Shown: piece after piece, positions 1 through 64,000 of the stretch
Layout: every line of letters starts with the position of its first letter
Position numbering within the stretch: the first letter of the stretch is position 1
Virus record (IMG/VR): IMGVR_UViG_3300003702_000965
Span: 19,951 to 83,950 of that record
Source of the DNA: a virus
DNA: 64,000 nt
Direction: 5' to 3' (one strand)
Position numbers and translations under genes: made by a program
The notes under the pieces: model-generated
Databases searched by the model: none
What the model was told of the DNA's origin: nothing
Seen by the model: the letters and a program-made list of their open reading frames with translations, nothing else

Positions 1-2
1 TT

Positions 3-596
3 TCAGGATTTGGCTTAAATCAGAGAGCCATGAATATTTCAGTAGATTATAATGAGTATGCGGGAAGAGTGGATTTGTCTGCCGATTTTAATGATGATGA
101 TCAGTTCCTCGGGCAGTATAGAAAGAATGATAAAGTATCATATTCGATTAAAGTAAAGCCTACGATCCCAATGATCTCCTCAAAACCAATCATTTCGACT
201 ACAGCGACTATAGGAGTTGGTGAGGTCACAAAGCATGAATTTTTTGATTTGCGAGTAAACAAAAAAACTGAAGTTTCAATCTCTTGTAATGTAAAACCAG
301 AAAAAGGGGCGTATTTTTACAGGGAAAATCTTGTGGAGGAAGCCAAAACAGACGCGTATAATCTAAGAAAGGTTTTGAAACAATTATATGTAGATGAACA
401 GGCGATTAAATCCAACACAAACACGATAGATGATTCTGCGAGTTTTATTAAAATTAATTCAGATAAAATAAATTATGATAAATTTTTGGGGGACTTTTCT
501 TTGTCGTCCTCTTATAGTTTCAATGATATAGCTGGTCGTTTTGTTAAACGGCCCTCTAACTTGTTCAGCAATGAAGATCCGTTAGCGGAAATTTAA
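3..596 (+). CDS. Putative virion structural protein, probably 5'-truncated by the window edge
   Basis: Frame is open from base 3 through the listed ATG at 30; first of a co-oriented run of large genes; no catalytic motif seen. Confidence 0.5.
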   Translation, partial: SGFGLNQRAMNISVDYNEYAGRVDLSADFNDDDQFLGQYRKNDKVSYSIKVKPTIPMISSKPIISTTATIGVGEVTKHEFFDLRVNKKTEVSISCNVKPEKGAYFYRENLVEEAKTDAYNLRKVLKQLYVDEQAIKSNTNTIDDSASFIKINSDKINYDKFLGDFSLSSSYSFNDIAGRFVKRPSNLFSNEDPLAEI

Positions 597-601
597 ATTT
601 T

Positions 602-2842
602 ATGTTTGATAGAGATTTATTTTTTAGATATGCGAGTGGAGTGAATCTGGAAACAGGGGCAATGCTGACTTACTATGCCTTTAATGAGGTCGTCCCTAGG
701 CAAAATCATAAAATATTTAATTCTCTTTATTCAACTGGAGAAAATTTTTTGTCTGGGGAAATATTGGATTCAGATAAATACGCTGGATACTCTTTGGGCT
801 CTGGCAACTTTCCTGTTAGTGGCGAGTTTACTGGAGCTGGTTACCTTGACAGAAAAATATTTGATGGATCTGGATATTTCGACGGGTCTGACTTGATAAA
901 AATAGGGCATAATGTCGACTTGGATTCTTGGACTATGTTCTTTAATTATTCTGGCGCTAATGAAATCTTGGGCGCTGGAACTGCAATTGGTAAGGAGAAG
1001 GTTCTGTTTTCTTCTTGTGGATCTCCTACTGGTTTGTCTGGGTGTTCTATTGGCGTGTTGGACAATAAGTTCATATCTTTAAAAAATTATAATGAAACCG
1101 GAAGAAATTCTTTAATTTTGACCGCCCAATATCCGGGGCAAAATTTAGTTTCCATCTCGAGAAGCTTTGGTACAAAATATAATGTTTTAGGGCTACATAA
1201 TGTATATGAGAACAAACATCATTATTCAACATTTACAGATCCTAGTTTTAAAAAATCAAACCAATGGCATTTAGGCTCTCATAGTGGGGTTAATACGTAT
1301 GATTCTACGCTATTGCATAGGGCAACAGGGTTTAGGGGATATATAGATGATTTTGTTTTATTTAGCGGTGACTTGTCTAATGTGAAAAAAGAAAGTCTTA
1401 GTAAATTCTTTGGTCTAACTGGTTATGCCTATGCTCAAACTGGACTAGTGTCTGGATATTTTAGTGGAGTTACTGGAGTAAGCGTTATCTCTGGTGTTAT
1501 AGGTCAGGAGGTGAGTGGATATACGAATAAAATAGTTCAAACAATAACAGACAGATCGAACAAAACCATAAATATATACGCCAAAGTTCCTGTTTATTCT
1601 CCAGTAAGTGGACAGTTAAGAGTTTATACCACTGGATCTGCCTATGTCCAAACTACGGGGATAGTAACCCCCGAAAAACTAAGCTATTCGTCTGATTATC
1701 TTAAAAGATATTCTTTCAATGCCATTAATTTCTCGAAAGCTAACGCGAGCAATTCAATAGTTGAATTTAGAAGCAGTAATACAGGGATTGAAAATGTTAA
1801 TCTAACCCCTTCAATTATTGAGGACAAGTCCTTTGTCATTAACGAGGAAGCCGCCAATGGGAAATTTAATGTTTTTGTGAGTGGTTATTATAAGTCGCCG
1901 AAAGCTTCTGATATAATTGATGCCGGAGCTTTGTTTTCAAGTTACGGAGCGTCAGGAAGCGATGGGCTACAGACTGGGACTTTCGAGTTTTTAGACGTCA
2001 TGTCTGGTCAGGCTTATACTTTCGACCCTACTGGAGCTTATTCTTCTTCGGTTGTTGCTAGAGATCCTTCTGGGGTTGTCGCGGTGGGCCTTAACGACAG
2101 TATTCATTCCGAATGGGTACAAAACAAAACCCCAATTGAGATAACCCCGAAAACAAATAAACTAATATTTTTCCATAAGACCCCACCTTCAATAGCGTAT
2201 AGGTTTTCGTCTTTCCCAATAAAACTTACTCCGGTCTATAGCCATGATTATCAAGTCGGCGGCTCTGGATCGTTTTCTTCCGTTTCTTCTTTCGGTTCAG
2301 ATTCGGATAAAATTTTAGTTGATTTGCCGAGCTCTAGCAGGGTTTTATATCACAATTTTACAGGGCATTCGAACGGGCCTCATACAATTTTCTCTGGTTC
2401 TGGTTACGTAAATAAAGATGTTTATTTGGATGGGTTAAAGCTCGGTTCTGGATATGACCACGATACTTTTGGCGGAAAATTTAGACTTAAAAAGGCTGTT
2501 CCCGGGGCCGGAAATAAGGGTTTATTTTTTGTTCCTAGGGCTTATGAAAATTTTATAACAGGCTCCGGCGTTTTGCAGGCGAACAAGGTCGCGTTTAACG
2601 CTCAGTATAACAAAATTCCACAGTCTGAAACCAAAGCTCCATTATTAGACGAACAATTCTGGAGAGCGGGAAAAAGGGAAAAAGAAGATGCGGATTATGA
2701 AAAAGTCTTAAGGAACGGAATGTTCTATTCTCCTACGGGTTTGGCTTCAACTGCTACAACCTATGATAATCATGTATTCAGCGGAATAGCGACAGGATTT
2801 TTCAATACTCTTTTAACGTCAGTACAAGATAACTCAGTATAA
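602..2842 (+). CDS. Putative tail/virion protein with LamG/concanavalin-like segment; Ser-Gly/Thr-Gly rich
   Basis: 746 aa; 'WHLGS...FRGYIDDFVLFS' resembles the LamG-like C-terminal signature; many SG/TG dipeptides. Confidence 0.6.
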   Translation: MFDRDLFFRYASGVNLETGAMLTYYAFNEVVPRQNHKIFNSLYSTGENFLSGEILDSDKYAGYSLGSGNFPVSGEFTGAGYLDRKIFDGSGYFDGSDLIKIGHNVDLDSWTMFFNYSGANEILGAGTAIGKEKVLFSSCGSPTGLSGCSIGVLDNKFISLKNYNETGRNSLILTAQYPGQNLVSISRSFGTKYNVLGLHNVYENKHHYSTFTDPSFKKSNQWHLGSHSGVNTYDSTLLHRATGFRGYIDDFVLFSGDLSNVKKESLSKFFGLTGYAYAQTGLVSGYFSGVTGVSVISGVIGQEVSGYTNKIVQTITDRSNKTINIYAKVPVYSPVSGQLRVYTTGSAYVQTTGIVTPEKLSYSSDYLKRYSFNAINFSKANASNSIVEFRSSNTGIENVNLTPSIIEDKSFVINEEAANGKFNVFVSGYYKSPKASDIIDAGALFSSYGASGSDGLQTGTFEFLDVMSGQAYTFDPTGAYSSSVVARDPSGVVAVGLNDSIHSEWVQNKTPIEITPKTNKLIFFHKTPPSIAYRFSSFPIKLTPVYSHDYQVGGSGSFSSVSSFGSDSDKILVDLPSSSRVLYHNFTGHSNGPHTIFSGSGYVNKDVYLDGLKLGSGYDHDTFGGKFRLKKAVPGAGNKGLFFVPRAYENFITGSGVLQANKVAFNAQYNKIPQSETKAPLLDEQFWRAGKREKEDADYEKVLRNGMFYSPTGLASTATTYDNHVFSGIATGFFNTLLTSVQDNSV

Positions 2843-2845
2843 AAT

Positions 2846-5518
2846 ATGCCATCCCATTATCACACAATAGAGCAAATACAAATAGGAAACCAGAAGCCCG
2901 GTTTATTAGAAAGCGACGGAGTCATATACGCCATTATATCCTCGAGCTATACTCAGGGATATACAGATGGCCCCTCTAAGTTTTCCATTAGCATCGTTTC
3001 CACGGATTCTTCTGTAGAGTTGGAAAGCCCTAGTGGATATATAGGAACTAAATTCGAGAATACATTTGCCGAAAGCAATTTGGAAACAATAACCATTCTA
3101 GATAATGACGGTGAAGGAGTTTTTTCTTTTACGGGCTTCTTAATTTCCTATTCGGAGAATCTTTCCGCAGGAAACAGGTCTTACACCTTGGAATACGTTG
3201 ACACCTCAGTAATATTAGATAAAATTTTTGTAGGACTGCCAAATAGACATAAGAGCAGTGACCACTACAACATGGCAGAAGTGGATGTAAAAGCTTTGTG
3301 TACGGATGCCGAAGGGATATCTACGGTTGCTTCTCGTAAATTTCGCCTTGATGGAACGCGACTAGTAGACGGAGTAACTGGCATGCCGCTGGGAGATGGA
3401 ATAAAATTAGCTTCTGAAAGAAGTTATAAGGCATTTTTGAACCGTGAAAAATTTGCTGGTGGAATGATGATAGTTGGAGATGAGCAATGGTCTGAGAATT
3501 CATGTTCTATTCCTAAGGTTGATTATGAGCTTGGTGATTTACTTTATACCATGAGCATCGGAGCAAATATCCTTTCCGAAGGAGCTCCGGTGAAGGGAAT
3601 AAGACGGGAGCATTCTGGAACTCTGAGGGCAGTTTTAAGTAATTGGTGTGCTGAGTTTGGTTATACTTTTATTTGGGGTGCCGACAAAGATTACGACAGA
3701 GTTTCTTTTATAAATATGGGTATAGGTATTAATCCTAACTTTAGGGGCATCAAAAGTGCGCTAAAAACGGCTGGGATTGAGTCCATGACTTATTCCAAAA
3801 CAAATGATTCAATGTCCGTGGGTTTAACTACTCGTTTTATGAAGCCTCATAATATAGAAGACAAGTCGGTAAGCATTTCAGCGCCTGTCCCATGTTCTCC
3901 GTTGAGGATCCAAGATGTTTTTAATTTTCAGACTTATGCTGTCCAAATGCCGGGGCAAGGAGTCAGGGGGGATGCATTTTCCATAAGCTGTGCTTTGTCC
4001 AAATACAACACCGACATAAGGACTTTATGGTATTTGGGTGGCTGCCGGCAAGGCAATTTTAGGTGGGAGGCGTTAGGGATATATTTAGCAGCCGGATCGT
4101 GGGGCTCTGGAGACAATGATTTTTACGCATTGGGCAAAGATGCTGAAAAAAATAATTTATTAAGATCTTATTTTTTATCTGATTATGATCAGATATTAGA
4201 GGAATGGGGCGGTGCGGCTAACGTTAAGTGCGCTATAGTCTATAGAAGCGAGGATATGGAAAATAGATTTATAGAATGGGAAAGAAGTATAGCTGATAAT
4301 TTTATAGGGCAATATTTTAAAGCTAATTATTACAGTACTATTCCAGACTCGGAAGAATGCGGCCCGTTTGGTAGAAGAATGAAAGTTGCGGACAGCGATC
4401 CTCCATTCGAAGATTTGATAGGAGGATTTGTGGAGGCAAACTCAATGGATCCATACGGCAAAGGACTTGGCATTGCGCCCTTCGCAAAATTTGGCCATGT
4501 AATAAAGAGATCTTCTGCGCCTTGGGTTGGTGGCATTGAGGCTGATAATGAATTAGATGTAAAAACATTTTTGCCTAGGTTTTTCCCAATAGATAACGAC
4601 GTCATTGAATTGTTAATCGAAAACGGAACGATGACTGATGCCGTAATAAGTAGTTTCGCTATGGGAGGTGCTAGATTTGAGCTGGGGATTATGGTGTTTC
4701 ACACAAAATCAATCAATACAAGCTCACTTGTGAGCATCGAGAACGGTAGAGGTGAGAACAATAGCGAAGTTACATTTAACGAAATCAATAAAGGAGCTAT
4801 GGGGGTGAGCTCTGATTGCAAGCGTACCTGCTCCATCGATATCGAACAATTAATTTGTAGAAAACCCATCTTTCCGAACAATTTAAGACCCGGCCCTAAT
4901 AGTAATAGGTGCATGACGGTTGATGTGACGTATGACGGAGAATCTTTGGGGAAAATATTTATGCCAGCAGGGACGCTTGAAAACAGTGGTTTCACTAGGA
5001 TAGAAAAGATAGATTTTTCCAACACTTTTTTCAAAAAAGCGATCAAACATTTCGAGTTTTCCCCGCCAAGTAATGTCCTTAACGCGGCTTCTATAAATAT
5101 AGTGACTCAAGACATGACTAATCAGGTTTTGTATCTTCCCAGCGAGACTGGAGACAGAGTATTAACCGCTGATACTATTGTAATCGGTAGAGGAAGCGCG
5201 AAAAGCTACGGTTATATAGACGTGGGATTTGGCGGTGCAGTAAGAAAATATCATAACGATACGTTGGGAAGCTCTGTTGTTGGGGGGGAAAGCTCGCCTA
5301 AGGAAACTTTAAGCGCGGTTGTTCCGTCTTACGCTTTGTCAAAAATAACAGAGCTATTGAATGTGAAAAAAGGAATCTCTTCCTTTACTTTTTCTATCGG
5401 AGCTAATGGTTCAGACGTGAATGTTTCATTTGCTAATTTACCACCCACACCCCCATCAATGGATATTTTAATGATTGATCAAGCGGTGAAAACAAGCACA
5501 ATCCACTTTAGAAATTAA
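2846..5518 (+). CDS. Large putative structural protein (tail/baseplate module)
   Basis: 890 aa, 1-3 nt from its neighbours; assignment from context only. Confidence 0.45.
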   Translation: MPSHYHTIEQIQIGNQKPGLLESDGVIYAIISSSYTQGYTDGPSKFSISIVSTDSSVELESPSGYIGTKFENTFAESNLETITILDNDGEGVFSFTGFLISYSENLSAGNRSYTLEYVDTSVILDKIFVGLPNRHKSSDHYNMAEVDVKALCTDAEGISTVASRKFRLDGTRLVDGVTGMPLGDGIKLASERSYKAFLNREKFAGGMMIVGDEQWSENSCSIPKVDYELGDLLYTMSIGANILSEGAPVKGIRREHSGTLRAVLSNWCAEFGYTFIWGADKDYDRVSFINMGIGINPNFRGIKSALKTAGIESMTYSKTNDSMSVGLTTRFMKPHNIEDKSVSISAPVPCSPLRIQDVFNFQTYAVQMPGQGVRGDAFSISCALSKYNTDIRTLWYLGGCRQGNFRWEALGIYLAAGSWGSGDNDFYALGKDAEKNNLLRSYFLSDYDQILEEWGGAANVKCAIVYRSEDMENRFIEWERSIADNFIGQYFKANYYSTIPDSEECGPFGRRMKVADSDPPFEDLIGGFVEANSMDPYGKGLGIAPFAKFGHVIKRSSAPWVGGIEADNELDVKTFLPRFFPIDNDVIELLIENGTMTDAVISSFAMGGARFELGIMVFHTKSINTSSLVSIENGRGENNSEVTFNEINKGAMGVSSDCKRTCSIDIEQLICRKPIFPNNLRPGPNSNRCMTVDVTYDGESLGKIFMPAGTLENSGFTRIEKIDFSNTFFKKAIKHFEFSPPSNVLNAASINIVTQDMTNQVLYLPSETGDRVLTADTIVIGRGSAKSYGYIDVGFGGAVRKYHNDTLGSSVVGGESSPKETLSAVVPSYALSKITELLNVKKGISSFTFSIGANGSDVNVSFANLPPTPPSMDILMIDQAVKTSTIHFRN

Positions 5519-5519
5519 A

Positions 5520-6905
5520 ATGATTGTATTTAGCGGAAAAGATTTCAGGAATATAAAAAATGAAAAGTCCATCACTTTTTCCATGGAAAACTTGGGTTTC
5601 AGCAACACAATTGGGAGTGGCTGTTTTGGTTTCTCTGGAGCGCTAAACAAAAGCTTTAATTTTAAATTCATAAAAGGCAATCTCGAGGACTCGAATGGGA
5701 GGGTTTTTTATAATTATGATGAAAATGGTGCTTTCGATTTTTCCGGAAACGTCAATGAATCTAGTTATGATTATTATATAGATAGTATAGCTTATAGCAG
5801 AAATTCAAATAGATCCAACTACACAATTCAAAATTTCTTTGTTGAGTGTAGCGGCACCAACATGTCCGGAGATATAAACATTTATACCAAGGAGTCCAGA
5901 AAACTTAGTTTCACGCTACCTCCAAGATTCAGCGTTAGCGGAACTGTTACAGGAACAATAACAAATTCCAGCTTGGATTACTCGTTGGATATATTTAGCA
6001 GCTATACTCAGCTGGATGAACAAAGCTTTACTTTAGAATCAATCACAAACGCCGGTCATCTACGGCCCAATTCGACAATTAAATACGTTCTAAAAAACAA
6101 CACAGGAGAAGCGGGAATTGTTTATCCAATTGATTTGATTTTCCCAACTTCAGCTGGAGATATTAGGGTTTTCAAAACTTCCATAGGAAGAGCTGATAAA
6201 CCTTTTGAAAACAGCTCTCTCCAGACGTTGTCTCCCCTGTTTTCATCAGGGGAAAGCTCGGAGACGTACGACTCTGGAAGTTTTTATTTTAATAACGAAA
6301 AAAGAACCGCGACTGGATCAGGAGTAGTTGGGGATTACTATAGGCTGTTTTTGAAGTATGATCGGGGCTATACAGGGTTAACTTCAGGTTGGACAGGAGC
6401 TTTCACAATGTCAAATGCTGGGGCAGGATATGGCGATCAAAGTTTTAATGTCACTGGAGGATATGGAGTTGGGGGGCATGGTTTTGTTCTTTCTGATAGA
6501 AATGGAGTTCCCTCAGGCAGGTTGACTGGTATTTCTATAGATTCTTTAGGTAAGAATTATTCTGGTCAGCCGATTATGAAGATCAATCCCACGCTTGGAG
6601 TTACTGGAGAGACTCTTGCCGCCGGTGTTGGAGCCTCCATAACTGTGGACAGACATGGGTACTATAAAAAGTTTTGGAATGTTTGGGACCTTTATTCGGG
6701 ATCCTCTCCAACTGAATTACTTCCCGTTACTGGGGAAGACAGGCTGAATGAAGCTTACACAGGAAAGTTCCAAAGCAATCAAAACTTTTACATAGGTGTA
6801 AGGTCAAGAAACTATTATGACGACTTGGTGCAGGTTGCTGATTTGATAGTAAGTGGAGTGTCTAACGGGAAAGTGTTTACAGAGAAAATAACAGGAGTTT
6901 TATAA
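5520..6905 (+). CDS. Putative structural protein, SG/TG rich
   Basis: 461 aa; 'GAGYG...GKNYS' segments of the kind seen in phage virion proteins; stop overlaps next start. Confidence 0.5.
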   Translation: MIVFSGKDFRNIKNEKSITFSMENLGFSNTIGSGCFGFSGALNKSFNFKFIKGNLEDSNGRVFYNYDENGAFDFSGNVNESSYDYYIDSIAYSRNSNRSNYTIQNFFVECSGTNMSGDINIYTKESRKLSFTLPPRFSVSGTVTGTITNSSLDYSLDIFSSYTQLDEQSFTLESITNAGHLRPNSTIKYVLKNNTGEAGIVYPIDLIFPTSAGDIRVFKTSIGRADKPFENSSLQTLSPLFSSGESSETYDSGSFYFNNEKRTATGSGVVGDYYRLFLKYDRGYTGLTSGWTGAFTMSNAGAGYGDQSFNVTGGYGVGGHGFVLSDRNGVPSGRLTGISIDSLGKNYSGQPIMKINPTLGVTGETLAAGVGASITVDRHGYYKKFWNVWDLYSGSSPTELLPVTGEDRLNEAYTGKFQSNQNFYIGVRSRNYYDDLVQVADLIVSGVSNGKVFTEKITGVL

Positions 6906-8716
6906 TGCCAGTAATAAAATCAGAAGCATCTCCAAATATATACAAAATAAATAAGTTTGTTATAGTTGGCTATGTGCCCGGGGCAGGATCCGAAAACTCT
7001 GACCCCAAGGAGGCAGGCGCTAATCAAAAAAGACCGATCATTTTACAGGGGCGTAGAATATTCAGGAATTCCAACAAAGTAGAGATGGTTGATACGGAAG
7101 CGCCAATTGTTAACATTGCTGTGCCCGAGAATTTGCGATTTAGTGGCGCTGGATCTGGCGAAATTCAATTTAATACTGAGGTAGCGCCACCAAATAGCGC
7201 AGCCATTGGCACGTCGACCAAAAACGCATTAATTTGCCCCCCTTACCGAGTTGCAAATCCCGATCATCAAAAATCTTTCCTCGCCCAGCTAGCGGATGGA
7301 ACCATTCCACCTCAAGCTGTTATTTACGCAATGAGGCTTGAGGCTGATGTGCGAACGGGAATTTCGCAGCCAAACTCCGAAACAAAATTAACTTGCATAT
7401 ATGTAGACACTAACGTTGACGGAAGAATGTTGAAAATTTCCAGCCAAAGCAAGTCTAATAAAATTGATCTTTCTGTAAAATACGGTCTAGCCGATCAAAT
7501 AAAAGCTTGCCAAATAAACGAAGATGCGGCTATTGAATATTTATCTGATATAGATGAGATATCTGGCTTCCCCACGGTGCTAACGTCTGCTCCGGATGAT
7601 GTCACAACTGAACAAAAATATGCTATCGCTTTTAATGGGACGGATTCGTCGATTAACACTAAAGTTGCGTTAGTTCCTTTCTCTCCCGGTAGTGGCAGCG
7701 GGGTTAATCATTTTAGAGCTTTATCTGACGTTAATTCAGCTGCAGCAGACTTGATAAGTGATCAAACTCCGGATGACGGCGATGCAGCAGTCACTGTGGC
7801 TTTTCAAAGTGGTCTGACTAATAGTCATGGGGGTTTAATTTTTTCAGCTCCAAATTTTACCGGAGGTGGATCTGCAAAAATAAGAGCAAATTATATAATA
7901 AACAAAAACTTCCAAGGAGGCGAGGGAGCTAATAATAATTTTTCCTATTTTGCGGTTTGCCCGCAGCCTCCTTTGGGGGACAGGGAAGATAATGAAAGCG
8001 CGACCGCTTCCGTTGGTTTACACACTTTTTCCGAGCTGATTGATAATGGCATTTTCAAAGTCTTAGCGGGGGATACTAACGGTGAAGATAGCTTTAGTGC
8101 TCTCGATCATGTCGGTGCAGACAATCCAAATTCAGTTTATGTGCTGACTGCTTCTCCCGGTGAGATAACTCCAGCCGATGACGAAAATCCTATACTTGGT
8201 GAGGTGAGGTTCAGACAATTAGGATATTTGGAGCAGCTGGGAGGAGTTACTGTTGCTGACGCCGTGAAATCCCATACGGACATTGAATCCGACGATGGGG
8301 TGTTATGCTTGGCTAAGTTAAAGCAAAGAACAACTGACGCAGCATCAAACGCTCGGCATACAGTAACATTCGATACGTTAGGTTCTATATTAAGCGATCC
8401 TGATCCAGCTGCCCTAAAAACAGGGACCGATGTTCAGGCCGGAAGTTGGTTAGTGGTTAAAAAGGGGGGTACTGGAGGAACGTTGCAGACTGCCCTGTTG
8501 CATGCTGATCTTTTTGGTGGTGGCGGCGGCGGGAACGTAAGTTATGAATCTCCAAGCGAAGGCCTTACGACGGGGAGGCTTAAATTAGGGACACAAGATC
8601 TTGCCGATTCACAAAAATACCAAGTTTATACGCCGACTCTTTTTGGTATCTGCAAGGAGAATGGAAGCTATGAATATAGGTATTTTTTAACCTCTCTCCC
8701 TGTCACCAGCACATAA
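6905..8716 (+). CDS. Putative structural protein
   Basis: 603 aa, acidic and G/S/A-rich, coupled to upstream gene (TAATG). Confidence 0.45.
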   Translation: MPVIKSEASPNIYKINKFVIVGYVPGAGSENSDPKEAGANQKRPIILQGRRIFRNSNKVEMVDTEAPIVNIAVPENLRFSGAGSGEIQFNTEVAPPNSAAIGTSTKNALICPPYRVANPDHQKSFLAQLADGTIPPQAVIYAMRLEADVRTGISQPNSETKLTCIYVDTNVDGRMLKISSQSKSNKIDLSVKYGLADQIKACQINEDAAIEYLSDIDEISGFPTVLTSAPDDVTTEQKYAIAFNGTDSSINTKVALVPFSPGSGSGVNHFRALSDVNSAAADLISDQTPDDGDAAVTVAFQSGLTNSHGGLIFSAPNFTGGGSAKIRANYIINKNFQGGEGANNNFSYFAVCPQPPLGDREDNESATASVGLHTFSELIDNGIFKVLAGDTNGEDSFSALDHVGADNPNSVYVLTASPGEITPADDENPILGEVRFRQLGYLEQLGGVTVADAVKSHTDIESDDGVLCLAKLKQRTTDAASNARHTVTFDTLGSILSDPDPAALKTGTDVQAGSWLVVKKGGTGGTLQTALLHADLFGGGGGGNVSYESPSEGLTTGRLKLGTQDLADSQKYQVYTPTLFGICKENGSYEYRYFLTSLPVTST

Positions 8717-8722
8717 TAATCA

Positions 8723-8740
8723 GTGTAATATATTTCGAGT
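8723..8740 (+). promoter_or_regulatory. GTGTAA-class putative phage (late) promoter before phoH
   Basis: GTGTAA at 8723-8728, 12 nt before the ATG; same motif recurs just before several other starts. Confidence 0.55.
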
Positions 8741-9508
8741 ATGTCAAGATTAAATTCTTCCAAATACGATTCGGTACTCATTGAAGATCTAGACTTTGAT
8801 TCATCAACAAGAGTAGTAACCAAGAGAAAAACCAGAAAAAGAATCAAGACTTTTGATATAAAAGACTTGGACTGGACAGATAAACAAAGAAATTTAATAG
8901 ATTTATCTACAGAAAAAAGCTCAAAAATACTTTTTATTAAAGGTCCGGCTGGTACTTCTAAGACTATTATTTCGGTGTATTCAGCTCTAAAAATGGTAAA
9001 TGAACTCTACGTTAACGATATAGTTTACGTCAGATCGGCTGTTGAGAGCTCAGACGCCAAGATAGGACACCTTCCGGGGGATGCTGAGCAGAAACTTCAT
9101 TTCTATAATCTACCCTTTCACGACAAGCTTTCCGAGCTTTTAGACTCAACAAACATGCAAACCTTGCAGAAAAATGACATAATTAGCGCGTACCCTATAA
9201 ACTTTTGTAGGGGTATGAGCTGGAAGAACAAGTGTATAATTATGGATGAAGCTCAAAATAGCACGTTCAGGGAAATAGTTACGCTTATTACAAGGTTAGG
9301 ATGTGGGTGTAAATGTTTTATATTGGCTGATCCAGAGCAAACAGATTTAACCAATGGGAGAACTGGCGGCTTTGAGAAGATATACAAAGTCTTCGACAAT
9401 AAAGAAAGCAGAGAGCATGGAATTCATACTTTTGAATTCCTAGAAGATGACATCAAGAGATCAGAACTAGTAAAATTTGTAGTGAAAAGATTAAAAACAA
9501 TTAAGTAA
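8741..9508 (+). CDS. phoH: PhoH family ATPase
   Basis: GPAGTSKT P-loop, 'IGHLPGD', 'RGMSW', 'IIMDEAQN', 'TRLG', 'DPEQTDL', 'DIKRSELV'. Confidence 0.93.
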   Translation: MSRLNSSKYDSVLIEDLDFDSSTRVVTKRKTRKRIKTFDIKDLDWTDKQRNLIDLSTEKSSKILFIKGPAGTSKTIISVYSALKMVNELYVNDIVYVRSAVESSDAKIGHLPGDAEQKLHFYNLPFHDKLSELLDSTNMQTLQKNDIISAYPINFCRGMSWKNKCIIMDEAQNSTFREIVTLITRLGCGCKCFILADPEQTDLTNGRTGGFEKIYKVFDNKESREHGIHTFEFLEDDIKRSELVKFVVKRLKTIK

Positions 9509-12500
9509 TGCCAACACCATTAGCAGAATTAGTAGCGCCCATTAAGAAGGGTTCATTAGGAGGTGCTCAGGTAGCAGACGTAGGAAAGATTTGCGATAGT
9601 GAACTCAAGGCCTCCGATGACGATCCTAGCGAGGGGGATAATAATGGGACCGAAACAGACCATAGTAAATTCGTATATCACAGAGATAGAGTCGTAGACA
9701 AATATTCCGTTACAAGAGACACTATAAATGAGGGGACCGCTGCTACATTAAGTTACAATAATTCAGACCAAAAGTCGACTTCTCCTAATTTATACGTAGA
9801 AACTAATGCGAAAGCAGAGGCAGACGTAGTTTTACTTCCAACCCAAGCAGTTTCGAATTCTAACGAAGATGAAGGTGATTACGCCTATCTTGAGCCTTCT
9901 GTAAATTATGATTCTGACGGTAAGGAAAAGTGTTCCAGAACAACTAATAATTTATTCAAGCCATCTGAATTGGTGGAACTTCACTCAAAAGAAAGCACTA
10001 CATTAGATTCTCCTTTTAAGGCCACCAGAGCAAAAGGGGAGTACCAGTCGGAAACAATCCTAAACGCAAACAATTATAAAACTGGTCCCTCACCAAACGG
10101 AATGACCGTAGAATTGAATGACGGATTTTGTTTTATAGCTTCAATAGACAATGCTGCCGAGTACGGAACTTTACTGTTGAATTTCAAACAGTCTCACCCC
10201 GCAAAAAGAGCGATAACCTCTTATATGATAAACAACCATATACAAGATCCGGATAAGTTATTAACTAATCCAAGAACTTTCAAGGGGGTGAACGACGCGG
10301 GGACCACGGAAGGTGGGTATTTTAGTGAGCACTCCATCGACTTTCGGTCAATGCTTACCTCCCAATTATCGCCAGTCTCTCTTTATTCTGCTCCCATGTG
10401 GGTTTATAATAAATCAATAGAAAGTAGAGTTGTTTCTTATCCTCATGGTCACGCTAGCCTGCAAGGTAATGATGATCTTCAAGCTTATATTGGGTATATA
10501 CAAAGCTACAGCAAGAACAATGGGGACAAAAGCGCTGATTTAAATGTATTTTACAGCAGCTCATTTATATCAGAAGATTTCGGCAACTTATCGGTAGCTG
10601 CCCCTTTTACAGATGGAAAAGCTATTCGTACTGTAGTCCCCTATGGGACAAACGTAGCGAGTGCATGCGCCCTCGGAATGGGAAATTTATGTACTAATGC
10701 TAATGCTAGAAGCGATAGGACTAACGAACATCGAACAACTGCATATGGTTCTATAGATTACACTTTGACCCTTCCGCCAAACTACATAGAAGAAGAAGTA
10801 ACTATTGAGCTCAATGAATCAGGTTTGCATGCTGGGTTCCCTAATTCCGCGGGTTCAACTACTGGCGATCCCGATCAGGTTTTATGGAACGCTAATAGTA
10901 ATAATGGAGTTACTAGTCAATTCAAGGGCAACAGGAAGGATCCGGTTAATGGTCGACCTACGGTTTCAAATGTTATAAGAGCTGACTTGGGTTGGAGACC
11001 GTATGAGATAATAGTCTTTAGGGGGACATTAACATATAACAAAAATACCGGTGTGGAATCTCATTCTGAAGATTATGTTGAGTATTTTAGATTTAGAACA
11101 TTTGACACAGTTTTCAAAAAAGAAACTTACAATAGACAAATCGGTTCAGCTAGCGAAAGTGCAGAATCCACAGCGACATCTGCGGAAGGTGGAGATGTCC
11201 ATGAGTATAGCTTCCCAGTAACAGGTTATCACAGGGAGAGTGATGGAGGTTTCGTAATTAATTTTTCTGAAAACTTCAAGACCTCTGATTTTTCACCGCA
11301 AAATAAACTCAAGGTCGCTGTAATACAGGACATAGTTGTAGATCCTGACGCGGTAAAAGCCACGTTCAGCAGTGCCGTTATAAATGCTATTCTTCCGGAT
11401 GAAGGCAGGGTATTTTCTCCGATATTCGAAGACACCCTGCAAGTTTTAAACAAAGATGAGGGCCTGTTTTTCGACACTAGCAGAGATTCCGCTAAATATA
11501 GTCGACCTTTCGGATATGGAAACTCTTATTCAACAGTAGAAGATCCAAATTCGCCTACTGGACTCACATATTTAACCCATTTCTTTTGTCTTTCTTATGA
11601 AGTAGATTTGGAAGATGCGTATTATGGAAATAATGCTTGTTTCAATTCTAACAGCTTTATAAGAGCTGGTACTGGCGGGCCAAGTGCCTTTGAGGGTACG
11701 GTTGCAACAGAATGGGAGCATCCAAATTATGATTGCACAAATTTTGGTGATCTTGCTATTGATTTTCCCGGATTACCTTGGGTAATCAATAGTTATGAAA
11801 ATCCTGTTCAAATACAAGATCCAATAACCTCGGTGAAATATCCCACTGATCCGACTCAAAGAAGTTGCTCAATCCCCATTTTCCCGGGGCAAGACATAAC
11901 TCAAATGGACCCAGATGGTAACAATGTAACACAGACCGCTGCAGAATGGGGATATGCTTTTTCGGGCGGTCTTGCCGTAAGAAGAGACACTTCGCCTGAT
12001 GTTCCATTCGAATATATAAATGATACAGTTTTTAGTGACCCGGTTTGTGTAGCTGGATACGTAAATGGTTATAGGGAAACTTCTTGGTTCGCGAGAGATT
12101 TAGTTGCGGCTTATAGTGAAACTAGGTTCAATCAAATTAAAGACGCAGATTACGGAATTTTTTCTGAAGAGCATAATGGCGTAAATTTTATTATGCCGGT
12201 ACCTTGGACGTTGGGAATACAACTCATAAAACCTGAAAATATAAACGGAATAGACTTGGATTCTGTAAGATGCTCTCTGGACAGAGACTCTTTCCACTCA
12301 AAAGCATTAGGCCCGGAAGAAGGAGAAAGTGACACGTTGAATGGTGTTGGTTATCATTGTGGAGAATGCGAGGATCTTGCCGAACCGCCTTCTGCAGAAT
12401 TTGACGATGACCCGCCAACAAAACATGGTAAAGTGAAGAAGGGCTTTCCCCTGACGGATACATTAAATGATCACAGGTCATATGTCAGAATTCATGACGG

Positions 12501-12519
12501 AGCTAATTTAAATCCATAA
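9508..12519 (+). CDS. Large acidic hypothetical protein, probably virion-associated
   Basis: 1003 aa, D/N/S/T-rich, coupled to phoH stop; no family motif recognised. Confidence 0.4.
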   Translation: MPTPLAELVAPIKKGSLGGAQVADVGKICDSELKASDDDPSEGDNNGTETDHSKFVYHRDRVVDKYSVTRDTINEGTAATLSYNNSDQKSTSPNLYVETNAKAEADVVLLPTQAVSNSNEDEGDYAYLEPSVNYDSDGKEKCSRTTNNLFKPSELVELHSKESTTLDSPFKATRAKGEYQSETILNANNYKTGPSPNGMTVELNDGFCFIASIDNAAEYGTLLLNFKQSHPAKRAITSYMINNHIQDPDKLLTNPRTFKGVNDAGTTEGGYFSEHSIDFRSMLTSQLSPVSLYSAPMWVYNKSIESRVVSYPHGHASLQGNDDLQAYIGYIQSYSKNNGDKSADLNVFYSSSFISEDFGNLSVAAPFTDGKAIRTVVPYGTNVASACALGMGNLCTNANARSDRTNEHRTTAYGSIDYTLTLPPNYIEEEVTIELNESGLHAGFPNSAGSTTGDPDQVLWNANSNNGVTSQFKGNRKDPVNGRPTVSNVIRADLGWRPYEIIVFRGTLTYNKNTGVESHSEDYVEYFRFRTFDTVFKKETYNRQIGSASESAESTATSAEGGDVHEYSFPVTGYHRESDGGFVINFSENFKTSDFSPQNKLKVAVIQDIVVDPDAVKATFSSAVINAILPDEGRVFSPIFEDTLQVLNKDEGLFFDTSRDSAKYSRPFGYGNSYSTVEDPNSPTGLTYLTHFFCLSYEVDLEDAYYGNNACFNSNSFIRAGTGGPSAFEGTVATEWEHPNYDCTNFGDLAIDFPGLPWVINSYENPVQIQDPITSVKYPTDPTQRSCSIPIFPGQDITQMDPDGNNVTQTAAEWGYAFSGGLAVRRDTSPDVPFEYINDTVFSDPVCVAGYVNGYRETSWFARDLVAAYSETRFNQIKDADYGIFSEEHNGVNFIMPVPWTLGIQLIKPENINGIDLDSVRCSLDRDSFHSKALGPEEGESDTLNGVGYHCGECEDLAEPPSAEFDDDPPTKHGKVKKGFPLTDTLNDHRSYVRIHDGANLNP

Positions 12520-12520
12520 A

Positions 12521-14350
12521 ATGCCAGACACATATAAAACTACATATAGGGTCGAAAAAGAGAAACAATTTACGCTAGAAGGGAAACAGGTGAATGTAGC
12601 TGGTTTTGTTTCTAGTTGCGATTATTGTGAACCGTGTCATGACGAGGCGGAGGGCATAGACAGCTTATCCGTATGGGAAAATGGAGAAACTACAATAAGA
12701 TTTTTCCCACACGTAACCGATCAAAATGGTCCCGACTATACAGCCAGATCAACTGAACTTATTAATTCGGTAGGCACAATCCCACGGACTTCGTTTGCCT
12801 ACGGAATTGGTGTAGATGGACTGGCCGATCCCTCAATAGCTAATCCTGACTGGGTAGATGGCGGGGGTTTCTATTTCAAAAAAAGAACTCCTGCGTTTCT
12901 AGTCTCATCCGATCCTCCCACGAACGATCCAAACATTGATGAAGATGGAAACCATCTAAGAGATGTGCATGGTGATCTAGTGGAACCTAGGAAACCTATT
13001 TGCGAGTATTTAATCGAAGTGAACTGGAGCGCGGTTATGGATAACCAAATATTAAATTGGTTCAGGGGTGGGCCAGATAGGATGGCTTTTTTGGTGGTGA
13101 ACAGACACACAGATCGCATGGCTGAAAACAATGTTTTTCCGTCCCAACCTTTCGTATATAGCGAAGGTATCCATGCGAATCCAGACCTCAAAGGGGGTAT
13201 TATACAGCAATATTTTCATTTCTTGAATCATACCGGAAGTGTCGGCGCATCGGGAATAACTGGAGATGGAATAGAGCGGGCATATCCTTCTGGAAAATTC
13301 TTTTTTAAGGCAAAGTCTTATGATTCTTTTTGGATTGAATTTTATGAGTACGGCAGGAGGGGATTCAGCAATGAAGAGCTAATGGCAAGAGAAAGCAATG
13401 AAAATGACGAAAACATGTTTAGAGTCGAGTATGCCGAAATGAACGACGCTACTTCATGGGGCTTAGAGGCTCCCGAAACGTATGGCCCCGGACTAGCTAC
13501 GGCAGTTGTTAATTGGTCGAAGAGCCTTAATGATTATGATTCGTTTTATGACTTTTCACTTGGGTATACAACCTCGCAAAGAATAGATCTAGGGGTAATT
13601 CATAAAATGAAAGATGATGTTAAAAACTATAATGACACTTTACCGGAGCTAAGAAGAATGGGAGCTTTTGCGAGGTACAACAGAGGGGTATTTGAGGGTG
13701 GAAATGTTTTTTATGATGTTATAGATCCGGAAACAGGAGAGATTGTAGTTGATGAAGAAACAGGAGAAAATGTAGTTAATGAAATTTCCGACTCTGAACT
13801 GAAATATAATAGGTTAGGCGCTGATGGAACAGACAACCCTCTTTCCGGCGGAACGTACAATATGAAATACGAATTACCAGCGACGTTAGGTAGTCACTCC
13901 GCTTACGATTTAAATTTAGGACTTGCAGATCCTATTAATTACGACTGGAGGAGGGGCGACCCTGAAACCTTAAATACAAACGAATCGACCAATATTGACC
14001 ACAACAACATCAAAATGACATTTAAAAAACATTTGATCGTCAGCCCTTCTTTTGCATATGTACCGTCTGAAGATGCGAGCAAAAGCTTAACAAACAAAAC
14101 AGTAGCCTTCGCTCCTTATATGGAAATTAAATCCTTTGGTTTTTTGGGTCATGGTCGAGCAGGACTTAATCATCCTCTCGGCGACATCGACTCGGACCAT
14201 GATGTTAAAGTAGGAGGCGCAGCGTATCCGCATGGATCAACCGAAGGTAATAGATTTACTAAAAATATGGGAGACGGAAAACAGGCTCCCACAAATAAAG
14301 TGGCCAGACCGGGGCAATTATTGCATCACACTTTAGCAGTAGAGAAATAA
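12521..14350 (+). CDS. Large acidic hypothetical protein, probably virion-associated
   Basis: 609 aa; N-terminal CxxCxxC; last gene of the plus-strand block. Confidence 0.4.
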   Translation: MPDTYKTTYRVEKEKQFTLEGKQVNVAGFVSSCDYCEPCHDEAEGIDSLSVWENGETTIRFFPHVTDQNGPDYTARSTELINSVGTIPRTSFAYGIGVDGLADPSIANPDWVDGGGFYFKKRTPAFLVSSDPPTNDPNIDEDGNHLRDVHGDLVEPRKPICEYLIEVNWSAVMDNQILNWFRGGPDRMAFLVVNRHTDRMAENNVFPSQPFVYSEGIHANPDLKGGIIQQYFHFLNHTGSVGASGITGDGIERAYPSGKFFFKAKSYDSFWIEFYEYGRRGFSNEELMARESNENDENMFRVEYAEMNDATSWGLEAPETYGPGLATAVVNWSKSLNDYDSFYDFSLGYTTSQRIDLGVIHKMKDDVKNYNDTLPELRRMGAFARYNRGVFEGGNVFYDVIDPETGEIVVDEETGENVVNEISDSELKYNRLGADGTDNPLSGGTYNMKYELPATLGSHSAYDLNLGLADPINYDWRRGDPETLNTNESTNIDHNNIKMTFKKHLIVSPSFAYVPSEDASKSLTNKTVAFAPYMEIKSFGFLGHGRAGLNHPLGDIDSDHDVKVGGAAYPHGSTEGNRFTKNMGDGKQAPTNKVARPGQLLHHTLAVEK

Positions 14351-14500
14351 CTATCTTGGGTTTTTCTTTTCTCTTGATACTGACCTGTTTCTCATTGGTC
14401 TTATTTGACCTTTTTGAGTATATGCCCCACCTGATTTGACGGCTTCGTTCCTTTCTTTGGAATCATTAGCTTTTTTCAATCTTGATGCTGCTGTTGCCAT
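14351..14500 (-). CDS. Small basic protein (49 aa, MATAASRLKKAND...EKKNPR), not in the ORF track
   Basis: Hand-translated; its stop abuts the convergent gene's stop at 14350; GTGTAT motif 8 nt upstream of the ATG. Confidence 0.6.
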   Translation of the reverse strand: MATAASRLKKANDSKERNEAVKSGGAYTQKGQIRPMRNRSVSREKKNPR

Positions 14501-14521
14501 ATAAACAAATACACTAAAGAA

Positions 14522-14746
14522 CTAATAAGGCCACAAAACTACACAGTTTTGATGCTCTTGTTCTTCTAGCTCTATTGGGTCGTCGAACACAGCAACAGGC
14601 TCGCCAATAGAACATTGCAAGTCAATTCCTATATCTTCTATTAGGGAAAACTTATGTCTTTCGTTGTCGTTTTTATAAGCAAGAACAACTTCAGATTTGC
14701 CGTCTTCGTTTTCTAGGAGTGAAATTAGCTCCTCTACATTCATCAA
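14522..14746 (-). CDS. Hypothetical acidic protein
   Basis: 'MNVEELISLLE...VVL' start typical of small phage proteins; GTGTAT motif at 14761-14766. Confidence 0.65.
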   Translation of the reverse strand: MMNVEELISLLENEDGKSEVVLAYKNDNERHKFSLIEDIGIDLQCSIGEPVAVFDDPIELEEQEHQNCVVLWPY

Positions 14747-14766
14747 TCGCTAATAGAAGAATACAC

Positions 14767-14794
14767 AAAAAAACCCCCAGTAAGAAACTGGGGG
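14767..14794 (-). terminator. Intrinsic terminator directly followed by a GTGTA motif
   Basis: CCCCCAG/CTGGGGG stem (14774-14794) then T7 on the minus strand. Confidence 0.8.
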
Positions 14795-14813
14795 CTAAAT
14801 AGATGTGTATTTT

Positions 14814-15359
14814 TTATTCTCCGGGCTTGTTTACGTCGATGACTTTATCTCTGTTGTTTTTAAATTCTTTACGAATTTCCTTGATGCGCTTGCTGACTTC
14901 CTCTCGGTGAGATTTCATTTTCTCATACCATTCCTTTCTCCCAGCGGCCATTTTCTCTCTAAGAGCTTTCTTCTCATCGTCCGTGGCATCTTTCCACGCT
15001 TTCCTATCAAAGCCTTTCCAGCCCTTCTTAGAGGCAGCAGCGAAAGCCTCTTTCAGCTCCTTAATTTTAGCATCGTCTCTTACAAGCTTCCCAAAGCTTC
15101 CACCTTTCTTATCGCCCTTCTTGGGACCATGAACCTTGTGTCCCCGTTTCTTTGCGTCATTATGGCGTTTGCTACGTTTCTCAAAAGCGGCCTTGAGGCG
15201 ATCCTTCACCTTCTCTTTGTCCCACTTACCCTTCTCGGGCCTTTCCTTCTTTGGCTTGTCCGGTTTGGGATCAGGTTTAGGAACTTGAGCTTGCGAGATT
15301 GTTAACGCTGATGCCACAATGGCCACCAGCCCGACTTTAAGTATGCGTTTAACAAACAT
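14814..15359 (-). CDS. Secreted/periplasmic Lys/Glu/Arg-rich helical protein
   Basis: Signal peptide (MFVKRILKVGLVAIVASALTISQA), PK-rich linker, charged helices; own GTGTAA motif and terminator. Confidence 0.75.
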   Translation of the reverse strand: MFVKRILKVGLVAIVASALTISQAQVPKPDPKPDKPKKERPEKGKWDKEKVKDRLKAAFEKRSKRHNDAKKRGHKVHGPKKGDKKGGSFGKLVRDDAKIKELKEAFAAASKKGWKGFDRKAWKDATDDEKKALREKMAAGRKEWYEKMKSHREEVSKRIKEIRKEFKNNRDKVIDVNKPGE

Positions 15360-15388
15360 AACATATATTACACTGCAGAAACCATGCC

Positions 15389-15418
15389 AAAAAGAAAACC
15401 CCCTTTTTACAGGGGGTT
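15389..15418 (-). terminator. Intrinsic terminator downstream of the RNR gene
   Basis: AACCCCCT/AGGGGGTT stem followed by a T-rich tract on the minus strand. Confidence 0.75.
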
Positions 15419-15490
15419 CTCAGGTTTTATCTACTCTAACATTACATATGGGGGATTATTCCCCGTTCGGGGTGGGAGCTATTTCCCAAA

Positions 15491-17461
15491 TTAATTTATT
15501 TCACAATTTCCTCCAGCGCAAGCTAGCACATCTTGAAGATGCGTGTCGTCGTGAATTTCCTCAAGCAACGAGTAATCCATAGGAGCCATAGAAGAAGCTA
15601 ACCTATTGAAAATCTTTTCGTCATTTTCGGACGTTACGTTTTCCATAGGAGCTTGCTTGAAGTCTTTGTCTCCAGTTGCGGCTAGTAGAGATACGGCCGC
15701 AAAAAAATCTCTATTATCGTAAAGATATTGAGCTACTTTATCCCATTCTCCATCTTCGACTACAACTGTACAGCTTACCGAATGCGTGGTTTTCTTTTTG
15801 TTGTATTTTGTCGTGCCCGGGAGAACCCAGTTTTCTTGGGTGGATTTTATATAATTCAAATGTTTGAAAGTATCTAAATCTGCTTTAGTCAGAGCGCCGT
15901 TAGTTATGTTTATTGGAAAAGTGACAACATCATCCGTTTTATTGGCGCTCCAGACGCTTTCTTCACATAATTTATCATTAAACATCTTAAAGAACTGATA
16001 AACAGAATCTATTTTGTTACATTGGACTCTACGAAAGTATCTTCGACTATGGTGGGGATGGATTCCGGAGGAGGACCCCAAGATAAGGCTCGAGGTTCCC
16101 TCTGGTTTAACACAAGTAACTCTTGCGGCAGGCTTTATCTTGAGTTTTTTAGCCCATTCTTCATTAGTTTTTACTGCTATTTCAGCGCATTCCTTTTGAT
16201 GCTTGGAGTTAAGCAGCGTTTTGGGGTTATCCATTATCCCGGTTATTGACACTCCAAGTAAAGCTTCTTCCTCAGTAAGCTCTTTAGAAGCGTTTCTCAA
16301 ATAGTGGAAATTAGTATATCCAGCCTGAAGAGTCCCTATCAAAGCTGCTCCCCAAGAATGGTCTCGAAACTCTTTCGAAGTGTGTGTTTGTGAACCATTG
16401 ATAGATGTTAAATTACAAAATTGCACGCCGCATCTGCCGTCTTTAGTAACGGGAACAAACCCAATCTCGCGACATGGATTAGAGAGGGTATCTTCGTGAT
16501 CTGCGAAAATGAATCCGGGTTCTCCGAATTCTCTAGATCTAGTTAAGACTTGCTTAAAGTTCTCTTCGGTAACCTTTTTTCTTAGAAAGAGGACTGAATT
16601 ATTGCTTCTCGCTCTTTGAGGATTTTCTTCAATCCAATTCCCTGTTTTGGCGTTCATCATTTCTTCGTCGTCAGAGTCAAAAACGACAGAAGTAGCTGCT
16701 CTCCTAATTCCGCCACTTAAAACGGCGTCGGCACAATGCATTAAAATATCATAAGCGTTTATTGGGGCCATTCTAGTTTGGGTCTTGTTTTCTATGAGCT
16801 CATCTAGAAGGTTCTTAATTTTAGCGTGCGCTGCCTTAAGCCCGCTGTATCCCGGTGCTTTTCCTCCTCCGGTTTTCAGCTTCGCGCCTTTTCTGCGTAT
16901 CTTAGAGTAGTCAAAAACAACTTTCCTACCCGTGAATGGTGTTTGCTTGAAAAAGCTGTCGAGAAGAACTTCTACGCTGTCAGCCCAACCTTCTATGCTG
17001 TCCTCTACGGCGTAAGTTACGACAATACCTGTTTTGTTCTCGGCTCCGACGAGGTCTGGAAGTCTATTGAGGTATTTCTTGGTGATTCCAAAATCAACTC
17101 CACATCCGCAAAGAAGCAAATAAAAACATTCAGAAAACGATCTTATTGAGTCCATATGCCTACAAGAACAATTAAAAATTCTTGCGTTATGAGCGAATAC
17201 GGCTTCACCCCCAAACTGCATTGACCTCATGGAGGGAACTATCTTTTTTTCTCTTACTAAATCGAACGCTTCGTTTATTTTAGCCTTGTCCTCATCTGGG
17301 AGAAAGTCGTATCTGCTAAGATGCATTTCTTCTACTCTGGAAACCGCTTCTTCCCATGTTTCTCGTCTTTTATTCTTCTCGCTGTATCTAGCGTACTTGC
17401 TGGTAAATATGAATTTTGAAATCTCTTCTAATCCGTTGGCTTTAGTCTCTATTTTGCTCAT
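15491..17461 (-). CDS. nrdJ: Class II (adenosylcobalamin-dependent) ribonucleotide reductase
   Basis: 'RRETWEE', 'FNC', 'GGIRRAA', 'GEPG', 'NPCREI', 'FCNLT', 'KPEGTSS', C-terminal 'CAGGNCE'; no small-subunit gene nearby. Confidence 0.9.
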   Translation of the reverse strand: MSKIETKANGLEEISKFIFTSKYARYSEKNKRRETWEEAVSRVEEMHLSRYDFLPDEDKAKINEAFDLVREKKIVPSMRSMQFGGEAVFAHNARIFNCSCRHMDSIRSFSECFYLLLCGCGVDFGITKKYLNRLPDLVGAENKTGIVVTYAVEDSIEGWADSVEVLLDSFFKQTPFTGRKVVFDYSKIRRKGAKLKTGGGKAPGYSGLKAAHAKIKNLLDELIENKTQTRMAPINAYDILMHCADAVLSGGIRRAATSVVFDSDDEEMMNAKTGNWIEENPQRARSNNSVLFLRKKVTEENFKQVLTRSREFGEPGFIFADHEDTLSNPCREIGFVPVTKDGRCGVQFCNLTSINGSQTHTSKEFRDHSWGAALIGTLQAGYTNFHYLRNASKELTEEEALLGVSITGIMDNPKTLLNSKHQKECAEIAVKTNEEWAKKLKIKPAARVTCVKPEGTSSLILGSSSGIHPHHSRRYFRRVQCNKIDSVYQFFKMFNDKLCEESVWSANKTDDVVTFPINITNGALTKADLDTFKHLNYIKSTQENWVLPGTTKYNKKKTTHSVSCTVVVEDGEWDKVAQYLYDNRDFFAAVSLLAATGDKDFKQAPMENVTSENDEKIFNRLASSMAPMDYSLLEEIHDDTHLQDVLACAGGNCEIN

Positions 17462-17586
17462 TTCAGTAAGTTCTATTATTAATTACAGGCCCTGCGCCAA
17501 TAGGGAAAGACTTTCATTTAAAACCTTTTTAGGGCTTTTATGGTGGGTCAATTTTACCCTCGAAGTGCTTTCCGAACGCCGTTTTT

Positions 17587-17615
17587 AGGGTATCAAACTC
17601 TTTGGGGGGAGTCAA
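17587..17615 (-). promoter_or_regulatory. Sigma70-like promoter for nrdJ
   Basis: TTGACT-N17-TACCCT with AAAGAGT at spacer positions 7-13. Confidence 0.6.
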
Positions 17616-17617
17616 GC

Positions 17618-17893
17618 TTATTTGGAGAAAGAAATACTGTCTATTTTATCTTCTAGCTTGTCGAACCTTTCGTGGATAACGGTTATTGCGTGGGAGAGAT
17701 CAGTTTTTGTCACATATTCCTTTGGCAATTCTATGGCAATTTTGGTGAGTCGACTCGTCATTTCATCGTGTTTTCTCCATAACTCGTCTATACTGTGAAA
17801 CAGCCTCTTAATAGTCCACCCAATAAAAATTGCTGCGCAGGCAAAGGCTATGTCTATGATTTGATGGGTTTCAACCATGTTTCCTGCATCCAT
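17618..17893 (-). CDS. Small protein with one TM helix and a coiled coil (holin-like architecture)
   Basis: Hydrophobic 'IAFACAAIFIGWTI' then heptad-like 'LPKEYVTKTDL...FDKLEDKID'. Confidence 0.55.
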   Translation of the reverse strand: MDAGNMVETHQIIDIAFACAAIFIGWTIKRLFHSIDELWRKHDEMTSRLTKIAIELPKEYVTKTDLSHAITVIHERFDKLEDKIDSISFSK

Positions 17894-17895
17894 AA

Positions 17896-18105
17896 TTATC
17901 TAAAAGTCATTTTACTTAGGTCTGCGACCTCAATGTCGTAGTTTTCGTGATCGCCCACAAACCCTTCCTTGAGAAGGTACCAAAACATATTTACACCAAT
18001 TTTTTGGTTATTGAGTCCTTTATCGTTAAGGATGATGATTTTGTTTTTACGTAGAGATATTTTAGTGTCTAGGACCTTGAAAAAATCAATTTTATTGGAT
18101 ATCAT
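17896..18105 (-). CDS. Hypothetical protein
   Basis: Part of a tightly packed minus-strand gene chain. Confidence 0.6.
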   Translation of the reverse strand: MISNKIDFFKVLDTKISLRKNKIIILNDKGLNNQKIGVNMFWYLLKEGFVGDHENYDIEVADLSKMTFR

Positions 18106-18290
18106 GATGGAGATCTTAAGTCGAAAATATCAACCTTCTTACCCATTCCTTGGTTTTTTATCACATGAAAGGTGGATTCATCAAGCACGCCGCTGACTAT
18201 CCCCGTCCAATTATCTGATGGGTCTAATACTGTTACGGTTTTCCCTATCATTCTTTTATTTGCTTCTATTTTTTCTTCGTTATTTGTCAT
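18102..18290 (-). CDS. Hypothetical small beta-rich protein
   Basis: ATGA overlap with next gene; 62 aa. Confidence 0.65.
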   Translation of the reverse strand: MTNNEEKIEANKRMIGKTVTVLDPSDNWTGIVSGVLDESTFHVIKNQGMGKKVDIFDLRSPS

Positions 18291-18591
18291 TTAAGGTTAG
18301 TTGCTTTAAATAGGTTCGGCAATTTCCCGCCAATCCTTCTGTTATAATGATATTTGTTATGATTGTTTCGGTTTCTTTAGGGTCAGTTTCCTTTTCCAGT
18401 TTTGATTGTAGCAGTTTAACCTGTTCTTCGTATTCGGCTAAGCTTTGATTTTGGGTTTCTATCGTGTCTTCTAGTGACATATGAATGCCGCCTTCGGCTA
18501 TTTTCGTTATATCAATAAAATTAGTTTTGCCAACTCTCTCTTTTATTTGGTCTACGATTGATAAGTTTTTTAATTTAGGTATGTTGTCCAT
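18280..18591 (-). CDS. Hypothetical coiled-coil protein
   Basis: Overlapping gene chain. Confidence 0.6.
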   Translation of the reverse strand: MDNIPKLKNLSIVDQIKERVGKTNFIDITKIAEGGIHMSLEDTIETQNQSLAEYEEQVKLLQSKLEKETDPKETETIITNIIITEGLAGNCRTYLKQLTLNDK

Positions 18592-18919
18592 TACTTTCTA
18601 TTGTTAAAAGTTCTTTTTTCTCGTTGTTTATTTTGGCGCAAAATTTAATGGAGTTTTTGTTAGTTAATGGGATCATATATTTCTTAATTTTTTCGATGCT
18701 TTCTTTGGGGGTGGCGGGGATAGAGGCTTGATACATCCTTTCTAAAAGCTGGAGCCTTGCTTCTTTTTGGTTTCCGCAGCAAGTAGAGGTTTTTTGGGCC
18801 GAGTTCCAAACCTTTATTAAGATTTGATATTCCGGAAAATGCTTGTATAACCCTTCATTTTCACTTAGAAACTCAATAAATGCGCTAGCAGAAGAAAAAG
18901 TGAAACAATTATCTGGCAT
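18575..18919 (-). CDS. Hypothetical protein
   Basis: Overlapping gene chain. Confidence 0.6.
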   Translation of the reverse strand: MPDNCFTFSSASAFIEFLSENEGLYKHFPEYQILIKVWNSAQKTSTCCGNQKEARLQLLERMYQASIPATPKESIEKIKKYMIPLTNKNSIKFCAKINNEKKELLTIESNGQHT

Positions 18920-19280
18920 ATTTTTCTAAAATCAAATATATATTATAGATAAACAGGGTCAAGATTACGACTAACGGGAAATATAGCGGCATAATGAATA
19001 CGACAGCTACGCTCATCCAAAAGGTTAAGCAAATAGGGCATGATACTAATTTTGAAAAAAAGTCATCGTTCGTAATTGACAGAAACTCAGAGTAATTTAC
19101 ACTAACTTTAGCTTGATTAACAAAATTTTCGTATTCTTCCAAGTTAAAAAGCTCTTTGATTATCCTTATTTTATCGAGCTTTAATACTTTTATATATTCA
19201 TAAAAAACATTAGTTTTAAGCCAAATTATAAGGACTAGAGAATAAACAAATGGAAGCAAGATTATAGCCCCGTTATCCAT
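18909..19280 (-). CDS. Membrane protein with CxxC motif
   Basis: Hydrophobic segments and 'LVSCPICLTFW'; start at 19280 (MDNG...) preferred to 19304 because it gives a short overlap with the upstream gene. Confidence 0.6.
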   Translation of the reverse strand: MDNGAIILLPFVYSLVLIIWLKTNVFYEYIKVLKLDKIRIIKELFNLEEYENFVNQAKVSVNYSEFLSITNDDFFSKLVSCPICLTFWMSVAVVFIMPLYFPLVVILTLFIYNIYLILEKYAR

Positions 19281-20682
19281 CTTTTGTATTGCAAAAAGAC
19301 ACAATCACATATCTTGTGCCGCTGGTGGTAGGTCTAGCTCCATGCTTATGAGTTATATTACCGGGATGCATAACCACTTCTCCAATGTCGTTTTGGACGA
19401 GTATTTTTTGCCTTCTAAAATATGTTCCGCTCCCTTCAAAATCCCTTCCACGTTGATTTAGGTTAGCTAGAAAGGTCAGCTTCGAATAGTCGTGGTGAAG
19501 CGATAGGTGCGACTGCTTGGATGGTATATATTTTATAATGAAGTTTTCCCCCGTTAAGGATGCCCAGTTTGAGCCTTCCAGCGCGTATAGAAATTCAGCG
19601 GCAGGGTAGCAGTGCTTCTTCAAAACTTGTTCATATACATTATTGATTCCCACTGTATCTAATAACATGTCAGTTGTAGGATAAAATTCATGCCTTTTCT
19701 CTGTCCACTCCCCCTCGGTTTCGCATAAATCAATCATTTCTTTACAGAAAATTTCATTGAAAAGGGGCCATTTGAAAATGTTTGAGTATCCGGGTTCTCC
19801 CAATTCATCTGCCATCAATTCCCATTCGTGGGAGCGAGCCTCTATTCTCAGGTATTTTTCTTCCCAAGCTTTTGGGTCTTTGTCGTAGTCTCTTATCGAC
19901 AAGTCTCCTTCCGTTGGCTGACCTTGTGGGCTGTCGAATCTAGATGCTATATTTCCTTTTAAGGGTTCTATTTTTTTTGTCTTGATTGGCTTAAATTCTT
20001 CGTAGCCGAAGTCTTCTTTCCCTGACTCCCCCTTTTTGGTCACCTCCTTGCTTATGGTGACGCCGGGTACTGGGGAAATGAGAGGCTGTGAAAATTTAGA
20101 CTTCTCTCCATCTGCTCTTATGAAAGCTACCAATGTTAGTCTTCCGTCATACAAATCATTACCAAAGTATTCGTCAGACTTGTGAAAGAAGAGAGGGTTG
20201 TAGATCATACATCTGTTATATACGTTTTCTACTGTTTCTCTTACGTCATACCATTTTGGATCTCCATCTGATTCTTTATATTCTTTAGACTTTTTATTTG
20301 CGCTTTCTTTTAAGTCGTAAATTATAGTGCCTGAATTGGGCTTTGGGTCAGGAGTAAGGTAAATTAAAGCAACATGAGTGAAGTCTTGATCCATCTTGTC
20401 GTCATGAACCCAGCTATCCCCGTCTTTTGAAGTACACAATTGAAACATTACCTCAAAATAAGACTCTTTACCTTGCGGCCAGCCCATAACTTCGTATATT
20501 CTCCCAGTAAACTCATAATAAAGTTTTTCGCTGAGAGTATGATAAAAAGGAGTTCTAGTTCCGGGCCAATTGCCCCCAGATGGATGAGTTTCTTTTGGAA
20601 AAAACTTCTGAGAAAGGGCGAACTTCCTTACTTTATCAGGATCTGGGAAAAAATTTTCGAATACAAGCTCTTTGTCACTCAT
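19273..20682 (-). CDS. Tandem 2OG-Fe(II) dioxygenase; C-terminal domain PLOD/lysyl-hydroxylase-like
   Basis: Two HxD...H...R sets: 'WVHDD...FHKS...RLT' and 'WPLFNEIFC...PTTD...IKY..SKQSHLSLHHD...FEGSGT...MHPGNITHKHGARPTTSGTRYVIVSF'. Confidence 0.8.
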   Translation of the reverse strand: MSDKELVFENFFPDPDKVRKFALSQKFFPKETHPSGGNWPGTRTPFYHTLSEKLYYEFTGRIYEVMGWPQGKESYFEVMFQLCTSKDGDSWVHDDKMDQDFTHVALIYLTPDPKPNSGTIIYDLKESANKKSKEYKESDGDPKWYDVRETVENVYNRCMIYNPLFFHKSDEYFGNDLYDGRLTLVAFIRADGEKSKFSQPLISPVPGVTISKEVTKKGESGKEDFGYEEFKPIKTKKIEPLKGNIASRFDSPQGQPTEGDLSIRDYDKDPKAWEEKYLRIEARSHEWELMADELGEPGYSNIFKWPLFNEIFCKEMIDLCETEGEWTEKRHEFYPTTDMLLDTVGINNVYEQVLKKHCYPAAEFLYALEGSNWASLTGENFIIKYIPSKQSHLSLHHDYSKLTFLANLNQRGRDFEGSGTYFRRQKILVQNDIGEVVMHPGNITHKHGARPTTSGTRYVIVSFCNTKDG

Positions 20683-20688
20683 GATCTG

Positions 20689-21123
20689 TTATATTTTTAC
20701 TAATTCGACACCATAAAAATCTAATATTTCTTTAGCTTTCAGGTCTTGATCATATTCTTCAGAGTATATTACTTGTGGTATTTTGTATGCAGCTATTAGC
20801 GTGGCACAGTGAGAACATGGTAATAGAGTCACGGCTAGTATACTAGCTTGACCTTTATTGAATAGAGACATACAGTTGGCTTCTGCGTGTATCATATACT
20901 TCCTTCTTTCGTCTCTGTCGAGCCAGAATTCCGCGTCCACCTTTTTTTTAGGAGCTAACCCGTTGTAACCGACTCCTAGGATCATCCTGTCTCGGTCTAA
21001 GGCGCAAGCTCCCACTTTTCTATGAGGATCTTCGCTTCTTTTAGAAGCTGTTTTAGCTATTTCAAGGGCGTATTCTTGCCAGCTAAGCCTTTCTTTAATA
21101 TCAGTTCCTAGAATATATTCCAC
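20689..21123 (-). CDS. dCMP deaminase
   Basis: 'RSEDP..KVGA', 'GYNG', 'HAE', 'PCSHC'; start moved to GTG 21123 because the listed TTG at 21165 lies in a -35 box. Confidence 0.88.
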   Translation of the reverse strand: MEYILGTDIKERLSWQEYALEIAKTASKRSEDPHRKVGACALDRDRMILGVGYNGLAPKKKVDAEFWLDRDERRKYMIHAEANCMSLFNKGQASILAVTLLPCSHCATLIAAYKIPQVIYSEEYDQDLKAKEILDFYGVELVKI

Positions 21124-21136
21124 AACAAAGGAGCTT

Positions 21137-21165
21137 ATTTTATGAATTACTTTGGCAGTGGTCAA
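21137..21165 (-). promoter_or_regulatory. Sigma70-like promoter for the dCMP deaminase operon
   Basis: TTGACC-N17-TAAAAT with AAAGTAA at spacer positions 7-13; back-to-back with the promoter at 21181. Confidence 0.7.
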
Positions 21166-21180
21166 GGAAAATAAAAAGAG

Positions 21181-21209
21181 TTGACAAACAAAAAGGTGTC
21201 GAATATTAT
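21181..21209 (+). promoter_or_regulatory. Near-consensus sigma70-like promoter driving the structured non-coding region
   Basis: TTGACA-N17-TATTAT. Confidence 0.75.
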
Positions 21210-21215
21210 TTGTTA

Positions 21216-21642
21216 ATTGCTTTTCGCGGCAAGTAGCCTAGCGAGGATATCTCGCTTCAACACGTAAGAGACAACAGGCCCGTAAAAAGACGCCAATCAA
21301 GAAGGCTAATAACCTTCACGCTATTTCGGGAAAAGGCGGCGTTTGAGATTGGAAAAGCTGTTAACTTGGGCGACCCCTCTGGGGGAAGGAAGAAGTTAAA
21401 GTGTCAAAAAACAAGTCCTGCCGCTTAATGTTAAGCAATGTACATAGCTGAATTTGGTTGTGAGCTAGGCTGAAGCATGGCCGACGCGTAGGACTGAAAC
21501 GGGTAAATTCAGACCATTTTTTAGGTAATGTCATGATTTTCACTTGACGGTTACCAAGTTGACTGCTATTCCTTAGGCTCCTCCTCGGAGGAAGGAAGAA
21601 GTTAAAACTTCTTCTTATGCGTTCTGCGAACGCTAATTTTTT
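21216..21642 (+). ncRNA. Candidate large structured RNA or leader (family not recognised)
   Basis: No plus-strand ORF in the track; several local hairpins, 6-8 bp long-range complementarities, a 17-bp direct repeat, final hairpin plus T-run. Confidence 0.5.
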
Positions 21643-21648
21643 AAACAT

Positions 21649-22257
21649 ATGGATAGCCAAGTAACCGTTTCTGATTTAGAGTTAGTCGATGAAATAAGAG
21701 AGTTTAAGTGCTCCGACAGTCTTGTAGCGTTGACTGGTAGGCATGTCGGGATCCTAAATAAAGTCTTCAAAAGATATTCGGGGGCCTTAGTTTCTATTGG
21801 GTATTCCTATGATTCCTTTAAAGGTGATTTTAATTTAGTTACTTTTAAAGCTTGCACATCATTTAGAATAGAAGGCGGGTCTAAGTTTTCGACTTGGCTA
21901 TGTAATCACGCAAGATACCACTGTTTGAATCAAATAAATAAAAAAAATAAAATTAAAGATTTAAGTATCGAAGATGAGCAATATTTAGAATTCTTAGCGC
22001 AAAGCCAAAGCCTGCCCAACTCCTTCAAGCTCGAAATAGATTACGTCTTTAAAATCCTGTCAGACATGAAAGACAAAAGGATTTCCAAAGTTTTTAATAT
22101 GAGATATTTCGGAGAAATTGGAAAAAATGGATGCCCTTGGTCTAAAATAGGTGAAGAACTTGGGATAAGCACCCAGACGGCGATAAATTTACATGAAAAA
22201 GGAGCTAAATTAATCAGAAACAAGCTTAAAAGCCCAAACCCGACTGACAAAATCTAG
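21649..22257 (+). CDS. Phage-encoded sigma70-family RNA polymerase sigma factor
   Basis: Region 2-like 'SKFSTWLCNHAR' and region 4 HTH 'MRYF...WSKIGEELGISTQTAINLHEKG'. Confidence 0.8.
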   Translation: MDSQVTVSDLELVDEIREFKCSDSLVALTGRHVGILNKVFKRYSGALVSIGYSYDSFKGDFNLVTFKACTSFRIEGGSKFSTWLCNHARYHCLNQINKKNKIKDLSIEDEQYLEFLAQSQSLPNSFKLEIDYVFKILSDMKDKRISKVFNMRYFGEIGKNGCPWSKIGEELGISTQTAINLHEKGAKLIRNKLKSPNPTDKI

Positions 22258-22259
22258 AC

Positions 22260-22288
22260 TTGACAAAGGGGAAAGGGTAACTTAATAT
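22260..22288 (+). promoter_or_regulatory. Sigma70-like promoter
   Basis: TTGACA-N17-TAATAT, spacer contains GAAAGGGT; ATG 10 nt downstream. Confidence 0.75.
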
Positions 22289-22298
22289 AAATTTTCTT

Positions 22299-22604
22299 AT
22301 GGCTGATAACAAGTCGAAAAGCACAGAAGTAGGGGCTCTCTGGAAAAGGGTAGCTAAGAACTCAGGTAAGACTTATCTGGCTGGTCACATCGCAATTGAA
22401 GATCTCGGAGCAATGGCTCTAGAGAAGAAAGTTAAGATAGTGGTCTTCTCCAACAATAAAGAAGGGCAATCTGAAAATGCTCCAGATTTTAGGATGTATT
22501 TATCCAAAGTCATAGAGCAGAGGAAAGAAGAGTCTTCGACGGCGACTCCTCAGCCTGAAGCCGAGGTGGTTTCCGCTTCGCCTGAAGATGGAGATCTCAT
22601 TTAA
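22299..22604 (+). CDS. DUF736-like small protein with acidic tail (possible ssDNA-binding protein)
   Basis: 'GALWKR...GKTYLAG...VVF.N.K...APDFR' and acidic C-terminus. Confidence 0.6.
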   Translation: MADNKSKSTEVGALWKRVAKNSGKTYLAGHIAIEDLGAMALEKKVKIVVFSNNKEGQSENAPDFRMYLSKVIEQRKEESSTATPQPEAEVVSASPEDGDLI

Positions 22605-23682
22605 CTTACCTATTAACTCAGTCTCTTTCGGGCAAGTTTCTTTAGCTTTACTCAGGGAGGCTTTCAACAGAAAGCTTCAGCCTTCTCTTGTTCCGATAGG
22701 GGAGGTTGATCTTTCTTCACAGTCAGGCGTAACTGACGAGTTTAAATCTTGGTTAGACTCCTGCCTCAAAAAGGGAAGGACCGAACACAGCAGGGAAGTC
22801 CCATGCTTGAAGCTTTGGCACCTTAACGGAGGCATGGAATCTATTAGCAACAAACCTAATTTGCTAACGTTTTACGAACTAGACGAACCGACTAAAACCG
22901 AGATTAACGTAGCAAGAAACAATAAAGTAATATTTACTTCATCTTATACGAAAAATATCTTCGAAAGAGAAGACATAGATTGCGGTTCAATCCCTCTAGG
23001 ATTTGATTTGTATAATTTTCATAAAATAAAACCTACTGACAAACGTTTTCCCGACGACAGGATAACCTTCAACTTAGTTGGTAAATTCGAGAGGAGGAAG
23101 CACCACGAAAAAGTAGTTAATGCTTGGCTAAAGAAATTCGGAAACAACAGGAAATATCTCCTTCAGTGTGCTATATATAATCCGTTCTTTTCGGAATCCG
23201 ATAACGAGAAAGTCTGGGATTCTCTTGGCAGAAAGTCGGGTTTTTTCAATTTAAGTTTTTTAGGATTCATGAAGAGGAACTCTATCTATAATGATTTTCT
23301 GAATTCTGGAGATGTTGTAATCGGAATGTCAGGAGGAGAAGGCTGGGGCCTCCCCGAATTTCAGTCCGTTTGTTTGGGGAAACATGCTGTTATATTAAAC
23401 GCTTCAGCATATAAAGATTGGGCCAACGAAGATTGTTGCGTTATGGTTGAGCCTTCTGGAAAAATCCCCGCTTATGATGGAATATTTTTTAAAGAGGGTG
23501 GGGACTATAACCAAGGGAGCATTTTTGATTTCTCTGAAGATGATTTTATTTCCGGCTGCGAAGAAGCGATTAAAAGAGTAGAGGCTTCCAAAGATAAAAA
23601 TAACGAAGAGGGAGAACACCTTAAGGATAAATTTTCCATCTCTAATTCATTCGACAAAATATTAGATTGTATATATGCCTGA
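22588..23682 (+). CDS. Glycosyltransferase, GT-B/GT4-like
   Basis: 'VGKFERRK', 'SGGEGWGLPEFQS'. Confidence 0.85.
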   Translation: MEISFNLPINSVSFGQVSLALLREAFNRKLQPSLVPIGEVDLSSQSGVTDEFKSWLDSCLKKGRTEHSREVPCLKLWHLNGGMESISNKPNLLTFYELDEPTKTEINVARNNKVIFTSSYTKNIFEREDIDCGSIPLGFDLYNFHKIKPTDKRFPDDRITFNLVGKFERRKHHEKVVNAWLKKFGNNRKYLLQCAIYNPFFSESDNEKVWDSLGRKSGFFNLSFLGFMKRNSIYNDFLNSGDVVIGMSGGEGWGLPEFQSVCLGKHAVILNASAYKDWANEDCCVMVEPSGKIPAYDGIFFKEGGDYNQGSIFDFSEDDFISGCEEAIKRVEASKDKNNEEGEHLKDKFSISNSFDKILDCIYA

Positions 23683-24019
23683 ATATACATATGAGAATCC
23701 GGAGACAGGAGAAACTGTAAACGTCTTCCAAAAAATAGACGACGATCATGAATACTCAAAAGACGGACTACAATACAACAGAGTCTTCACGGTCCCTAAC
23801 GCTTCCATAGACTCGGACCTGTCCTCCCTTTCCGAAGAAGCCTTCGTTAGAGCTACGGCCAAGAAGAAAGGTACCTTGGGTGATTTATGGGATGCTTCAA
23901 AAGAAGCCAGTCTAAAGAGGGAGAAAACTTACGGGAAAGATCCCGTTAAGGAGAAATATTTCAAAAAATATAGCGAAAAAAGAAAAGGAGCTAAGCATAA
24001 AGATGACCCGTCCAGATGA
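23675..24019 (+). CDS. FmdB-like small protein lacking the zinc-ribbon cysteines
   Basis: 'MPEYTYENPETGE...RVFTVP' follows the MPxYxY pattern without CxxC. Confidence 0.5.
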   Translation: MPEYTYENPETGETVNVFQKIDDDHEYSKDGLQYNRVFTVPNASIDSDLSSLSEEAFVRATAKKKGTLGDLWDASKEASLKREKTYGKDPVKEKYFKKYSEKRKGAKHKDDPSR

Positions 24020-25022
24020 AATAACTTTCGTCGTAATATCTAACGGCAACAATCACGAAAAGCTAAAGAGGCTTTTAACAAGCATAGAGCATAACGGCGA
24101 ACACCACCTAAAGTCTTATGAAATAAACCTATGTGGCGAAGCTGGAGACTTCGAGCTTCCTGCTATTGTAAATTATTTTCATTTGCCAGAGGACGCCTCT
24201 AACGCTCGACTTGGGGACATGAGAAACGTTGGGTGCGAAAACGCGACTAAAGAAACAATTTGCATTTTAGATGACGATTTTATTTTGGCTCCTGATTGGG
24301 TAGAAAATATTCCTCATAATTATTTCGATATTATGACTTCTCAGGTTAGAGTTCCTGATGGAGGCAGATATTGGGATCACGCATGCTACATGAGTCCCAC
24401 TAAAGGTCACGTAATTCTTATGCCAGACGAAAAGGATGACTGTTTGTATATGTCTGGAGGATGCGCTTGGATGATGAAGAGGAAAGTGTGGGAAAAAGTT
24501 AAGTGGGACTCTTCTGGGATTTACAACATGAGCAGTCTGGAGGAGTACAAAGAAGGAAAGCATAATGAAGACACTCACTTTTCTTTAAGGTGTAGGGAAA
24601 ATAAGTTTTTATTAATCCATAACCACGACTCCATTTCTTTCCATGACGACGATTCCTATACTAATGTCGGCAGGATCTGCAACAGAAGAAGAGACGACAG
24701 AAGCTATTCTTGGGTTTTGGACTTGAGCTTATCTTTTTCTCCGTCAGTGTTATGCGACTTTGCTGTTTCCCTCTTTTCGAACGGCTTTCTTCCTGAATCG
24801 GCTGATATACTTAGGTATGGACTGATTAACTTTCCATCAAATTATGATCTACAAAAGACATTTGAATCCACAATAGTTAAACACTCTGGAGTTTTAGAAG
24901 ACTCTAGATACTCTCCCAATGGTGACCCTTTATATTTAGAGTTTAAGTCTTTTTATGACGACGACTCAGATGACGACTCCGAACTCGAGGGACTAACCCA
25001 AGAGCAAATGAATATCCTCTGA
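24003..25022 (+). CDS. Glycosyltransferase family 2
   Basis: 'RNVG...ICILDDD', 'NEDTHFSLR'. Confidence 0.8.
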   Translation: MTRPDEITFVVISNGNNHEKLKRLLTSIEHNGEHHLKSYEINLCGEAGDFELPAIVNYFHLPEDASNARLGDMRNVGCENATKETICILDDDFILAPDWVENIPHNYFDIMTSQVRVPDGGRYWDHACYMSPTKGHVILMPDEKDDCLYMSGGCAWMMKRKVWEKVKWDSSGIYNMSSLEEYKEGKHNEDTHFSLRCRENKFLLIHNHDSISFHDDDSYTNVGRICNRRRDDRSYSWVLDLSLSFSPSVLCDFAVSLFSNGFLPESADILRYGLINFPSNYDLQKTFESTIVKHSGVLEDSRYSPNGDPLYLEFKSFYDDDSDDDSELEGLTQEQMNIL

Positions 25023-25023
25023 T

Positions 25024-25767
25024 ATGAGAATAGGCCCAATTCAAAGTTTATGGATAGGAGACGAGCTTTCTGATTTGGAGGTTTTATGCATAAATTCCTT
25101 CTTGAAAAATGGATATGATTTTCATCTTTACACGTACGGAACTATAAAAAACGCGCCTAAAGATTGCGTCATATTAGACGGCAACGAGTTTCTAGAAGAA
25201 TCGGAGGTTTTCTCCTACAAAGTAGGAGTAGGGAAGGGCAGCTTTTCAGCCTTCTCTAACCTCTTTAGATACAAAATGCTTTATGACATTGGCGGGATCT
25301 GGTGCGACACTGACGTAATAAATTTAAATCCCATCCCGAACATGGAATATCTTTTCGCGTCAGAGAAAGATGGCGACGAAATAGTCTGCGCTTCTTGTTT
25401 CATAAAAGCTCCTAAGGGTTCTGCTTTCGCCAAGTATTGTTACGATAAGGCCTCTTCTGTAGACAGAGAGAAGCTTGAATGGGGCCAGATAGGTCCTAAG
25501 TTAGTAGGGGAAGCGGTTAAGACTTACGGTCTTAGCGACTTTATTGTTCCCTTCAAAAAATTCAACCACGTTCCTTGGTATAGCGCTGAACTCTTTTTTT
25601 ACGATGATCCAGAAAATATGGGCGAGATGCTTTATGAGAGCATAGCCAGCGAAGCGTATTGCATTCATATGTGGAACGAAGTTTGGAGAAGATTAGGTTT
25701 GGATAAGAGCGCGGAGTTTCCGAAAGGCTGTTTCTACGAGGTGTTAAAGTCCAAAATAAAAGTATGA
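25024..25767 (+). CDS. DXD glycosyltransferase (GT32/alpha-1,4-GT-like)
   Basis: 'IQSLWIG', 'FSNLFRY..LY..GGIWCDTD', 'WGQIGP', 'IHMWNE'. Confidence 0.85.
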   Translation: MRIGPIQSLWIGDELSDLEVLCINSFLKNGYDFHLYTYGTIKNAPKDCVILDGNEFLEESEVFSYKVGVGKGSFSAFSNLFRYKMLYDIGGIWCDTDVINLNPIPNMEYLFASEKDGDEIVCASCFIKAPKGSAFAKYCYDKASSVDREKLEWGQIGPKLVGEAVKTYGLSDFIVPFKKFNHVPWYSAELFFYDDPENMGEMLYESIASEAYCIHMWNEVWRRLGLDKSAEFPKGCFYEVLKSKIKV

Positions 25768-26519
25768 AGAAAATATATTTAAATGATTTCTTTCAGGAAA
25801 GTGGTTATGATTGGGAGAACGACGCACCCATGATGAAAGAAATTTGCAAGCTCAGCAAAACTAGACACATGGAAAACCCTCCGAAAGAGTTTCAATTTAC
25901 TTACGGAATGGAGCAGCCATTTTTTATCAAGGCTTTTTTGGAAAACGTATATTGTGAGAAGTTTTTTGAGATTGGAACGGGAAGGGGAACTTGTTCCATG
26001 GCGGCTTCTTTATGTAAAGACATGAGAAAGGTAGATAGTTTTGACATTCTTGTTCCGGACGAGAAGAGAGATAACGTAATAAATTTCAGAAAGGAGGAAG
26101 CGTCTAATATGGATATTCTGGAGAGATTTAGGACTAAGGCTGCTAAGATTACAAACTTCGTTGCTCAAGCGTACCCTAGTGAAATTAAATTTAATCATGT
26201 TTCAGGGTACGCGAAGTTTATTGACGACCCAGATAATAAAGACTATAGCGTCTGTTTCATAGACGGAGACCACGATAATGCTGAAACAATTTTAAAAGAC
26301 TATCTAATATGCAACAAAGTGATGGAGAAATCTAAAGAGGCTTATATTATTTGGGACGATTACTATCCAGATAAGTTCGCCGTTAAGGAAGTTGTAGATA
26401 AAATCACGGAAGTAGACGGAAGGGAGTGCACTCTAGTTCCTTTCAGAGGCCATTTATTTGATAGCGACGATAAAGCCAGAGAGGAAGACTCTGGCGAAAT
26501 AATAATGAAAATGACATGA
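25764..26519 (+). CDS. Class I SAM-dependent methyltransferase
   Basis: 'FEIGTGRG', 'FIDGDH', 'IIWDDY'. Confidence 0.85.
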   Translation: MKKIYLNDFFQESGYDWENDAPMMKEICKLSKTRHMENPPKEFQFTYGMEQPFFIKAFLENVYCEKFFEIGTGRGTCSMAASLCKDMRKVDSFDILVPDEKRDNVINFRKEEASNMDILERFRTKAAKITNFVAQAYPSEIKFNHVSGYAKFIDDPDNKDYSVCFIDGDHDNAETILKDYLICNKVMEKSKEAYIIWDDYYPDKFAVKEVVDKITEVDGRECTLVPFRGHLFDSDDKAREEDSGEIIMKMT

Positions 26520-27511
26520 AGATAGCGTATTTATGCGATAGAGACACCTATCTACATAAAATGTCTAGGGTTAGGTTTCACGGCATTCAAGCCATATCGG
26601 AAACGAATGAAGTTAAATGGCTAGGGAGAGGATGGAACAATGACGCTCAATTAGGATTTGGGTGGAACGGCTCCCTAACCGTAGACGAAAACTTTAAAAG
26701 ATTAGGTTTTTATCCTGATTTAATAATTGGATATAAACCTTTAGATATTCTAGGCTTTTGTGACTCTAAAATCAAGAAGTGCATTAGATACAATGAAATG
26801 TACGACGTAGAATGGACGATAAGAGAAATCGTCGAGAGTAACGCTGACATAGTCATTTGCCACCACCAAAATGATTATGAAGAATACGTTTCTAATTATC
26901 AAGTTTCGGAAGACCACAAAGTTGGCCTTAGTAGCGTAACTTTCGTTAACATCCCCCATTGTGCTGAAAAGACAGTTTTCAAAGACTATGGTCTCGCCAA
27001 AGAAACAGACTTACTCTTAGTTGGCGCTACCTTCGCTCAGAGTACCCTAGGTCAGCATTATCCCTTGAGAGACAGAATGGCAAGTGACATCTTACCAAAA
27101 CTTTCGCTTAAATATAATTGCAAGATATATGAGCACCCCGGATACAGCATGGGAGACGCACACACCAACATATACGCCCAAAACTTTGCGAGAGCCATAA
27201 ACTCAGCCAAAATAGCTATAACCTGTTCCGGCTTGCCCAGAAGTAGATTTGGTAAATATGTAGAAATTCCCATGTGCAGAACAGCCATTGCTGCCGACAT
27301 GCCCGGCGAAATGCAAGACTTTTTTAAGGAATTTTTAATTAACATAGACATGAGTCACTCCGACGCTCAAATAATGGCCTTGTTGGAGAATAACCTAAAA
27401 GAGCCCCACAGGATACAACAGAAGGCAGACAGAGGATATGAGATGAGCAAGAAATTCGACCAAGAATATTACGCCGAATTATTTAACGAAAAAGTCTTGA
27501 GCTTGTTATGA
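26516..27511 (+). CDS. Glycosyltransferase, CgeB-like GT-B
   Basis: 'YPLR', 'INSAKIAI', 'KYVEIPMC'. Confidence 0.7.
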   Translation: MKIAYLCDRDTYLHKMSRVRFHGIQAISETNEVKWLGRGWNNDAQLGFGWNGSLTVDENFKRLGFYPDLIIGYKPLDILGFCDSKIKKCIRYNEMYDVEWTIREIVESNADIVICHHQNDYEEYVSNYQVSEDHKVGLSSVTFVNIPHCAEKTVFKDYGLAKETDLLLVGATFAQSTLGQHYPLRDRMASDILPKLSLKYNCKIYEHPGYSMGDAHTNIYAQNFARAINSAKIAITCSGLPRSRFGKYVEIPMCRTAIAADMPGEMQDFFKEFLINIDMSHSDAQIMALLENNLKEPHRIQQKADRGYEMSKKFDQEYYAELFNEKVLSLL

Positions 27512-28434
27512 AAGTCCTACCCATTCACGGAAACGAGAACTGGCTCTGCGATAGATACGCGCAGGAGTGGAAGGATCTCAACACTTTCCACGCTTGTCCC
27601 TACAACAACTCTAATGATGCGGATGTTCTTTGGTTGCTTGCTCCTTGGGAATGGAAACAGATACCCAAAGCGTATTTAGAGACAAAGAAAGTCGTTTGCA
27701 CTATCCACCACATGGTTCCAGACAAAACCGACGAGTCTACTTGGAAAGAATTCGAAGAAAGAGATAAGTATATTGACGCTTACCATACCCCCTGCTTTCC
27801 CTCTTACGCTCAGTTCGGCCCCAGAATAGGCCACAAGCCGTTCTTAATTAATCCTTTTTGGTGCAATAATGAAATCTTTAAACCAATAGACGACAAAATT
27901 GGATTGAGGGAGAAATACGGAATAAAGCAAAAAGCCCATTTAATGGGCTCGTTCCAAAGAGACACAGAAGGCTCTGACCTCTCTTCCCCAAAACTGGAAA
28001 AAGGTCCGGATGTTTTTTGTGACATTATTGAGAAAGAGAAGGAAAAGAACCCCGACGTTGAGGTTCTATTAGCTGGATGGAGAAGGCAGTATGTTATAAA
28101 TAGATTAAACAAGGCCGGGATAAAGTATTATTATTTTGAACTACCTTCAATTAAAACGATTAATGAGCTGTATAACTGTTTGGACCTTTATGTTGTAGCT
28201 GCCAGATACGAGGGAGGGCCTCAGTCTATTCCGGAATGTATTATGACCAATACCCCCATTGTATCTACTCCCGTTGGCTTATCCAGCAAACTGCTTCACC
28301 CCAAAAGTATATTTTCCTCTTCTTCTAATTTTAATAGAGCTTCTCCTGACTTGTCTTGGGGAGAAAGAGCTATTGCGCCTTATATAATTCCAGAAGGCTT
28401 CAAACCATTCAATGATTTTTTCGATAGCTTATGA
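27508..28434 (+). CDS. Glycosyltransferase, GT4-like
   Basis: 'EKGPD', 'LYNCLDLYVVAARYEGGPQSIPEC...PIVST.VG'. Confidence 0.85.
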   Translation: MKVLPIHGNENWLCDRYAQEWKDLNTFHACPYNNSNDADVLWLLAPWEWKQIPKAYLETKKVVCTIHHMVPDKTDESTWKEFEERDKYIDAYHTPCFPSYAQFGPRIGHKPFLINPFWCNNEIFKPIDDKIGLREKYGIKQKAHLMGSFQRDTEGSDLSSPKLEKGPDVFCDIIEKEKEKNPDVEVLLAGWRRQYVINRLNKAGIKYYYFELPSIKTINELYNCLDLYVVAARYEGGPQSIPECIMTNTPIVSTPVGLSSKLLHPKSIFSSSSNFNRASPDLSWGERAIAPYIIPEGFKPFNDFFDSL

Positions 28435-29369
28435 ATTCACTTAATTTTTCCACTTTGATTAGGTGGCTGATAACTATTCAAGACTCGGGGTATCCTTGGA
28501 CTTTGCAAAAAAACCCAAAGGGGGTAGACAGGTGCCTTCTTTCGTCAGCTAGCCTTTTTTGTAAGCTCTCTAAAATTTACGAAAATTATTTTCAACCCGA
28601 CAAAGAAGAATTGAAAAAAATTATTTTATCCTTCACTAGAAAAAAGGATGGCATGCTGGAAGACATATCCGGCAAACAGAATATCATATCAGAGACGAGG
28701 CAGGCTTTTTCGGGCTTGAAAAATATAGGAGAAAAACTTCCCCCTTTTGACCCTTCTGAATATTTTCAAGAGCCTCTTTATTTTCTACAAGACGACGAGT
28801 GGGACAACCCTTGGGGCGCTGGAGCGCATCTTTCTCATTATTTGTTTTTCATGAAACAAACAGGACAAACCTCGAAAATTAGCGAGGCCTTAGATAGGAT
28901 TAAAATATATGAACACGAAGACGGCTGGTATAGAAACAAGCCCGACGATCACACTTTAGTTAATGGGATCATGAAAGTCATGACGGCTTACGACGCTGCC
29001 AAAGTAGAAATTCCCGCGAGTTTAAAGGAAACTATATTAGACTACGTTTTTAAATATGCTTGCGAAGGTGGCGGTTGTGGAATTTACGACTTCGTCTATG
29101 TTGTGGATAAATGTATGGACTTGGGGCTTCACACCGACAAATGTGAGAAATCTTTAAAGAACTGTTTTGAATTCATATTGAAGCACCAAAAGAAAGATGG
29201 AGGGTTTTCTTATAACCTTAATCAGTGTCAAACAAGCTTTTACGGTAGGCGCATAGCCGATCCGTTTGCGTGTGGGGACGTTCATGGAACGACTTTACTT
29301 AGCATGGCTTTAGTGAGAATTGATAGTGGTTTAAATTTAGATTATAATCTGTCTTTCGCGGTTACATGA
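28431..29369 (+). CDS. Hypothetical protein with prenyltransferase/squalene-cyclase-like repeat
   Basis: 'HQKKDGGFSY...DVHGT' and 'HEDGWY'. Confidence 0.45.
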   Translation: MNSLNFSTLIRWLITIQDSGYPWTLQKNPKGVDRCLLSSASLFCKLSKIYENYFQPDKEELKKIILSFTRKKDGMLEDISGKQNIISETRQAFSGLKNIGEKLPPFDPSEYFQEPLYFLQDDEWDNPWGAGAHLSHYLFFMKQTGQTSKISEALDRIKIYEHEDGWYRNKPDDHTLVNGIMKVMTAYDAAKVEIPASLKETILDYVFKYACEGGGCGIYDFVYVVDKCMDLGLHTDKCEKSLKNCFEFILKHQKKDGGFSYNLNQCQTSFYGRRIADPFACGDVHGTTLLSMALVRIDSGLNLDYNLSFAVT

Positions 29370-30142
29370 ATAAGATAGTTGGAATTTGTTTATTCAAAGA
29401 CGAAGAGATATACGCTGAAACCGTTATACATAATATAATTGACTTTTGCGACAAGATTATTATCATAGATAACAATTCCACCGACAAGACCTTCGATATA
29501 GTAAGAAAACGCTTCTCGTCTAGTCCCAAGGTGACTATGTTAAAAATGGAAGACCATTTAGCTTCGGGAAGAATGACGTATTCTTTTTTCGGATCAAAAA
29601 CTTTTCTTTTTGCGGTAGATGGTGACGAAATATACGATAGAGACGGGTTAAAAGCTATGAGACAAAGAATTAAAAATGGATTTTTCGACAAAGTTTGGAA
29701 AATCAGCGGAACCTCTTTCCACGTTAACGATGTCTCCTCTACTTGCGTTTCAGGTTTTTCCTGCCCTCCCAATAAGCATGTGACGAAACTTTACAATTTT
29801 AACGTTATAAATTCTTGGGATCAAGGCGAAAGACTACATGGGGTTGGCTTAAATCCACAGCCATATTATAAAGAGAGTCTTATTGATGTAAAATTCGCAA
29901 ATGAAAGAGGCTTGGAAGAGTCTAATCAAGTAGATTGGAGATTCTCTGAATTTAGGTGCCTGCATATGTGTTTTGTTCGAAGATCCCAACGAGACTCCGA
30001 GGATTCAAATTTTCGGTGTGAAGCTGGCTTCTATAGACCAGCCCCAATAGGGCACGATTTTAATTATAAAGCTATAAAATACGGGCTAGGGCCTACTCTA
30101 AAAATAAAAAGATCCACCTTGAAGCCTTTCCATTTGCCGTGA
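29366..30142 (+). CDS. Glycosyltransferase family 2
   Basis: 'KDEE', 'IIIDNNSTDKT', 'VDGDE'. Confidence 0.8.
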   Translation: MNKIVGICLFKDEEIYAETVIHNIIDFCDKIIIIDNNSTDKTFDIVRKRFSSSPKVTMLKMEDHLASGRMTYSFFGSKTFLFAVDGDEIYDRDGLKAMRQRIKNGFFDKVWKISGTSFHVNDVSSTCVSGFSCPPNKHVTKLYNFNVINSWDQGERLHGVGLNPQPYYKESLIDVKFANERGLEESNQVDWRFSEFRCLHMCFVRRSQRDSEDSNFRCEAGFYRPAPIGHDFNYKAIKYGLGPTLKIKRSTLKPFHLP

Positions 30143-31095
30143 TAGACGAACTCCCCAAAGATAAAACTTTCGTTTTCGGCATGTGCCCTAATAGACACTC
30201 TGCCGGAGGAGGGGGCACGAAGTTTGTTAATTATTTTAGCGAAAAGCTTGTTGGGAGAGCTTCGTTTTTTATTAACTCCAATGAGCCTGACCCTGATTAC
30301 ATTCTGCTTTTCGATCCTAGACATTTAGATTTTTCAGGCAATTGGCTTAGTCTCGATGTTCTAAAAGAGATCAAAGCTAGAGGCATAAAGAGTAAAATCA
30401 TCCACAGAATAAACGACATAGGATACCCTAAGAATAGACCACCAGAGTATGTTGACGCTGTAATAGAAATGGCTAATTTATCCGATAAGGTAATTTATGT
30501 TTCTGATTTTGTTAGAGATTATTATGGAGACAGGATAAAGACGGAGTACGAAGTCATACCAAACGGCGTAGACGAAAGGATCTTCACTTTTAAGGAATAT
30601 TCTTTTGATAAACTTAGGTTCGTTACACACCACTGGTCTTCTGATCCCATGAAAGGCAAGGTTCTATACGATTTCATAGACGAAATGTTGTCGGATTTAG
30701 AGGGGGAGGCTGAGTTCACCTATATTGGGAACCCTCCCAAGGGGTCAAATTTCAGAAGAACCAACGTGATAAAACCCCTTTACGGAGAAGAGCTGGCTAA
30801 TGAAATTAAAAAGCATAACATTTATGTTTCTGGTTCCCAGCATGAACCCTGCGGCATGCATAAACTAGAAGGAGTTGCCTGCGGACTTCCCATAATGTAC
30901 AATGTAGACAGCGGAGATTCGTACCTTACGTCAGATTATGGAGTCGGCATAGAATATAACGGTTTTCCCAAATTTGGTATTGCTTTAGCTGAAATGATGG
31001 GAAACCATAAGCGTTTTTATGATAAAATAGTTAATAATTTTGATTTATATTTAGAAAATAGATGCGTTAAGTATTTAGAATTTATAACGAAATGA
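30139..31095 (+). CDS. Glycosyltransferase, GT4-like
   Basis: 'GGG..F', 'VIPNGVD', 'SQHEPCGMHKLEGVACGLP'. Confidence 0.85.
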   Translation: MIDELPKDKTFVFGMCPNRHSAGGGGTKFVNYFSEKLVGRASFFINSNEPDPDYILLFDPRHLDFSGNWLSLDVLKEIKARGIKSKIIHRINDIGYPKNRPPEYVDAVIEMANLSDKVIYVSDFVRDYYGDRIKTEYEVIPNGVDERIFTFKEYSFDKLRFVTHHWSSDPMKGKVLYDFIDEMLSDLEGEAEFTYIGNPPKGSNFRRTNVIKPLYGEELANEIKKHNIYVSGSQHEPCGMHKLEGVACGLPIMYNVDSGDSYLTSDYGVGIEYNGFPKFGIALAEMMGNHKRFYDKIVNNFDLYLENRCVKYLEFITK

Positions 31096-32003
31096 AATAT
31101 TTAGTTACAGGAGGTTTCGGGTTCATAGGCTCCCACTTAGCCGTTAAGCTTATTAGAGACGGCCATCACGTTACAATCATAGACGACTGTTCCTCTGACA
31201 GCGTCTCATCCCCCCCTTGGCATGATAATTGTGACTTCATCAATTGCGACATCATCAACACCCAGTTCTATGAAAAATTTTTGAATGGTGTTGACGTAGT
31301 GTTTCATTTAGCCGCTAAAGCTAGGGTTCAGCCCTCTATAGCTGATCCTGTTTATTTCGATTATACCAATGTTCATGGTACAGTTAACCTATTCAAAGCG
31401 TGCGTCGACGCTGGAGTCAGAAAAATTGTTTTTAGTTCGTCCTCTTCGGTTTACGGGGACGCTGAAATGCCTACTTCAGAAAATCATCGGCTTTCCCCCC
31501 AAAGTCCTTATGGTTTACAAAAGAAGATAGGGGAGGAGTATCTCGAACTTTTCACCAAGATTTACGACATAAAGGGGGTTTCTTTGAGATATTTTAATGT
31601 TTACGGAGAAGGAATGCCCCTTGGAGGGGGTTACGCAACCGCCATTGGCATCTTTTTAAATCAAAGAAGGAATGATAAAAAAATCACCATATTTGGAGAC
31701 GGAGAACAGACTAGAGATTTTACTCATGTAAACGACGTTATCCAAGCTAATATATTAGCGGCTACGGCTACCACAGAGGGACTTGAAAATTATGAAGTTT
31801 TCAATGTGGGGAACGGGGACAATGTTAGCGTGAACGAAGTAGCTAAATTAATAGGAGGAGACATACAGTATCTAGCGCCTAAAATTGAACCCAAAGCTAC
31901 ACTTGCGGACAACTCAAAAATTAAAGAAAAACTAAAATGGGCTCCTACCGGAAATTTGCATAAATGGATCCCCGAATACAAGAAAATCGCGAACATACAA
32001 TAA
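31092..32003 (+). CDS. NAD-dependent nucleotide-sugar epimerase/dehydratase
   Basis: 'TGGFGFIGSH', 'SSSSVYG', YxxxK 'YGLQK', 'LRYFNVYG', 'GDGEQTRDF'. Confidence 0.92.
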   Translation: MKYLVTGGFGFIGSHLAVKLIRDGHHVTIIDDCSSDSVSSPPWHDNCDFINCDIINTQFYEKFLNGVDVVFHLAAKARVQPSIADPVYFDYTNVHGTVNLFKACVDAGVRKIVFSSSSSVYGDAEMPTSENHRLSPQSPYGLQKKIGEEYLELFTKIYDIKGVSLRYFNVYGEGMPLGGGYATAIGIFLNQRRNDKKITIFGDGEQTRDFTHVNDVIQANILAATATTEGLENYEVFNVGNGDNVSVNEVAKLIGGDIQYLAPKIEPKATLADNSKIKEKLKWAPTGNLHKWIPEYKKIANIQ

Positions 32004-32004
32004 A

Positions 32005-33129
32005 ATGCAAATATTAAACATAACTACAGCTAGACAAATTAGAAATAAAATGGATCCGAACGAAAAGTGTGTTGTCATCACTGGCGTCACAGGCCAAGAC
32101 GGAAGTAATATGGTTGATTATCTACTTGATACGTCTCATTCCATATGGGATAATGGCTTACATGTATACGGCGGAGCCAGAAGATTAAGCCTCGACAACC
32201 ATACAAATATTGAACATTTAAAAGATAACGAGAATTTCTCTTTAATAAACCTAGATATTACCGACACTACTTGCGTTAATAGAGTCATAAAAGATCTGCA
32301 GCCAGATTATTTTATTAATTTTGCGGCGCAAAGCTTTGTCGGGAGTAGCTGGGACCTTCCCAAGCAAACTTTCGCTGTTAACGCTACTGCTGTTTTGGAT
32401 ATGCTTGAGGCTATTAGACTCTATGCTCCTCTTTGTAGATTTTACCAAGCGGGTTCTAGCGAAGAGTTTGGAGATGTCGCCTACGCTCCACAGGACGAGA
32501 AGCATCCCTCAAGACCAGTTAGCCCTTACGGAGCCTCTAAGGTTGCCGCTAGGGCTTTAGTTAAGGTTTATAGAGACTCTTATAATCTATATGCTTGCGC
32601 TGGCTTCCTTTTTAATCACGAAGGAGTTCGTAGAGGCGAGGAATTCGTAACCAGAAAGATTACTAAGGGGGTAGCTCGGATAAAACAAGCTATGATAAAT
32701 GGGGAAAAATTCGAACCAATACAATTAGGCAACGTGAACTCCAAAAGAGATTGGTCTGATTCGGAAGATTTCGTGCACGGCGTTTGGCTTATGCTTAATC
32801 AAGATAAGCCGGGAGAATATGTTTTATCTAGCGACGAAACTCACGAAATAAAGGAGTTCGTTTCTCTAGCTTTTAACGCGGCTGGGATCGATGGACACTG
32901 GCAGGACGAAGGCATGGATGAAAAATTTGTAACTGATTTACATAATTATATTCTTTCTGAAGTCAATGAAAAGTTCTACAGGCCAGCGGAAATTGATTTG
33001 CTTTACGGAGACTCTTCCAAGGCAAGAAAAGAGCTAAAGTGGGTTCCTAGGGTGTCTTTTCCTCAGCTTGTTCGCAAAATGGTTTCTAATGATTTGAGCT
33101 TGTTGGGAATTGATGACATTTCTTCTTGA
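32005..33129 (+). CDS. gmd: GDP-mannose 4,6-dehydratase
   Basis: 'ITGVTGQDGS', 'AAQSFV', 'SPYGASK', 'FNHE..RRGEEFVTRKIT', 'KRDW', 'YRPAE'. Confidence 0.93.
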   Translation: MQILNITTARQIRNKMDPNEKCVVITGVTGQDGSNMVDYLLDTSHSIWDNGLHVYGGARRLSLDNHTNIEHLKDNENFSLINLDITDTTCVNRVIKDLQPDYFINFAAQSFVGSSWDLPKQTFAVNATAVLDMLEAIRLYAPLCRFYQAGSSEEFGDVAYAPQDEKHPSRPVSPYGASKVAARALVKVYRDSYNLYACAGFLFNHEGVRRGEEFVTRKITKGVARIKQAMINGEKFEPIQLGNVNSKRDWSDSEDFVHGVWLMLNQDKPGEYVLSSDETHEIKEFVSLAFNAAGIDGHWQDEGMDEKFVTDLHNYILSEVNEKFYRPAEIDLLYGDSSKARKELKWVPRVSFPQLVRKMVSNDLSLLGIDDISS

Positions 33130-33154
33130 CTCCGCTGAAAGCGTTTGGTACTTT
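33126..33154 (+). promoter_or_regulatory. Sigma70-like promoter starting the recombination/replication block
   Basis: TTGACT-N17-TACTTT, spacer contains GAAAGCGT; GTG 6 nt downstream. Confidence 0.7.
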
Positions 33155-33160
33155 CCTCGG

Positions 33161-33520
33161 GTGACTGATTCTGGAAAATATAAGTATTTGATAGAAAATT
33201 TCTTATTCGATCATAAAAAGTGCAATTTCTTTCATCAGCGCAAACAGGCTAAAAAGTTGATCTCATTTTTCCCAGACATAGAATTTTGGAAATGGCTAAA
33301 GAACAATTACAAGGATTATCAAGTTTATACGCTTGTATCTTATTTGAAACCGGACAAGCTTGCGTTTTTAAGGAAGCAATTAAAGGTGATGGGTTTCAAG
33401 TTCAAGGAAAAACGAACATACGTTCTCTCTGATGAAAAATTCGGGAAAGATAAAGAGATGCGCCCACGAAGGTTTAGCACTTTAGATTTTTTAAGATATG
33501 GGAAGAAAGAAGAAGGTTAA
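33161..33520 (+). CDS. Hypothetical basic protein
   Basis: Listed as 33110..33520; start moved to GTG 33161 because the listed N-terminus spans the promoter. Confidence 0.65.
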   Translation: MTDSGKYKYLIENFLFDHKKCNFFHQRKQAKKLISFFPDIEFWKWLKNNYKDYQVYTLVSYLKPDKLAFLRKQLKVMGFKFKEKRTYVLSDEKFGKDKEMRPRRFSTLDFLRYGKKEEG

Positions 33521-34595
33521 TACAACCGGAGGCAATGAGCCTTGGGAGCAGATCAAGCAATACCTTTCGGATAACGAAGAGTATCACAATGATTTCGACG
33601 AGGAGATTGATTACACTGTTTCTAGTGGTAGTCTTTTGTTAGACATGGAGATGTCAGGAGGGCTTAGGCCCTCTGTTATAAGGGCTTCTGGCGTCGCAGA
33701 AGGGGGGAAGACTTCATGCGCTCTATCTTTCGCTAGGAACTTTCAGAAAATGGATAATAGCATGGTGGTGTTCGTAAAAGCCGAGGGAAGATTATCCAAA
33801 GAAATGATAGAAAGAGCAGGGGTAGACACTTCGGAAGAAAAATGGTGCGTCAGAAGGACGAACATTTACGAACATGTTTTAAATTTCCTGAGGTATTTAG
33901 TCCAAGATAACCCGAAGGGATGCAAATATCTATTTATTATAGATTCGATGGACGCTTTAGTGAGGCATTCTGATTTAGATAGGCCCTTTGAGGAGTCCAA
34001 CAAAGTTGCCGGAGGATCTACTCTTAGTTCTGACTTCTTAAGAAAGATTGCACTTAGTCTTAGCGTAGGTGGTCACATTTTGTTTCTGATCAGTCAAGTC
34101 AGAAGTAAGGTTTCCATAAATCCCTACGACAAAGGAGATCCTAGGCTTACAAATGCTTCGGGAGGAAACGCGCTTCTTCATTATAGCGATTGGATTTTAG
34201 AATTTCAACCCAGATATAGCGCCGACTTTATCAAGGAAAAAGACGAGCAAGGGAAGGAGGTTATAGTTGGCCACTTTTGCAGAGTCATCTTGAGAAAAAC
34301 TCCCAATGAAAAGACTGGTTCTTTGGTTAGATACCCCATCAAACATTTCAGGAAACATGGCGAAAGCATTTGGGTAGAACAGGAGCTTATTATGATGATG
34401 ACCGCTTTCCATTGTATATCCACTAAAGGCCCTTGGATTACCTTCTCCGACGAAATGTGCGCAGACTTCGATAAAAATAAAATTGAGTATGAAAAACAGC
34501 ACCAAGGGATGGAGAAATTTAGAAAATATCTGACGTCAAATAAAAAACTTTCTAAGTATTTATATGATTATATTTTAGGAGCTTTTTCCAAGTAA
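33498..34595 (+). CDS. recA: RecA/UvsX-like recombinase
   Basis: 'SGSLLLD...GG', Walker A 'GVAEGGKT', Walker B 'FIIDS', 'ISQVR', 'SGGNAL'. Confidence 0.85.
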   Translation: MGRKKKVNTTGGNEPWEQIKQYLSDNEEYHNDFDEEIDYTVSSGSLLLDMEMSGGLRPSVIRASGVAEGGKTSCALSFARNFQKMDNSMVVFVKAEGRLSKEMIERAGVDTSEEKWCVRRTNIYEHVLNFLRYLVQDNPKGCKYLFIIDSMDALVRHSDLDRPFEESNKVAGGSTLSSDFLRKIALSLSVGGHILFLISQVRSKVSINPYDKGDPRLTNASGGNALLHYSDWILEFQPRYSADFIKEKDEQGKEVIVGHFCRVILRKTPNEKTGSLVRYPIKHFRKHGESIWVEQELIMMMTAFHCISTKGPWITFSDEMCADFDKNKIEYEKQHQGMEKFRKYLTSNKKLSKYLYDYILGAFSK

Positions 34596-34596
34596 A

Positions 34597-35046
34597 ATGA
34601 AAATAAGAATAAAAAGATTAGTCCCGCAGGCCACAATCCCCACAAGAGCTAATGATAGCGATGCTGGGTATGATCTATACGCATCATCAGGAGCTAGAAT
34701 AGACGGTAGATGTAGGGGAATTGTAAATACTGGAATATCCATAGCCATTCCCGAGGGTTACTACGGTAGAGTTGCCCCCCGCTCTGGCTTAGCCGTTAAG
34801 AGCGGAATAGATGTTTTAGCAGGGGTTATAGATTCTGGTTACAGGGGAGAAGTTGGTGTTGTTTTGCAGAACCTTGGACTAATGGATTTTAATTGCGAGG
34901 AGGGAGACAGGGTTGCTCAGTTAATCATAGAGAAATGTCACGACATTGAATGGGAAGAAGTTGATGAAGTGGTTAATTTAGATGATTCAGAGGACATAAC
35001 TCATTTTGTTAGAGGAGAAGGCGGATTTGGAAGCAGTGGAAGTTAA
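34597..35046 (+). CDS. dut: Trimeric dUTPase
   Basis: 'AGYDL', 'PRSGLA', 'GVIDSGYRGE', 'RVAQL', 'RGEGGFGSSG'. Confidence 0.96.
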   Translation: MKIRIKRLVPQATIPTRANDSDAGYDLYASSGARIDGRCRGIVNTGISIAIPEGYYGRVAPRSGLAVKSGIDVLAGVIDSGYRGEVGVVLQNLGLMDFNCEEGDRVAQLIIEKCHDIEWEEVDEVVNLDDSEDITHFVRGEGGFGSSGS

Positions 35047-35052
35047 CATCCC

Positions 35053-35469
35053 TTGAAGCTATACAACGTAAACGGAAGAATCGTAGGCAAGGATGTAGTT
35101 AAGTATAGAATCAAGTGGAATAAAAAATGCAGGTCGAAAATCCAATACAAAGTAAAACAATTCCTGAAGCCTTACTGGAAGAACCACATATGCTTCGAGG
35201 AGTTCCCTGTTTTCGGGACTAGGCTGAAAGTAGACATGATTAACTTTACCAGAAAAGTAGCCATAGAAGTTCAAGGAAACCAACATTACTCCTTCAATAA
35301 ATTTTTTCATTCTAATTCTAGATTAAAATACTTGGAGTCAATTAGAAGAGACAATCAAAAACAAAACTGGTTAGAGCTTAATAAGATAAAGTTAATAGAA
35401 ATTTTAGAAAATGAAGTCGACAATTTGTCTAAAAAGTTTTTTTATGAAAAGTTCAACCTTAAGTTATAA
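35053..35469 (+). CDS. PD-(D/E)XK endonuclease (Vsr/DUF559-like)
   Basis: 'EEFPV...KVD...AIEVQGNQH...RD..K..W'. Confidence 0.7.
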   Translation: MKLYNVNGRIVGKDVVKYRIKWNKKCRSKIQYKVKQFLKPYWKNHICFEEFPVFGTRLKVDMINFTRKVAIEVQGNQHYSFNKFFHSNSRLKYLESIRRDNQKQNWLELNKIKLIEILENEVDNLSKKFFYEKFNLKL

Positions 35470-35486
35470 GGGGTGTAACCATAATC

Positions 35487-35804
35487 ATGGCGGGATTTAA
35501 GTTCCCAACTTCGGTCTTGAACCAAATAGACGAATGCTCCAAAGGGGGATTCATTCTCTTCACCATAAACGGTGAAGGAGATCCCGTTGTGTTCAGTAAA
35601 TTTGACGATTCTACTTCCGCCTTAGCCTTGCAGTACTACGCAAAGAACTGGACGGAAGTCATTCATGAGATCAACAACAAAGCGACTTTCTCCAACATAG
35701 CTAGCACCATGGAAGAACAAGAACGGGAACAAGAAGAGGAAGACGAGAAGACTGACGACTCGTTCATCGACTCAGACGAAGACGATGACGGCTTTTTGAT
35801 TTAG
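35487..35804 (+). CDS. Hypothetical protein with acidic tail
   Basis: 105 aa; GTGTAA motif 8 nt upstream (35473). Confidence 0.7.
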   Translation: MAGFKFPTSVLNQIDECSKGGFILFTINGEGDPVVFSKFDDSTSALALQYYAKNWTEVIHEINNKATFSNIASTMEEQEREQEEEDEKTDDSFIDSDEDDDGFLI

Positions 35805-35805
35805 T

Positions 35806-35834
35806 TTGACTTTCAAGAAAGCGTCTGTTACCAT
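35806..35834 (+). promoter_or_regulatory. Sigma70-like promoter for dnaB
   Basis: TTGACT-N17-TACCAT, spacer contains GAAAGCGT; ATG 9 nt downstream. Confidence 0.7.
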
Positions 35835-35843
35835 TCCTTTTCA

Positions 35844-37325
35844 ATGGAGATCTACTCTCTTCAAATAGAGAAGCATGTTTTAGGTGGGCTGATTAAAAAT
35901 CCCAAGTTTTTTTATGAAATAGATCGCTTTGTCAACGAGGACGACTTCTACCAGCCGACTCACGGCACAATATTTTCCGTCGTTAAGAGTCTGATTCTAT
36001 CGGGAGGCAATGTGGATAAAATTGTTGTTTCTGAGAAGATTAAGAATTTGGGGATATCTTTTAAGGATGATATTAATATTTATGACTATATAGAAAATTT
36101 ATCTTTCACTCAAATTACCAGCAAAGGCTTAATGGAATCCTGTCGAGAGCTTGTGAAGCTTAGAGTCAGGAGAGAATTAATAAGCACATGCGATAAAATT
36201 AAAGATTACGTTAAAGGGTCGGGATCGGACAACGTAGAGGAGATAATATCACAAGTTGACAAAATTCATTCTGAGAAAATAGATAGTTATTCTTTTTCTG
36301 ATGAGCCGGTAAATTTATTTGACGGAGCGGAAGATTTAATTGAGGAAATAGGCAGGAATCCTGTCGAAGAATCGGGGCTTCAAACGCCATATCCAGAGTT
36401 TAATAGACTTTTTGGTGGCTTAAAAAAAGCTAACGTGTATGCAATAGTTTCCAGACCAGCTCAAGGCAAAACGACATGGATTAACGACATGGCTTTTAAA
36501 ATCTCCGTTGATAGCGAAGTCAGTACTTTGGTTCTTGATACGGAAATGAGCACTCAAGAGATGCAGTTTAGGATGGTAGCATCATTGTCAGGTGTTCCTG
36601 TTTGGTATTTGGAGACTGGCAAATGGAGACATAATCAAGAGATGGAGGTCAAAGTGAGAGCGGCCTTCAAAAAGGTTAAATCCTATAAATATTTTCACTA
36701 CCACGTGGGGAATAAAACAATTGATGAGGTATGCTCTATAATTAGAAGGTGGTATTACTCCAAAGTCGGAAGAGGGGAAAAATGTTTAATCGCTTATGAC
36801 TATGTTAAACTTACTGGCGAGAAAGTCTCTTATAATTGGGCTGAGCACCAAGCCATTGGAGAGAAAATAGATAAGTTAAAAAGAATATCTGAAGAAATAT
36901 CTTGTCCTATTTTAACCGCCATGCAAATGAATAGATCCGGGGAAAGCTTTAACAGAAATTCAAGCGGCTTGGTAGACGATGCGTCGGCAATATCTCTGTC
37001 AGACAGGCTTCAGTGGTTCGCTAGTTTCGTCGCTATATTTAGACGAAAAACCATAGATGAAATTGCCCTAGACGGGGACGAATTTGGCACACATAAACTA
37101 ATACCCTTAAAGACCAGATTCCAAGGCAGGGACGCCGCCGGTCACCATGATCTTATATTGAGGGAGATGGAAGATGGGTCGGAAAAATATACAAACAATT
37201 ATTTAAATTTTGATGTTCAAAATTTTGACGTTGAAGAGAAGGGATCCCTCAGGAATGTTGTAGACGCGCAAAGAGAACAACACACCCTTGACGATGTTAG
37301 CACTTCAGATGGAGAATTAATATGA
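35844..37325 (+). CDS. dnaB: Replicative DNA helicase, DnaB family
   Basis: N-terminal 'EKHVLGGL...DFY..H', 'RPAQGKT', 'DTEMS', 'YDYVKL', 'QMNR'. Confidence 0.92.
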   Translation: MEIYSLQIEKHVLGGLIKNPKFFYEIDRFVNEDDFYQPTHGTIFSVVKSLILSGGNVDKIVVSEKIKNLGISFKDDINIYDYIENLSFTQITSKGLMESCRELVKLRVRRELISTCDKIKDYVKGSGSDNVEEIISQVDKIHSEKIDSYSFSDEPVNLFDGAEDLIEEIGRNPVEESGLQTPYPEFNRLFGGLKKANVYAIVSRPAQGKTTWINDMAFKISVDSEVSTLVLDTEMSTQEMQFRMVASLSGVPVWYLETGKWRHNQEMEVKVRAAFKKVKSYKYFHYHVGNKTIDEVCSIIRRWYYSKVGRGEKCLIAYDYVKLTGEKVSYNWAEHQAIGEKIDKLKRISEEISCPILTAMQMNRSGESFNRNSSGLVDDASAISLSDRLQWFASFVAIFRRKTIDEIALDGDEFGTHKLIPLKTRFQGRDAAGHHDLILREMEDGSEKYTNNYLNFDVQNFDVEEKGSLRNVVDAQREQHTLDDVSTSDGELI

Positions 37326-38230
37326 TCGACAAAGTTAGAGAAGTTTTAGAGGAAATAGGATACACTAACATAAAGGATCTTGGCATGGAGTTTAGGATGA
37401 GACCCATATATCGAGATTCCGATAATGATACCGTATTAAGAGTTAAAAAGGACACAGGATTTTTCGTTGACTTTAAAGAGTCGATATCAGGTTCGTTGGA
37501 GGACCTAGTCAAAATCACTTTAAATCTAAAAGACTTAAGCGAAGCTAAGGTTTGGATGAAAGACAAAACCAACTTCCAAGTAACTCGCGCCCAGACGAAG
37601 TCCAAGCTGAAGGAGCCTAGAACTTTCCCAGAAGACACTCTTGACGCAATGGTCAAAGATCACTCTTATTGGATTTCTAGGGGCATAAGCGAAGACAATT
37701 TAAAACTATTCGGAGGAGGCGTAATCAAAACTGGTCGAATGAAAGACAGATACGTTTTTCCAATTAGAAACTACAAATCACAAATAGTAGGATTAGCGGG
37801 GAGAGATTTAATAAACAATAAAGACAACAAATTAAGACCTAAATGGAAACTCGTTGGAGATAAATCTACTTGGAGATATCCTTTCCAGTTTAACCACAGA
37901 TATATCACGAAGTCTAAACGCGTAATAGTGGTGGAGAGCATAGGCGACATGTTGGCACTATGGAGCTCTGGTGTAAAGATTACATTAGTTTCTTTTGGGT
38001 TGGATTTAAGTATACCATGCTTGAATGCTTTGCTTAAAATCGATCCTCGCAAAATATTCATTTGTTTTAATAACGATTCTTCTGGCGCTGGAGACGCAGC
38101 TTCGACTAAACTCAGAAAGAAGCTTTTAAAATATTTTGATCCAAACCAAGTAGAAATTAAGCTACCTTCTGGATATAATGACTTTGGGGAGATGTCAATA
38201 GACGAAATAAAAACATTCTTTGAATCATGA
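37322..38230 (+). CDS. DNA primase (TOPRIM, DnaG-like)
   Basis: 'RGIS', 'RYVFPI...IVGLAGR', 'VVESIGD', 'FNND..GD.A', 'NDFGE'; follows the helicase. Confidence 0.85.
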   Translation: MIDKVREVLEEIGYTNIKDLGMEFRMRPIYRDSDNDTVLRVKKDTGFFVDFKESISGSLEDLVKITLNLKDLSEAKVWMKDKTNFQVTRAQTKSKLKEPRTFPEDTLDAMVKDHSYWISRGISEDNLKLFGGGVIKTGRMKDRYVFPIRNYKSQIVGLAGRDLINNKDNKLRPKWKLVGDKSTWRYPFQFNHRYITKSKRVIVVESIGDMLALWSSGVKITLVSFGLDLSIPCLNALLKIDPRKIFICFNNDSSGAGDAASTKLRKKLLKYFDPNQVEIKLPSGYNDFGEMSIDEIKTFFES

Positions 38231-38832
38231 GTCTCTCTTTCGGGATAGAACAACAAGAGAAAGAAAAAGAGTTACTAACCTACTATTGGTTTGAAAACGG
38301 TTTTTCGCCGAGTCAATGCAAACAAATTATCGAGCTAGGAAGACGGTATCCCCGACTCGATGCCCAAGTTTTCGCGGATGATGGCGGGAAAAAAGGTGCT
38401 AGCTCCTCCGACACTAGAAATAGCACCGTAAGGTGGATAGATATATATGACCCCAGTGCGGAATGGATAATACGTGAATTGGGTCGAATGGCTATAGAAG
38501 CTAACGAGGCGTTGTTCAAATTAGATTTGTATGGTTTTACTGAAAATTTGCAGTTCACAGAATACGAAGGAAAAGGAACGCATTATAATTGGCATCCCGA
38601 TATTGGTCCCAAACAAAATAAAAGAAAGTTAAGTATAGTTATTCAGCTGAGCGACGAAAAAGATTACGATGGAGGGGAACTGATTATAAACACAGGAAAC
38701 TTAGTGACCCCGAACAAAAGACAAGGGAACGTGATATTTTTTCCATCTTTTCTACTTCATAAAGTAGAGCCTTTGAAGTCTGGGAATAGATACTCTTTAG
38801 TTTGTTGGATTAGTGGTAACGCTTGGAGATGA
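38227..38832 (+). CDS. 2OG-Fe(II) oxygenase (prolyl-hydroxylase/PKHD-like)
   Basis: 'QFTEY...HYNWHPD...RKLS..IQLS...YDGGEL...FPSFLLHKVEP..GNRYSLV.W'. Confidence 0.88.
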   Translation: MSLSFGIEQQEKEKELLTYYWFENGFSPSQCKQIIELGRRYPRLDAQVFADDGGKKGASSSDTRNSTVRWIDIYDPSAEWIIRELGRMAIEANEALFKLDLYGFTENLQFTEYEGKGTHYNWHPDIGPKQNKRKLSIVIQLSDEKDYDGGELIINTGNLVTPNKRQGNVIFFPSFLLHKVEPLKSGNRYSLVCWISGNAWR

Positions 38833-39845
38833 ATAAGAAAGAAAGAATTTTATCGGCGTCGAGAATTAAGACCTTGGAGACTTGCACTTGGTCTTATTGG
38901 TGCAACTATCACCTCAAGCTTCCCCAAAGACAGAATGAGGGAGCGTTAAGGGGCACAATATGTCATTTAGTGTTCGAACTTCTTTTGAAGCCCAGACATA
39001 AGCGTCATTATGATGATATAGTATTAGGGGGAAGCATAACCTGTTCTCCTGCGGTTGCTGGGTTAGTTTTGAAAAATCTTAAGCGCGATAGAATCAAACA
39101 CGACTTGCCTATGGATAGCGATCAAAACTTTTCTTTGATGGATAAAATGATTTTAGTTGGTTTATCGCACGACTACACCTGCAAAGGAGGTACGATAGAT
39201 AAGCCGGAATATGAGTTTTTACTAGAGAGCGACTCTCCCAAATATAAGATAAGAGGCTTCATTGATAAGCCTGCCGTTTACGACAAAAATAAGGTTGTAA
39301 AAATTATAGATTACAAGAGCAGTAAAAACAGATTTCCCCAGAAAGAGCTACCCTCCAATATTCAAGCCATGGCGTATTCCTTAGCGGCTAAAAAAGAATG
39401 GCCAGATTATACCCCTGTCGTTGAATTTTTGTTTTTGAGACATCCTAGAAAGCCCACCCAAACAATAGAGATTTCCGACGAACAACTAGAAGGCTTCGAG
39501 TATTATTTAGAGCACTGCTATTCTATAATTAACAACTATTCTGAAGAGACGGCCACTTCAAGGTACGCGGCCGATTACGACGAAGATAAATGGATGTGTA
39601 AAATAGGTTCTTGGAAGTGTCCTTACCTCGAGCCTTTTGATTATTTTTGTTTATTAGACGAGCAAGGAGAGGTCTTGGAGAAAAGCCTGAAGGATGATTT
39701 TAAAGCCGAAGTTGGACAGACGGTAGTTAAAGAGAAATACAACGGTTGCCCCAGACACTTTATCCAAAGGCAAAGTAGAGTGGATCCTTTTTCTGGCATA
39801 TCGGAACCGAACGCTATAGGCTCCAATGATCCATTCGACTTCTAA
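38823..39845 (+). CDS. PD-(D/E)XK RecB-family nuclease
   Basis: 'LSASRIK...C', 'GTICH', 'RGFID', 'IIDYKS', 'Q..AY', C-terminal cysteines. Confidence 0.85.
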   Translation: MEMNKKERILSASRIKTLETCTWSYWCNYHLKLPQRQNEGALRGTICHLVFELLLKPRHKRHYDDIVLGGSITCSPAVAGLVLKNLKRDRIKHDLPMDSDQNFSLMDKMILVGLSHDYTCKGGTIDKPEYEFLLESDSPKYKIRGFIDKPAVYDKNKVVKIIDYKSSKNRFPQKELPSNIQAMAYSLAAKKEWPDYTPVVEFLFLRHPRKPTQTIEISDEQLEGFEYYLEHCYSIINNYSEETATSRYAADYDEDKWMCKIGSWKCPYLEPFDYFCLLDEQGEVLEKSLKDDFKAEVGQTVVKEKYNGCPRHFIQRQSRVDPFSGISEPNAIGSNDPFDF

Positions 39846-40566
39846 AACATTTATAGAAATAGGGTCTAATTGTTTTGACACCTTAAACTTCTTGGGAGGT
39901 GAAGGTTGGAGTGGGGTAATCATTGAGCCTGTTGAATACTATTTAAATAAAATTTCTCCCAAATATGAAAACATAGTTTATGAAAACTTTGCGGTATCTG
40001 ACATTAACGAAAAAAAAGATTTTGTTTACTTCGATCCGGAAAAGCTAGACTCAATAGAAGACTATAGGGAGAGCTTCGCTTCTTTCGATCGCTCTGATTT
40101 AGGAAAGTGGGTTAGCGGCGCAGGTTCTTTGGATGAATCTGGCATCTCTACTGCCTTTGATAATTTTCCCGAAGAATTCATGATAAAGAAAAAGGTGGAT
40201 TGTTTTACTTTAGATTACGTTATTGAAAAACATAAATTGGATAGGGTAGACGCCCTTAAAATAGACGCCGAAGGACAAGAGTGGAGGATACTACGCTTAT
40301 TTAGCTTTAGGGTCAGACCGTTTTGGATCAAATTCGAAACGGACCATTTTAAGAAATCCGAAAAGGGCAGGCGCAATTTGCGATATATTTATAGTAAGCT
40401 CATGTCCTTGGGTTACTCAATCAGAAAGCTTAAACATGATTGCATTTGCATCCATTCTTCCACATACATTTCCAGCCCGACCCTCTCAACAGACGACGCC
40501 ATTAAGCGTTACAAGAAAGATTTTCAGCATCTAAAAACTCTTGACGAGCTGGAAAGCGTCGTTTAG
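39826..40566 (+). CDS. FkbM-family methyltransferase
   Basis: 'FIEIGSN', 'IEPV', 'AVSD', 'TLD', 'LKIDAEG.E'. Confidence 0.85.
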   Translation: MIHSTSKTFIEIGSNCFDTLNFLGGEGWSGVIIEPVEYYLNKISPKYENIVYENFAVSDINEKKDFVYFDPEKLDSIEDYRESFASFDRSDLGKWVSGAGSLDESGISTAFDNFPEEFMIKKKVDCFTLDYVIEKHKLDRVDALKIDAEGQEWRILRLFSFRVRPFWIKFETDHFKKSEKGRRNLRYIYSKLMSLGYSIRKLKHDCICIHSSTYISSPTLSTDDAIKRYKKDFQHLKTLDELESVV

Positions 40567-40569
40567 ACT
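40541..40569 (+). promoter_or_regulatory. Sigma70-like promoter for the polymerase genes
   Basis: TTGACG-N17-TAGACT, spacer contains GAAAGCGT. Confidence 0.7.
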
Positions 40570-40579
40570 AGCTTCGGTG

Positions 40580-41332
40580 ATGATTCCTCTTTTTAAGAGC
40601 CACTATTCCATAGGTAGAAGCATCCTGAGCCTTTCTCCCGAAGGTTCTTCTGGAGATTCTATTATTTCCATATGCAAGGAGGCGGAGATAGAGGACTTGT
40701 TCCTTGTGGAGGATTCTATGAGCGGGTTTTTAGAGGCTTATGTGAATAGTTTGGAAGCCAAGATCAAGTTGATATTTGGGCTAAGAATTACATTATGTTC
40801 TGACGCAAAACAAAAAAATGAAGAATCTAGGTTGGGGAGCAGCAAAGTAGTAGTTTTCTGTAAAAACGCCAAAGGGTACAAGAGGCTTGTCAAAATATAT
40901 GGGATAGCAGCTAAGGATGGCTTTTATTATGAGCCTAGAGTTGACTTAAATTTATTGAAGGAGTTTTGGAAAGATTCCGAGTTGATGTTGTGTGTTCCGT
41001 TCTATGATTCTTTCTTATATAGCAATTTTTTAAATGGGGGCAACTTTGTTCCAGACTTCAGCTTCTGTGAGCCTGTGTTTTTTATTGAGGACAACGAGCT
41101 CCCGTTTGACGGCATACTTGCAGACAAAGTAAAGGATTATTGCGGAAGCTCATTAGAGATGAAGAGGTCAAAGAGTATTTTTTATAAGGACAGAAAGGAT
41201 TTTATAAGTTATCTTACTTTTAAATGTATCAACAAAAGGAAGACTCTCAACAAGCCCAATTTAGATCACATGTGCTCTGAAGAGTTCTGCTTAGAAAGCT
41301 GGCAAGATGGACGAACACTTACTAAGGTATAA
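40580..41332 (+). CDS. Stand-alone PHP domain of DNA polymerase III alpha
   Basis: 'KSHYSIGRS', 'KLIFG', 'KN..GYKRL.KI', 'FYYEPRVD'; the listed start at 40541 lies in the -35 box. Confidence 0.8.
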   Translation: MIPLFKSHYSIGRSILSLSPEGSSGDSIISICKEAEIEDLFLVEDSMSGFLEAYVNSLEAKIKLIFGLRITLCSDAKQKNEESRLGSSKVVVFCKNAKGYKRLVKIYGIAAKDGFYYEPRVDLNLLKEFWKDSELMLCVPFYDSFLYSNFLNGGNFVPDFSFCEPVFFIEDNELPFDGILADKVKDYCGSSLEMKRSKSIFYKDRKDFISYLTFKCINKRKTLNKPNLDHMCSEEFCLESWQDGRTLTKV

Positions 41333-41951
41333 TAAGAATAAAGAATTAGTGTTTATAGATTGCGAGACTCTAAATCTCTGCTTGAATGAATGCTATAATC
41401 TTCCTTGGCAGATAGCCATGCTAAAAGTCAAGGGCTCGAAAATAGTCGACTCCAAAGACCTGTACATCAAGTGGGATACAGATTTAAAAATTTCTAAAGA
41501 AGCGGCCGACATAACTGGATTCAATCCTAAAAAAGTCGAGGACATAGGAATATCTCCCAAGTCTGCCTTTGAGCAAATTCGGGATTGGCTTGATGAAAGC
41601 GACAGGATAGTGGGACACAATATTCTTGGGTTCGATATATATCTTTTAAGGATTTTGTATAAGAAATTTGGAGAAATTGAAGGCTACAAAAAATTAGTCT
41701 ACAAAATAATAGACACAAACTGCATAGCCAAGGGCATAAAATTTGGCACACCGTATTCCCCCAAGGAAGACTTTTTACCGTACCAATACAGGATGTATCA
41801 TACAATCAAAAGAGGGGTTAGGACGAATCTCACCGCTCTTGGTAGAGAGAACAAGGTGGAACATGATTACGACAACCTTCATGACGCCTTGGTGGATCTT
41901 GAGTTAAATTTGAAAGTTTGGGATATATTAAAATGGCAAGTGGAAATATAA
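41307..41951 (+). CDS. DEDDh 3'-5' exonuclease (DnaQ-like)
   Basis: 'FIDCET', 'GHNILGFD', 'HDALVD'. Confidence 0.9.
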   Translation: MDEHLLRYNKNKELVFIDCETLNLCLNECYNLPWQIAMLKVKGSKIVDSKDLYIKWDTDLKISKEAADITGFNPKKVEDIGISPKSAFEQIRDWLDESDRIVGHNILGFDIYLLRILYKKFGEIEGYKKLVYKIIDTNCIAKGIKFGTPYSPKEDFLPYQYRMYHTIKRGVRTNLTALGRENKVEHDYDNLHDALVDLELNLKVWDILKWQVEI

Positions 41952-42622
41952 TAACAAGTTTCGATCAGTTTGATTTCGAGGTCCTTAAAAGCTTTGATAA
42001 GATTATCGTCTCTGGCCCTCAAAGATCAGGAACAAATTTAGCTTGTCAGTATCTTGACAGTGTTTTAGGTTACAATTATATAGATGAGCTGGAATTTAAC
42101 TTTTTTTTAGAGACTCATTTTTTAGAAAAAATCAAAGAACACAAGAAACTGATAATGCAGGCTCCGACAATGAGCCATATACTGCACTTGATAGAAGAGC
42201 CCAAAACTTGTGTCTTTTTTCTTTTTAGAAACCCCTCTGAAATAATTAGGTCTCAAAATAGAGTTAGATGGGCAGCTGAAAAACATGAGCGGAAAAATTA
42301 CACTAGTAAGGAATATGAGTTCTTACCTATCTCAATTGCTAAATATTCAGAATGGTGTTTTCATCAAAGAAAACTAATGAAGGTCCCTTTCTTTGAATTA
42401 GACTTCGAAGCTCTTCGTAGCTCTCCCATTTGGTCTTCGGATTTTGGGTCTAGTAGTGATTACCAACCAGATACCTCTTGGAAACCAGCCAGCGCTAAAG
42501 ATGATGGTGGCAGATGGGCTTTTGTGGACACAGGGAAAGGGAAGAACAGATCACTTAAAGTAGTAGAGTATTGGTTTGAGACAGATGAGGCTATTGAAAA
42601 ATGCAGGATACCAAGAAAATAA
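41918..42622 (+). CDS. Sulfotransferase-like P-loop protein
   Basis: 'IVSGPQRSGTN' and 'FRNP..IIRS' resemble PAPS-binding motifs; start uncertain. Confidence 0.6.
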   Translation: MGYIKMASGNIITSFDQFDFEVLKSFDKIIVSGPQRSGTNLACQYLDSVLGYNYIDELEFNFFLETHFLEKIKEHKKLIMQAPTMSHILHLIEEPKTCVFFLFRNPSEIIRSQNRVRWAAEKHERKNYTSKEYEFLPISIAKYSEWCFHQRKLMKVPFFELDFEALRSSPIWSSDFGSSSDYQPDTSWKPASAKDDGGRWAFVDTGKGKNRSLKVVEYWFETDEAIEKCRIPRK

Positions 42623-45204
42623 AAAGTTTCTCTAAGAGCTTTTCCAAGCTGTCCCTTGATACGAATGGGGTAAGACTGCCTGATTTCGAGATAGAATCCA
42701 AGTCGCGAAAAGCCTATGGAGTTAGCGAAGATAAGAGTAACCATTATTTCCTTAGGTCTTTGTCTTACGCTGGCTACGAGGACAAACTGAAACTTCATAA
42801 AATAGATCCCAAGGATGCAGAAAAATACGTGGAGAGAGCCAAGTACGAACTAGACACTATATTAGATTTGGGGTTTGTGGATTATATTTTACTTGTCTGG
42901 GACGTGATCAACTTTTGCAAGAGGAATGACGTCCCCATAGGGTTAGGCAGAGGATCTGCCGCTGGCAGTTTGATTCTTTATTTGATTGGAGTTACTGGTA
43001 TAGATCCAATAAAACATGAATTATTTTTTGAGAGATTTATATCTAAAACCAGAGCAAAGAAAAAAGTTGTTAATGGGGTGACGTATCTTGATGGTTCGTT
43101 AATGTGTGATGTAGATTTGGACATATGTTATTACAAAAGACAAGCTGTGTTGGATTTTTTAGAAAATAAATTTAAAAATAGAACAGCTAAGATATTGACC
43201 CTCAACACTTTAAGCGGAAAGCTTCTAATAAAAGAGTGCGGCAAAGTGGTATACGAGAAGTCTGAAACAGAAATGAATACTGTAAGCAGCATGATACCCA
43301 AAGTTTTCGGCAAGGTACACGACATAGAAGACGCCTATAAAGAAGTCCAAGATTTTAGAGAATGGTGCGATGCTAATCCCAAAGCTTATGAAATAGCATT
43401 AAAGTTGAGGGGCTTAATTAAAAATAAAGGTGTCCATCCTTCTGGCGTTTTACTCTCTTATGGCTTGCTCGAGGATTCTTGTCCGACAGAATTATCATCT
43501 GACAAAGCTACGGTTTCGTCTTTTGATATGAACTGGGCCTCTCTGTCTAATGTGAAATTAGATATCCTTGGACTTAGAAGTGTTTCTGTTGTCGATCAGA
43601 CCTGCAAGGAGGTCGGCATAAAGCTTGCGGAGATCGATATTGAGCAACCAGAAATATACCAGAATTTACAGGATCTTAGATGTCCACATGGATTGTTCCA
43701 AATTGAAGCTGAAACTAATTATAAAGTTTGCCAAAAAGTTAAGCCGAAAGACTTACAAGAGCTTAGCGCCGTATTGGCTCTCGCTAGGCCCGGAGCTTTA
43801 GCTTATGTTGACCAGTACGCTAATTATACTAATACAGGGGTTTACGATGTTATCCATCCTTTTTTCGATGACATTTTGTCATCAACAGGTGGCGTCTGTC
43901 TATACCAAGAGCAGATGATGAAAATGGCCAACAAGGTAGGGTTCACATTAGACGAAGCCGAGATTTTGAGGCGGATCGTCGGGAAGAAGAAAACTAAAGA
44001 AGTTAGGCAATGGAAGAAGAAGATTAGAGAAAAGATTAAGGAGAATAGGCTCAATAGTGAGTGGATGGGCGACAAAGGCAATGTTGACATAGGAGATGTG
44101 TTGTGGGGCGTATTAGAAGATTCTTCCAATTATTCTTTTAATAAATCTCACTCAATAGCTTATGCGGCACTTTCAGCTTCTACCATATACCTTAAGTTTA
44201 ATTATCCCAAAGAGTTCTTTTTGTCGCTTCTTAAAATGACTAGATATGAACCAGACCCCATAGGCGAGATATCTAAGATAGAAAAAGAATTGTCGTATTT
44301 TGATATCAGGCTGCTTCCTCCGCACATAACGAAGTCAGATATGGACTTTAGCATTGAGGGGGGCGACATAAGATTTGGGTTATTGTCCATTAAGGGAATA
44401 TCAGATAAGTCGATAGAGAAACTCGCTAATTTTAAAAACGCATACTCCAATAAGTTTGAAATATTTGAGGGAGCTAAAGAATCTGGATTAGGCATAGGGA
44501 TCTTGTGCGCGTTAATACAAGCTGGAGCGCTGGAGGGATTTAAGGTTTCTAGAAGTAAGATAGTTTACGAGGCCCAGCTTTGGAACATCCTTACTAAAAA
44601 AGAAAAAATGGTCGCTATGAAATTAGGAGAAAGCTTCCAGTATGACTTGGTTGAAACCGTCAGGAAGCTTTCTGTTTTTCAGGACGATGTCGGCAAGCTT
44701 GTGATCAAAGAATCAAGGATGAACACAATTAAAAAACATTCTGAGCCATACAAACAAATTTACAGTCAAAATAAAAAATCTGAAAGCTTTGCCAACTGGT
44801 GGTACGAGAGGAGCCTGTTGGGCTATACTCACAATAAATCCTTAAAGGAGATATTTTCAGAAAAGAGACCCGACCTACTCTCAATAAGAGAAGTATCAGA
44901 ACAGGCAGAAAGAGTTCCAGTAGTTTTTGTTGGATATGTAAACGACAAACCCTACAAAGGCAAATCAAGAAGAGGCACTGATTATTTAAGATTGGAAGTC
45001 GCAGACGAGACTGGTCTTACAAAGGTGATGCTTTTCAGTGAAAGAGTAAATAAATGTAAGAGAGACAATAATGGAGCCTATCCACAAAAAGACAGTATTG
45101 TAATTGTTAAAGCTAATACGGCTGATGACGCTGTTTTTGCTGATATGGTTGTCGTTCAAAACAACAAGGTATTCACCAAACTATCTGACTTAAAAGACAA
45201 CTAG
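42601..45204 (+). CDS. dnaE: DNA polymerase III alpha catalytic subunit lacking the N-terminal PHP domain
   Basis: 'GRGSAAGSL', 'LFFERF', 'DVDLD', 'HPSG', 'KLDILGL', 'LYQEQ', 'YSFNKSH', 'IRFGL..IKG', C-terminal OB-like region. Confidence 0.93.
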   Translation: MQDTKKIKSFSKSFSKLSLDTNGVRLPDFEIESKSRKAYGVSEDKSNHYFLRSLSYAGYEDKLKLHKIDPKDAEKYVERAKYELDTILDLGFVDYILLVWDVINFCKRNDVPIGLGRGSAAGSLILYLIGVTGIDPIKHELFFERFISKTRAKKKVVNGVTYLDGSLMCDVDLDICYYKRQAVLDFLENKFKNRTAKILTLNTLSGKLLIKECGKVVYEKSETEMNTVSSMIPKVFGKVHDIEDAYKEVQDFREWCDANPKAYEIALKLRGLIKNKGVHPSGVLLSYGLLEDSCPTELSSDKATVSSFDMNWASLSNVKLDILGLRSVSVVDQTCKEVGIKLAEIDIEQPEIYQNLQDLRCPHGLFQIEAETNYKVCQKVKPKDLQELSAVLALARPGALAYVDQYANYTNTGVYDVIHPFFDDILSSTGGVCLYQEQMMKMANKVGFTLDEAEILRRIVGKKKTKEVRQWKKKIREKIKENRLNSEWMGDKGNVDIGDVLWGVLEDSSNYSFNKSHSIAYAALSASTIYLKFNYPKEFFLSLLKMTRYEPDPIGEISKIEKELSYFDIRLLPPHITKSDMDFSIEGGDIRFGLLSIKGISDKSIEKLANFKNAYSNKFEIFEGAKESGLGIGILCALIQAGALEGFKVSRSKIVYEAQLWNILTKKEKMVAMKLGESFQYDLVETVRKLSVFQDDVGKLVIKESRMNTIKKHSEPYKQIYSQNKKSESFANWWYERSLLGYTHNKSLKEIFSEKRPDLLSIREVSEQAERVPVVFVGYVNDKPYKGKSRRGTDYLRLEVADETGLTKVMLFSERVNKCKRDNNGAYPQKDSIVIVKANTADDAVFADMVVVQNNKVFTKLSDLKDN

Positions 45205-45211
45205 CGGTCCC

Positions 45212-47044
45212 TTGAATATTCTAGGTATAAATATAAGTCACGACGCCTCCCTTGCCTTAGTGCGGAGCGGCAGACTAGTCGGTGCTACCAGCATAGAGAG
45301 GTATTCAAGAATCAAAAAAGATTCTAACATAAGACGGGAGCATATAGATAGATTTTTGGCTGACTTTGGTTTGGAGCTAACAGATATTGACACTATAGCT
45401 CTTTCTTTTTATATTAGGGGATGCATTCCTTTCATGTCTTTATACAGTCCTGAGGACCAAGTCTATCCTTTCTGCACCTACGGGTCACATCGTGAAGACA
45501 CAAAGATATTAAGTATCCTAAAACCAACACTAATAGAAGGTAAAGGTTATACCATCGCCGATTTCGTCACAAGATTAAGACCACCGTATTCTGGCGATAC
45601 AATATCTGGCACCTTTTCTTTCAAAGTAAATGTTAAATTTGATGGGGTAGATAAATTATTTGATGGATATTTGGTAGATCACCAAGCGGCTCATGCCGCT
45701 TCTGTGTTTTATACTTCGAAATTTGACAGGTCTATGGTTTTTACGGCCGACGCTTCCATGCATGATGCTACTGCTTGTTCGATGTGGTGGTATGGGTTTG
45801 ATAATTTTGTTCAGCCTTTCAGATGTCCCGGTTATATGATGGGTAATTTTTATGATGTAGCTACTGAATTCTGCGGAATTGGCCCGGGCACGTTTAAAGC
45901 CGGATCTCTAATGGGGCTATCTTCCTATGGAAGAGTCAGCGAAAAGACTATTGCCAATTGGAAAGAATGGACAAAGCCATATGGAGAAAGGGAGGAAAAA
46001 GAGGATCACATATATTGTGATTGGTTGTTTTCTCAAATATCTGGAAAATTTCCCACTATTGGAACCGCCATTCCTGAAATAGTGAACGAACTTGGTTACC
46101 ACGAAAGTTACACTAGGAGATTCCAACAAGTCTTCTCCAAAGAAGAGAGCGATAAAGGGGAGTGTATGAATGTAGCTGCCTCCATACAATATATAACCGA
46201 ACGATCCCTCGTCAAATATACCCAACAACTATACGACGAATCAGAAGAATTCAACGAAGGCAATTTGTGTTTGTCTGGTGGATTATTCTTGAACTGCAAC
46301 GCCAACTATAAAATTCTAAAAGAAACTCCTTTTGAAAACCTTCACATTTTTCCCGCATGCGGAGATGATGGCGTATCTGTTGGGGCAGCTTTATATGTTT
46401 ATCATCATATATTTGAGAACAGAAGAGAATCTTATGATAATTCAGAGTTGATGTATACCGGTAGTCGCCAAAAATTTCGCCCGATCCAACCTCATCAATA
46501 TGATTTTCTATGCCGGGAAATCTCGCAAGGTAAAATAGTTTGCTGGCACCAAGGTAGATCTGAATTTGGCCCAAGAGCTTTGGGGCATCGTTCGTTTATA
46601 GCTGACGCTAGAAACGAAAAAATGAAAGACACGCTTAATCATAGAGTAAAATTTAGAGAATGGTATCGGCCTTTTGCTCCAGCGGTTTTGGTTGAAGACG
46701 CACACGAATGGTTTGACTTGGAAATTCCCTCTCCCTTCATGCTTTATACCGTTCCCTGTAAAAAACCAAAACAAATCCCTTCCGCAGTTCATGTAGACAA
46801 TACTTCCAGAGTTCAAACAGTGGATCGAAAAGATAACCCTGAGTTCTATGATTTAATTCATCATTTTAAAAAATTAACAGGAGTTCCGGTATTGTTAAAC
46901 ACATCGTTAAATATTAAAGGAGAGCCTATTGTCGAGACGGAAGAAGACTCTATTAAACTTTTCAAGGAGTCAGACGCAGATATACTCGTTCTGAACGGTA
47001 AAATAGTAGAAAAAAAACCTCCTTCAAGACCGTTTTTAAACTGA
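45212..47044 (+). CDS. O-carbamoyltransferase (NodU/CmcH/TobZ family)
   Basis: 'HDAS', 'ERYSR.K', 'H..AHAAS', 'G.LMGLSSYG', 'SGGLFLNC', 'EFGPRALG.RS', 'KFREWYRPFAP', 'LNTSLN..GEP'. Confidence 0.92.
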   Translation: MNILGINISHDASLALVRSGRLVGATSIERYSRIKKDSNIRREHIDRFLADFGLELTDIDTIALSFYIRGCIPFMSLYSPEDQVYPFCTYGSHREDTKILSILKPTLIEGKGYTIADFVTRLRPPYSGDTISGTFSFKVNVKFDGVDKLFDGYLVDHQAAHAASVFYTSKFDRSMVFTADASMHDATACSMWWYGFDNFVQPFRCPGYMMGNFYDVATEFCGIGPGTFKAGSLMGLSSYGRVSEKTIANWKEWTKPYGEREEKEDHIYCDWLFSQISGKFPTIGTAIPEIVNELGYHESYTRRFQQVFSKEESDKGECMNVAASIQYITERSLVKYTQQLYDESEEFNEGNLCLSGGLFLNCNANYKILKETPFENLHIFPACGDDGVSVGAALYVYHHIFENRRESYDNSELMYTGSRQKFRPIQPHQYDFLCREISQGKIVCWHQGRSEFGPRALGHRSFIADARNEKMKDTLNHRVKFREWYRPFAPAVLVEDAHEWFDLEIPSPFMLYTVPCKKPKQIPSAVHVDNTSRVQTVDRKDNPEFYDLIHHFKKLTGVPVLLNTSLNIKGEPIVETEEDSIKLFKESDADILVLNGKIVEKKPPSRPFLN

Positions 47045-47049
47045 AGAAA

Positions 47050-47619
47050 ATGACTCTAGATCAGCCAGAACTATTCGGTGATTTTTTTGAAGTTAGAACT
47101 TCATTAGGAGATATTCCAGATAAATTTGACATAACTGAGATTCCTTTTTTTGATGGCGGCATTGGGACAGCTTTCGACAACGCTAATAAAAAGATCGCCA
47201 AAACAAGATCCTTGCCCCCAAAGGTCTACTACGTATACAAAGAAGGACACCCGCTATTCCCTGCTCTGCCTTTCATCAAAAACGAAAGAACGGGAGTTAT
47301 ATACAGCATAACCGACACTAAACACTCTTACCCTATAGTATCACTGAACAAGAAGGCAGACGTGTGGTGGGACGTGCACAAGCTAGTAGGACATGCTTTC
47401 ATTAAAAACCCTGACCCCTCACGCAAATATCAAATAGACCATATTAACGAAGACAATTTAGAGTTTTGTCTAGAAGTCATAAAGGTTTTCGGCTACGCAA
47501 GAGCAGCCCCCCACATGGTAGATTTTAGACCCCAAAATTTACGTTGGGTCACAAACTCAGAGAACCTCCGAGCAATGCATCGCAGCAAAAGACTTAATTC
47601 GCAAACCCTTGAGACTTAA
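47050..47619 (+). CDS. HNH endonuclease-like protein
   Basis: 'VHKLVGHAFI.NP...IDHINED...NLRWVT.SEN'. Confidence 0.8.
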   Translation: MTLDQPELFGDFFEVRTSLGDIPDKFDITEIPFFDGGIGTAFDNANKKIAKTRSLPPKVYYVYKEGHPLFPALPFIKNERTGVIYSITDTKHSYPIVSLNKKADVWWDVHKLVGHAFIKNPDPSRKYQIDHINEDNLEFCLEVIKVFGYARAAPHMVDFRPQNLRWVTNSENLRAMHRSKRLNSQTLET

Positions 47620-47723
47620 CGGTTTACAGTAAAAAAAGTTTGTTTCCGTAAACCCTTGGCGCTTAGTAACTTACGTTTTTAATAATAATTATTTTTTAAG
47701 TTGTTGGTGATTAAAGACTTACG
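47600..47723. repeat. Three phased 29-bp imperfect palindromes
   Basis: CGCAA-N19-TTACA (47600), CGTAA-N19-TTACG (47647), TTTAA-N19-TTACG (47695); periods 47 and 48 bp. Confidence 0.7.
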
Positions 47724-47741
47724 ATTTCTAGAAAAAACATA

Positions 47742-47770
47742 TTGACAAGTCCGAAAGTAACATGTAGGAT
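47742..47770 (+). promoter_or_regulatory. Sigma70-like promoter
   Basis: TTGACA-N17-TAGGAT, spacer contains GAAAGTAA. Confidence 0.75.
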
Positions 47771-47781
47771 AATTTCCAGTT

Positions 47782-48435
47782 ATGAGTGATTCATTAGCAT
47801 TCTTCAAACCTAATACAAAAGTTACAGGACATCTCTGTAGCTTCAAATATAGTCAGCTTGACAACTCATTTATGGCCGAACTTGTCAAGCAGTCGAGTTG
47901 GAACGCCGAAACGCATCAAGGTTCGTTTGCGGGCAAAGACCCATCTAAGAAAGTTAGCGTCAAGCTTAGCGAAACTGAAGTGGGCCAAATTTTAGCCTGC
48001 ATCAAAAAGAATATTGATGTTTGTGGAAGTAAATCGTGGTATCATTCAAGCAAAAACCAAATTACCCGTCTTAAATTTGAGCCTTGGTTTCAAATGAGTA
48101 AAAACGGTAATGAATGGGTAAAATCTGGCCCCCAATTGGGATACGCTTTTAAGGTTCAAAAGGAGAGCAAGGAGGATTCTTCCCAGAAGAGTAATTTTCA
48201 AATTACATTAGATTATGGCGAAGCCGAAATTCTATTATCTTATTTAGAAGTTGCTCTTACCGATTTCAACGAAGGAAGACTCGAAAGGTATTCCAAAAAG
48301 CAAAAGGAATGGATCAACAAAGCTAAAAAGGCTAAATCGGAAGCGGCAGAGTCAGGATCATCTAATGATGATTTCGCCGACATCGAAAGCTCGTCAAATT
48401 CTGGAGACGGCTCCATTGAAGTGGAACCATGGTGA
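47782..48435 (+). CDS. Hypothetical protein with acidic tail ending in PW (possible ssDNA-binding protein)
   Basis: Beta-rich body with S/D/E-rich tail; function inferred from architecture only. Confidence 0.45.
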   Translation: MSDSLAFFKPNTKVTGHLCSFKYSQLDNSFMAELVKQSSWNAETHQGSFAGKDPSKKVSVKLSETEVGQILACIKKNIDVCGSKSWYHSSKNQITRLKFEPWFQMSKNGNEWVKSGPQLGYAFKVQKESKEDSSQKSNFQITLDYGEAEILLSYLEVALTDFNEGRLERYSKKQKEWINKAKKAKSEAAESGSSNDDFADIESSSNSGDGSIEVEPW

Positions 48436-50354
48436 AAAAGAAAAAGGTATTCTTTCATACCGATTTTGCGCTAGCAAAGACGGGCTTTGGCAGAAACGCC
48501 AAGGCCCTTCTTACTTACTTATATAAAACTGGCAAATACGATATAATTAATTTCGCCTGTGGAATGGCTAGCGGTCATGAGGACTTCGCTAAAGCTCCTT
48601 GGAAAACTATAGGAGCTATAACAAGCGATGAATCCAAACTCCAAGAAATAAATTCTTCTACGGACCAAAAGAGACTTAGAGACGTAGCTTACGGATCAGA
48701 AGAAATAAACGAAATAATAAAGAAAGAGAAACCGGACGTATATATTGGAGCGCAAGATTTTTGGGGTGTAGACTTTTCGATTAGATCGACTTGGTTTAAA
48801 AAAATACCTTCCGCTATTTGGGTTACTCTAGATTCACTTCCCATCTTCGAAGCCGCGATTAAAAGCGCTGAAAAAATAGATAATTATTGGGTTTGGAGCA
48901 GCTTCGCCGAGAAAGAGCTTCATAGGCTGGGCTTTGATCATGTCAAAACCGTACACGGCATCGTAGACGAAACTCATTTCAAGAGGCTGAAAGAAAACGA
49001 AAGATTATTAATTAGAGCTAAACATGATATTGATCCCGATATTTTTATGATTGGATTTGTATTTAGGAATCAGCTTAGAAAGTCTGTGCCAAATTTGCTC
49101 GAAGGCTACAAGAAGTTTCGAGACGCTTTTCCCTCAGAGAAGGCTGGCCTATTGCTCCACACTCATTACGCGGAAGGGTGGGGAATACCGAAGCTGATAA
49201 AAGAATATGAAATAAACGAAAAGGAAATATTTACAACTTATCATTGTCGCGAATGCGGGGAATATAAAATAGCGAACTTCACTGGCCAAGACTTGAACTG
49301 CCCATTTTGCGAATCGAAAAAAACCTTCAACACTACGAACGTAAATCATGGCGTTACCGAAGACCAGTTGAACGAAGTTTATAATGTAATGGACGCATAT
49401 TGCCACCCATTCACCAGTGGAGGTCAAGAGATACCTATTCAAGAAGCAAAGCTTACCGAACTCATTACTCTTGTCACTAATTATAGCTGTGGAGAAGAAT
49501 GCTGCGAAGACGGCGCTTATTCCTTGCCTCTCGATTGGGCTGAATACAGAGAACATGGAACTCAATTCAAAAAAGCTTCAACTTTGCCTCAATCTATATG
49601 CGACCAATTATCCAAAGTCTTTTCGATGGACGAATCCGACAGGAAGGAATGGGGGGAAAAGGCTAGAGAATGGGTTCTATCTAAATTTTCCACTAAAGTC
49701 GTCGGCGGATTCATTGAGGATTTTATAGATTCTCAGCCAGAACACGGCTTTGACTTCGTAGAGTCCGAAAATGATAAAAAAGATCCAAACGCGCAAATCC
49801 CCAATATAGAAAATGACAAAGAGTGGATAAATGCTCTTTATAAAAACATACTCAAGAGAGACGTTGACCCCACATATGAAGGACATATGTATTGGGTTGA
49901 CGAGTTAACCAAGGGGTCTGAAAGAAGCGATATAGAAAGATATTTCAGGAACGTAGCCTCCAAGGAGATAGAAAAAGAAAAACGACAAACTTACGACATA
50001 GAAGACTCCTTGGATAAAGACGACGAAGGTAAGAGAATAGCGTTTATTCTGCCAAGTAATGAAAGGGATATCTTTCTTAGCACCAGTTTACTGAAGTCGC
50101 TTAAAGATACATATCCAGAATATAACATTTACTACGCCACGAAACCTGAATACTTTTGTATTCTGGAAGGAAATCCTAATATCCATAAGATCATAGAGTT
50201 TAACCCTCAAATGGAAAAACCCTTTTTCCTAGAAGGGCGATCTGACCAAAAAGGTTATTTTGAAATAGCTTTCACTCCCTATTTTTGTACCTTACAAGCT
50301 ATCAATTATACTCACAACGCAAAAGATAAAATCAGTTTCAATTTACATTACTAG
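48429..50354 (+). CDS. Multidomain glycosyltransferase (GT4-like with CxxC...CxxC insert and GT9-like C-terminus)
   Basis: 'TGFG', 'RNQLRK', 'YNVMD', 'GGQEIPIQEA', 'CRECG...CPFC', 'DIFLST.LL.SLK..YP...ILEGNP.I'. Confidence 0.8.
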   Translation: MVKKKKVFFHTDFALAKTGFGRNAKALLTYLYKTGKYDIINFACGMASGHEDFAKAPWKTIGAITSDESKLQEINSSTDQKRLRDVAYGSEEINEIIKKEKPDVYIGAQDFWGVDFSIRSTWFKKIPSAIWVTLDSLPIFEAAIKSAEKIDNYWVWSSFAEKELHRLGFDHVKTVHGIVDETHFKRLKENERLLIRAKHDIDPDIFMIGFVFRNQLRKSVPNLLEGYKKFRDAFPSEKAGLLLHTHYAEGWGIPKLIKEYEINEKEIFTTYHCRECGEYKIANFTGQDLNCPFCESKKTFNTTNVNHGVTEDQLNEVYNVMDAYCHPFTSGGQEIPIQEAKLTELITLVTNYSCGEECCEDGAYSLPLDWAEYREHGTQFKKASTLPQSICDQLSKVFSMDESDRKEWGEKAREWVLSKFSTKVVGGFIEDFIDSQPEHGFDFVESENDKKDPNAQIPNIENDKEWINALYKNILKRDVDPTYEGHMYWVDELTKGSERSDIERYFRNVASKEIEKEKRQTYDIEDSLDKDDEGKRIAFILPSNERDIFLSTSLLKSLKDTYPEYNIYYATKPEYFCILEGNPNIHKIIEFNPQMEKPFFLEGRSDQKGYFEIAFTPYFCTLQAINYTHNAKDKISFNLHY

Positions 50355-50360
50355 AAACAA

Positions 50361-51545
50361 ATGCATTTAATAGAAAAGTATAGCTTGGAAACCGGAGCCC
50401 TGATCGGCAACCCTGAAATTTATGAGAAGTATTACCCATGCCCAATCGAAGGCGACTATATAACTAATTTTGTTGATCAAAGCGTGTCGTCCATGCAATA
50501 CGATTACTGGGAGGATGTTGTGTCTTTAATAAATCCGACCCTAATCGAAAACAACATCAAAATACTTAATTTAAATCCTTCTAAAGTAAAAGATTTAGCG
50601 AACCTCACTCAAATAGACGAAAAAATAGAAGCGGGTCAAGTTTCCTATTTGATTCGTAATTCTCTTTTGCATTTTGGAGAAACTAGTTTTTGCACAGACT
50701 TAGCTTCCATGCATGACGTTAAAATAGTTTCATTATACTCAATGGCACACAAAGAGTGCGTTAAGCCTTATTGGGGTTCTCCGTCTCGTCAAATACTCCT
50801 AGACGGCCTTGGCCTAAAGGAAGGTAGAAAGCCCTGTTACTCCAACTTCGAGAGCCCCAAGGCAATTAATTCCATCTCGCCAGAAGAGATAGCTAGAAGC
50901 ATTCTCTCTTTGTTGGGGTTTGAGTTCAACTGTGAATATGAGACGATTTTCACTGGAGATCTTTACCAAAAAAAATCTGTCGAAGTAATACCCAATTCTG
51001 TTGCGAACGTTAATTTCTATCCCTTGAGCGTCAGAATGGATTATGCGTTTAATGAGAAAAATTTAGCAGAACAGATAAATGTTTCAGAGCATCCCGTTAG
51101 CATAGTCACCGACAAACCAATTAATGAAAACTTACTTAGAGAACTTTCCTCTAAAATAGAAGTTGTATTTTACATAATTAAAGAAAAGGATAATCCACTT
51201 TTCGTCGAAAAGCTAAAAAGATTAAAAATACCTTTTAAGATGTTGTCTTATTTAGAGGAGGAAGACGTTAATGATAAGAAATTAAACTATATGGATCTTG
51301 GCCCAATCTACAGACAGAAGTCGGCGAACTTCAAAGAAATGGACGAACTCAAGGATCAAAAATTAGAAGATTTATATTATTATTCAAACAAGAGACTTTT
51401 AGACAACGGCACAGTTTATTTAAGCAAAGCCGGACATGAGGCCAAACAAGCCCACGACACGCCGGACGACCCTAAGAAACTAATTGACAGTGAAGCTTTT
51501 TGGAAAGAGCTAGATTGCTTTAGGGTAGTTAGAAAAATTACTTGA
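50361..51545 (+). CDS. GT9-like glycosyltransferase-fold protein
   Basis: 'YDYWEDVV', 'YLIRNS.LHFG..SF..DLAS', 'INSISPEEI'. Confidence 0.55.
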   Translation: MHLIEKYSLETGALIGNPEIYEKYYPCPIEGDYITNFVDQSVSSMQYDYWEDVVSLINPTLIENNIKILNLNPSKVKDLANLTQIDEKIEAGQVSYLIRNSLLHFGETSFCTDLASMHDVKIVSLYSMAHKECVKPYWGSPSRQILLDGLGLKEGRKPCYSNFESPKAINSISPEEIARSILSLLGFEFNCEYETIFTGDLYQKKSVEVIPNSVANVNFYPLSVRMDYAFNEKNLAEQINVSEHPVSIVTDKPINENLLRELSSKIEVVFYIIKEKDNPLFVEKLKRLKIPFKMLSYLEEEDVNDKKLNYMDLGPIYRQKSANFKEMDELKDQKLEDLYYYSNKRLLDNGTVYLSKAGHEAKQAHDTPDDPKKLIDSEAFWKELDCFRVVRKIT

Positions 51546-51570
51546 CTCAATTAAAAGCGTAAGTTAATAT
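51542..51570 (+). promoter_or_regulatory. Sigma70-like promoter
   Basis: TTGACT-N17-TAATAT, spacer contains AAAAGCGT; ATG 6 nt downstream. Confidence 0.75.
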
Positions 51571-51576
51571 CACTTT

Positions 51577-52326
51577 ATGGCGGCGAAAAAAAAGGAATAT
51601 GGAGTACCTCCCAAGGAGGCTACTAAAGGCGTTAGGAACGTGCACGGTTTAATCTCTGATGGCACCGTCGATTATGTTTTTGATGAAAATGGTTTAGTTG
51701 ACTGGCGTAAAATGGTCAAGCAGGAGTTTTTAGTAGCTAATCGCCAGAGGACAAAAGAATCTGACATTTCGAAACTCGAAGATAGGGATCTTTTGATTTT
51801 ATTGGGAGGCATAAAGGATTTAGCTCAGATGAGGGGTTTTTCAAAGGTGGAATACAAAGTATATTCTGCTGCTCCGGATTATGTTTTAGCTTCTTGTGGC
51901 GTAACTTGGATACCTAACTACGAAACGGAAGATAAAGAAATTTATTTCGAAGCTCTAGCTGATGCCTCATTGAGCAACACCAAAAGTTTTGCTAGAAATT
52001 TTTTAGCTGCGATAGCTGAAAATAGAGCTTTTGTCAGGTGTGTGAGAAACTTTTTAAGAATCAATGTAGTTGGGCAAGATGAGATGGGCGACGCAAACCT
52101 CCTTAACGATTCCTCTCCCACTACTGCTGTCACCGCGGCCGCTGATCCCCATTCTCTTCTCGCTAGTGTTATGCAAGAGAAGGGAGTCTCCTTTGAGGAC
52201 ATAAAGAAAAGGCTTGCGGCGGAGGGGAGTGATTCGGCTGACAAATTCAAGACGATAAACGACATTCCTAAAAACCAGATCTTGGTTCTCGTCAAGAGGC
52301 TAAAAACAATTAAAGGGGGGCAATGA
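51577..52326 (+). CDS. Possible Rad52/Sak-like single-strand annealing protein
   Basis: 'AIAENRAFVRCVR..L.I' resembles the A.A.tRA..RA helix of phage annealing proteins. Confidence 0.4.
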   Translation: MAAKKKEYGVPPKEATKGVRNVHGLISDGTVDYVFDENGLVDWRKMVKQEFLVANRQRTKESDISKLEDRDLLILLGGIKDLAQMRGFSKVEYKVYSAAPDYVLASCGVTWIPNYETEDKEIYFEALADASLSNTKSFARNFLAAIAENRAFVRCVRNFLRINVVGQDEMGDANLLNDSSPTTAVTAAADPHSLLASVMQEKGVSFEDIKKRLAAEGSDSADKFKTINDIPKNQILVLVKRLKTIKGGQ

Positions 52327-53099
52327 ATGAAAAGAGCTATTTAGCCACCCTAAAAGTTGTAGACGCCATCAAGCCCACTAGAAGAACTGCCGATTCTGGC
52401 GTTAATTTTCTTTTTAGGGGGGACGGCTTTGTCTGGACTAAGCTTTTTTCCGCTCAATCTAGGGGAGAGGCTGTCAAAAAAGCTTCTAGTTGGTTTTTCT
52501 TATTGAAACGCAGCAAACACGCCAAATCAAACATTCCTCATGTAACCATTAAGAGCTTAGTCGTAGACGATCCTCGCAAGGAAGTTTTTTTCTATAAGAA
52601 GTTCAGATGCTTCGGCAACAACAACAGGCTATTAGAAGAAGAAGCTATTGAACGCCTCTTGAAAGAATCACAAGGAAAGTTGAGAAGAGCTAAATTGAAT
52701 AGAAAAAAATTCGCAGTTAGGTCTTCGGTTGAGTGGAATAGGAACAGGAATATTAAACGCCTTTCTTATCTTGGCCCTGTTCTGAAATGGACAGGGTTTC
52801 CTTGTTTGCATCTGGAACCAGATTCTGGCGTCTTCATCTATATGATAAAGAAGCAGCCCCAAAAAACGGTTGGAATAAAATACGAGTTTAACGAAAACGT
52901 CCCAAGAACACCAATGCCGAGGAAACTCAAAAGTGGCAGAAAAGACGGTAGAACAGTATGGGCGGGGAAAGTCATAAAGATAACAGCAGGCAAAAAAGTT
53001 CAAGGCATACTGTACAAAGTTATCCGGCTGAAGGCTAAGGACTTAGCTGCCGCGAAAATAGAGGCTCTATTGATCCGTGATGGGAAAAAAATGGCCTAA
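52323..53099 (+). CDS. Highly basic hypothetical protein
   Basis: 258 aa K/R-rich; ATGA overlap. Confidence 0.6.
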   Translation: MNEKSYLATLKVVDAIKPTRRTADSGVNFLFRGDGFVWTKLFSAQSRGEAVKKASSWFFLLKRSKHAKSNIPHVTIKSLVVDDPRKEVFFYKKFRCFGNNNRLLEEEAIERLLKESQGKLRRAKLNRKKFAVRSSVEWNRNRNIKRLSYLGPVLKWTGFPCLHLEPDSGVFIYMIKKQPQKTVGIKYEFNENVPRTPMPRKLKSGRKDGRTVWAGKVIKITAGKKVQGILYKVIRLKAKDLAAAKIEALLIRDGKKMA

Positions 53100-55023
53100 A
53101 AGACCAGAGCTTTTTAAGCCTTTGGATTTAAATTTCGTTTCTGGCAATCTTCCAGAGGGAAATGTAATATTTAATTCCTGCGACTCTAAATTCTTTAACG
53201 AATACGGATGGGGGTTACTTTGTTCTTCTATCAAACATGGAAATAAAATACATTTCAATATCCATCTTGACCCTAATAATCCATTATTTAAAAGTCCCGA
53301 AAGTATATGTGAAATTTCCCCCGACTTAATAACAATATCTACATGCGGTTTCCTTCCTGACGAATTAAAAGATCCAGATGAGCATGATTTAAGAATTTAT
53401 CTTTCTTGTAGTAGGCTTTTAGCGGTAGAGCAGCTCCTTAAAAAAACTTCTGCTAATTTTATTATTTTAGATGCTGACAGCTTAGTTAAGGGAAAGCTGC
53501 CCATGCCGCCAACGCCTATGGGTTTACATTACAGGATGCCTAATTGGCGAAAGTATACTTGTTATTTTGAGAAAATCGCAGAAGGAAAGTTAACGAAACA
53601 TAAACAGCGAATAACTTTGGACGAAGGATCTGACTACGACGCCAACGATAGATATATTTTTGATAGACACCAATGGCAAATATTGATGACCCCCACCTAC
53701 CTGTCAAACAGTGAAGATTCTAGACGTTTCGTGTCTCTATGGATTAACGAGATAAAAAATAATCCATTTTTATGGGGCTTGGTACAAGGGTCAGGATACA
53801 GGGCTTGGATTAGGTTTCTGTGGAAATTTTGGAAGGAATATGGAACCAGAGCGCATGGTTACGTTCTCTCTGACTATGGGCCGTTCGGAGACGTTAGCAT
53901 ACCCGATGACCCCGAAATAGCTTTCGAATTTATAGATTTTGATTACGCCAAAAAGACTTTCTACAACTTCAATCACCCTTACGTTTTAGATCGCACGCGT
54001 CTCCCCGAGCTTAAATGCAAACCAATAAATAACTTGCCTAACGATTGGTATTTGCCGAACGTAAACATTGATACCGAAGACGGCTATAAATATAATGATA
54101 CGTGTTTTGAGGACTTTTCAGAGGAAGCTCTTATTTGGGATGGGAAAGGAATTAATAAAGAAGTGTCAGATAAATATAAGGAATATTTTAATGAGTTGAC
54201 TTCTGGGGTTGGGCCACCCCGCTATAGCTTCTCTTTAAACACAACTCCCCCTAGACTTGCGGAGGAAAAATGTCTCCGAAAAACTATTGAAAGTCTGCTT
54301 AACCAATCGTTCCCTCCAGATAAGATTTTTTTATGTATACCTTATGCTTATAAAAGGTTCGTAGATCGAATTCCGACTTGGAGCCTCCCAAGTTGGCTGA
54401 AGGAACTACCGAAGGTGGAAGTCTTAAGGGGCGAGGATCATGGACCAGCCTCAAGATATGTTTATGTTCAGGGGCATGATGGTTTAATTTGCTCTGCTGA
54501 CGACGATGTAATTTATGAAAAAGACGCATTCGAAAAGCTCATTAATTTCAAGATCTTAAATAAACTAGATGCCGCTTGTCACTGGTCTTATTTTTGGTGG
54601 GACTCCCCCGCTCCCGAGGAAGGCGGTGGCAATGCCAGTCTTGCAGTAGATACGTCCATTAAATATCTGCAAGGAGTCGATATGATTCTTTTCGACTCTA
54701 ATATATTAGGTGGGCGGGTGGATGCATCTACCATCTCACCCCTAATGAACTCTTTTGAGAGCTTTGTTAAAACATGTCATGAAGTTTATGAGGACTCTTT
54801 TCTATTGGACGATTTAACTATATCTTATTATTTGCAGTATAAGGGCTTTAAAGTAGATTCCATCTCGAAAGGCGAGTCGACTCCAGTACACGAAGAGCAA
54901 TCCACCAGCAAAGATGAATTTAGGCTTACTGATACGGTTGGAAGAGGGAAAAGGTACTTTAAAACATTCGGAATCATTTGGTATTTAAAGAAAAATTACC
55001 CCATAAAAAAACTAAGTATTTAA
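53077..55023 (+). CDS. Two-domain glycosyltransferase-like protein
   Basis: N-half 'R....LL...ILDADS'; C-half 'SLNTTPPRL...SLLNQ..PDKI.L.IP...DHGPA...ADDDVIY'. Confidence 0.7.
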   Translation: MMGKKWPKRPELFKPLDLNFVSGNLPEGNVIFNSCDSKFFNEYGWGLLCSSIKHGNKIHFNIHLDPNNPLFKSPESICEISPDLITISTCGFLPDELKDPDEHDLRIYLSCSRLLAVEQLLKKTSANFIILDADSLVKGKLPMPPTPMGLHYRMPNWRKYTCYFEKIAEGKLTKHKQRITLDEGSDYDANDRYIFDRHQWQILMTPTYLSNSEDSRRFVSLWINEIKNNPFLWGLVQGSGYRAWIRFLWKFWKEYGTRAHGYVLSDYGPFGDVSIPDDPEIAFEFIDFDYAKKTFYNFNHPYVLDRTRLPELKCKPINNLPNDWYLPNVNIDTEDGYKYNDTCFEDFSEEALIWDGKGINKEVSDKYKEYFNELTSGVGPPRYSFSLNTTPPRLAEEKCLRKTIESLLNQSFPPDKIFLCIPYAYKRFVDRIPTWSLPSWLKELPKVEVLRGEDHGPASRYVYVQGHDGLICSADDDVIYEKDAFEKLINFKILNKLDAACHWSYFWWDSPAPEEGGGNASLAVDTSIKYLQGVDMILFDSNILGGRVDASTISPLMNSFESFVKTCHEVYEDSFLLDDLTISYYLQYKGFKVDSISKGESTPVHEEQSTSKDEFRLTDTVGRGKRYFKTFGIIWYLKKNYPIKKLSI

Positions 55024-55343
55024 ATTCTTGACACTATTTTTATTTCGTCGATTATCCTTCTGGAGTTTTCTATAACTATCCTTTCCGCCACTATTGTTCT
55101 GGGGTAGTTTAATTCTGTATCCAACCTTATTCCATCCTCCCTTTCTTCTGGAGTTATCAAGTACTCCACGAAGTCCATCATCCCTCTAGGTCTCAAAAAA
55201 TACCAATATGAATCTTTCATAAAACCAGCGCACTCGATAAGCACATCTAAGTTTACGTTGATTTTCGACGCCATCGTCACATCCCTAAACGACATCGGCT
55301 CGGTTGGGGGTTCTGATAGCTCTGCTTTGATTATCAGAATCAT
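55020..55343 (-). CDS. Hypothetical protein
   Basis: 107 aa; GTGTAA 9 nt upstream (55353-55358). Confidence 0.7.
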   Translation of the reverse strand: MILIIKAELSEPPTEPMSFRDVTMASKINVNLDVLIECAGFMKDSYWYFLRPRGMMDFVEYLITPEEREDGIRLDTELNYPRTIVAERIVIENSRRIIDEIKIVSRI

Positions 55344-55358
55344 CCCATATAGTTACAC

Positions 55359-55390
55359 AAAAACCTCCCGCCCATTTCTGCGCGGGAGGT
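55359..55390 (-). terminator. Intrinsic terminator directly followed by GTGTAA
   Basis: ACCTCCCGC/GCGGGAGGT stem then a T-run on the minus strand. Confidence 0.8.
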
Positions 55391-55412
55391 CGAAGTTATT
55401 AAGCTTAGCTAA

Positions 55413-55766
55413 TTACTTTTTCTTTGTTGCGGACTTTTTCTTCTTGGATGCACGAGCCTTCTTAATGCCAGAGGTTGTCACATGAACCTTTGCACCCTTG
55501 ACCCCCACAGTAAGAGTTGGGGATCTAACTCCAATCTTCATGAAAGGTAGGGCAATCCTTGCTCCTCCAGAGGAAACGCTTCCCCTTACCGATGTTCCGG
55601 CTTCAGCGCCGAGAACGACGCTAGGAATAGGGACGGTTAAAGTTTGACCGAACAGGGTTACACTGGGCTCTGTACCAAACGAGGCACCAAACCATCCAGC
55701 ATTAGCTTTCTCGCTACAACACATAAAAACAGCAGCAGCTAATATCATTACAGTAATCTTTTTCAT
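55413..55766 (-). CDS. Secreted beta-strand-rich protein with basic tail
   Basis: Signal peptide ending ANA; internal repeat (PSVTL/PSVVL/PTLTV); two GTGTAA motifs upstream. Confidence 0.7.
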   Translation of the reverse strand: MKKITVMILAAAVFMCCSEKANAGWFGASFGTEPSVTLFGQTLTVPIPSVVLGAEAGTSVRGSVSSGGARIALPFMKIGVRSPTLTVGVKGAKVHVTTSGIKKARASKKKKSATKKK

Positions 55767-55843
55767 AATTTATTAAAGTTACACGCAACTTTGCGCGTAA
55801 AAAGAATCTTACACAAAAAAATCTCACATGGTCAAGTTTTTTC

Positions 55844-55872
55844 TTGCTATTTTTCCAAGTATGACGTAATAT
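55844..55872 (+). promoter_or_regulatory. Sigma70-like promoter
   Basis: TTGCTA-N17-TAATAT; GTG start 6 nt downstream. Confidence 0.55.
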
Positions 55873-55878
55873 TTATTA

Positions 55879-56517
55879 GTGAGTGAAATTCTGGGCATAT
55901 CTGGTTATGCCGGTTGCGGCAAAGACCTTTTCTTTCGTCTCTTCAAGGAGGAAATGAAAAAAATTAACAATAAAACCGTTTCCAGAGTTGCCATTGCTGA
56001 TACGCTCAAGTACGAAGTCAGAAGTAGCATGTTGGAGCTTAAGGGGATAGACCCCACCGAATGCAGTCCAGAGCAGAAGGAGGAAATAAGAGATTTTCTT
56101 ATTTTTTATGGACTTCAGAGAAGAAGTGAAACTTTAGGTAGATATTGGGTCGAAAAAATAAGTAAGATCATAAAGCACCACATAAACTCTGATTTTATTT
56201 GCGTTACAGACATAAGGTTCAACTTTTATCCACATGATGAGGTGTATTGGTTGAAGAACGAAATGGGGGGCAAGTTGCTGGTCATCAAGCAGTTCGTTTA
56301 CCAACCTTTCAAGATAGGAACAGCCAAACCGATTAAAGATTATCAGCTTCCTCCCAATGCGATAGAAGAGAAAAACATGGAGCAGATCGAAAAAGACGCT
56401 GACTATTTTATTGAATGGCCATTTTGCTTCTGGAAAGAGAATAAGGATCATATTAATGAAAATCTTAGACCAGCAGTCAAAGAGTTCATATTAAAAAACT
56501 ATGAAAATAAAAACTAA
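55879..56517 (+). CDS. Deoxynucleoside monophosphate kinase (T4 gp1-like)
   Basis: 'GISGYAGCGKD', 'IADTLK', 'R..L..YG..RR', 'VTDIRF...E'. Confidence 0.8.
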   Translation: MSEILGISGYAGCGKDLFFRLFKEEMKKINNKTVSRVAIADTLKYEVRSSMLELKGIDPTECSPEQKEEIRDFLIFYGLQRRSETLGRYWVEKISKIIKHHINSDFICVTDIRFNFYPHDEVYWLKNEMGGKLLVIKQFVYQPFKIGTAKPIKDYQLPPNAIEEKNMEQIEKDADYFIEWPFCFWKENKDHINENLRPAVKEFILKNYENKN

Positions 56518-56740
56518 TAGCAGATTCGTTCGGGCTTTGGTGGCGAAATACGAGGCCGAGATAGAAGAAGCGAAGGCGACATTGGAGGTGTATTTCAATT
56601 CCCCAGTTGGAATTGGAGAGCATTCCGATCTCCTTACGGAACATGACAAGTGGGCCGAAAAGCTAGCTAACGCTATTGATAAACTCTCAGCTATCGAAGC
56701 ACATTTTTCGAATACGGAGAAAGGAGGTGATAATTTATAA
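56501..56740 (+). CDS. Small phage hypothetical protein
   Basis: Helical protein with 'PVGIGEHSD' motif. Confidence 0.7.
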   Translation: MKIKTNSRFVRALVAKYEAEIEEAKATLEVYFNSPVGIGEHSDLLTEHDKWAEKLANAIDKLSAIEAHFSNTEKGGDNL

Positions 56741-57363
56741 TGTTTAATCTTTTCAGAAGGTGGAGACGGTCTAGAATGGGTAAGTGCTTGTTTTGCGAGC
56801 ATGAAGCTCCTCTAAGGGACTTTTCCGAAGAATACAGAGAGGAACATGGTTCATCTTTCTCGAGCGGTGCAAAGAGAAATACGGGCAAAGGCTCAAAAGG
56901 TTCTGGTTCGAAGGGCTATGGTTCGAAGGGCTATGGTTCGAAGGGCTATGGTTCGAAGGGCTATGGTTCGAAGGGCTATGGTTCGAAAGGCTCTAGCCGA
57001 AGAAGCTATGGCACTCCGAAGAGAAAGCCTACTCCCGAACCTAAAGCTACATCAGCATATGGTGAAATGGGAACCAAAGGTTTTTCCAAAGCAACTCCTA
57101 AGAAGAAGAGACCTGTTTCCAAGCCTAGGGATACATCAACATATGATGAGATGGGGACTAAGGGCTTTTCTAATTATGACGAAATGGGAACCAAAGGTTT
57201 TTCCAAAGTAACTCCTAAGAAGAAGAGGCCTGCTCCTAAGTCTAGGAGGCGAACGCAGGCAGATGCATACGATGAAATGGGAACCAAAGGCTATGTCGAT
57301 TGGGCCGACTATAGAGGCTCAAAAGGTTATAGGCCAAAAGGCTCGGGGCCAAAAGGCGCGTAA
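56740..57363 (+). CDS. Basic low-complexity protein with GSKGY and Y(D/G)EMGTKG repeats
   Basis: Strong Shine-Dalgarno (AAGGAGGTGA) upstream; 15 Lys-Gly dipeptides, 13 of them in G-X-K-G context. Confidence 0.75.
   Translation: MFNLFRRWRRSRMGKCLFCEHEAPLRDFSEEYREEHGSSFSSGAKRNTGKGSKGSGSKGYGSKGYGSKGYGSKGYGSKGYGSKGSSRRSYGTPKRKPTPEPKATSAYGEMGTKGFSKATPKKKRPVSKPRDTSTYDEMGTKGFSNYDEMGTKGFSKVTPKKKRPAPKSRRRTQADAYDEMGTKGYVDWADYRGSKGYRPKGSGPKGA
56905..56992 (+). repeat. Coding tandem repeat GGTTCGAAGGGCTAT x5 plus a partial unit
   Basis: Five identical 15-bp units at 56905-56979. Confidence 0.95.
57064..57227 (+). repeat. 47-bp coding duplication (57064-57110 and 57181-57227)
   Basis: One mismatch; shorter copy at 57274. 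Confidence 0.85.
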
Positions 57364-57408
57364 TTGAGACGAATAGTCTCTCTATACTAGAGCTAAGTCA
57401 TTAGCGTT

Positions 57409-57438
57409 CTGGGGCATAGTGTCCCAGTTCGCTTTTTT
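57409..57438 (+). terminator. Probable terminator after a run of small hairpins
   Basis: CTGGGGCA/TGTCCCAG stem then TTCGCTTTTTT. Confidence 0.55.
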
Positions 57439-57442
57439 GTTA

Positions 57443-57574
57443 AGGAAATATAGTGTTTTGGTCCCTAACGGAGCAGCCAAAGGAACAGTGACGGCTACGA
57501 TGGAAAATGGATTGCTGACTATATCTTTAACCAAGGAAGAATACGCAAAAACCTCAATAATTAAAGTAACTTAA
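57443..57574 (+). pseudogene. C-terminal remnant of an Hsp20/alpha-crystallin small heat-shock protein
   Basis: Reads RKYSVLVPNGAAKGTVTATMENGLLTISLTKEEYAKTSIIKVT*; in-frame stop at 57374, N-terminal half absent. Confidence 0.7.
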
Positions 57575-57595
57575 GCTATTTATTCTCAATGTGAT

Positions 57596-57629
57596 GGCGT
57601 GGCACAATTAAGTTCCATGCCTTTTTTTT
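57596..57629 (+). terminator. Intrinsic terminator after the Hsp20 remnant
   Basis: GGCGTGG/CCATGCC stem plus T8. Confidence 0.75.
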
Positions 57630-57665
57630 CGTCTTTAGTCTTGTGACGGTGTAAACTATTTTGAG

Positions 57666-57998
57666 ATGGAGCAAGAAGCGATTCAACAGGCAGCTCAAGG
57701 GTGGATTGGGGAATATGGTTGGCTTTTTATAGCGGGCGCGGTGACTATAATTTTCAAGGATATTATTTCCCAGTTTGCTGCTGGATTAACCATATGGTTT
57801 AGCAAAGACTACACTCCAGATGATATAGTTTTAATTGGCGGAAGAAAGGCTCGAATAGTTAGAGTAGGTATGAAGAATACCACTTTTTATTTTCCAGACG
57901 CGAACACAAAAAAGACCGTGGCAAATTCAGCCTTTGTCGGTCTAGATATAGAAAGGAAGATAAAAGATTGGGATGACAATCCAAAGCAAGGAAAGTAA
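57666..57998 (+). CDS. Minimal MscS-like membrane protein
   Basis: TM helix, 'FKDIISQFAAGLTI...Y.PDDIVLIGG..ARIVRVG...T'; GTGTAA 11 nt upstream. Confidence 0.65.
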   Translation: MEQEAIQQAAQGWIGEYGWLFIAGAVTIIFKDIISQFAAGLTIWFSKDYTPDDIVLIGGRKARIVRVGMKNTTFYFPDANTKKTVANSAFVGLDIERKIKDWDDNPKQGK

Positions 57999-58176
57999 CA
58001 AAATTATAGATCGAGCTTCATCTCTTTTAGAACAGATTATCGAGAAGGCTCATATCGAAGATTCACAACACAAAGCAAAGATGATCAAGGCACACAAAGG
58101 ATCTCAAGCTGTAGGGGAAAGTTGGATGTGTTTTCATTTGAAGATTTTAAAGCAAATTTTAAAAGGAGAAAATTAA
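57973..58176 (+). CDS. Hypothetical protein
   Basis: Overlapping gene chain. Confidence 0.6.
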   Translation: MTIQSKESNKIIDRASSLLEQIIEKAHIEDSQHKAKMIKAHKGSQAVGESWMCFHLKILKQILKGEN

Positions 58177-58177
58177 T

Positions 58178-58327
58178 ATGTGGATAGCGTTAATATTAAG
58201 CGTCTGTCTTAACTGCACTTTAGGCTACTGGGTCTTCAGTTTGAAGCGGCCAGCTTTCGCCAAGGCCGCTATGGAGATCAGAGAGGCCGCGGAAGCAGTT
58301 AAAGACATTGCTGATGAAAAGAGGTAA
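58178..58327 (+). CDS. Small membrane-anchored protein (49 aa), not in the ORF track
   Basis: AAGGAG upstream; MWIALILSVCLNCTLGYWVFSLKRP...; fills the gap between neighbours. Confidence 0.6.
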   Translation: MWIALILSVCLNCTLGYWVFSLKRPAFAKAAMEIREAAEAVKDIADEKR

Positions 58328-58658
58328 AAAGGATAGCTTTCATGCGATTCGAGGAGAGCAAATAGATCGAGCTGTTTCGTTATCAGAAAGCGTATCTCTC
58401 TGTCAATCTTCCATCTCTTGGCTCGAAGATCAAATAGATAGGATCTTTGAAGAGTTAGACGATCTCGGGGCTCTGGAAAGAGAGGCTCTAGGATTCCTAG
58501 AAAGAGAAGCTAGAGTGGACCAACTTAGCTACCAAATGAGAGTATTTCTAAGGAAAAACCAAATAGAACAAAAAATACTTGACAAGCTTGAAAGGCAGAT
58601 GTATTCTCTCCATCAGGAAATCGAAGGTCTGAATAGTGCCGAAGAAGAAGGAAAATGA
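58314..58658 (+). CDS. Hypothetical coiled-coil protein
   Basis: ATG 58314 is in frame with the listed ORF. Confidence 0.6.
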   Translation: MKRGKKDSFHAIRGEQIDRAVSLSESVSLCQSSISWLEDQIDRIFEELDDLGALEREALGFLEREARVDQLSYQMRVFLRKNQIEQKILDKLERQMYSLHQEIEGLNSAEEEGK

Positions 58659-58803
58659 TAAGTTTTACGTCGTAGTTTCTAGAGGTAAAAACTACAGGCA
58701 TGGTGCTTTTCCGCACTCCGATAAGGGGCTCGAAGACGCCAAGAAGTACGCCCGAAAAATTTCCAAGTCCTCAAAGGAAAAACTTGAAATAATAGTATCA
58801 TGA
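58636..58803 (+). CDS. Small basic protein (55 aa), not in the ORF track
   Basis: GTG start, MPKKKENDKFYVVVSRGKNYRHGAFP...; ends in ATGA overlap with next gene. Confidence 0.6.
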   Translation: MPKKKENDKFYVVVSRGKNYRHGAFPHSDKGLEDAKKYARKISKSSKEKLEIIVS

Positions 58804-58997
58804 GTAACATCTCAGAGTTTGAACGAAACAAGCCCAGAAAAACCTACCTAGAGATAAAAAAAGTTATTGAAAAATATAAGAAAATAGTCAAAGAAACTGA
58901 AATAATGGACGACGAAGATTGCGTTAGGGTAGAAGCAGCTAATGATTTCGTCCGAGACTTGGAGAAAATAATGAAAGTTTTTAAATCTGGAGAGTGA
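58800..58997 (+). CDS. Hypothetical protein
   Basis: Coupled on both sides. Confidence 0.65.
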   Translation: MSNISEFERNKPRKTYLEIKKVIEKYKKIVKETEIMDDEDCVRVEAANDFVRDLEKIMKVFKSGE

Positions 58998-59272
58998 TGG
59001 CTAAAATTACTCTAGTAACCTGTCTCTGCACCATACAGGTTACCAGCGCAAATGAATACGAAGCTCTGAATGAAGTAGAGAAAATGGTGAAAAGGGAATA
59101 TCCCCTGCCAAATAGCGTCACATTAATAGTAGATGAAATAATACACACGACCACAAACTGTTGTGGCGTAGAATACAAAAAAGAAAAAGATGGGAATGTT
59201 CGACGAGATAATTGTTCCGAAGTCATATCTAAGGAATTTGTTGGCGAAGGGAAACGAGAAGCTGTTGCATAA
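58994..59272 (+). CDS. Hypothetical protein
   Basis: Coupled start, but 83-nt overlap with the next gene. Confidence 0.45.
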   Translation: MMAKITLVTCLCTIQVTSANEYEALNEVEKMVKREYPLPNSVTLIVDEIIHTTTNCCGVEYKKEKDGNVRRDNCSEVISKEFVGEGKREAVA

Positions 59273-59792
59273 AAAGCATGTCTTTCAAACGAAAGACTTT
59301 GATAATGTTTTAGGTGTTTATAAAATTCATCGACAGCAGCTTTATAAACGTGACGGCTCAGGATTTGAGCTAATAGAAGCTGAACATACCACTTTAACGG
59401 ACAAGTGGGACAAAGTTTACGATAGTAAAGCTGTAATCTTTTATGACCAAATTGAAGATGACGAAGGGAACGAATGGGAGTTTAATTTTGAGTTCACCTT
59501 TAGCTATGGCAAGTTGGACAAAAAGAAACTTATTTCGTGCAAGATAGTAGTCACGAAAAAAGAAAGAGACGAGATAGATAAGATGTGGGACACGGAGCAA
59601 GAAATATTTAATGAATACAGAAAATGTTTCAAATATTGTTTCTTCGCCAAGCTTGAAAAAACTTTTCTAAAATTGACAAATTGGGCAAGAAAAAAACACC
59701 AATTACCTCTTCAACTTCGCAGAGGAGCCTACGAAAAATCCGGCAGACTAAATAAAGATCCGAAAGCTTTAGATCTTTATATGGACATTTGA
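59190..59792 (+). CDS. Phage hypothetical protein (MGMFD...FQTK type)
   Basis: 'MGMFDEI', 'FQTKDFD', 'F..GKL'. Confidence 0.7.
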   Translation: MGMFDEIIVPKSYLRNLLAKGNEKLLHKKHVFQTKDFDNVLGVYKIHRQQLYKRDGSGFELIEAEHTTLTDKWDKVYDSKAVIFYDQIEDDEGNEWEFNFEFTFSYGKLDKKKLISCKIVVTKKERDEIDKMWDTEQEIFNEYRKCFKYCFFAKLEKTFLKLTNWARKKHQLPLQLRRGAYEKSGRLNKDPKALDLYMDI

Positions 59793-59801
59793 CCAAACCC
59801 C

Positions 59802-60065
59802 GTGAAGGACAATAACAATTCAAGTTCTCCTTCCTCGAAGGATAATCAGTGGATAAAGGTTAATAAAGATAATCTTATGGAGTTCATTAACTTCGCTAAT
59901 GAATGTTGTGCGATAATGGACGATGAATATGTCGCAGAATGGCTTACCACAAAAAACTCTAATTTAAACATGGAAACCCCTATTGATGTTTTCCATAGAG
60001 ATGGAATGGAACAATTGTATAGATTGTTGTTTTTCATAGAGAGAGACGAGGCGGACTTGGTATAA
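59802..60065 (+). CDS. Xre/MbcA/ParS antitoxin C-terminal-domain-like protein
   Basis: 'VAEWLTTKNSNLNMETPID....G...L..LL'. Confidence 0.55.
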   Translation: MKDNNNSSSPSSKDNQWIKVNKDNLMEFINFANECCAIMDDEYVAEWLTTKNSNLNMETPIDVFHRDGMEQLYRLLFFIERDEADLV

Positions 60066-60072
60066 TCCCTAT

Positions 60073-60312
60073 ATGGACGGAAGATTTGACTTTAAAGTCG
60101 TTAACTGTAAAGAGAATCCAGATGGATCTGCCTCTTTCGAATTCGAGTATAGCAATGAGTTTGCTAAATTTTACGAAGAGACAACGGGCAAGGAAGTGGA
60201 CGAAGAGGGCTTCCAAGAGTTTATGACTAAGGCTCTCGAACAACTGCAAAAGGATAAATCGAATATAATTCCGATGAAAAAAGTGTTTGACTCCCCCGAA
60301 AGTAAATCTTAA
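60073..60312 (+). CDS. Hypothetical protein
   Basis: 79 aa. Confidence 0.65.
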   Translation: MDGRFDFKVVNCKENPDGSASFEFEYSNEFAKFYEETTGKEVDEEGFQEFMTKALEQLQKDKSNIIPMKKVFDSPESKS

Positions 60313-60315
60313 CCT
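60287..60315 (+). promoter_or_regulatory. Sigma70-like promoter
   Basis: TTGACT-N17-TAACCT, spacer contains GAAAGTAA. Confidence 0.65.
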
Positions 60316-60329
60316 TTCGCTTTGAGGCT

Positions 60330-60737
60330 ATGAATTGGGCCAATAGACATAAAGAGAAGTGGAACACTGGAGCCACCAAAGAACGAAACGAAAGAAGTAA
60401 AAAATTGATCACCTTAAGAAACGTTGGCTTTAAAGGCCGATACGGTGATCCTATGACAAATAGGATGGATAGGTTGATTTACTTATGTAAGGGAGAAAAA
60501 AAGTGGCTCCATAAATACAGAATAAGAAGCGATAGCAGGGTTTCCTCGGTAGCTATAAAACTCGAAAAGGAGTCTACGCTTGTTAAATATAATAAAAATT
60601 GGATGGCTTCCTTCATGCAGAATGATGGGACTTTCAACCCAGCTTTAGCCATCGATGAAGTCGTAAAGGTCATTGACTTGGCCGAAATAGACTTCCGTAA
60701 TAAAAGGAGAAGAAAATGCAAAGTAAGTCAGGATTAG
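60330..60737 (+). CDS. Hypothetical basic protein
   Basis: 135 aa downstream of a promoter. Confidence 0.6.
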   Translation: MNWANRHKEKWNTGATKERNERSKKLITLRNVGFKGRYGDPMTNRMDRLIYLCKGEKKWLHKYRIRSDSRVSSVAIKLEKESTLVKYNKNWMASFMQNDGTFNPALAIDEVVKVIDLAEIDFRNKRRRKCKVSQD

Positions 60738-61258
60738 ATTGTCTCACGCCAGTAGGGAAAAAGTTCATCGAAAAGCAAAAAGAAACTGGCTTTATAATAG
60801 AGAATCTTCTTAATGTAAACGTTATACACACCGAGGACGATGCAGAAGAGTTTGATTGTTTTCTTTATGATTGGGGCAGTTCTTCTCACGACTCTGAACT
60901 AATGGGCGTTGGCGAAATAAAGGTGCGCCTCGAATTCAGCAGAGATCGAAAAGAAATTTGCACATTAAAGAAGCTGAAAAAATGGGGAACTTACTTAATA
61001 TCGGCAACTAAGCCTGACACTTTACAGAAACAAAGCCTAATACATAAAGTGCCTTCTTATCTCTTCGTCAACCTTCCCAACGATAGAAAGCTTTTAGTGT
61101 TTAAAATGACAGATAAAAATGGAATTTTCTTTTTTAAATTCGAAAAGGAATGGCGAAGGACTAGGTTCAGCAGTAACGACTATAAAGGCGACAAGTTCGA
61201 ACTGTGCGCCATGCTACCAATAGTAGGAAACAAACATTTTAAAAGCTTCGATTATTAA
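60716..61258 (+). CDS. Possible PD-(D/E)XK nuclease-fold protein
   Basis: 'FDCFLY...GEIKVR'. Confidence 0.5.
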   Translation: MQSKSGLDCLTPVGKKFIEKQKETGFIIENLLNVNVIHTEDDAEEFDCFLYDWGSSSHDSELMGVGEIKVRLEFSRDRKEICTLKKLKKWGTYLISATKPDTLQKQSLIHKVPSYLFVNLPNDRKLLVFKMTDKNGIFFFKFEKEWRRTRFSSNDYKGDKFELCAMLPIVGNKHFKSFDY

Positions 61259-61265
61259 TTTTATT

Positions 61266-61517
61266 ATGGAAAACATAACTCCAGTTCAGTTGTCGCTGGC
61301 GATTGGTTCGCTAGTGTGTCTTATTTTAGTTGTCAAAGATATGTTTGCCGAGGGCAAAACAGGGCTAGGCATAGCATGTATAGTTCTGACTTTTGTTTGC
61401 GGTATTGGAAGCCTTATTGCTTTTGTTTGGGGCTGGATGAATACGGGGGGTAAAGTTATGATTATTTGGACTGCACTTTGGATAGCTGGCCTTGTAGCGT
61501 CAGTAGTTGGTTTATGA
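61266..61517 (+). CDS. Small membrane protein (about three TM helices)
   Basis: Hydrophobic throughout; 'IAFVWGWM'. Confidence 0.7.
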   Translation: MENITPVQLSLAIGSLVCLILVVKDMFAEGKTGLGIACIVLTFVCGIGSLIAFVWGWMNTGGKVMIIWTALWIAGLVASVVGL

Positions 61518-61524
61518 ACAGTTT

Positions 61525-61601
61525 GCCCCGATAGCTCAATTGGATAGAGCATCTGCCTTCTAAGCAGGGGGTTACAGGTTCGATCCCTGTTCGGGGTACC
61601 A
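61525..61601 (+). tRNA. tRNA-Arg(UCU) with encoded CCA
   Basis: Acceptor GCCCCGA/TCGGGGT, D-arm GCTC/GAGC, anticodon loop CTTCTAA, T-loop GGTTCGATCC, 3' ACCA. Confidence 0.95.
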
Positions 61602-61625
61602 ATTTTTTTAGTTACGAACAGAAAA

Positions 61626-62423
61626 ATGAAATATATTAATAAACTTTTATTGTTGTCGGCGATAGCACTGCCACCGATTTTTCCACACGCAGAAACGATG
61701 ACGCCGTCATCAATGATCGAAAAATATGAGGGCTTGCTCATGCAAATGTCCAAGGCGACGCCTGACATATATTATCTTCTTTTACGAGGGGAAACATATG
61801 AGGAGAAAATCGAAGATAGAGAGAAGCTAAATGATAAAGATTTTACTTTGGCTATACAAGAGACGGAAGGTAGACGGATTTACGAACTAAGAGCAAGGAA
61901 TGGGGCTCTTTCCCACATGGCGATAGACAGCCTCAATGGCCAGATAGAATTAAGGAAATTAAACCTAGCCGGAAATAGAACAATCGACGACGAAGCATGC
62001 AAAAAAATCGCCGCGTATCTTCCTCGATTACAATCCTTGAATTTGTATGGGACTAGCGTTTCGGATAAGGGATTGATCTATCTCCTTGATTTGCGAGAAC
62101 TTAGGTCGCTACATGTTTTCGACACCAAGGTGACTTGGAACGGCGCAAATGAGTTTAGAGCGAAGATGGAATCAATTTCGGGTAACGATGATTTAGAAAT
62201 CACGGTAGGCCACGGAACCCCACCTCTTGGCAGCATTAAACACGGAGCGTTTTTAAGGGCAACCTATCAAAAGAACGTCGAACTAGGGAGATTAGATCCT
62301 AATTACATTGACAAGTACCCCTTGGCCAAAGCGGAGACCAGTGACGAGAAAAAATATGAGGAAGATTTGAAAAATGAAGCTGTAGAACCTATATTTAAGG
62401 AAGAAGATAATGAAGTCCCCTAA
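61626..62423 (+). CDS. Secreted leucine-rich-repeat protein
   Basis: Signal peptide; 'LRKLNLAGN..IDD', 'LQSLNLYGTSVSDKGL', 'LRSLHVFDTKVT..G'. Confidence 0.8.
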   Translation: MKYINKLLLLSAIALPPIFPHAETMTPSSMIEKYEGLLMQMSKATPDIYYLLLRGETYEEKIEDREKLNDKDFTLAIQETEGRRIYELRARNGALSHMAIDSLNGQIELRKLNLAGNRTIDDEACKKIAAYLPRLQSLNLYGTSVSDKGLIYLLDLRELRSLHVFDTKVTWNGANEFRAKMESISGNDDLEITVGHGTPPLGSIKHGAFLRATYQKNVELGRLDPNYIDKYPLAKAETSDEKKYEEDLKNEAVEPIFKEEDNEVP

Positions 62424-62607
62424 AAAAGAGCTTCCCCTTGACGACCTCTTTCTGCAAATAACCAAATGGAGGGTAGAAGCAGCGAGCTCTCATAATGACG
62501 GGTGGACTCGGCAACACTACCAAAGAATGCTGGACGAAGTTAAACGGGACTTAAACAAATCCTTACGAGAGATAGAAGAGGCGGAAATGTTGGATAATTA
62601 TGACTAA
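62410..62607 (+). CDS. Hypothetical protein
   Basis: Overlapping gene chain. Confidence 0.65.
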   Translation: MKSPKKELPLDDLFLQITKWRVEAASSHNDGWTRQHYQRMLDEVKRDLNKSLREIEEAEMLDNYD

Positions 62608-62671
62608 AAGAAAAAATTACGACATTCTTCCCGAGCCCGTCGAAGAAGATTATATTGTTTGGTTTTGGTGA
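62600..62671 (+). CDS. Possible 23-aa peptide coupling into the GT25 gene
   Basis: MTKRKNYDILPEPVEEDYIVWFW*; stop overlaps the next ATG (TGATG). Confidence 0.4.
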   Translation: MTKRKNYDILPEPVEEDYIVWFW

Positions 62672-63390
62672 TGGAAGTGTTGAACTTCAGGACCTTGCTG
62701 GGAAAACCTAGTGAAACAGTTGTAATATCTCTAAAAGAAAGATCCGACAGGAGGGAAATCTTCGATTCCAAATGGAAGAATTTATGTAAATATAGGTATT
62801 ATTTAGCCGAAAGAATGACAAAGGAGAAGGCTGGAGCCTTTCTCAAAAACTTCAACGGACACGATTTTCCGGATAATGTAGATGAAGGGACACCCTCTAG
62901 ATGGGGGTGTTTTTTGTCTCATTTTGATTGTATTGTTTCGGCTAAATCTAGAAATCTTGATTCCATTCTCATATTAGAGGACGATGCAGCGCCTAATTTA
63001 GATCTTCTTGAAGAGGAGTTTGTTTTGCCTCCCGATTGGGATGTAATTTATTTGGGGGCAGATGGGCCAGACGTACTTTGTGAATTTTCCACAAAAAATA
63101 TAAGATCAGACTTAACTTGGATAGATGACGATGTTAGATTTAACTTCTCCGGTTGGAAGAAAATTAAAACTTGGGGAACTTGGGCGATGCTCATAAGAAA
63201 CACCGTCTATGATAGCTTAATATCTGAGCTGCATTCATTTACGTTTTGTAAGGAGGACATAGACTCTTTAAGATTAGACGGAGTTTATTATCATTATCTC
63301 TGGAAAAAGTTCAGTTTCTACTACAAAGATGATTTTGTTTTGCATGATTACGACGCCAAATCTGACATAAAACATGTTGGAAATAACTAG
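62671..63390 (+). CDS. Glycosyltransferase family 25
   Basis: 'VISLKERSDRR', 'GCFLSH', 'ILILEDDA', 'DWDVIYLG'. Confidence 0.85.
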   Translation: MEVLNFRTLLGKPSETVVISLKERSDRREIFDSKWKNLCKYRYYLAERMTKEKAGAFLKNFNGHDFPDNVDEGTPSRWGCFLSHFDCIVSAKSRNLDSILILEDDAAPNLDLLEEEFVLPPDWDVIYLGADGPDVLCEFSTKNIRSDLTWIDDDVRFNFSGWKKIKTWGTWAMLIRNTVYDSLISELHSFTFCKEDIDSLRLDGVYYHYLWKKFSFYYKDDFVLHDYDAKSDIKHVGNN

Positions 63391-63423
63391 TATATTAGTG
63401 TAAAGTTATTATGAGTAGTTTTT

Positions 63424-64000
63424 ATGTACATAAAGACCCTGACTGCGGCTTCGAGGAGGGCAACCAGAGGGTTCACGCTGATTGAACTTCTGGTTGTTAT
63501 AGCCATTATTGCGATCTTAGCGGCTCTTCTGCTTCCTGCACTGGGCTCCGCCAAACAAACGGGCTGGCAGGCTGCATGTATAAGCAACCAACGCCAACTT
63601 AACCTCGCTTACGCAGAATTCGCGGGAGATCACGAAAATAGGTTCCCTTATGCCTCAGCTTGGGCTGGTGAGCCTACTGGTATGTGGGCGTGGGTTGCGG
63701 ACAGTATGAGTGGTAACGGCCCGTGGGGCCAAACTGACAGACCTCTCTTCTTTTCTCCTTTAAAACCTTATGCGGGAATGGGCATATATCATTGTCCGGG
63801 GGATAGGTCAACGGTTACGGTTAATAATAAGATCATAAACAGGCCGCGTTCTTATAGTATAAATATTTTTGTCGGTGGTTGGTCGGGGTGGCCTTGGCTG
63901 TCAGATACGCAATACAAAATTCATCATACTTACGATGATGTATCTAACTCTAGTCAATTGTTTACTTTTATTGAAATGCCGCCTCAATCTATTAACGCTG
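63424..64000 (+). CDS. Prepilin-type N-terminal cleavage/methylation protein, PVC type (runs off the window end; not in the ORF track)
   Basis: [16 protein letters not shown]|[28 protein letters not shown]...CISNQRQL...IYHCPGD...RSYSIN; open to the end; GTGTAA at 63398. Confidence 0.92.

Follow-up and report, generated by a model that had tools for sequence, protein, structure and literature searches.

Genomic context and features

The window analysed here is a stretch of 64,000 nucleotides from the 84-kb contig IMGVR_UViG_3300003702_000965 of a deep-sea phage, for which a completeness of about 55% is estimated. From the letters of this stretch an initial annotation had proposed a hydroxylysine-glycosylation system composed of a PLOD-like hydroxylase, a GT25 enzyme and a dedicated non-collagen repeat protein rich in Gly-X-Lys-Gly as substrate. 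The features concerned are the following.

19273..20682, minus strand: two-domain dioxygenase of 469 aa, DUF6445 plus PLOD-type lysyl hydroxylase (ORF)
19273..19908, minus strand: lysyl hydroxylase (LH) domain, residues about 259-469 (LH3/L230 matches, superposition on 6ax6_B)
19909..20082, minus strand: P/K/E-rich linker, predicted disordered, residues about 201-258 (low pLDDT)
20083..20682, minus strand: DUF6445 domain, second double-stranded beta-helix (DSBH) 2OG/Fe(II) oxygenase (PF20043)
24003..31095, plus strand: glycosyltransferase cluster (Pfam: GT2, GT32-like, methyltransferase, GT4, GT2, GT4, unassigned ORFs)
31092..33129, plus strand: NAD-dependent epimerase/reductase and GDP-mannose 4,6-dehydratase, GDP-6-deoxyhexose supply
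38227..38832, plus strand: P4H-type 2OG oxygenase of 201 aa (PF13640, E 1e-15)
56740..57363, plus strand: basic, disordered GSKGY/EMGTKGF repeat protein, possible secondary substrate
62671..63390, plus strand: stand-alone GT25 glycosyltransferase (PF01755), candidate hydroxylysine glycosyltransferase

The contig opens with a collagen-like tail fibre at contig positions 1-2400, which the window follows after about 17.5 kb.

The two-domain dioxygenase

Pfam assigns DUF6445 (E 1e-10) and 2OG-FeII_Oxy to the 469-aa protein, which has eight full-length homologues with 58-61% identity, one of them in the syntenic place of the relative L003. Residues 269-465 match human LH3 (6fxk, 6teu, 8one, 8zgc; E 4e-26) and the lysyl hydroxylase domain of mimivirus L230 (6ax6; E 4e-24), and no other PDB family matched the LH domain below E 0.3. 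The LHHDxS and HPGNITHKHGARPTTSGTRYVIVSF motifs align with LH3 column for column. The metal and 2-oxoglutarate ligands H396, D398, H447 and R457 are invariant across the LH family and fall into the HHD...H...R columns of LH3, with the HxD...H...R pattern intact. The AlphaFold model (pLDDT 86.5, with values below 50 at linker residues 212-242 and 250-258) superposes on L230 (6ax6_B) with a TM score of 0.92 and an rmsd of 1.5 Å over 211 columns, followed by LH3 in second place. The PLOD pattern noticed earlier in the C-terminal domain is thus upheld in sequence and structure, both of which place the dioxygenase beside PLOD/L230, apart from the prolyl and nucleic-acid hydroxylases; by these comparisons the domain is genuinely related to the collagen lysyl hydroxylases of animals and mimivirus. 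In the LH tree the DUF6445-LH clade lies on the GT25-LH side.

The fusion partner of the LH domain in this phage is DUF6445 and not a glycosyltransferase. Among 46 homologues of the DUF6445 domain (model pLDDT 91) H93, D95 and H167 never vary and R181 hardly does, and its best fold matches are protein prolyl hydroxylases of the PHD2/P4H type (E 1e-6, TM 0.55-0.63); in other proteins DUF6445 is fused behind GT2(+TPR). The separate PF13640 oxygenase at 38227-38832 aligns over its full length (37% identity, E 4e-45) with L041:4699-5301, located immediately downstream of a collagen gene of 1417 aa, and is a homologue of the oxygenase that comes after collagen genes in phage cassettes. As far as their sequences tell, the DUF6445 domain and the PF13640 enzyme are further intact protein-hydroxylase-like enzymes, which may act on further residues of the collagen-like fibre.

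The collagen-like tail fibre and the LH family

The fibre carries a Pfam Collagen match (E 1.5e-42) and a terminal Peptidase_S74 chaperone domain, and matches PHROG tail-fibre families. Its 152 Gly-X-Y triplets have threonine (59), lysine (43) and glutamine (42) at Y, with lysine at X only once. Lysine at Y would be the canonical substrate pattern of a lysyl hydroxylase; the specificity described for PLOD enzymes is X-Lys-Gly and telopeptide (PMC9546862). The LH and collagen genes are 37 kb apart on opposite strands, so that the tight adjacency of T4-like phages is absent here.

With the back-translated motif HPGNITHKHG as query, at least 119 IMG/VR loci were recovered. More than 100 uncultured phage contigs carry the LH domain as a fusion with GT25 and/or GT4, the commonest architecture being GT25-LH (76 of 110 listed homologue clusters without DUF6445 have GT25 fused to LH). 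When the count is restricted to the 60 loci whose upstream sequence extends 2.5 kb or more, a collagen ORF precedes LH in 52, with the same strand in 59/59; downstream of LH no collagen was found at any of 95 loci. These upstream collagens are giant genes with lysine at Y and LH just downstream, and in 11,860 collagen triplets of the LH loci lysine occupies Y 2763 times and X 65 times. Five long LH contigs belong to T4-like phages; gp23 is present and an NCLDV capsid was not found in them. The gene order of the cassette is collagen, PF13640 oxygenase, [GT2], GT4-(GT25)-LH. The syntenic relative G001 combines a GT25-LH fusion with a 1453-aa collagen bearing 37 lysines at Y. Assigned as LH substrate through this association, the phage's own collagen-like tail fibre, outside the window, is the likeliest target of hydroxylase and GT25, which we regard as probable.

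The GT25 glycosyltransferase and the glycan cluster

The start codon ATG 62671 is common to the GT25 homologues (MEVLNF...), none of which varies in the E-D-D (DXD) motif. The match to PF01755 (34 bits, cut-off 24) is confined to residues 16-107 in the N-terminal half; together with the motif it bears out the GT25 identity. Single-sequence PDB matches are weak (E 0.03-0.1); the profile ranks COLGALT1 first in the PDB (E 2.5e-8), with 37 bits versus 21 bits for the bacterial-size GT25 structure 8xc8, and hhalign aligns the enzyme over its full length with the GT25 domain of the GT25-LH fusions (98.8%, E 7e-17). The nearest ESM Atlas clusters are viral GT25 without exception, and in the relatives L164-L174 the gene is placed between phage genes. 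The relatives show it to be a phage gene and not host DNA, and these flanks largely remove the earlier caveat of host DNA or an ordinary LOS enzyme.

The GT25 family, named 'LPS biosynthesis protein' in Pfam, takes in LOS/LPS enzymes including LOS galactosyltransferases, and it is conceivable, if rather unlikely, that the hydroxylase modifies the fibre while the GT25 is unrelated to it and works together with the large glycosyltransferase cluster, the acceptor being an LOS/LPS-type host glycan, a phage polysaccharide or another protein. The genes for GT25 and LH are separated by 42 kb, in keeping with the initial caution that the hydroxylase, GT25 and repeat-protein genes are unlinked, and the complete complement of further sugar enzymes points to a distinct glycan pathway. 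The cluster is real (24003-33129 by Pfam); its GT32-like enzyme carries DXD, and the epimerase (PF01370, E 2e-57) and dehydratase (PF16363, E 2e-105) genes at 31092-33129 are kept in G001. On the L164-L174 contigs GT25 is present and LH was not seen, but these contigs are too short to establish its absence. LH and a stand-alone GT25 were seen together in one contig alone, the contigs of the relatives being fragments. Against an unrelated GT25 stand the prevalence of GT25-LH fusions, found also in G001, the higher score for COLGALT1 than for 8xc8, and the position of the phage LH domain in the GT25-associated branch of the tree. The link between hydroxylase and GT25 is strong across the LH family, given the 76/110 clusters and the G001 fusion.

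The repeat protein

The protein encoded at 56740-57363 (pI 10.2) contains 15 KG dipeptides, 13 of them in G-X-K-G; in 10,000 composition-preserving shuffles KG averaged 4.8 (maximum 13) and G-X-K-G 0.75 (maximum 6). It is not a Gly-X-Y protein because it repeats every 5 residues (GSKGY) or in longer units (EMGTKGF). The counts reported previously and the non-collagen character thus agree with the data. A terminator-like hairpin is located beside the gene at 57409-57427. The protein is fast-evolving, basic and, by prediction, disordered. Neither a homologue in 5.8 billion protein clusters nor a match to its N-terminal motif in IMG/VR was found; orthologues, positional only, occur in the closest relatives.

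That hydroxylase and GT25 act on this protein and turn the lysines of its G-X-K-G sites into glycosylated hydroxylysine, as main substrate or alongside the fibre, seems doubtful. Apart from the collagen, every other ORF of the contig has at most one G-X-K-G. K-G is present in each of at least four independent repeat units (GSKGY, EMGTKGF, GSGAK, SSKG), counting the KG-rich orthologues of L166 and L174; in a population variant an in-frame insertion of 15 nt adds one PKGS unit. PLOD enzymes require unfolded X-K-G, and the protein, predicted to be disordered (Atlas pLDDT 0.38), would therefore be accessible to the hydroxylase. Much of the KG excess is, however, a by-product of tandem amplification of KG-containing units, and the more distant orthologue L176 is a lysine-free, collagen-like Gly-X-Thr repeat. 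The gene is missing from L183 and from the 59-kb contig of G001, which keeps GT25-LH. The LH family tracks collagens and not KG-rich non-collagen proteins. Elsewhere among the LH loci no ORF of the GSKGY kind was found. A protein that binds nucleic acid, or an internal one, would account just as well for the SPKK-like TPKKKRP motifs and the basic pI. As an additional substrate the GSKGY protein is conceivable, but the enzymes can be explained without it.

That the two-domain dioxygenase acts on a nucleotide, a nucleic-acid base or a free amino acid is very improbable: the gene is situated in a nucleotide-metabolism module between dCMP deaminase and RNR, and some phage 2OG oxygenases modify nucleic acids (PMC2938197), but the C-terminal domain groups exclusively with PLOD/L230 by sequence and fold, its family shows glycosyltransferase fusions and collagen linkage, and DUF6445 is nearest to protein prolyl hydroxylases in fold and fused to GT2+TPR elsewhere.

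Comparison with known systems

Mimivirus L230 is a bifunctional collagen lysyl hydroxylase/hydroxylysine glucosyltransferase (LH domain PDB 6ax6, 9nev), accompanied by R655 (GT25), R699 and L593. L230 and the phage LH are both virus-encoded PLOD-type domains with 30% identity, and each virus encodes collagen-like proteins of its own along with a GT25 and a P4H-type oxygenase (PMC9546862). They differ in host (the amoeba Acanthamoeba polyphaga versus a bacterium) and in the fusion partner of LH, a glycosyltransferase in L230 and a second dioxygenase (DUF6445) in the phage. Unlike in mimivirus, the presumed phage substrate is a tail fibre that carries a Peptidase_S74 chaperone.

With human LH3/PLOD3 and COLGALT1/GLT25D1 (PDB 6fxk, 8zgc, 9evj) the phage shares the LH catalytic domain with its HxD...H...R ligands, an E-D-D-motif GT25 whose profile fits COLGALT1 best, and X-Lys-Gly within Gly-X-Y repeats as substrate pattern. 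The phage LH polypeptide lacks the GT-A domains of LH3, its GT25 is a single domain of 239 aa versus two in COLGALT1, and the ER context of the human system is absent.

The marine T4-like cassette, of which the literature searched held no report, has LH domains of the same family (42-52% identity), collagens with lysine at Y and a homologous PF13640 oxygenase. In the present phage the genes lie dispersed across more than 80 kb, with members on either strand; the LH domain has DUF6445 as its fusion partner, GT25 is encoded by a gene of its own, and the phage's relatives make up a separate lineage.

OGFOD1 and Tpa1 (PDB 4nhy, 3mgu), the next-best whole-chain fold matches of the model (E about 1e-9), likewise have two DSBH domains per chain; the likeness is one of fold, without sequence similarity. 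In these tandem-DSBH protein prolyl hydroxylases catalysis is confined to the N-terminal domain, whereas the phage protein has HxD...H...R ligands in both.

Proposed pathway

E-values, Pfam matches and shuffles support all three original observations (hydroxylase, GT25 and Gly-X-Lys-Gly repeats). Of the proposed system, the PLOD-type enzyme and the GT25 link of its family stand; the dedicated non-collagen repeat protein is unlikely as main substrate, since the collagen fibre of the same contig has 43 G-X-K-G sites. In a first step the PLOD-type C-terminal domain of the 469-aa protein would use Fe(II), 2-oxoglutarate and O2 to hydroxylate Y-position lysines in the G-X-K-G sites of the phage's own fibre, before triple-helix formation. 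The GT25, as the domain fusions of relatives suggest, would then use a UDP-sugar to attach a hexose to the hydroxyl thus formed, like COLGALT1. More speculatively, the remaining glycosyltransferases and GDP-sugar enzymes might extend or decorate the hydroxylysine glycan. A paper describing a phage version of collagen lysine chemistry was not found in the literature search; on balance, we favour the reading that this phage encodes, in dispersed form, the pathway by which animals and mimivirus hydroxylate and glycosylate collagen lysines.

The lysyl hydroxylase protein and its fusion partner

An ORF on the minus strand encodes a 469-aa protein with a lysyl hydroxylase domain (LH) of the PLOD/mimivirus L230 type in its C-terminal half and a domain of unknown function, DUF6445, in front of it. 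The features concerned are listed here in window positions unless marked as contig positions.

contig 1-2400 (outside the window): collagen-like ORF, 799 aa, 152 Gly-X-Y triplets
19273-20682 (-): DUF6445-LH ORF, 469 aa
20083-20682 (-): DUF6445 domain, intact PHD-like 2OG oxygenase family
38227-38832: PF13640 oxygenase, 201 aa
56740-57363 (+): Lys-Gly repeat ORF (GSKGY protein)
61525-61601: tRNA-Arg(TCT)
61626-62423 (+): leucine-rich-repeat (LRR) gene
62671-63390 (+): free-standing GT25 glycosyltransferase gene
63424-64000 (+): prepilin-type gene (N_methyl, PVC-style), running to the contig end

Pfam assigns residues 6-188 to DUF6445 and residues 381-465 to 2OG-FeII_Oxy. Among all PDB sequences, residues 269-465 match human LH3 (PLOD3; E 4e-26) and the hydroxylase domain of L230 (E 4e-24), and the next PDB family follows at E 0.36. 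The LHHDxS and HPGNITHKHGARPTTSGTRY motifs line up with the metal and 2OG ligands of LH3, with H396-x-D398, H447 and R457 in the HHD, HYH and GTRY columns; these four residues are unchanged across 9 full-length homologues. The AlphaFold model (pLDDT 86.5) consists of two well-folded domains and a disordered linker (residues 200-258). The best Foldseek match is L230 (6ax6_B, TM 0.92, rmsd 1.5 A), followed by LH3; the top 15 matches are all L230 or LH3, with OGFOD1/Tpa1 and PHD2 far lower. The Fe(II) facial triad, the 2OG-binding arginine and the LH-type double-stranded beta-helix (DSBH) fold are all present. Judged from sequence and model, the C-terminal domain is a member of the PLOD/collagen lysyl hydroxylase family with an intact active site and predicted activity. 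The initial annotation had already called it PLOD-like and would have taken a grouping with prolyl or nucleic-acid hydroxylases as a refutation. Since LH3 and L230 are the best matches by sequence and by fold, this test does not refute it.

In LH1-3 and L230 one or more glycosyltransferase domains lie N-terminal to LH, whereas here DUF6445, a PHD-like dioxygenase, takes that place. Its H93-x-D95...H167 triad is invariant and R181 nearly so, and the model (pLDDT 91) has a DSBH fold. The nearest folds belong to protein prolyl hydroxylases, namely PHD2 and bacterial P4H-type enzymes (E ~1e-6, TM 0.55-0.63). Most of the 1303 representative clusters of the family (E <1e-3) are stand-alone, and many place the domain after GT2 or GT2 plus TPR repeats in one chain (example proteins P0146, P0155, P0161, P0204 and P0220). 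PHROG 1644, labelled 'minor coat protein', matches DUF6445 at E 3e-27, and this label is probably a mis-annotation. A literature search found no paper on DUF6445.

Lysyl hydroxylase loci in other phages

Protein searches delivered eight full-length DUF6445-LH homologues (58-61% identity) and more than 200 further clusters with the LH domain alone in common (42-52% identity). In contrast to the DUF6445 of this phage, the N-terminal partners in these clusters are GT25 (~455 aa), GT4 (~560-610 aa) or GT4+GT25 (~790-820 aa); GT25 is present in 76 of the 110 clusters listed. In IMG/VR at least 119 loci were found with the back-translated motif HPGNITHKHG. Scanning with a single protein gave no locus, and an alignment scan, the patterns of which were too degenerate, gave two.

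A collagen-like ORF (counted from 25 triplets upwards) lies upstream of LH in 52 of 60 loci among the matches listed that extend 2.5 kb or more in this direction. All 59 upstream collagen ORFs in the loci listed are co-stranded with LH, at a stereotyped spacing of about 0.65 or 1.9 kb, and no collagen ORF was found downstream of LH in 95 loci among the matches listed. The 11,860 triplets of the listed loci hold lysine 2763 times at position Y and 65 times at position X. Between the collagen gene and the LH fusion lies a 200-aa PF13640 oxygenase, plus a GT2 in one class, and the tail sheath gene comes after this cassette. By this comparison, many tailed ocean phages have PLOD-type enzymes adjoining collagen-like fibers.

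Five long LH contigs (118-187 kb) are phages, since they encode gp23, the capsid protein of T4, and lack an NCLDV capsid protein; for the 170-187 kb contigs an assignment to algal giant viruses was ruled out on the same grounds. When 50,697 deposited phage genomes were searched by tblastn with the LH domain, every match was partial and below 27% identity (2OG oxygenases of cyanophages and roseophages), so that no member of the family was found among cultured or deposited phages. No prophage or host copy appeared in a scan of genome contigs with the DUF6445-LH alignment, and NCBIfam has no match for LH, GT25 or the GSKGY protein. In the literature, no paper was found that reports PLOD-type hydroxylases or hydroxylysine from bacteriophages.

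Genome context and the collagen-like fiber

The IMG/VR contig is linear, 83,950 nt in length and about 55% complete (CheckV), and the window covers its positions 19951-83950. Several independent studies of seawater and hydrothermal vents have near-identical DNA in their metagenomes, so this is a real, recurrent marine phage. Routine phage genes (PhoH, ribonucleotide reductase (RNR), RecA-like protein, dUTPase, DnaB helicase, primase and DNA polymerase) are located at 8741-9508, 15491-17461, 33498-38230 and 42601-45204. The large ORFs in 602-8716 and 9508-14350 have no match in PHROG.

The contig start falls within the collagen-like ORF, the 5' end of which is missing. Its C-terminal end is a Peptidase_S74 chaperone domain, and PHROG tail-fiber families match the ORF. 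Position Y of the 152 triplets is occupied by T (59), K (43) and Q (42); lysine occurs once at X, and proline is found at X only (34 times). The fiber contains GPKGQKG and GAKGQKG motifs, the textbook X-Lys-Gly context for PLOD enzymes. More than one G-X-K-G occurs in only two ORFs of the whole contig, the fiber (43) and the GSKGY protein (13). The Lys-at-Y collagen-like fiber typical of the cassette is accordingly found in the same genome as LH (43 lysines at Y, one at X). LH does not directly follow the collagen gene in the same orientation; the two are 37 kb apart on opposite strands.

A related contig (L003), collinear with contig positions 29-51 kb, has the DUF6445-LH gene at the same place. 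Another syntenic relative, G001 (59 kb), instead has a 431-aa GT25-LH fusion with intact ligands, placed between a homologue of window 35053-35469 and DnaB; the contig starts with a collagen-like ORF of 1453 aa, in which 37 of 127 triplets have K at Y. The DUF6445-LH sequences are monophyletic (support 98) in an unrooted tree built from 164 LH domains, and the main split of that tree (support 99) sets them with the GT25-LH proteins, apart from the GT4-containing forms. The PF13640 oxygenase at 38227-38832 is homologous over its full length to the oxygenase of the cassette (37% identity, E 4e-45). Every cassette component is therefore present in this phage, scattered over the genome.

The glycosyltransferase GT25 and its region

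The product of 62671-63390 matches PF01755 with 34 bits against a threshold of 24, in residues 16-107 only (the N-terminal half), and hhalign aligns residues 12-226 with the GT25 domain of the LH fusions (98.8%, E 7e-17). At the DXD-type motif for metal and UDP-sugar, LILEDD aligns with LVFEDD of COLGALT1, and E103, D104 and D105 are invariant in five homologues, so that the earlier identification as a GT25 enzyme holds. Against PDB entries, a profile of the clade scores COLGALT1 (37 bits, E 2.5e-8) ahead of mimivirus GT25 R655 (23.5) and the 251-aa GT25 structure 8xc8 (20.8). In the ESM Atlas, its closest clusters are viral GT25. Hydroxylysine would be the acceptor.

In related contigs (L164-L174) GT25 is 70-78% identical, and a module equivalent to window 55-61.5 kb lies upstream of it. 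There the dCMP deaminase homologue is directly followed by GT25 and then by a homologue of window 14814-15359. The order in this phage (window 14814-21165) is dCMP deaminase, DUF6445-LH, three small ORFs, RNR and then 14814-15359. With the same flanks, GT25 and LH occupy corresponding slots of different genomes.

In this phage GT25 is preceded by tRNA-Arg and the LRR gene and followed by the prepilin-type gene. A reading of GT25, LRR and prepilin genes as host flank beyond the tRNA was rejected, because their homologues are embedded among phage genes of relatives: an LRR homologue is present in L170, and among the phage genes of L183 (70 kb) stand two prepilin paralogues, 86% and 45% identical, at 12176-14133. 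The prepilin-type gene is phage-borne, which points to a phage-encoded pseudopilin and to a Planctomycetota/Verrucomicrobiota-like host. In the seawater run X5 the GT25 region is at phage depth and the LRR region 20-100 times deeper. The X5 contigs 90-95% identical to the LRR region have 20-100 times the depth of other phage DNA; an abundant organism, which may be the host, carries a close LRR homologue.

The Lys-Gly repeat protein

The GSKGY protein (pI 10.2) contains 15 KG and 13 G-X-K-G, compared with shuffle means of 4.8 and 0.75. It consists of repeats of period 5 and irregular units and has no match to Pfam Collagen. The period shows that it is not a collagen, in agreement with the initial description as Lys-Gly-rich without Gly-X-Y. 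It is predicted to be disordered, has SPKK-like TPKKKRP motifs, and a terminator-like hairpin comes after the gene. An alternative-frame ORF of 121 aa (56846-57211) was dismissed, since it is this tandem repeat translated in another frame.

No homologue was found in a search of 5.8 billion clusters or, by back-translated N-terminal motif, in IMG/VR. Positional orthologues in L166 (298 aa) and L174 (227 aa) have in common a 47-residue N-terminus with the motif MGKCLxCEHEAPxRDF (59% identity); their tails carry other KG-bearing repeats (GSGAK, SSKG; 16 KG). The L176 orthologue has the same type of N-terminus, then a lysine-free Gly-X-Thr collagen-like repeat. The gene family (window 56740-57363; L166 2475-3368; L174 2378-3058; L176 4515-4832) is characterized by a conserved Cys-x2-Cys N-terminus and a hypervariable Gly-rich repeat tail differing by phage. 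In the population of run X1 an in-frame 15-nt insertion behind 57331 adds a PKGS unit. Orthologues and in-frame variant together indicate a real, fast-evolving gene. The nearby 110-aa protein (57666-57998, +) matches a mechanosensitive-channel beta-domain. Its counterparts in L166, L174 and L183 are highly conserved (78-82% identity), and L183 has two copies.

The initial annotation proposed the GSKGY protein as the dedicated substrate of hydroxylase and GT25. Several independent repeat units contain K-G, which leaves this idea viable. G001 and L183 lack the gene, and this absence, the lysine-free orthologue and the family-wide tie of LH to collagen leave the protein at best a secondary substrate. 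It is rather unlikely that, besides the fiber, the PLOD-type hydroxylase (perhaps DUF6445 too) and GT25 modify this disordered non-collagen protein. If they did, the phage would have a 'mucin-like' or adhesive protein bearing glycosylated hydroxylysine, with repeat number varying among natural populations, and this protein would be the first non-collagen, non-triple-helical natural PLOD-family substrate outside animals, served by a two-oxygenase enzyme of new architecture.

Proposed pathway and implications

Most likely, the PLOD-type domain would hydroxylate Y-position lysines of the collagen-like tail fiber, and the free GT25 would then glycosylate the resulting hydroxylysine. The three observations of the initial annotation therefore stand, and its interpretation stands in part, with the collagen-like fiber as the likeliest target. 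The large glycan cluster that it noted is real (24.0-33.1 kb). Further glycan-tailoring genes lie outside it at 39826-40566, 41918-42622, 45212-47044 and 48429-50354 (FkbM-type methyltransferase, weak sulfotransferase-like ORF, NodU/CmcH-type carbamoyltransferase and a 641-aa DUF4214 protein, which matches a PHROG glycosyltransferase). The data show the family membership of the enzymes, their intact active sites, the association with collagens across phage genomes, and that the genes belong to the phage. Substrate and sugar, as well as any role of the glycan cluster, DUF6445 and the PF13640 oxygenase, are what we infer; action of DUF6445 on the X-position proline of the fiber is a guess.

Hydroxylysine with O-linked sugars counts as a hallmark of animal collagen, mimivirus being the sole viral exception, and the need for modified recombinant collagen production in E. 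coli has been stated explicitly (PMC9546862). If confirmed, the pathway would provide small bacteria-compatible lysyl hydroxylases and hydroxylysine glycosyltransferases for this use. DUF6445, uncharacterized in more than 1300 clusters, gains a first functional context as a candidate protein-modifying oxygenase linked to glycosylation. The pathway can be disassembled and rebuilt, here with the hydroxylase fused to another oxygenase and GT25 alone. Confirmation would give a new view of phage fiber chemistry and receptor binding, and would trace the origin or spread of PLOD/COLGALT-type enzymes to phages and bacteria.

What the first reader, a model, noticed from the sequence alone, without database searches (positions are those of the whole stretch)
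21181..21648. ~420-nt promoter-driven structured non-coding element directly upstream of the phage sigma factor
This is the largest gap in an otherwise packed window. It begins at TTGACA-N17-TATTAT and ends in a GCGTT/AACGC hairpin plus T-run just before the sigma ATG. Local stems: AGCGAG/CTCGCT (21240-56), GAAGG/CCTTC (21301-17), TTAACTT/AAGTTAA enclosing CCCC/GGGG (21361-99), GCTTAA/TTAAGC (21423-36), GGTAA..GTCA/TGAC..TTACC (21524-55). Long-range complementarities: GCTTTTC 21219/GAAAAGC 21352, AGCCTAGC 21235/GCTAGGCT 21464, AGTCCT 21414/AGGACT 21490, CTGAATTT 21448/AAATTCAG 21505. Several cross each other, implying pseudoknots or alternative folds. I see no tRNA, tmRNA, RNase P or group I hallmarks. 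Inference: an unclassified large RNA, or an attenuator timing sigma-factor (late) expression.
Basis: partly seen in the sequence, partly recalled or inferred. Interest (0 to 1): 0.75.

Follow-up and report, generated by a model that had tools for sequence, protein, structure and literature searches.

The report
New large knotted phage RNA family
The gene-free 480 bases in front of this uncultured deep-sea phage's sigma-factor gene encode a real, roughly 420-base, intricately folded RNA of a family found in no catalogue but kept by over a hundred ocean and lake phage contigs, almost always just upstream of that sigma gene; what it does is not yet known.

Summary
A near-consensus promoter (21181-21209) points into an ORF-free stretch that ends in a hairpin plus T-run at 21619-21642, 7 nt before the sigma ATG.

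- **Family:** the stretch belongs to an RNA family I found in 104 metagenome and viral loci (64 unique full copies). It was absent from 185,579 prokaryote genomes, GenBank phages and Rfam 15.
- **Fold:** 90% of cells pair against 74% in shuffles, and 32 of 42 pairs change on both sides. The 5' end (21217-22) pairs with 21433-38. 21226-31 pairs with 21419-24. 21414-18 pairs with 21491-95, which crosses the hairpin 21448-56/21504-12 and makes pseudoknots. G-U pairs put the RNA on the + strand.
about half are supported. Three are not.
- **Conservation:** the RNA core is far better conserved than the neighbouring sigma protein (32-39% identity between the window's lineage and the marine and lake lineages).
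- **Linkage:** 51 of 52 RNA loci have the ECF-like sigma gene downstream.
- **Twin tract:** a 13-17-nt tract occurs twice in every lineage. The two copies are identical within a lineage and differ between lineages.

Function is untested. I favour an early RNA tied to the sigma module, probably a cis-acting leader; a stand-alone ornate RNA is nearly as likely.

This scan met the same family before on other DNA and reached the same verdict.

The parts
21181..21209 (+). Sigma-70-type promoter TTGACA-N17-TATTAT; implied start near 21216-21217
   Evidence: 11 of 12 matches. A promoter-like site at the same distance in 31 of 64 relatives. Sequence conservation and the 5'-end helix begin at 21217.
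21217..21222 (+). P0 5' strand (UUGCUU); pairs with 21433-21438 and fixes the RNA 5' end
   Evidence: Own-versus-cross duplex test: -8.13 vs -5.22 kcal/mol, p<0.0005. In one search, 7 of 8 pairs change on both sides, e.g. GUUCUUUA/UAAAGAAC against GUUCUUUG/CAAAGAAC.
21226..21231 (+). PA 5' strand (GCGGCA); pairs with 21419-21424 (UGCCGC) and closes the 5' domain
   Evidence: 88% paired, 5 of 6 pairs change on both sides. Own-versus-cross test p<0.0005.
21240..21256 (+). Hairpin H1 (AGCGAG-GAUAU-CUCGCU)
   Evidence: A hairpin forms in 62 of 62 members, with 37 distinct sequences.
21260..21291 (+). Most conserved single-stranded block (ACACGUAAGAGACAACAGGCCCGUAAAAAGAC)
   Evidence: Part of it was used as the search pattern, so its invariance is partly due to how members were collected. 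In the divergent subgroup L169 it reads AAGCCCGUCAAAAG.
21293..21352 (+). Three-way element: helix H2 (21293-98/21347-52) enclosing hairpin H3 (21301-17, loop CUAAUAA) and hairpin H4 (21318-21/21339-42, conserved loop AUUUCGGGAAAAGGCG)
   Evidence: All 6 H2 pairs change on both sides. H4 is 93% paired. H3 forms in 58 of 62 members.
21374..21400 (+). Hairpin H6 (CCCC-UCU-GGGG) followed by twin tract copy 1 (21384-21400, GGAAGGAAGAAGUUAAA)
21414..21424 (+). PC 5' strand (AGUCC, pairs with 21491-95) directly followed by PA 3' strand (UGCCGC)
   Evidence: PC is 97.7% paired, with G-C to A-U exchange in 16 sequences.
21433..21438 (+). P0 3' strand (AAGCAA)
21448..21512 (+). Domain II: helix H7 (21448-56/21504-12). 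Its 47-nt loop holds a local hairpin (GGCU 21468-71 / GGCC 21479-82) and the PC 3' strand (GGACU 21491-95), which makes the pseudoknot.
   Evidence: H7 is 97% paired and 8 of 9 pairs change on both sides. The local hairpin is 97.6% paired; the freshwater lineage lengthens it.
21524..21577 (+). 3' module, first part: lineage-specific hairpin (21524-55), then the conserved AAGUUGACUGCUAUUCCUUAGG
21580..21614 (+). 3' module, second part: hairpin CCUC-CUCG-GAGG, twin tract copy 2 (21590-21606), and hairpin 21595-21603/21606-21614 in which copy 2 is the 5' strand
   Evidence: Own-versus-cross test of copy 2 against the downstream 40 nt: p=0.021.
21619..21642 (+). Terminator-like hairpin GCGUUC-UGC-GAACGC plus U-run, 7 nt before the sigma start codon
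   Evidence: The hairpin covaries in the window's lineage (ACGCUCUUCGAGCGU, ACGCUUUUCAAGCGU), but the U-run is found only in the window.
21649..22257 (+). ECF-like sigma-70 family factor (202 aa); the gene linked to the RNA
   Evidence: TIGR02937 E=4e-9, below its cut-off; FSTWL..N and C-terminal HTH motifs. Linkage 51 of 52.
20689..21165 (-). dCMP deaminase, the divergent left neighbour (not part of the element; a different gene in other lineages)

Best explanation
**Shown.** Window 21217 to about 21640 (+ strand) is a member of an uncatalogued family of roughly 400-430-nt phage RNAs. Transcription starts from a host-type (sigma-70) promoter.
- A 5' domain (21217-21438) is closed by two stacked helices, P0 and PA. 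It contains hairpins H1, H3, H4 and H6 and helix H2.
- A second domain (H7, 21448-21512) sends its loop back into the first through helix PC, which makes pseudoknots.
- A less conserved 3' module (21524-21640) repeats an internal hairpin-plus-purine tract and ends in hairpins next to the following gene.

**Inferred.** The RNA is made early. It is the first part of the transcription unit that carries the phage's ECF-like sigma factor gene (with a dNMP kinase gene in most relatives). It is functionally tied to that module.

**Most likely mode, not shown.** It acts in cis as a large sensing leader. The knotted core binds some factor. The 3' module holds a second copy of the core's 13-17-nt tract, which forms the 5' strand of the last hairpins. 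This module would translate the state of the core into more or less read-through or translation of the sigma operon.
For: - **Family and conservation:** (104 loci; 64 unique copies; the intergenic region is better conserved than the flanking genes).
- **Structure:** (90.0% paired vs 74.3% shuffled; covariation 0.473 vs 0.202, 0 of 500 shuffles; slid controls at most 0.145; 32 of 42 pairs change on both sides).
- **Strand:** many G-U pairs that would be C-A on the other strand (e.g. columns 335/404, 348/365, 351/362).
- **Promoter and 5' end:**
- **Link to sigma:** 51 of 52 loci. The link is kept although the kinase gene moved to 55879-56517 in the window. The window has no promoter-like site between the core and the sigma ATG, and has a terminator-like hairpin at 21619-42.
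- **Twin tract:** identical within every lineage and different between lineages. Copy 2 pairs with the strand just downstream (p=0.021).
- **Same slot in relatives:** some sigma-bearing relatives that lack this RNA carry another promoter-driven ORF-free stretch at the same place.
Against: - No transcript data; no RNA run is listed as a holder.
- In L035/L188 a tRNA gene and a new TTGACA-N17 promoter lie between the RNA and the kinase-sigma genes.
- The lake lineage has a promoter-like TTTACA-N17-TACTAT just before the kinase ATG.
- L074 has the RNA but no sigma gene within 3.5 kb.
- The U-run after the last hairpin is found only in the window.
- I found no lineage-specific pairing between the twin tract and the segments that a classic terminator/antiterminator switch would need (p=0.65-0.99).
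- A 300-nt core better conserved than the proteins around it is more typical of a trans-acting RNA or RNP than of a leader.
Confidence: 0.45

Rival explanations
1. It is a stand-alone, trans-acting 'ornate' RNA, alone or as an RNP, possibly self-assembling as GOLLD, ROOL and OLE do. It is expressed early from its own promoter. It lies next to the sigma operon only because both are early genes. The twin tracts would be two binding sites for one partner, either a dimeric protein or a second RNA molecule.
For: - Its size, its pseudoknots and its long invariant single-stranded blocks. The RNA core is far better conserved than the sigma protein, which is 32-39% identical between the window's lineage and the marine and lake lineages.
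- A tRNA gene plus a separate promoter lie downstream in L035.
- The lake lineage has a promoter-like site before the kinase gene.
- The window has a terminator-like end.
- L074 lacks sigma.
- The twin tracts are identical in every lineage, with no convincing internal partner.
- Conserved blocks contain palindromes (GGCC, AGCU, CUAG) that could make contacts between molecules (sequence).
Against: - The 51 of 52 same-strand adjacency to sigma is stricter than co-expression alone would require. It survives relocation of the kinase gene.
- Unlike GOLLD and ROOL, there is no general tRNA neighbourhood.
- No antisense target of 11 nt or more exists in the 84-kb record.
- Only 23 of 80 sigma-bearing relatives have the RNA, so it is dispensable for the lineage as a whole.
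Confidence: 0.35
2. It is a processive antitermination element, of the kind seen in HK022 put or the EAR RNA. It would sit at the head of the long rightward gene array (21649 to about 55023, all on the + strand), bind the elongating RNA polymerase in cis and carry it through terminators.
For: Its position directly after an early promoter at the start of about 33 kb of tightly packed co-directional genes. Two similar hairpin modules, as put has two stem-loops. A terminator-like hairpin immediately downstream that must be read through for sigma to be expressed.
Against: It is four to six times larger than put or EAR and matches no antitermination RNA in Rfam. In most relatives the gene upstream is on the same strand, so the RNA is not at the head of the array there. 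No polymerase-binding data exist.
Confidence: 0.1
3. It is not an RNA at all. It would be a DNA-level element, such as a replication origin or a set of protein-binding sites, in the divergent intergenic region.
For: The region lies between divergent genes in the window. Folding energy is equally low on both strands. It contains direct and inverted repeats.
Against: Compensatory changes keep Watson-Crick and G-U pairs on the + strand only. The long-range and crossing helices covary. In most relatives the region is not divergent. Conservation starts at the position the promoter predicts as the transcript start.
Confidence: 0.03

Closest known systems
GOLLD and ROOL (also OLE, raiA): large 'ornate' RNAs of bacteria, phages and prophages with unknown function (PMC5737381, PMC12286853)
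   Same: Several hundred nucleotides long, with multi-stem junctions and pseudoknots. Carried by phages, promoter-driven, with no known function. Found by comparative genomics only.
   Different: No sequence or structure match (Rfam 15 scans). About 420 nt, against 580-800. No general association with tRNA genes. Absent from bacterial genomes and prophages. Strictly linked to a sigma-factor gene. Oligomerisation not tested.
Large cis-regulatory leaders with an expression platform (T-box, riboswitches with terminator/antiterminator)
   Same: A sensing domain followed by a less conserved 3' module next to the regulated gene. Terminator-like hairpin. A repeated tract, as arises when two strands compete for one partner.
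   Different: No T-box or riboswitch signature and no Rfam match. The competing partner strand could not be shown. The host and phage do not use Shine-Dalgarno sites, so sequestering such a site is not an option. One relative has a tRNA gene and a promoter in between.
HK022 put and EAR processive antitermination RNAs
   Same: Cis-acting folded RNA just downstream of an early promoter and ahead of a long operon, with paired hairpin modules.
   Different: Far larger and knotted, with no similarity. Binding to RNA polymerase not tested.
tmRNA
   Same: On the surface: GUAAAAAG after a GC-rich pseudoknot-like block, then a hairpin whose loop reads UAAUAA, as at the end of the tmRNA tag frame.
   Different: No tRNA-like domain (ARAGORN). 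No Rfam tmRNA match. The distance to the UAA is 18 nt in the window and 19 nt, with an in-frame UAG, in the marine lineage. Variation there is base-pair covariation, not codon-like.
6S RNA
   Same: A non-coding RNA that could serve a switch of sigma factors; here it is encoded next to an alternative sigma gene.
   Different: 6S is a rod-like hairpin with a central bubble. This RNA is globular and knotted. No match to 6S families in Rfam.

Membership tests
Any Rfam 15 family (4227 models, including GOLLD, ROOL, OLE, raiA, HEARO, RNase P, tmRNA, 6S, group I/II introns, T-box, riboswitches) | Covariance-model score at or near the family's gathering threshold | tested here: not met
   Window at gathering threshold: only a tRNA at 61525. 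Region 21000-21800 at E up to 10: three chance-level hits, the best 21 bits against a cut-off of 62. Eight relatives: only tRNAs or chance hits.
tmRNA | tRNA-like domain (acceptor stem with G-U, T-arm, CCA end) | tested here: not met
   ARAGORN finds no tmRNA in the window or in 64 family members.
tmRNA | Conserved tag reading frame from a resume codon to an in-frame stop | tested here: not met
   The frame length differs (18 against 19 nt), the marine lineage has an in-frame UAG, and the changes are compensatory pairs of helix H2.
RNase P RNA | P4 helix with a bulged U, plus conserved regions CR-I to CR-V | tested here: not met
   Only a GAAAAGUCC resemblance. The partner strand GGACU pairs without a bulge. 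No match to an Rfam RNase P model even at E up to 10.
GOLLD/ROOL-type ornate RNAs (a descriptive class, not a homologous family) | Large, multi-junction, pseudoknotted, phage- or prophage-borne, often beside tRNA genes; forms homo-oligomers (cryo-EM, PMC12286853) | tested here: inconclusive
   Large, knotted and phage-borne: met. tRNA neighbourhood: not met, 1 lineage of about 15. Prophage or bacterial copies: none. Oligomerisation: not testable with these tools.
Intrinsic-terminator attenuator / riboswitch-type leader | Terminator (GC-rich stem plus U-run) conserved before the regulated gene | tested here: inconclusive
   Present in the window. The hairpin is conserved in the window's lineage, but the U-run is not. 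L043 and L071 instead have a U-run after the preceding hairpin. Marine and lake lineages have no canonical terminator.
Intrinsic-terminator attenuator / riboswitch-type leader | Mutually exclusive alternative pairings that covary | tested here: not met
   The twin tract against the X region, the mid region and the sequence after copy 1: own pairs are no better than cross pairs (p=0.65-0.99). Only copy 2 against its downstream strand gives p=0.021.
Intrinsic-terminator attenuator / riboswitch-type leader | Constant linkage to one downstream gene class | tested here: met
   Sigma gene downstream on the same strand in 51 of 52 loci.
Protein-coding gene | A conserved open reading frame | tested here: not met
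   The only ORF (minus strand, 99 aa) has no Pfam or PHROG match and is not kept in L026. Insertions and deletions in the family are not multiples of three.

The most novel reading that the evidence does not exclude
The RNA is a new kind of large RNA sensor or partner dedicated to a phage sigma factor. The knotted 300-nt core would bind a macromolecule: the sigma factor, host RNA polymerase or another early protein. The twin tracts would couple that binding to production or use of the sigma factor. Together these would form an RNA-based timer of the phage's early-to-middle transcription switch, with functional analogues of unrelated sequence occupying the same slot in sister phages.
Probability: 0.25. 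Interest if true: 0.85.

Novelty: categorically new. Interest (0 to 1): 0.72.

Why it matters
Large, highly conserved, pseudoknotted RNAs are rare in bacteria and phages. Those whose function has been worked out have usually revealed unusual biochemistry.

This family has several features that make it worth study:
- It is abundant in ocean and lake viromes.
- It is absent from cellular genomes and cultured phages.
- It is better conserved than the proteins around it.
- It is tied to a phage-encoded sigma factor, so it offers a way into how a large group of uncultured phages controls the takeover of host transcription.
- Its size (about 300 nt for the core) and well-supported helices make it a realistic target for chemical probing and cryo-EM.
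- The twin tracts, which always change together, give a ready-made mutational test.

'Categorically new' here means that no known RNA family shares its sequence or architecture. Since the function is unknown, it may still turn out to be a new form of a known regulatory principle, such as a leader or an antiterminator.

Tried and rejected
- **tmRNA-like reading** (GUAAAAAG followed by a UAAUAA loop): rejected. There is no tRNA-like domain and no conserved frame, and the variation is pair covariation.
- **RNase P-like P4** (GAAAAGUCC): rejected.
- **My own first pseudoknots:** PB (21235-39/21467-71) and PD (21277-80/21479-82) were withdrawn. They show only one-sided changes. 21468-71 pairs locally with 21479-82, with true compensation and a lengthening of that hairpin in lake phages.
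no lineage-specific signal (p=0.61).
- **Classic switch in which the conserved AAGUUGAC..GCUAU segment or the X segment pairs alternately with the twin tracts:** not supported.
- **Trans target of the twin tract:** no complementary site of 11 nt or more in the window, and none with up to 3 mismatches in the 84-kb record. The best duplex site (10750-10780) lies inside a gene and looks like chance.
- **CGGGAAAAR as a dispersed promoter-like motif:** 4 sites found against 2.2 expected, so it is not enriched.
- **Shine-Dalgarno mimicry by the GGAGG/GGAAGG tracts:** unlikely, because only 10 of 49 genes have an SD-like site, against a background of 21%.
- **Other collections:** GenBank phages give no DNA match for three family members and no sigma homologue. 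Prokaryote genomes give no match.
- **Literature:** the IMG/VR-wide catalogue of candidate structured RNAs (PMC10690425) may contain pieces of this family. No supplement is held as text, so this could not be checked. PMC5737381 describes nothing like it.

Full report
**What is there.** The window is part of an 84-kb IMG/VR virus record, estimated 55% complete. Its DNA is held by deep-sea, hydrothermal-vent and seawater metagenome runs. Positions 21166-21648 lie between a dCMP deaminase gene on the minus strand and an ECF-like sigma-70 family gene on the plus strand. TTGACA-N17-TATTAT is at 21181-21209. GCGTTC-TGC-GAACGC plus a T-run is at 21619-21642, 7 nt before the sigma ATG. The only ORF in the gap (minus strand, 99 aa) matches nothing and is not conserved. 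The folding energy is lower than that of shuffles (z = -2.7), but equally so on both strands, so energy alone decides nothing.

**A family, not a one-off.** A 17-nt tract that occurs twice in the gap led to L026, a relative in which the intergenic region is 86% identical and better conserved than the flanking genes. A pattern built from two invariant blocks then recovered 68 metagenome and 36 viral loci from marine and freshwater samples, giving 64 unique full-length copies. The same pattern found nothing in one genome each of 185,579 prokaryote species. blastn of three family members found nothing in 50,697 GenBank phage records. Rfam 15 gives no match at any threshold for the window or eight relatives, and ARAGORN finds no tmRNA. 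An nhmmer profile also picked up a more divergent subgroup (L167, L169-L174).

**The fold.** The test used the 62-sequence alignment A2 and a structure of eight helices.
- 90.0% of cells pair, against 74.3% in shuffles.
- The covariation score is 0.473 against 0.202 (0 of 500 shuffles reach it).
- Sliding the partners by one to three columns drops the score to at most 0.145.
- 32 of 42 pairs change on both sides.

The helices, in window coordinates, are:
- P0, 21217-22 with 21433-38. Its register is one column off in the window's lineage in A2, so it was also tested without an alignment (own -8.13 vs cross -5.22 kcal/mol, p<0.0005).
- PA, 21226-31 with 21419-24.
- H2, 21293-98 with 21347-52. 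It encloses H3 (21301-17, loop CUAAUAA) and H4 (21318-21 with 21339-42, conserved loop AUUUCGGGAAAAGGCG).
- PC, 21414-18 with 21491-95.
- H7, 21448-56 with 21504-12.
- A local hairpin, 21468-71 with 21479-82.

Hairpins H1, H3 and H6 form in 62, 58 and 59 of 62 members, with 37, 23 and 10 different sequences. PC crosses both PA and H7, so the loop of the second domain is knotted into the first. Frequent G-U pairs would be C-A mismatches on the other strand, which puts the RNA on the + strand. P0 pairs the first bases after the predicted start site. That fixes the 5' end near 21217 and agrees with the promoter. A promoter-like site recurs at the same distance in 31 of 64 relatives under strict criteria.

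- Supported: the three local stems at 21240-56, 21301-17 and 21374-84, and the long-range pairs AGTCCT/AGGACT and CTGAATTT/AAATTCAG.
- Not supported: GCTTTTC/GAAAAGC, AGCCTAGC/GCTAGGCT and the GCTTAA/TTAAGC hairpin. The bases of the last one belong to PA and P0.
- My own first guess of two further pseudoknots was also withdrawn.

**Context.** Of 52 RNA loci with at least 1.9 kb of downstream sequence, 51 have the sigma gene downstream on the same strand. It lies directly after the RNA in 13, after a dNMP-kinase-like gene in 37, and after a tRNA plus the kinase gene in one. In the window's lineage the kinase homologue sits 34 kb away, at 55879-56517, yet the RNA stays with sigma. The upstream neighbour varies. 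Sigma proteins are only 32-39% identical between the window's lineage and the marine and lake lineages, while long blocks of the RNA are invariant.

The converse does not hold. Only 23 of 80 sigma-bearing relatives carry this RNA. Some of the others carry a different promoter-driven, GC-richer, ORF-free stretch in the same slot, for example L145:1090-1430 and eight loci like it. That stretch too is unknown to Rfam.

The phage does not use Shine-Dalgarno sites: 10 of 49 genes have one, against a background of 21%.

**The twin tract.** In each of the 14 lineages where it was traced cleanly, one 13-17-nt tract occurs twice about 200 nt apart (L082, where the held sequence ends early, gave only an 11-nt match). 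One copy lies after hairpin H6 in the core, and the other lies in the 3' module. In the window these are 21384-21400 and 21590-21606. The copies are letter-identical within a lineage and differ between lineages. Own-versus-cross duplex tests show no lineage-specific partner upstream of either copy or after copy 1 (p=0.65-0.99). They give a modest signal for copy 2 pairing with the strand just downstream (p=0.021). In the window this is the hairpin 21595-21603/21606-21614. No antisense target exists in the 84-kb record. What keeps the copies identical remains unexplained.

**How it probably works.**
- *Shown:* a promoter-driven, conserved, knotted RNA on the + strand, genetically linked to the sigma gene.
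- *Inferred:* it is made early by host polymerase as the first part of the sigma transcription unit.
- *My preferred reading (0.45):* a large cis-acting sensing leader whose 3' module converts the state of the core into read-through or translation of the sigma operon. This rests on the 51 of 52 linkage, the lack of an intervening promoter, the terminator-like hairpin in the window, and the replaceable slot in sister phages.
- *Nearly as likely (0.35):* a stand-alone ornate RNA or RNP. In its favour are the size and conservation of the core, the tRNA and promoter that follow it in L035, promoter-like sites before the kinase gene in lake phages, and the failure to find switch pairings.
- *Less likely:* a put- or EAR-like antitermination element (0.1), or a purely DNA-level element (0.03).

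**Novelty.** No described family matches. The nearest comparison is descriptive only: GOLLD, ROOL, OLE and raiA (PMC5737381, PMC12286853). The IMG/VR-wide list of unnamed candidate structures (PMC10690425) could include fragments of it, but this could not be checked. Earlier agents of this scan met the same family on other genomes and also called it a new large phage RNA of unknown function. I re-derived this independently. What I add is the 5'-end helix, the corrected local hairpin, the sigma-linkage counts and the twin-tract tests.

Noticed in passing
L145:1090-1430 (and L151, L152, L159, L166, L173, L176, L185, L187): Sigma-bearing sister phages that lack this RNA carry an unrelated, GC-richer, ORF-free stretch of about 340 nt with its own TTGACA promoter at the same place upstream of the sigma module. 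It also holds a twice-repeated ..AGGGAAAAG.. motif and matches no Rfam family.
   Followed up: partly
window 55879-56517 (+): A homologue of the dNMP-kinase-like gene lies here, 34 kb away (34-36% identity). In most relatives this gene sits between the RNA and the sigma gene, so the RNA-sigma adjacency survived a rearrangement.
   Followed up: partly
window, all gene starts: Only 10 of 49 gene starts have a Shine-Dalgarno-like motif, equal to the background of 21%, while the promoters are of the TTGACA/TATAAT type. This is an unusual combination and bears on the unknown host.
   Followed up: partly
window 22588-35000 and 45212-50354: A long run of glycosyltransferase-like genes plus a Nol-type carbamoyltransferase lies beside dCMP deaminase, class II ribonucleotide reductase and a fused DUF6445/2OG-Fe(II) oxygenase (19273-20682). 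Together these could form a DNA or glycan modification pathway.
   Followed up: no
window 22260-22288: A second near-consensus promoter (TTGACA-N17-TAATAT) lies directly after the sigma stop codon, ahead of the DUF736-like gene at 22299. The sigma gene may therefore be a one-gene unit between the RNA and this promoter.
   Followed up: no
window 1-14350: Seven large ORFs (255-1003 aa), presumably virion genes. The six largest were scanned and have no PHROG match at E<=1e-5. No GenBank phage carries a homologue of the sigma factor; the lineage has no cultured relative.
   Followed up: partly
L036:2761-3252 and homologues upstream of the RNA in most lineages: A conserved protein of about 135-200 aa (MT[VI]LDA...) ends right at the RNA promoter in most lineages. 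Its only hint is a sub-threshold HEPN_AbiA_CTD match (E=0.04). It has no homologue in the window.
   Followed up: partly
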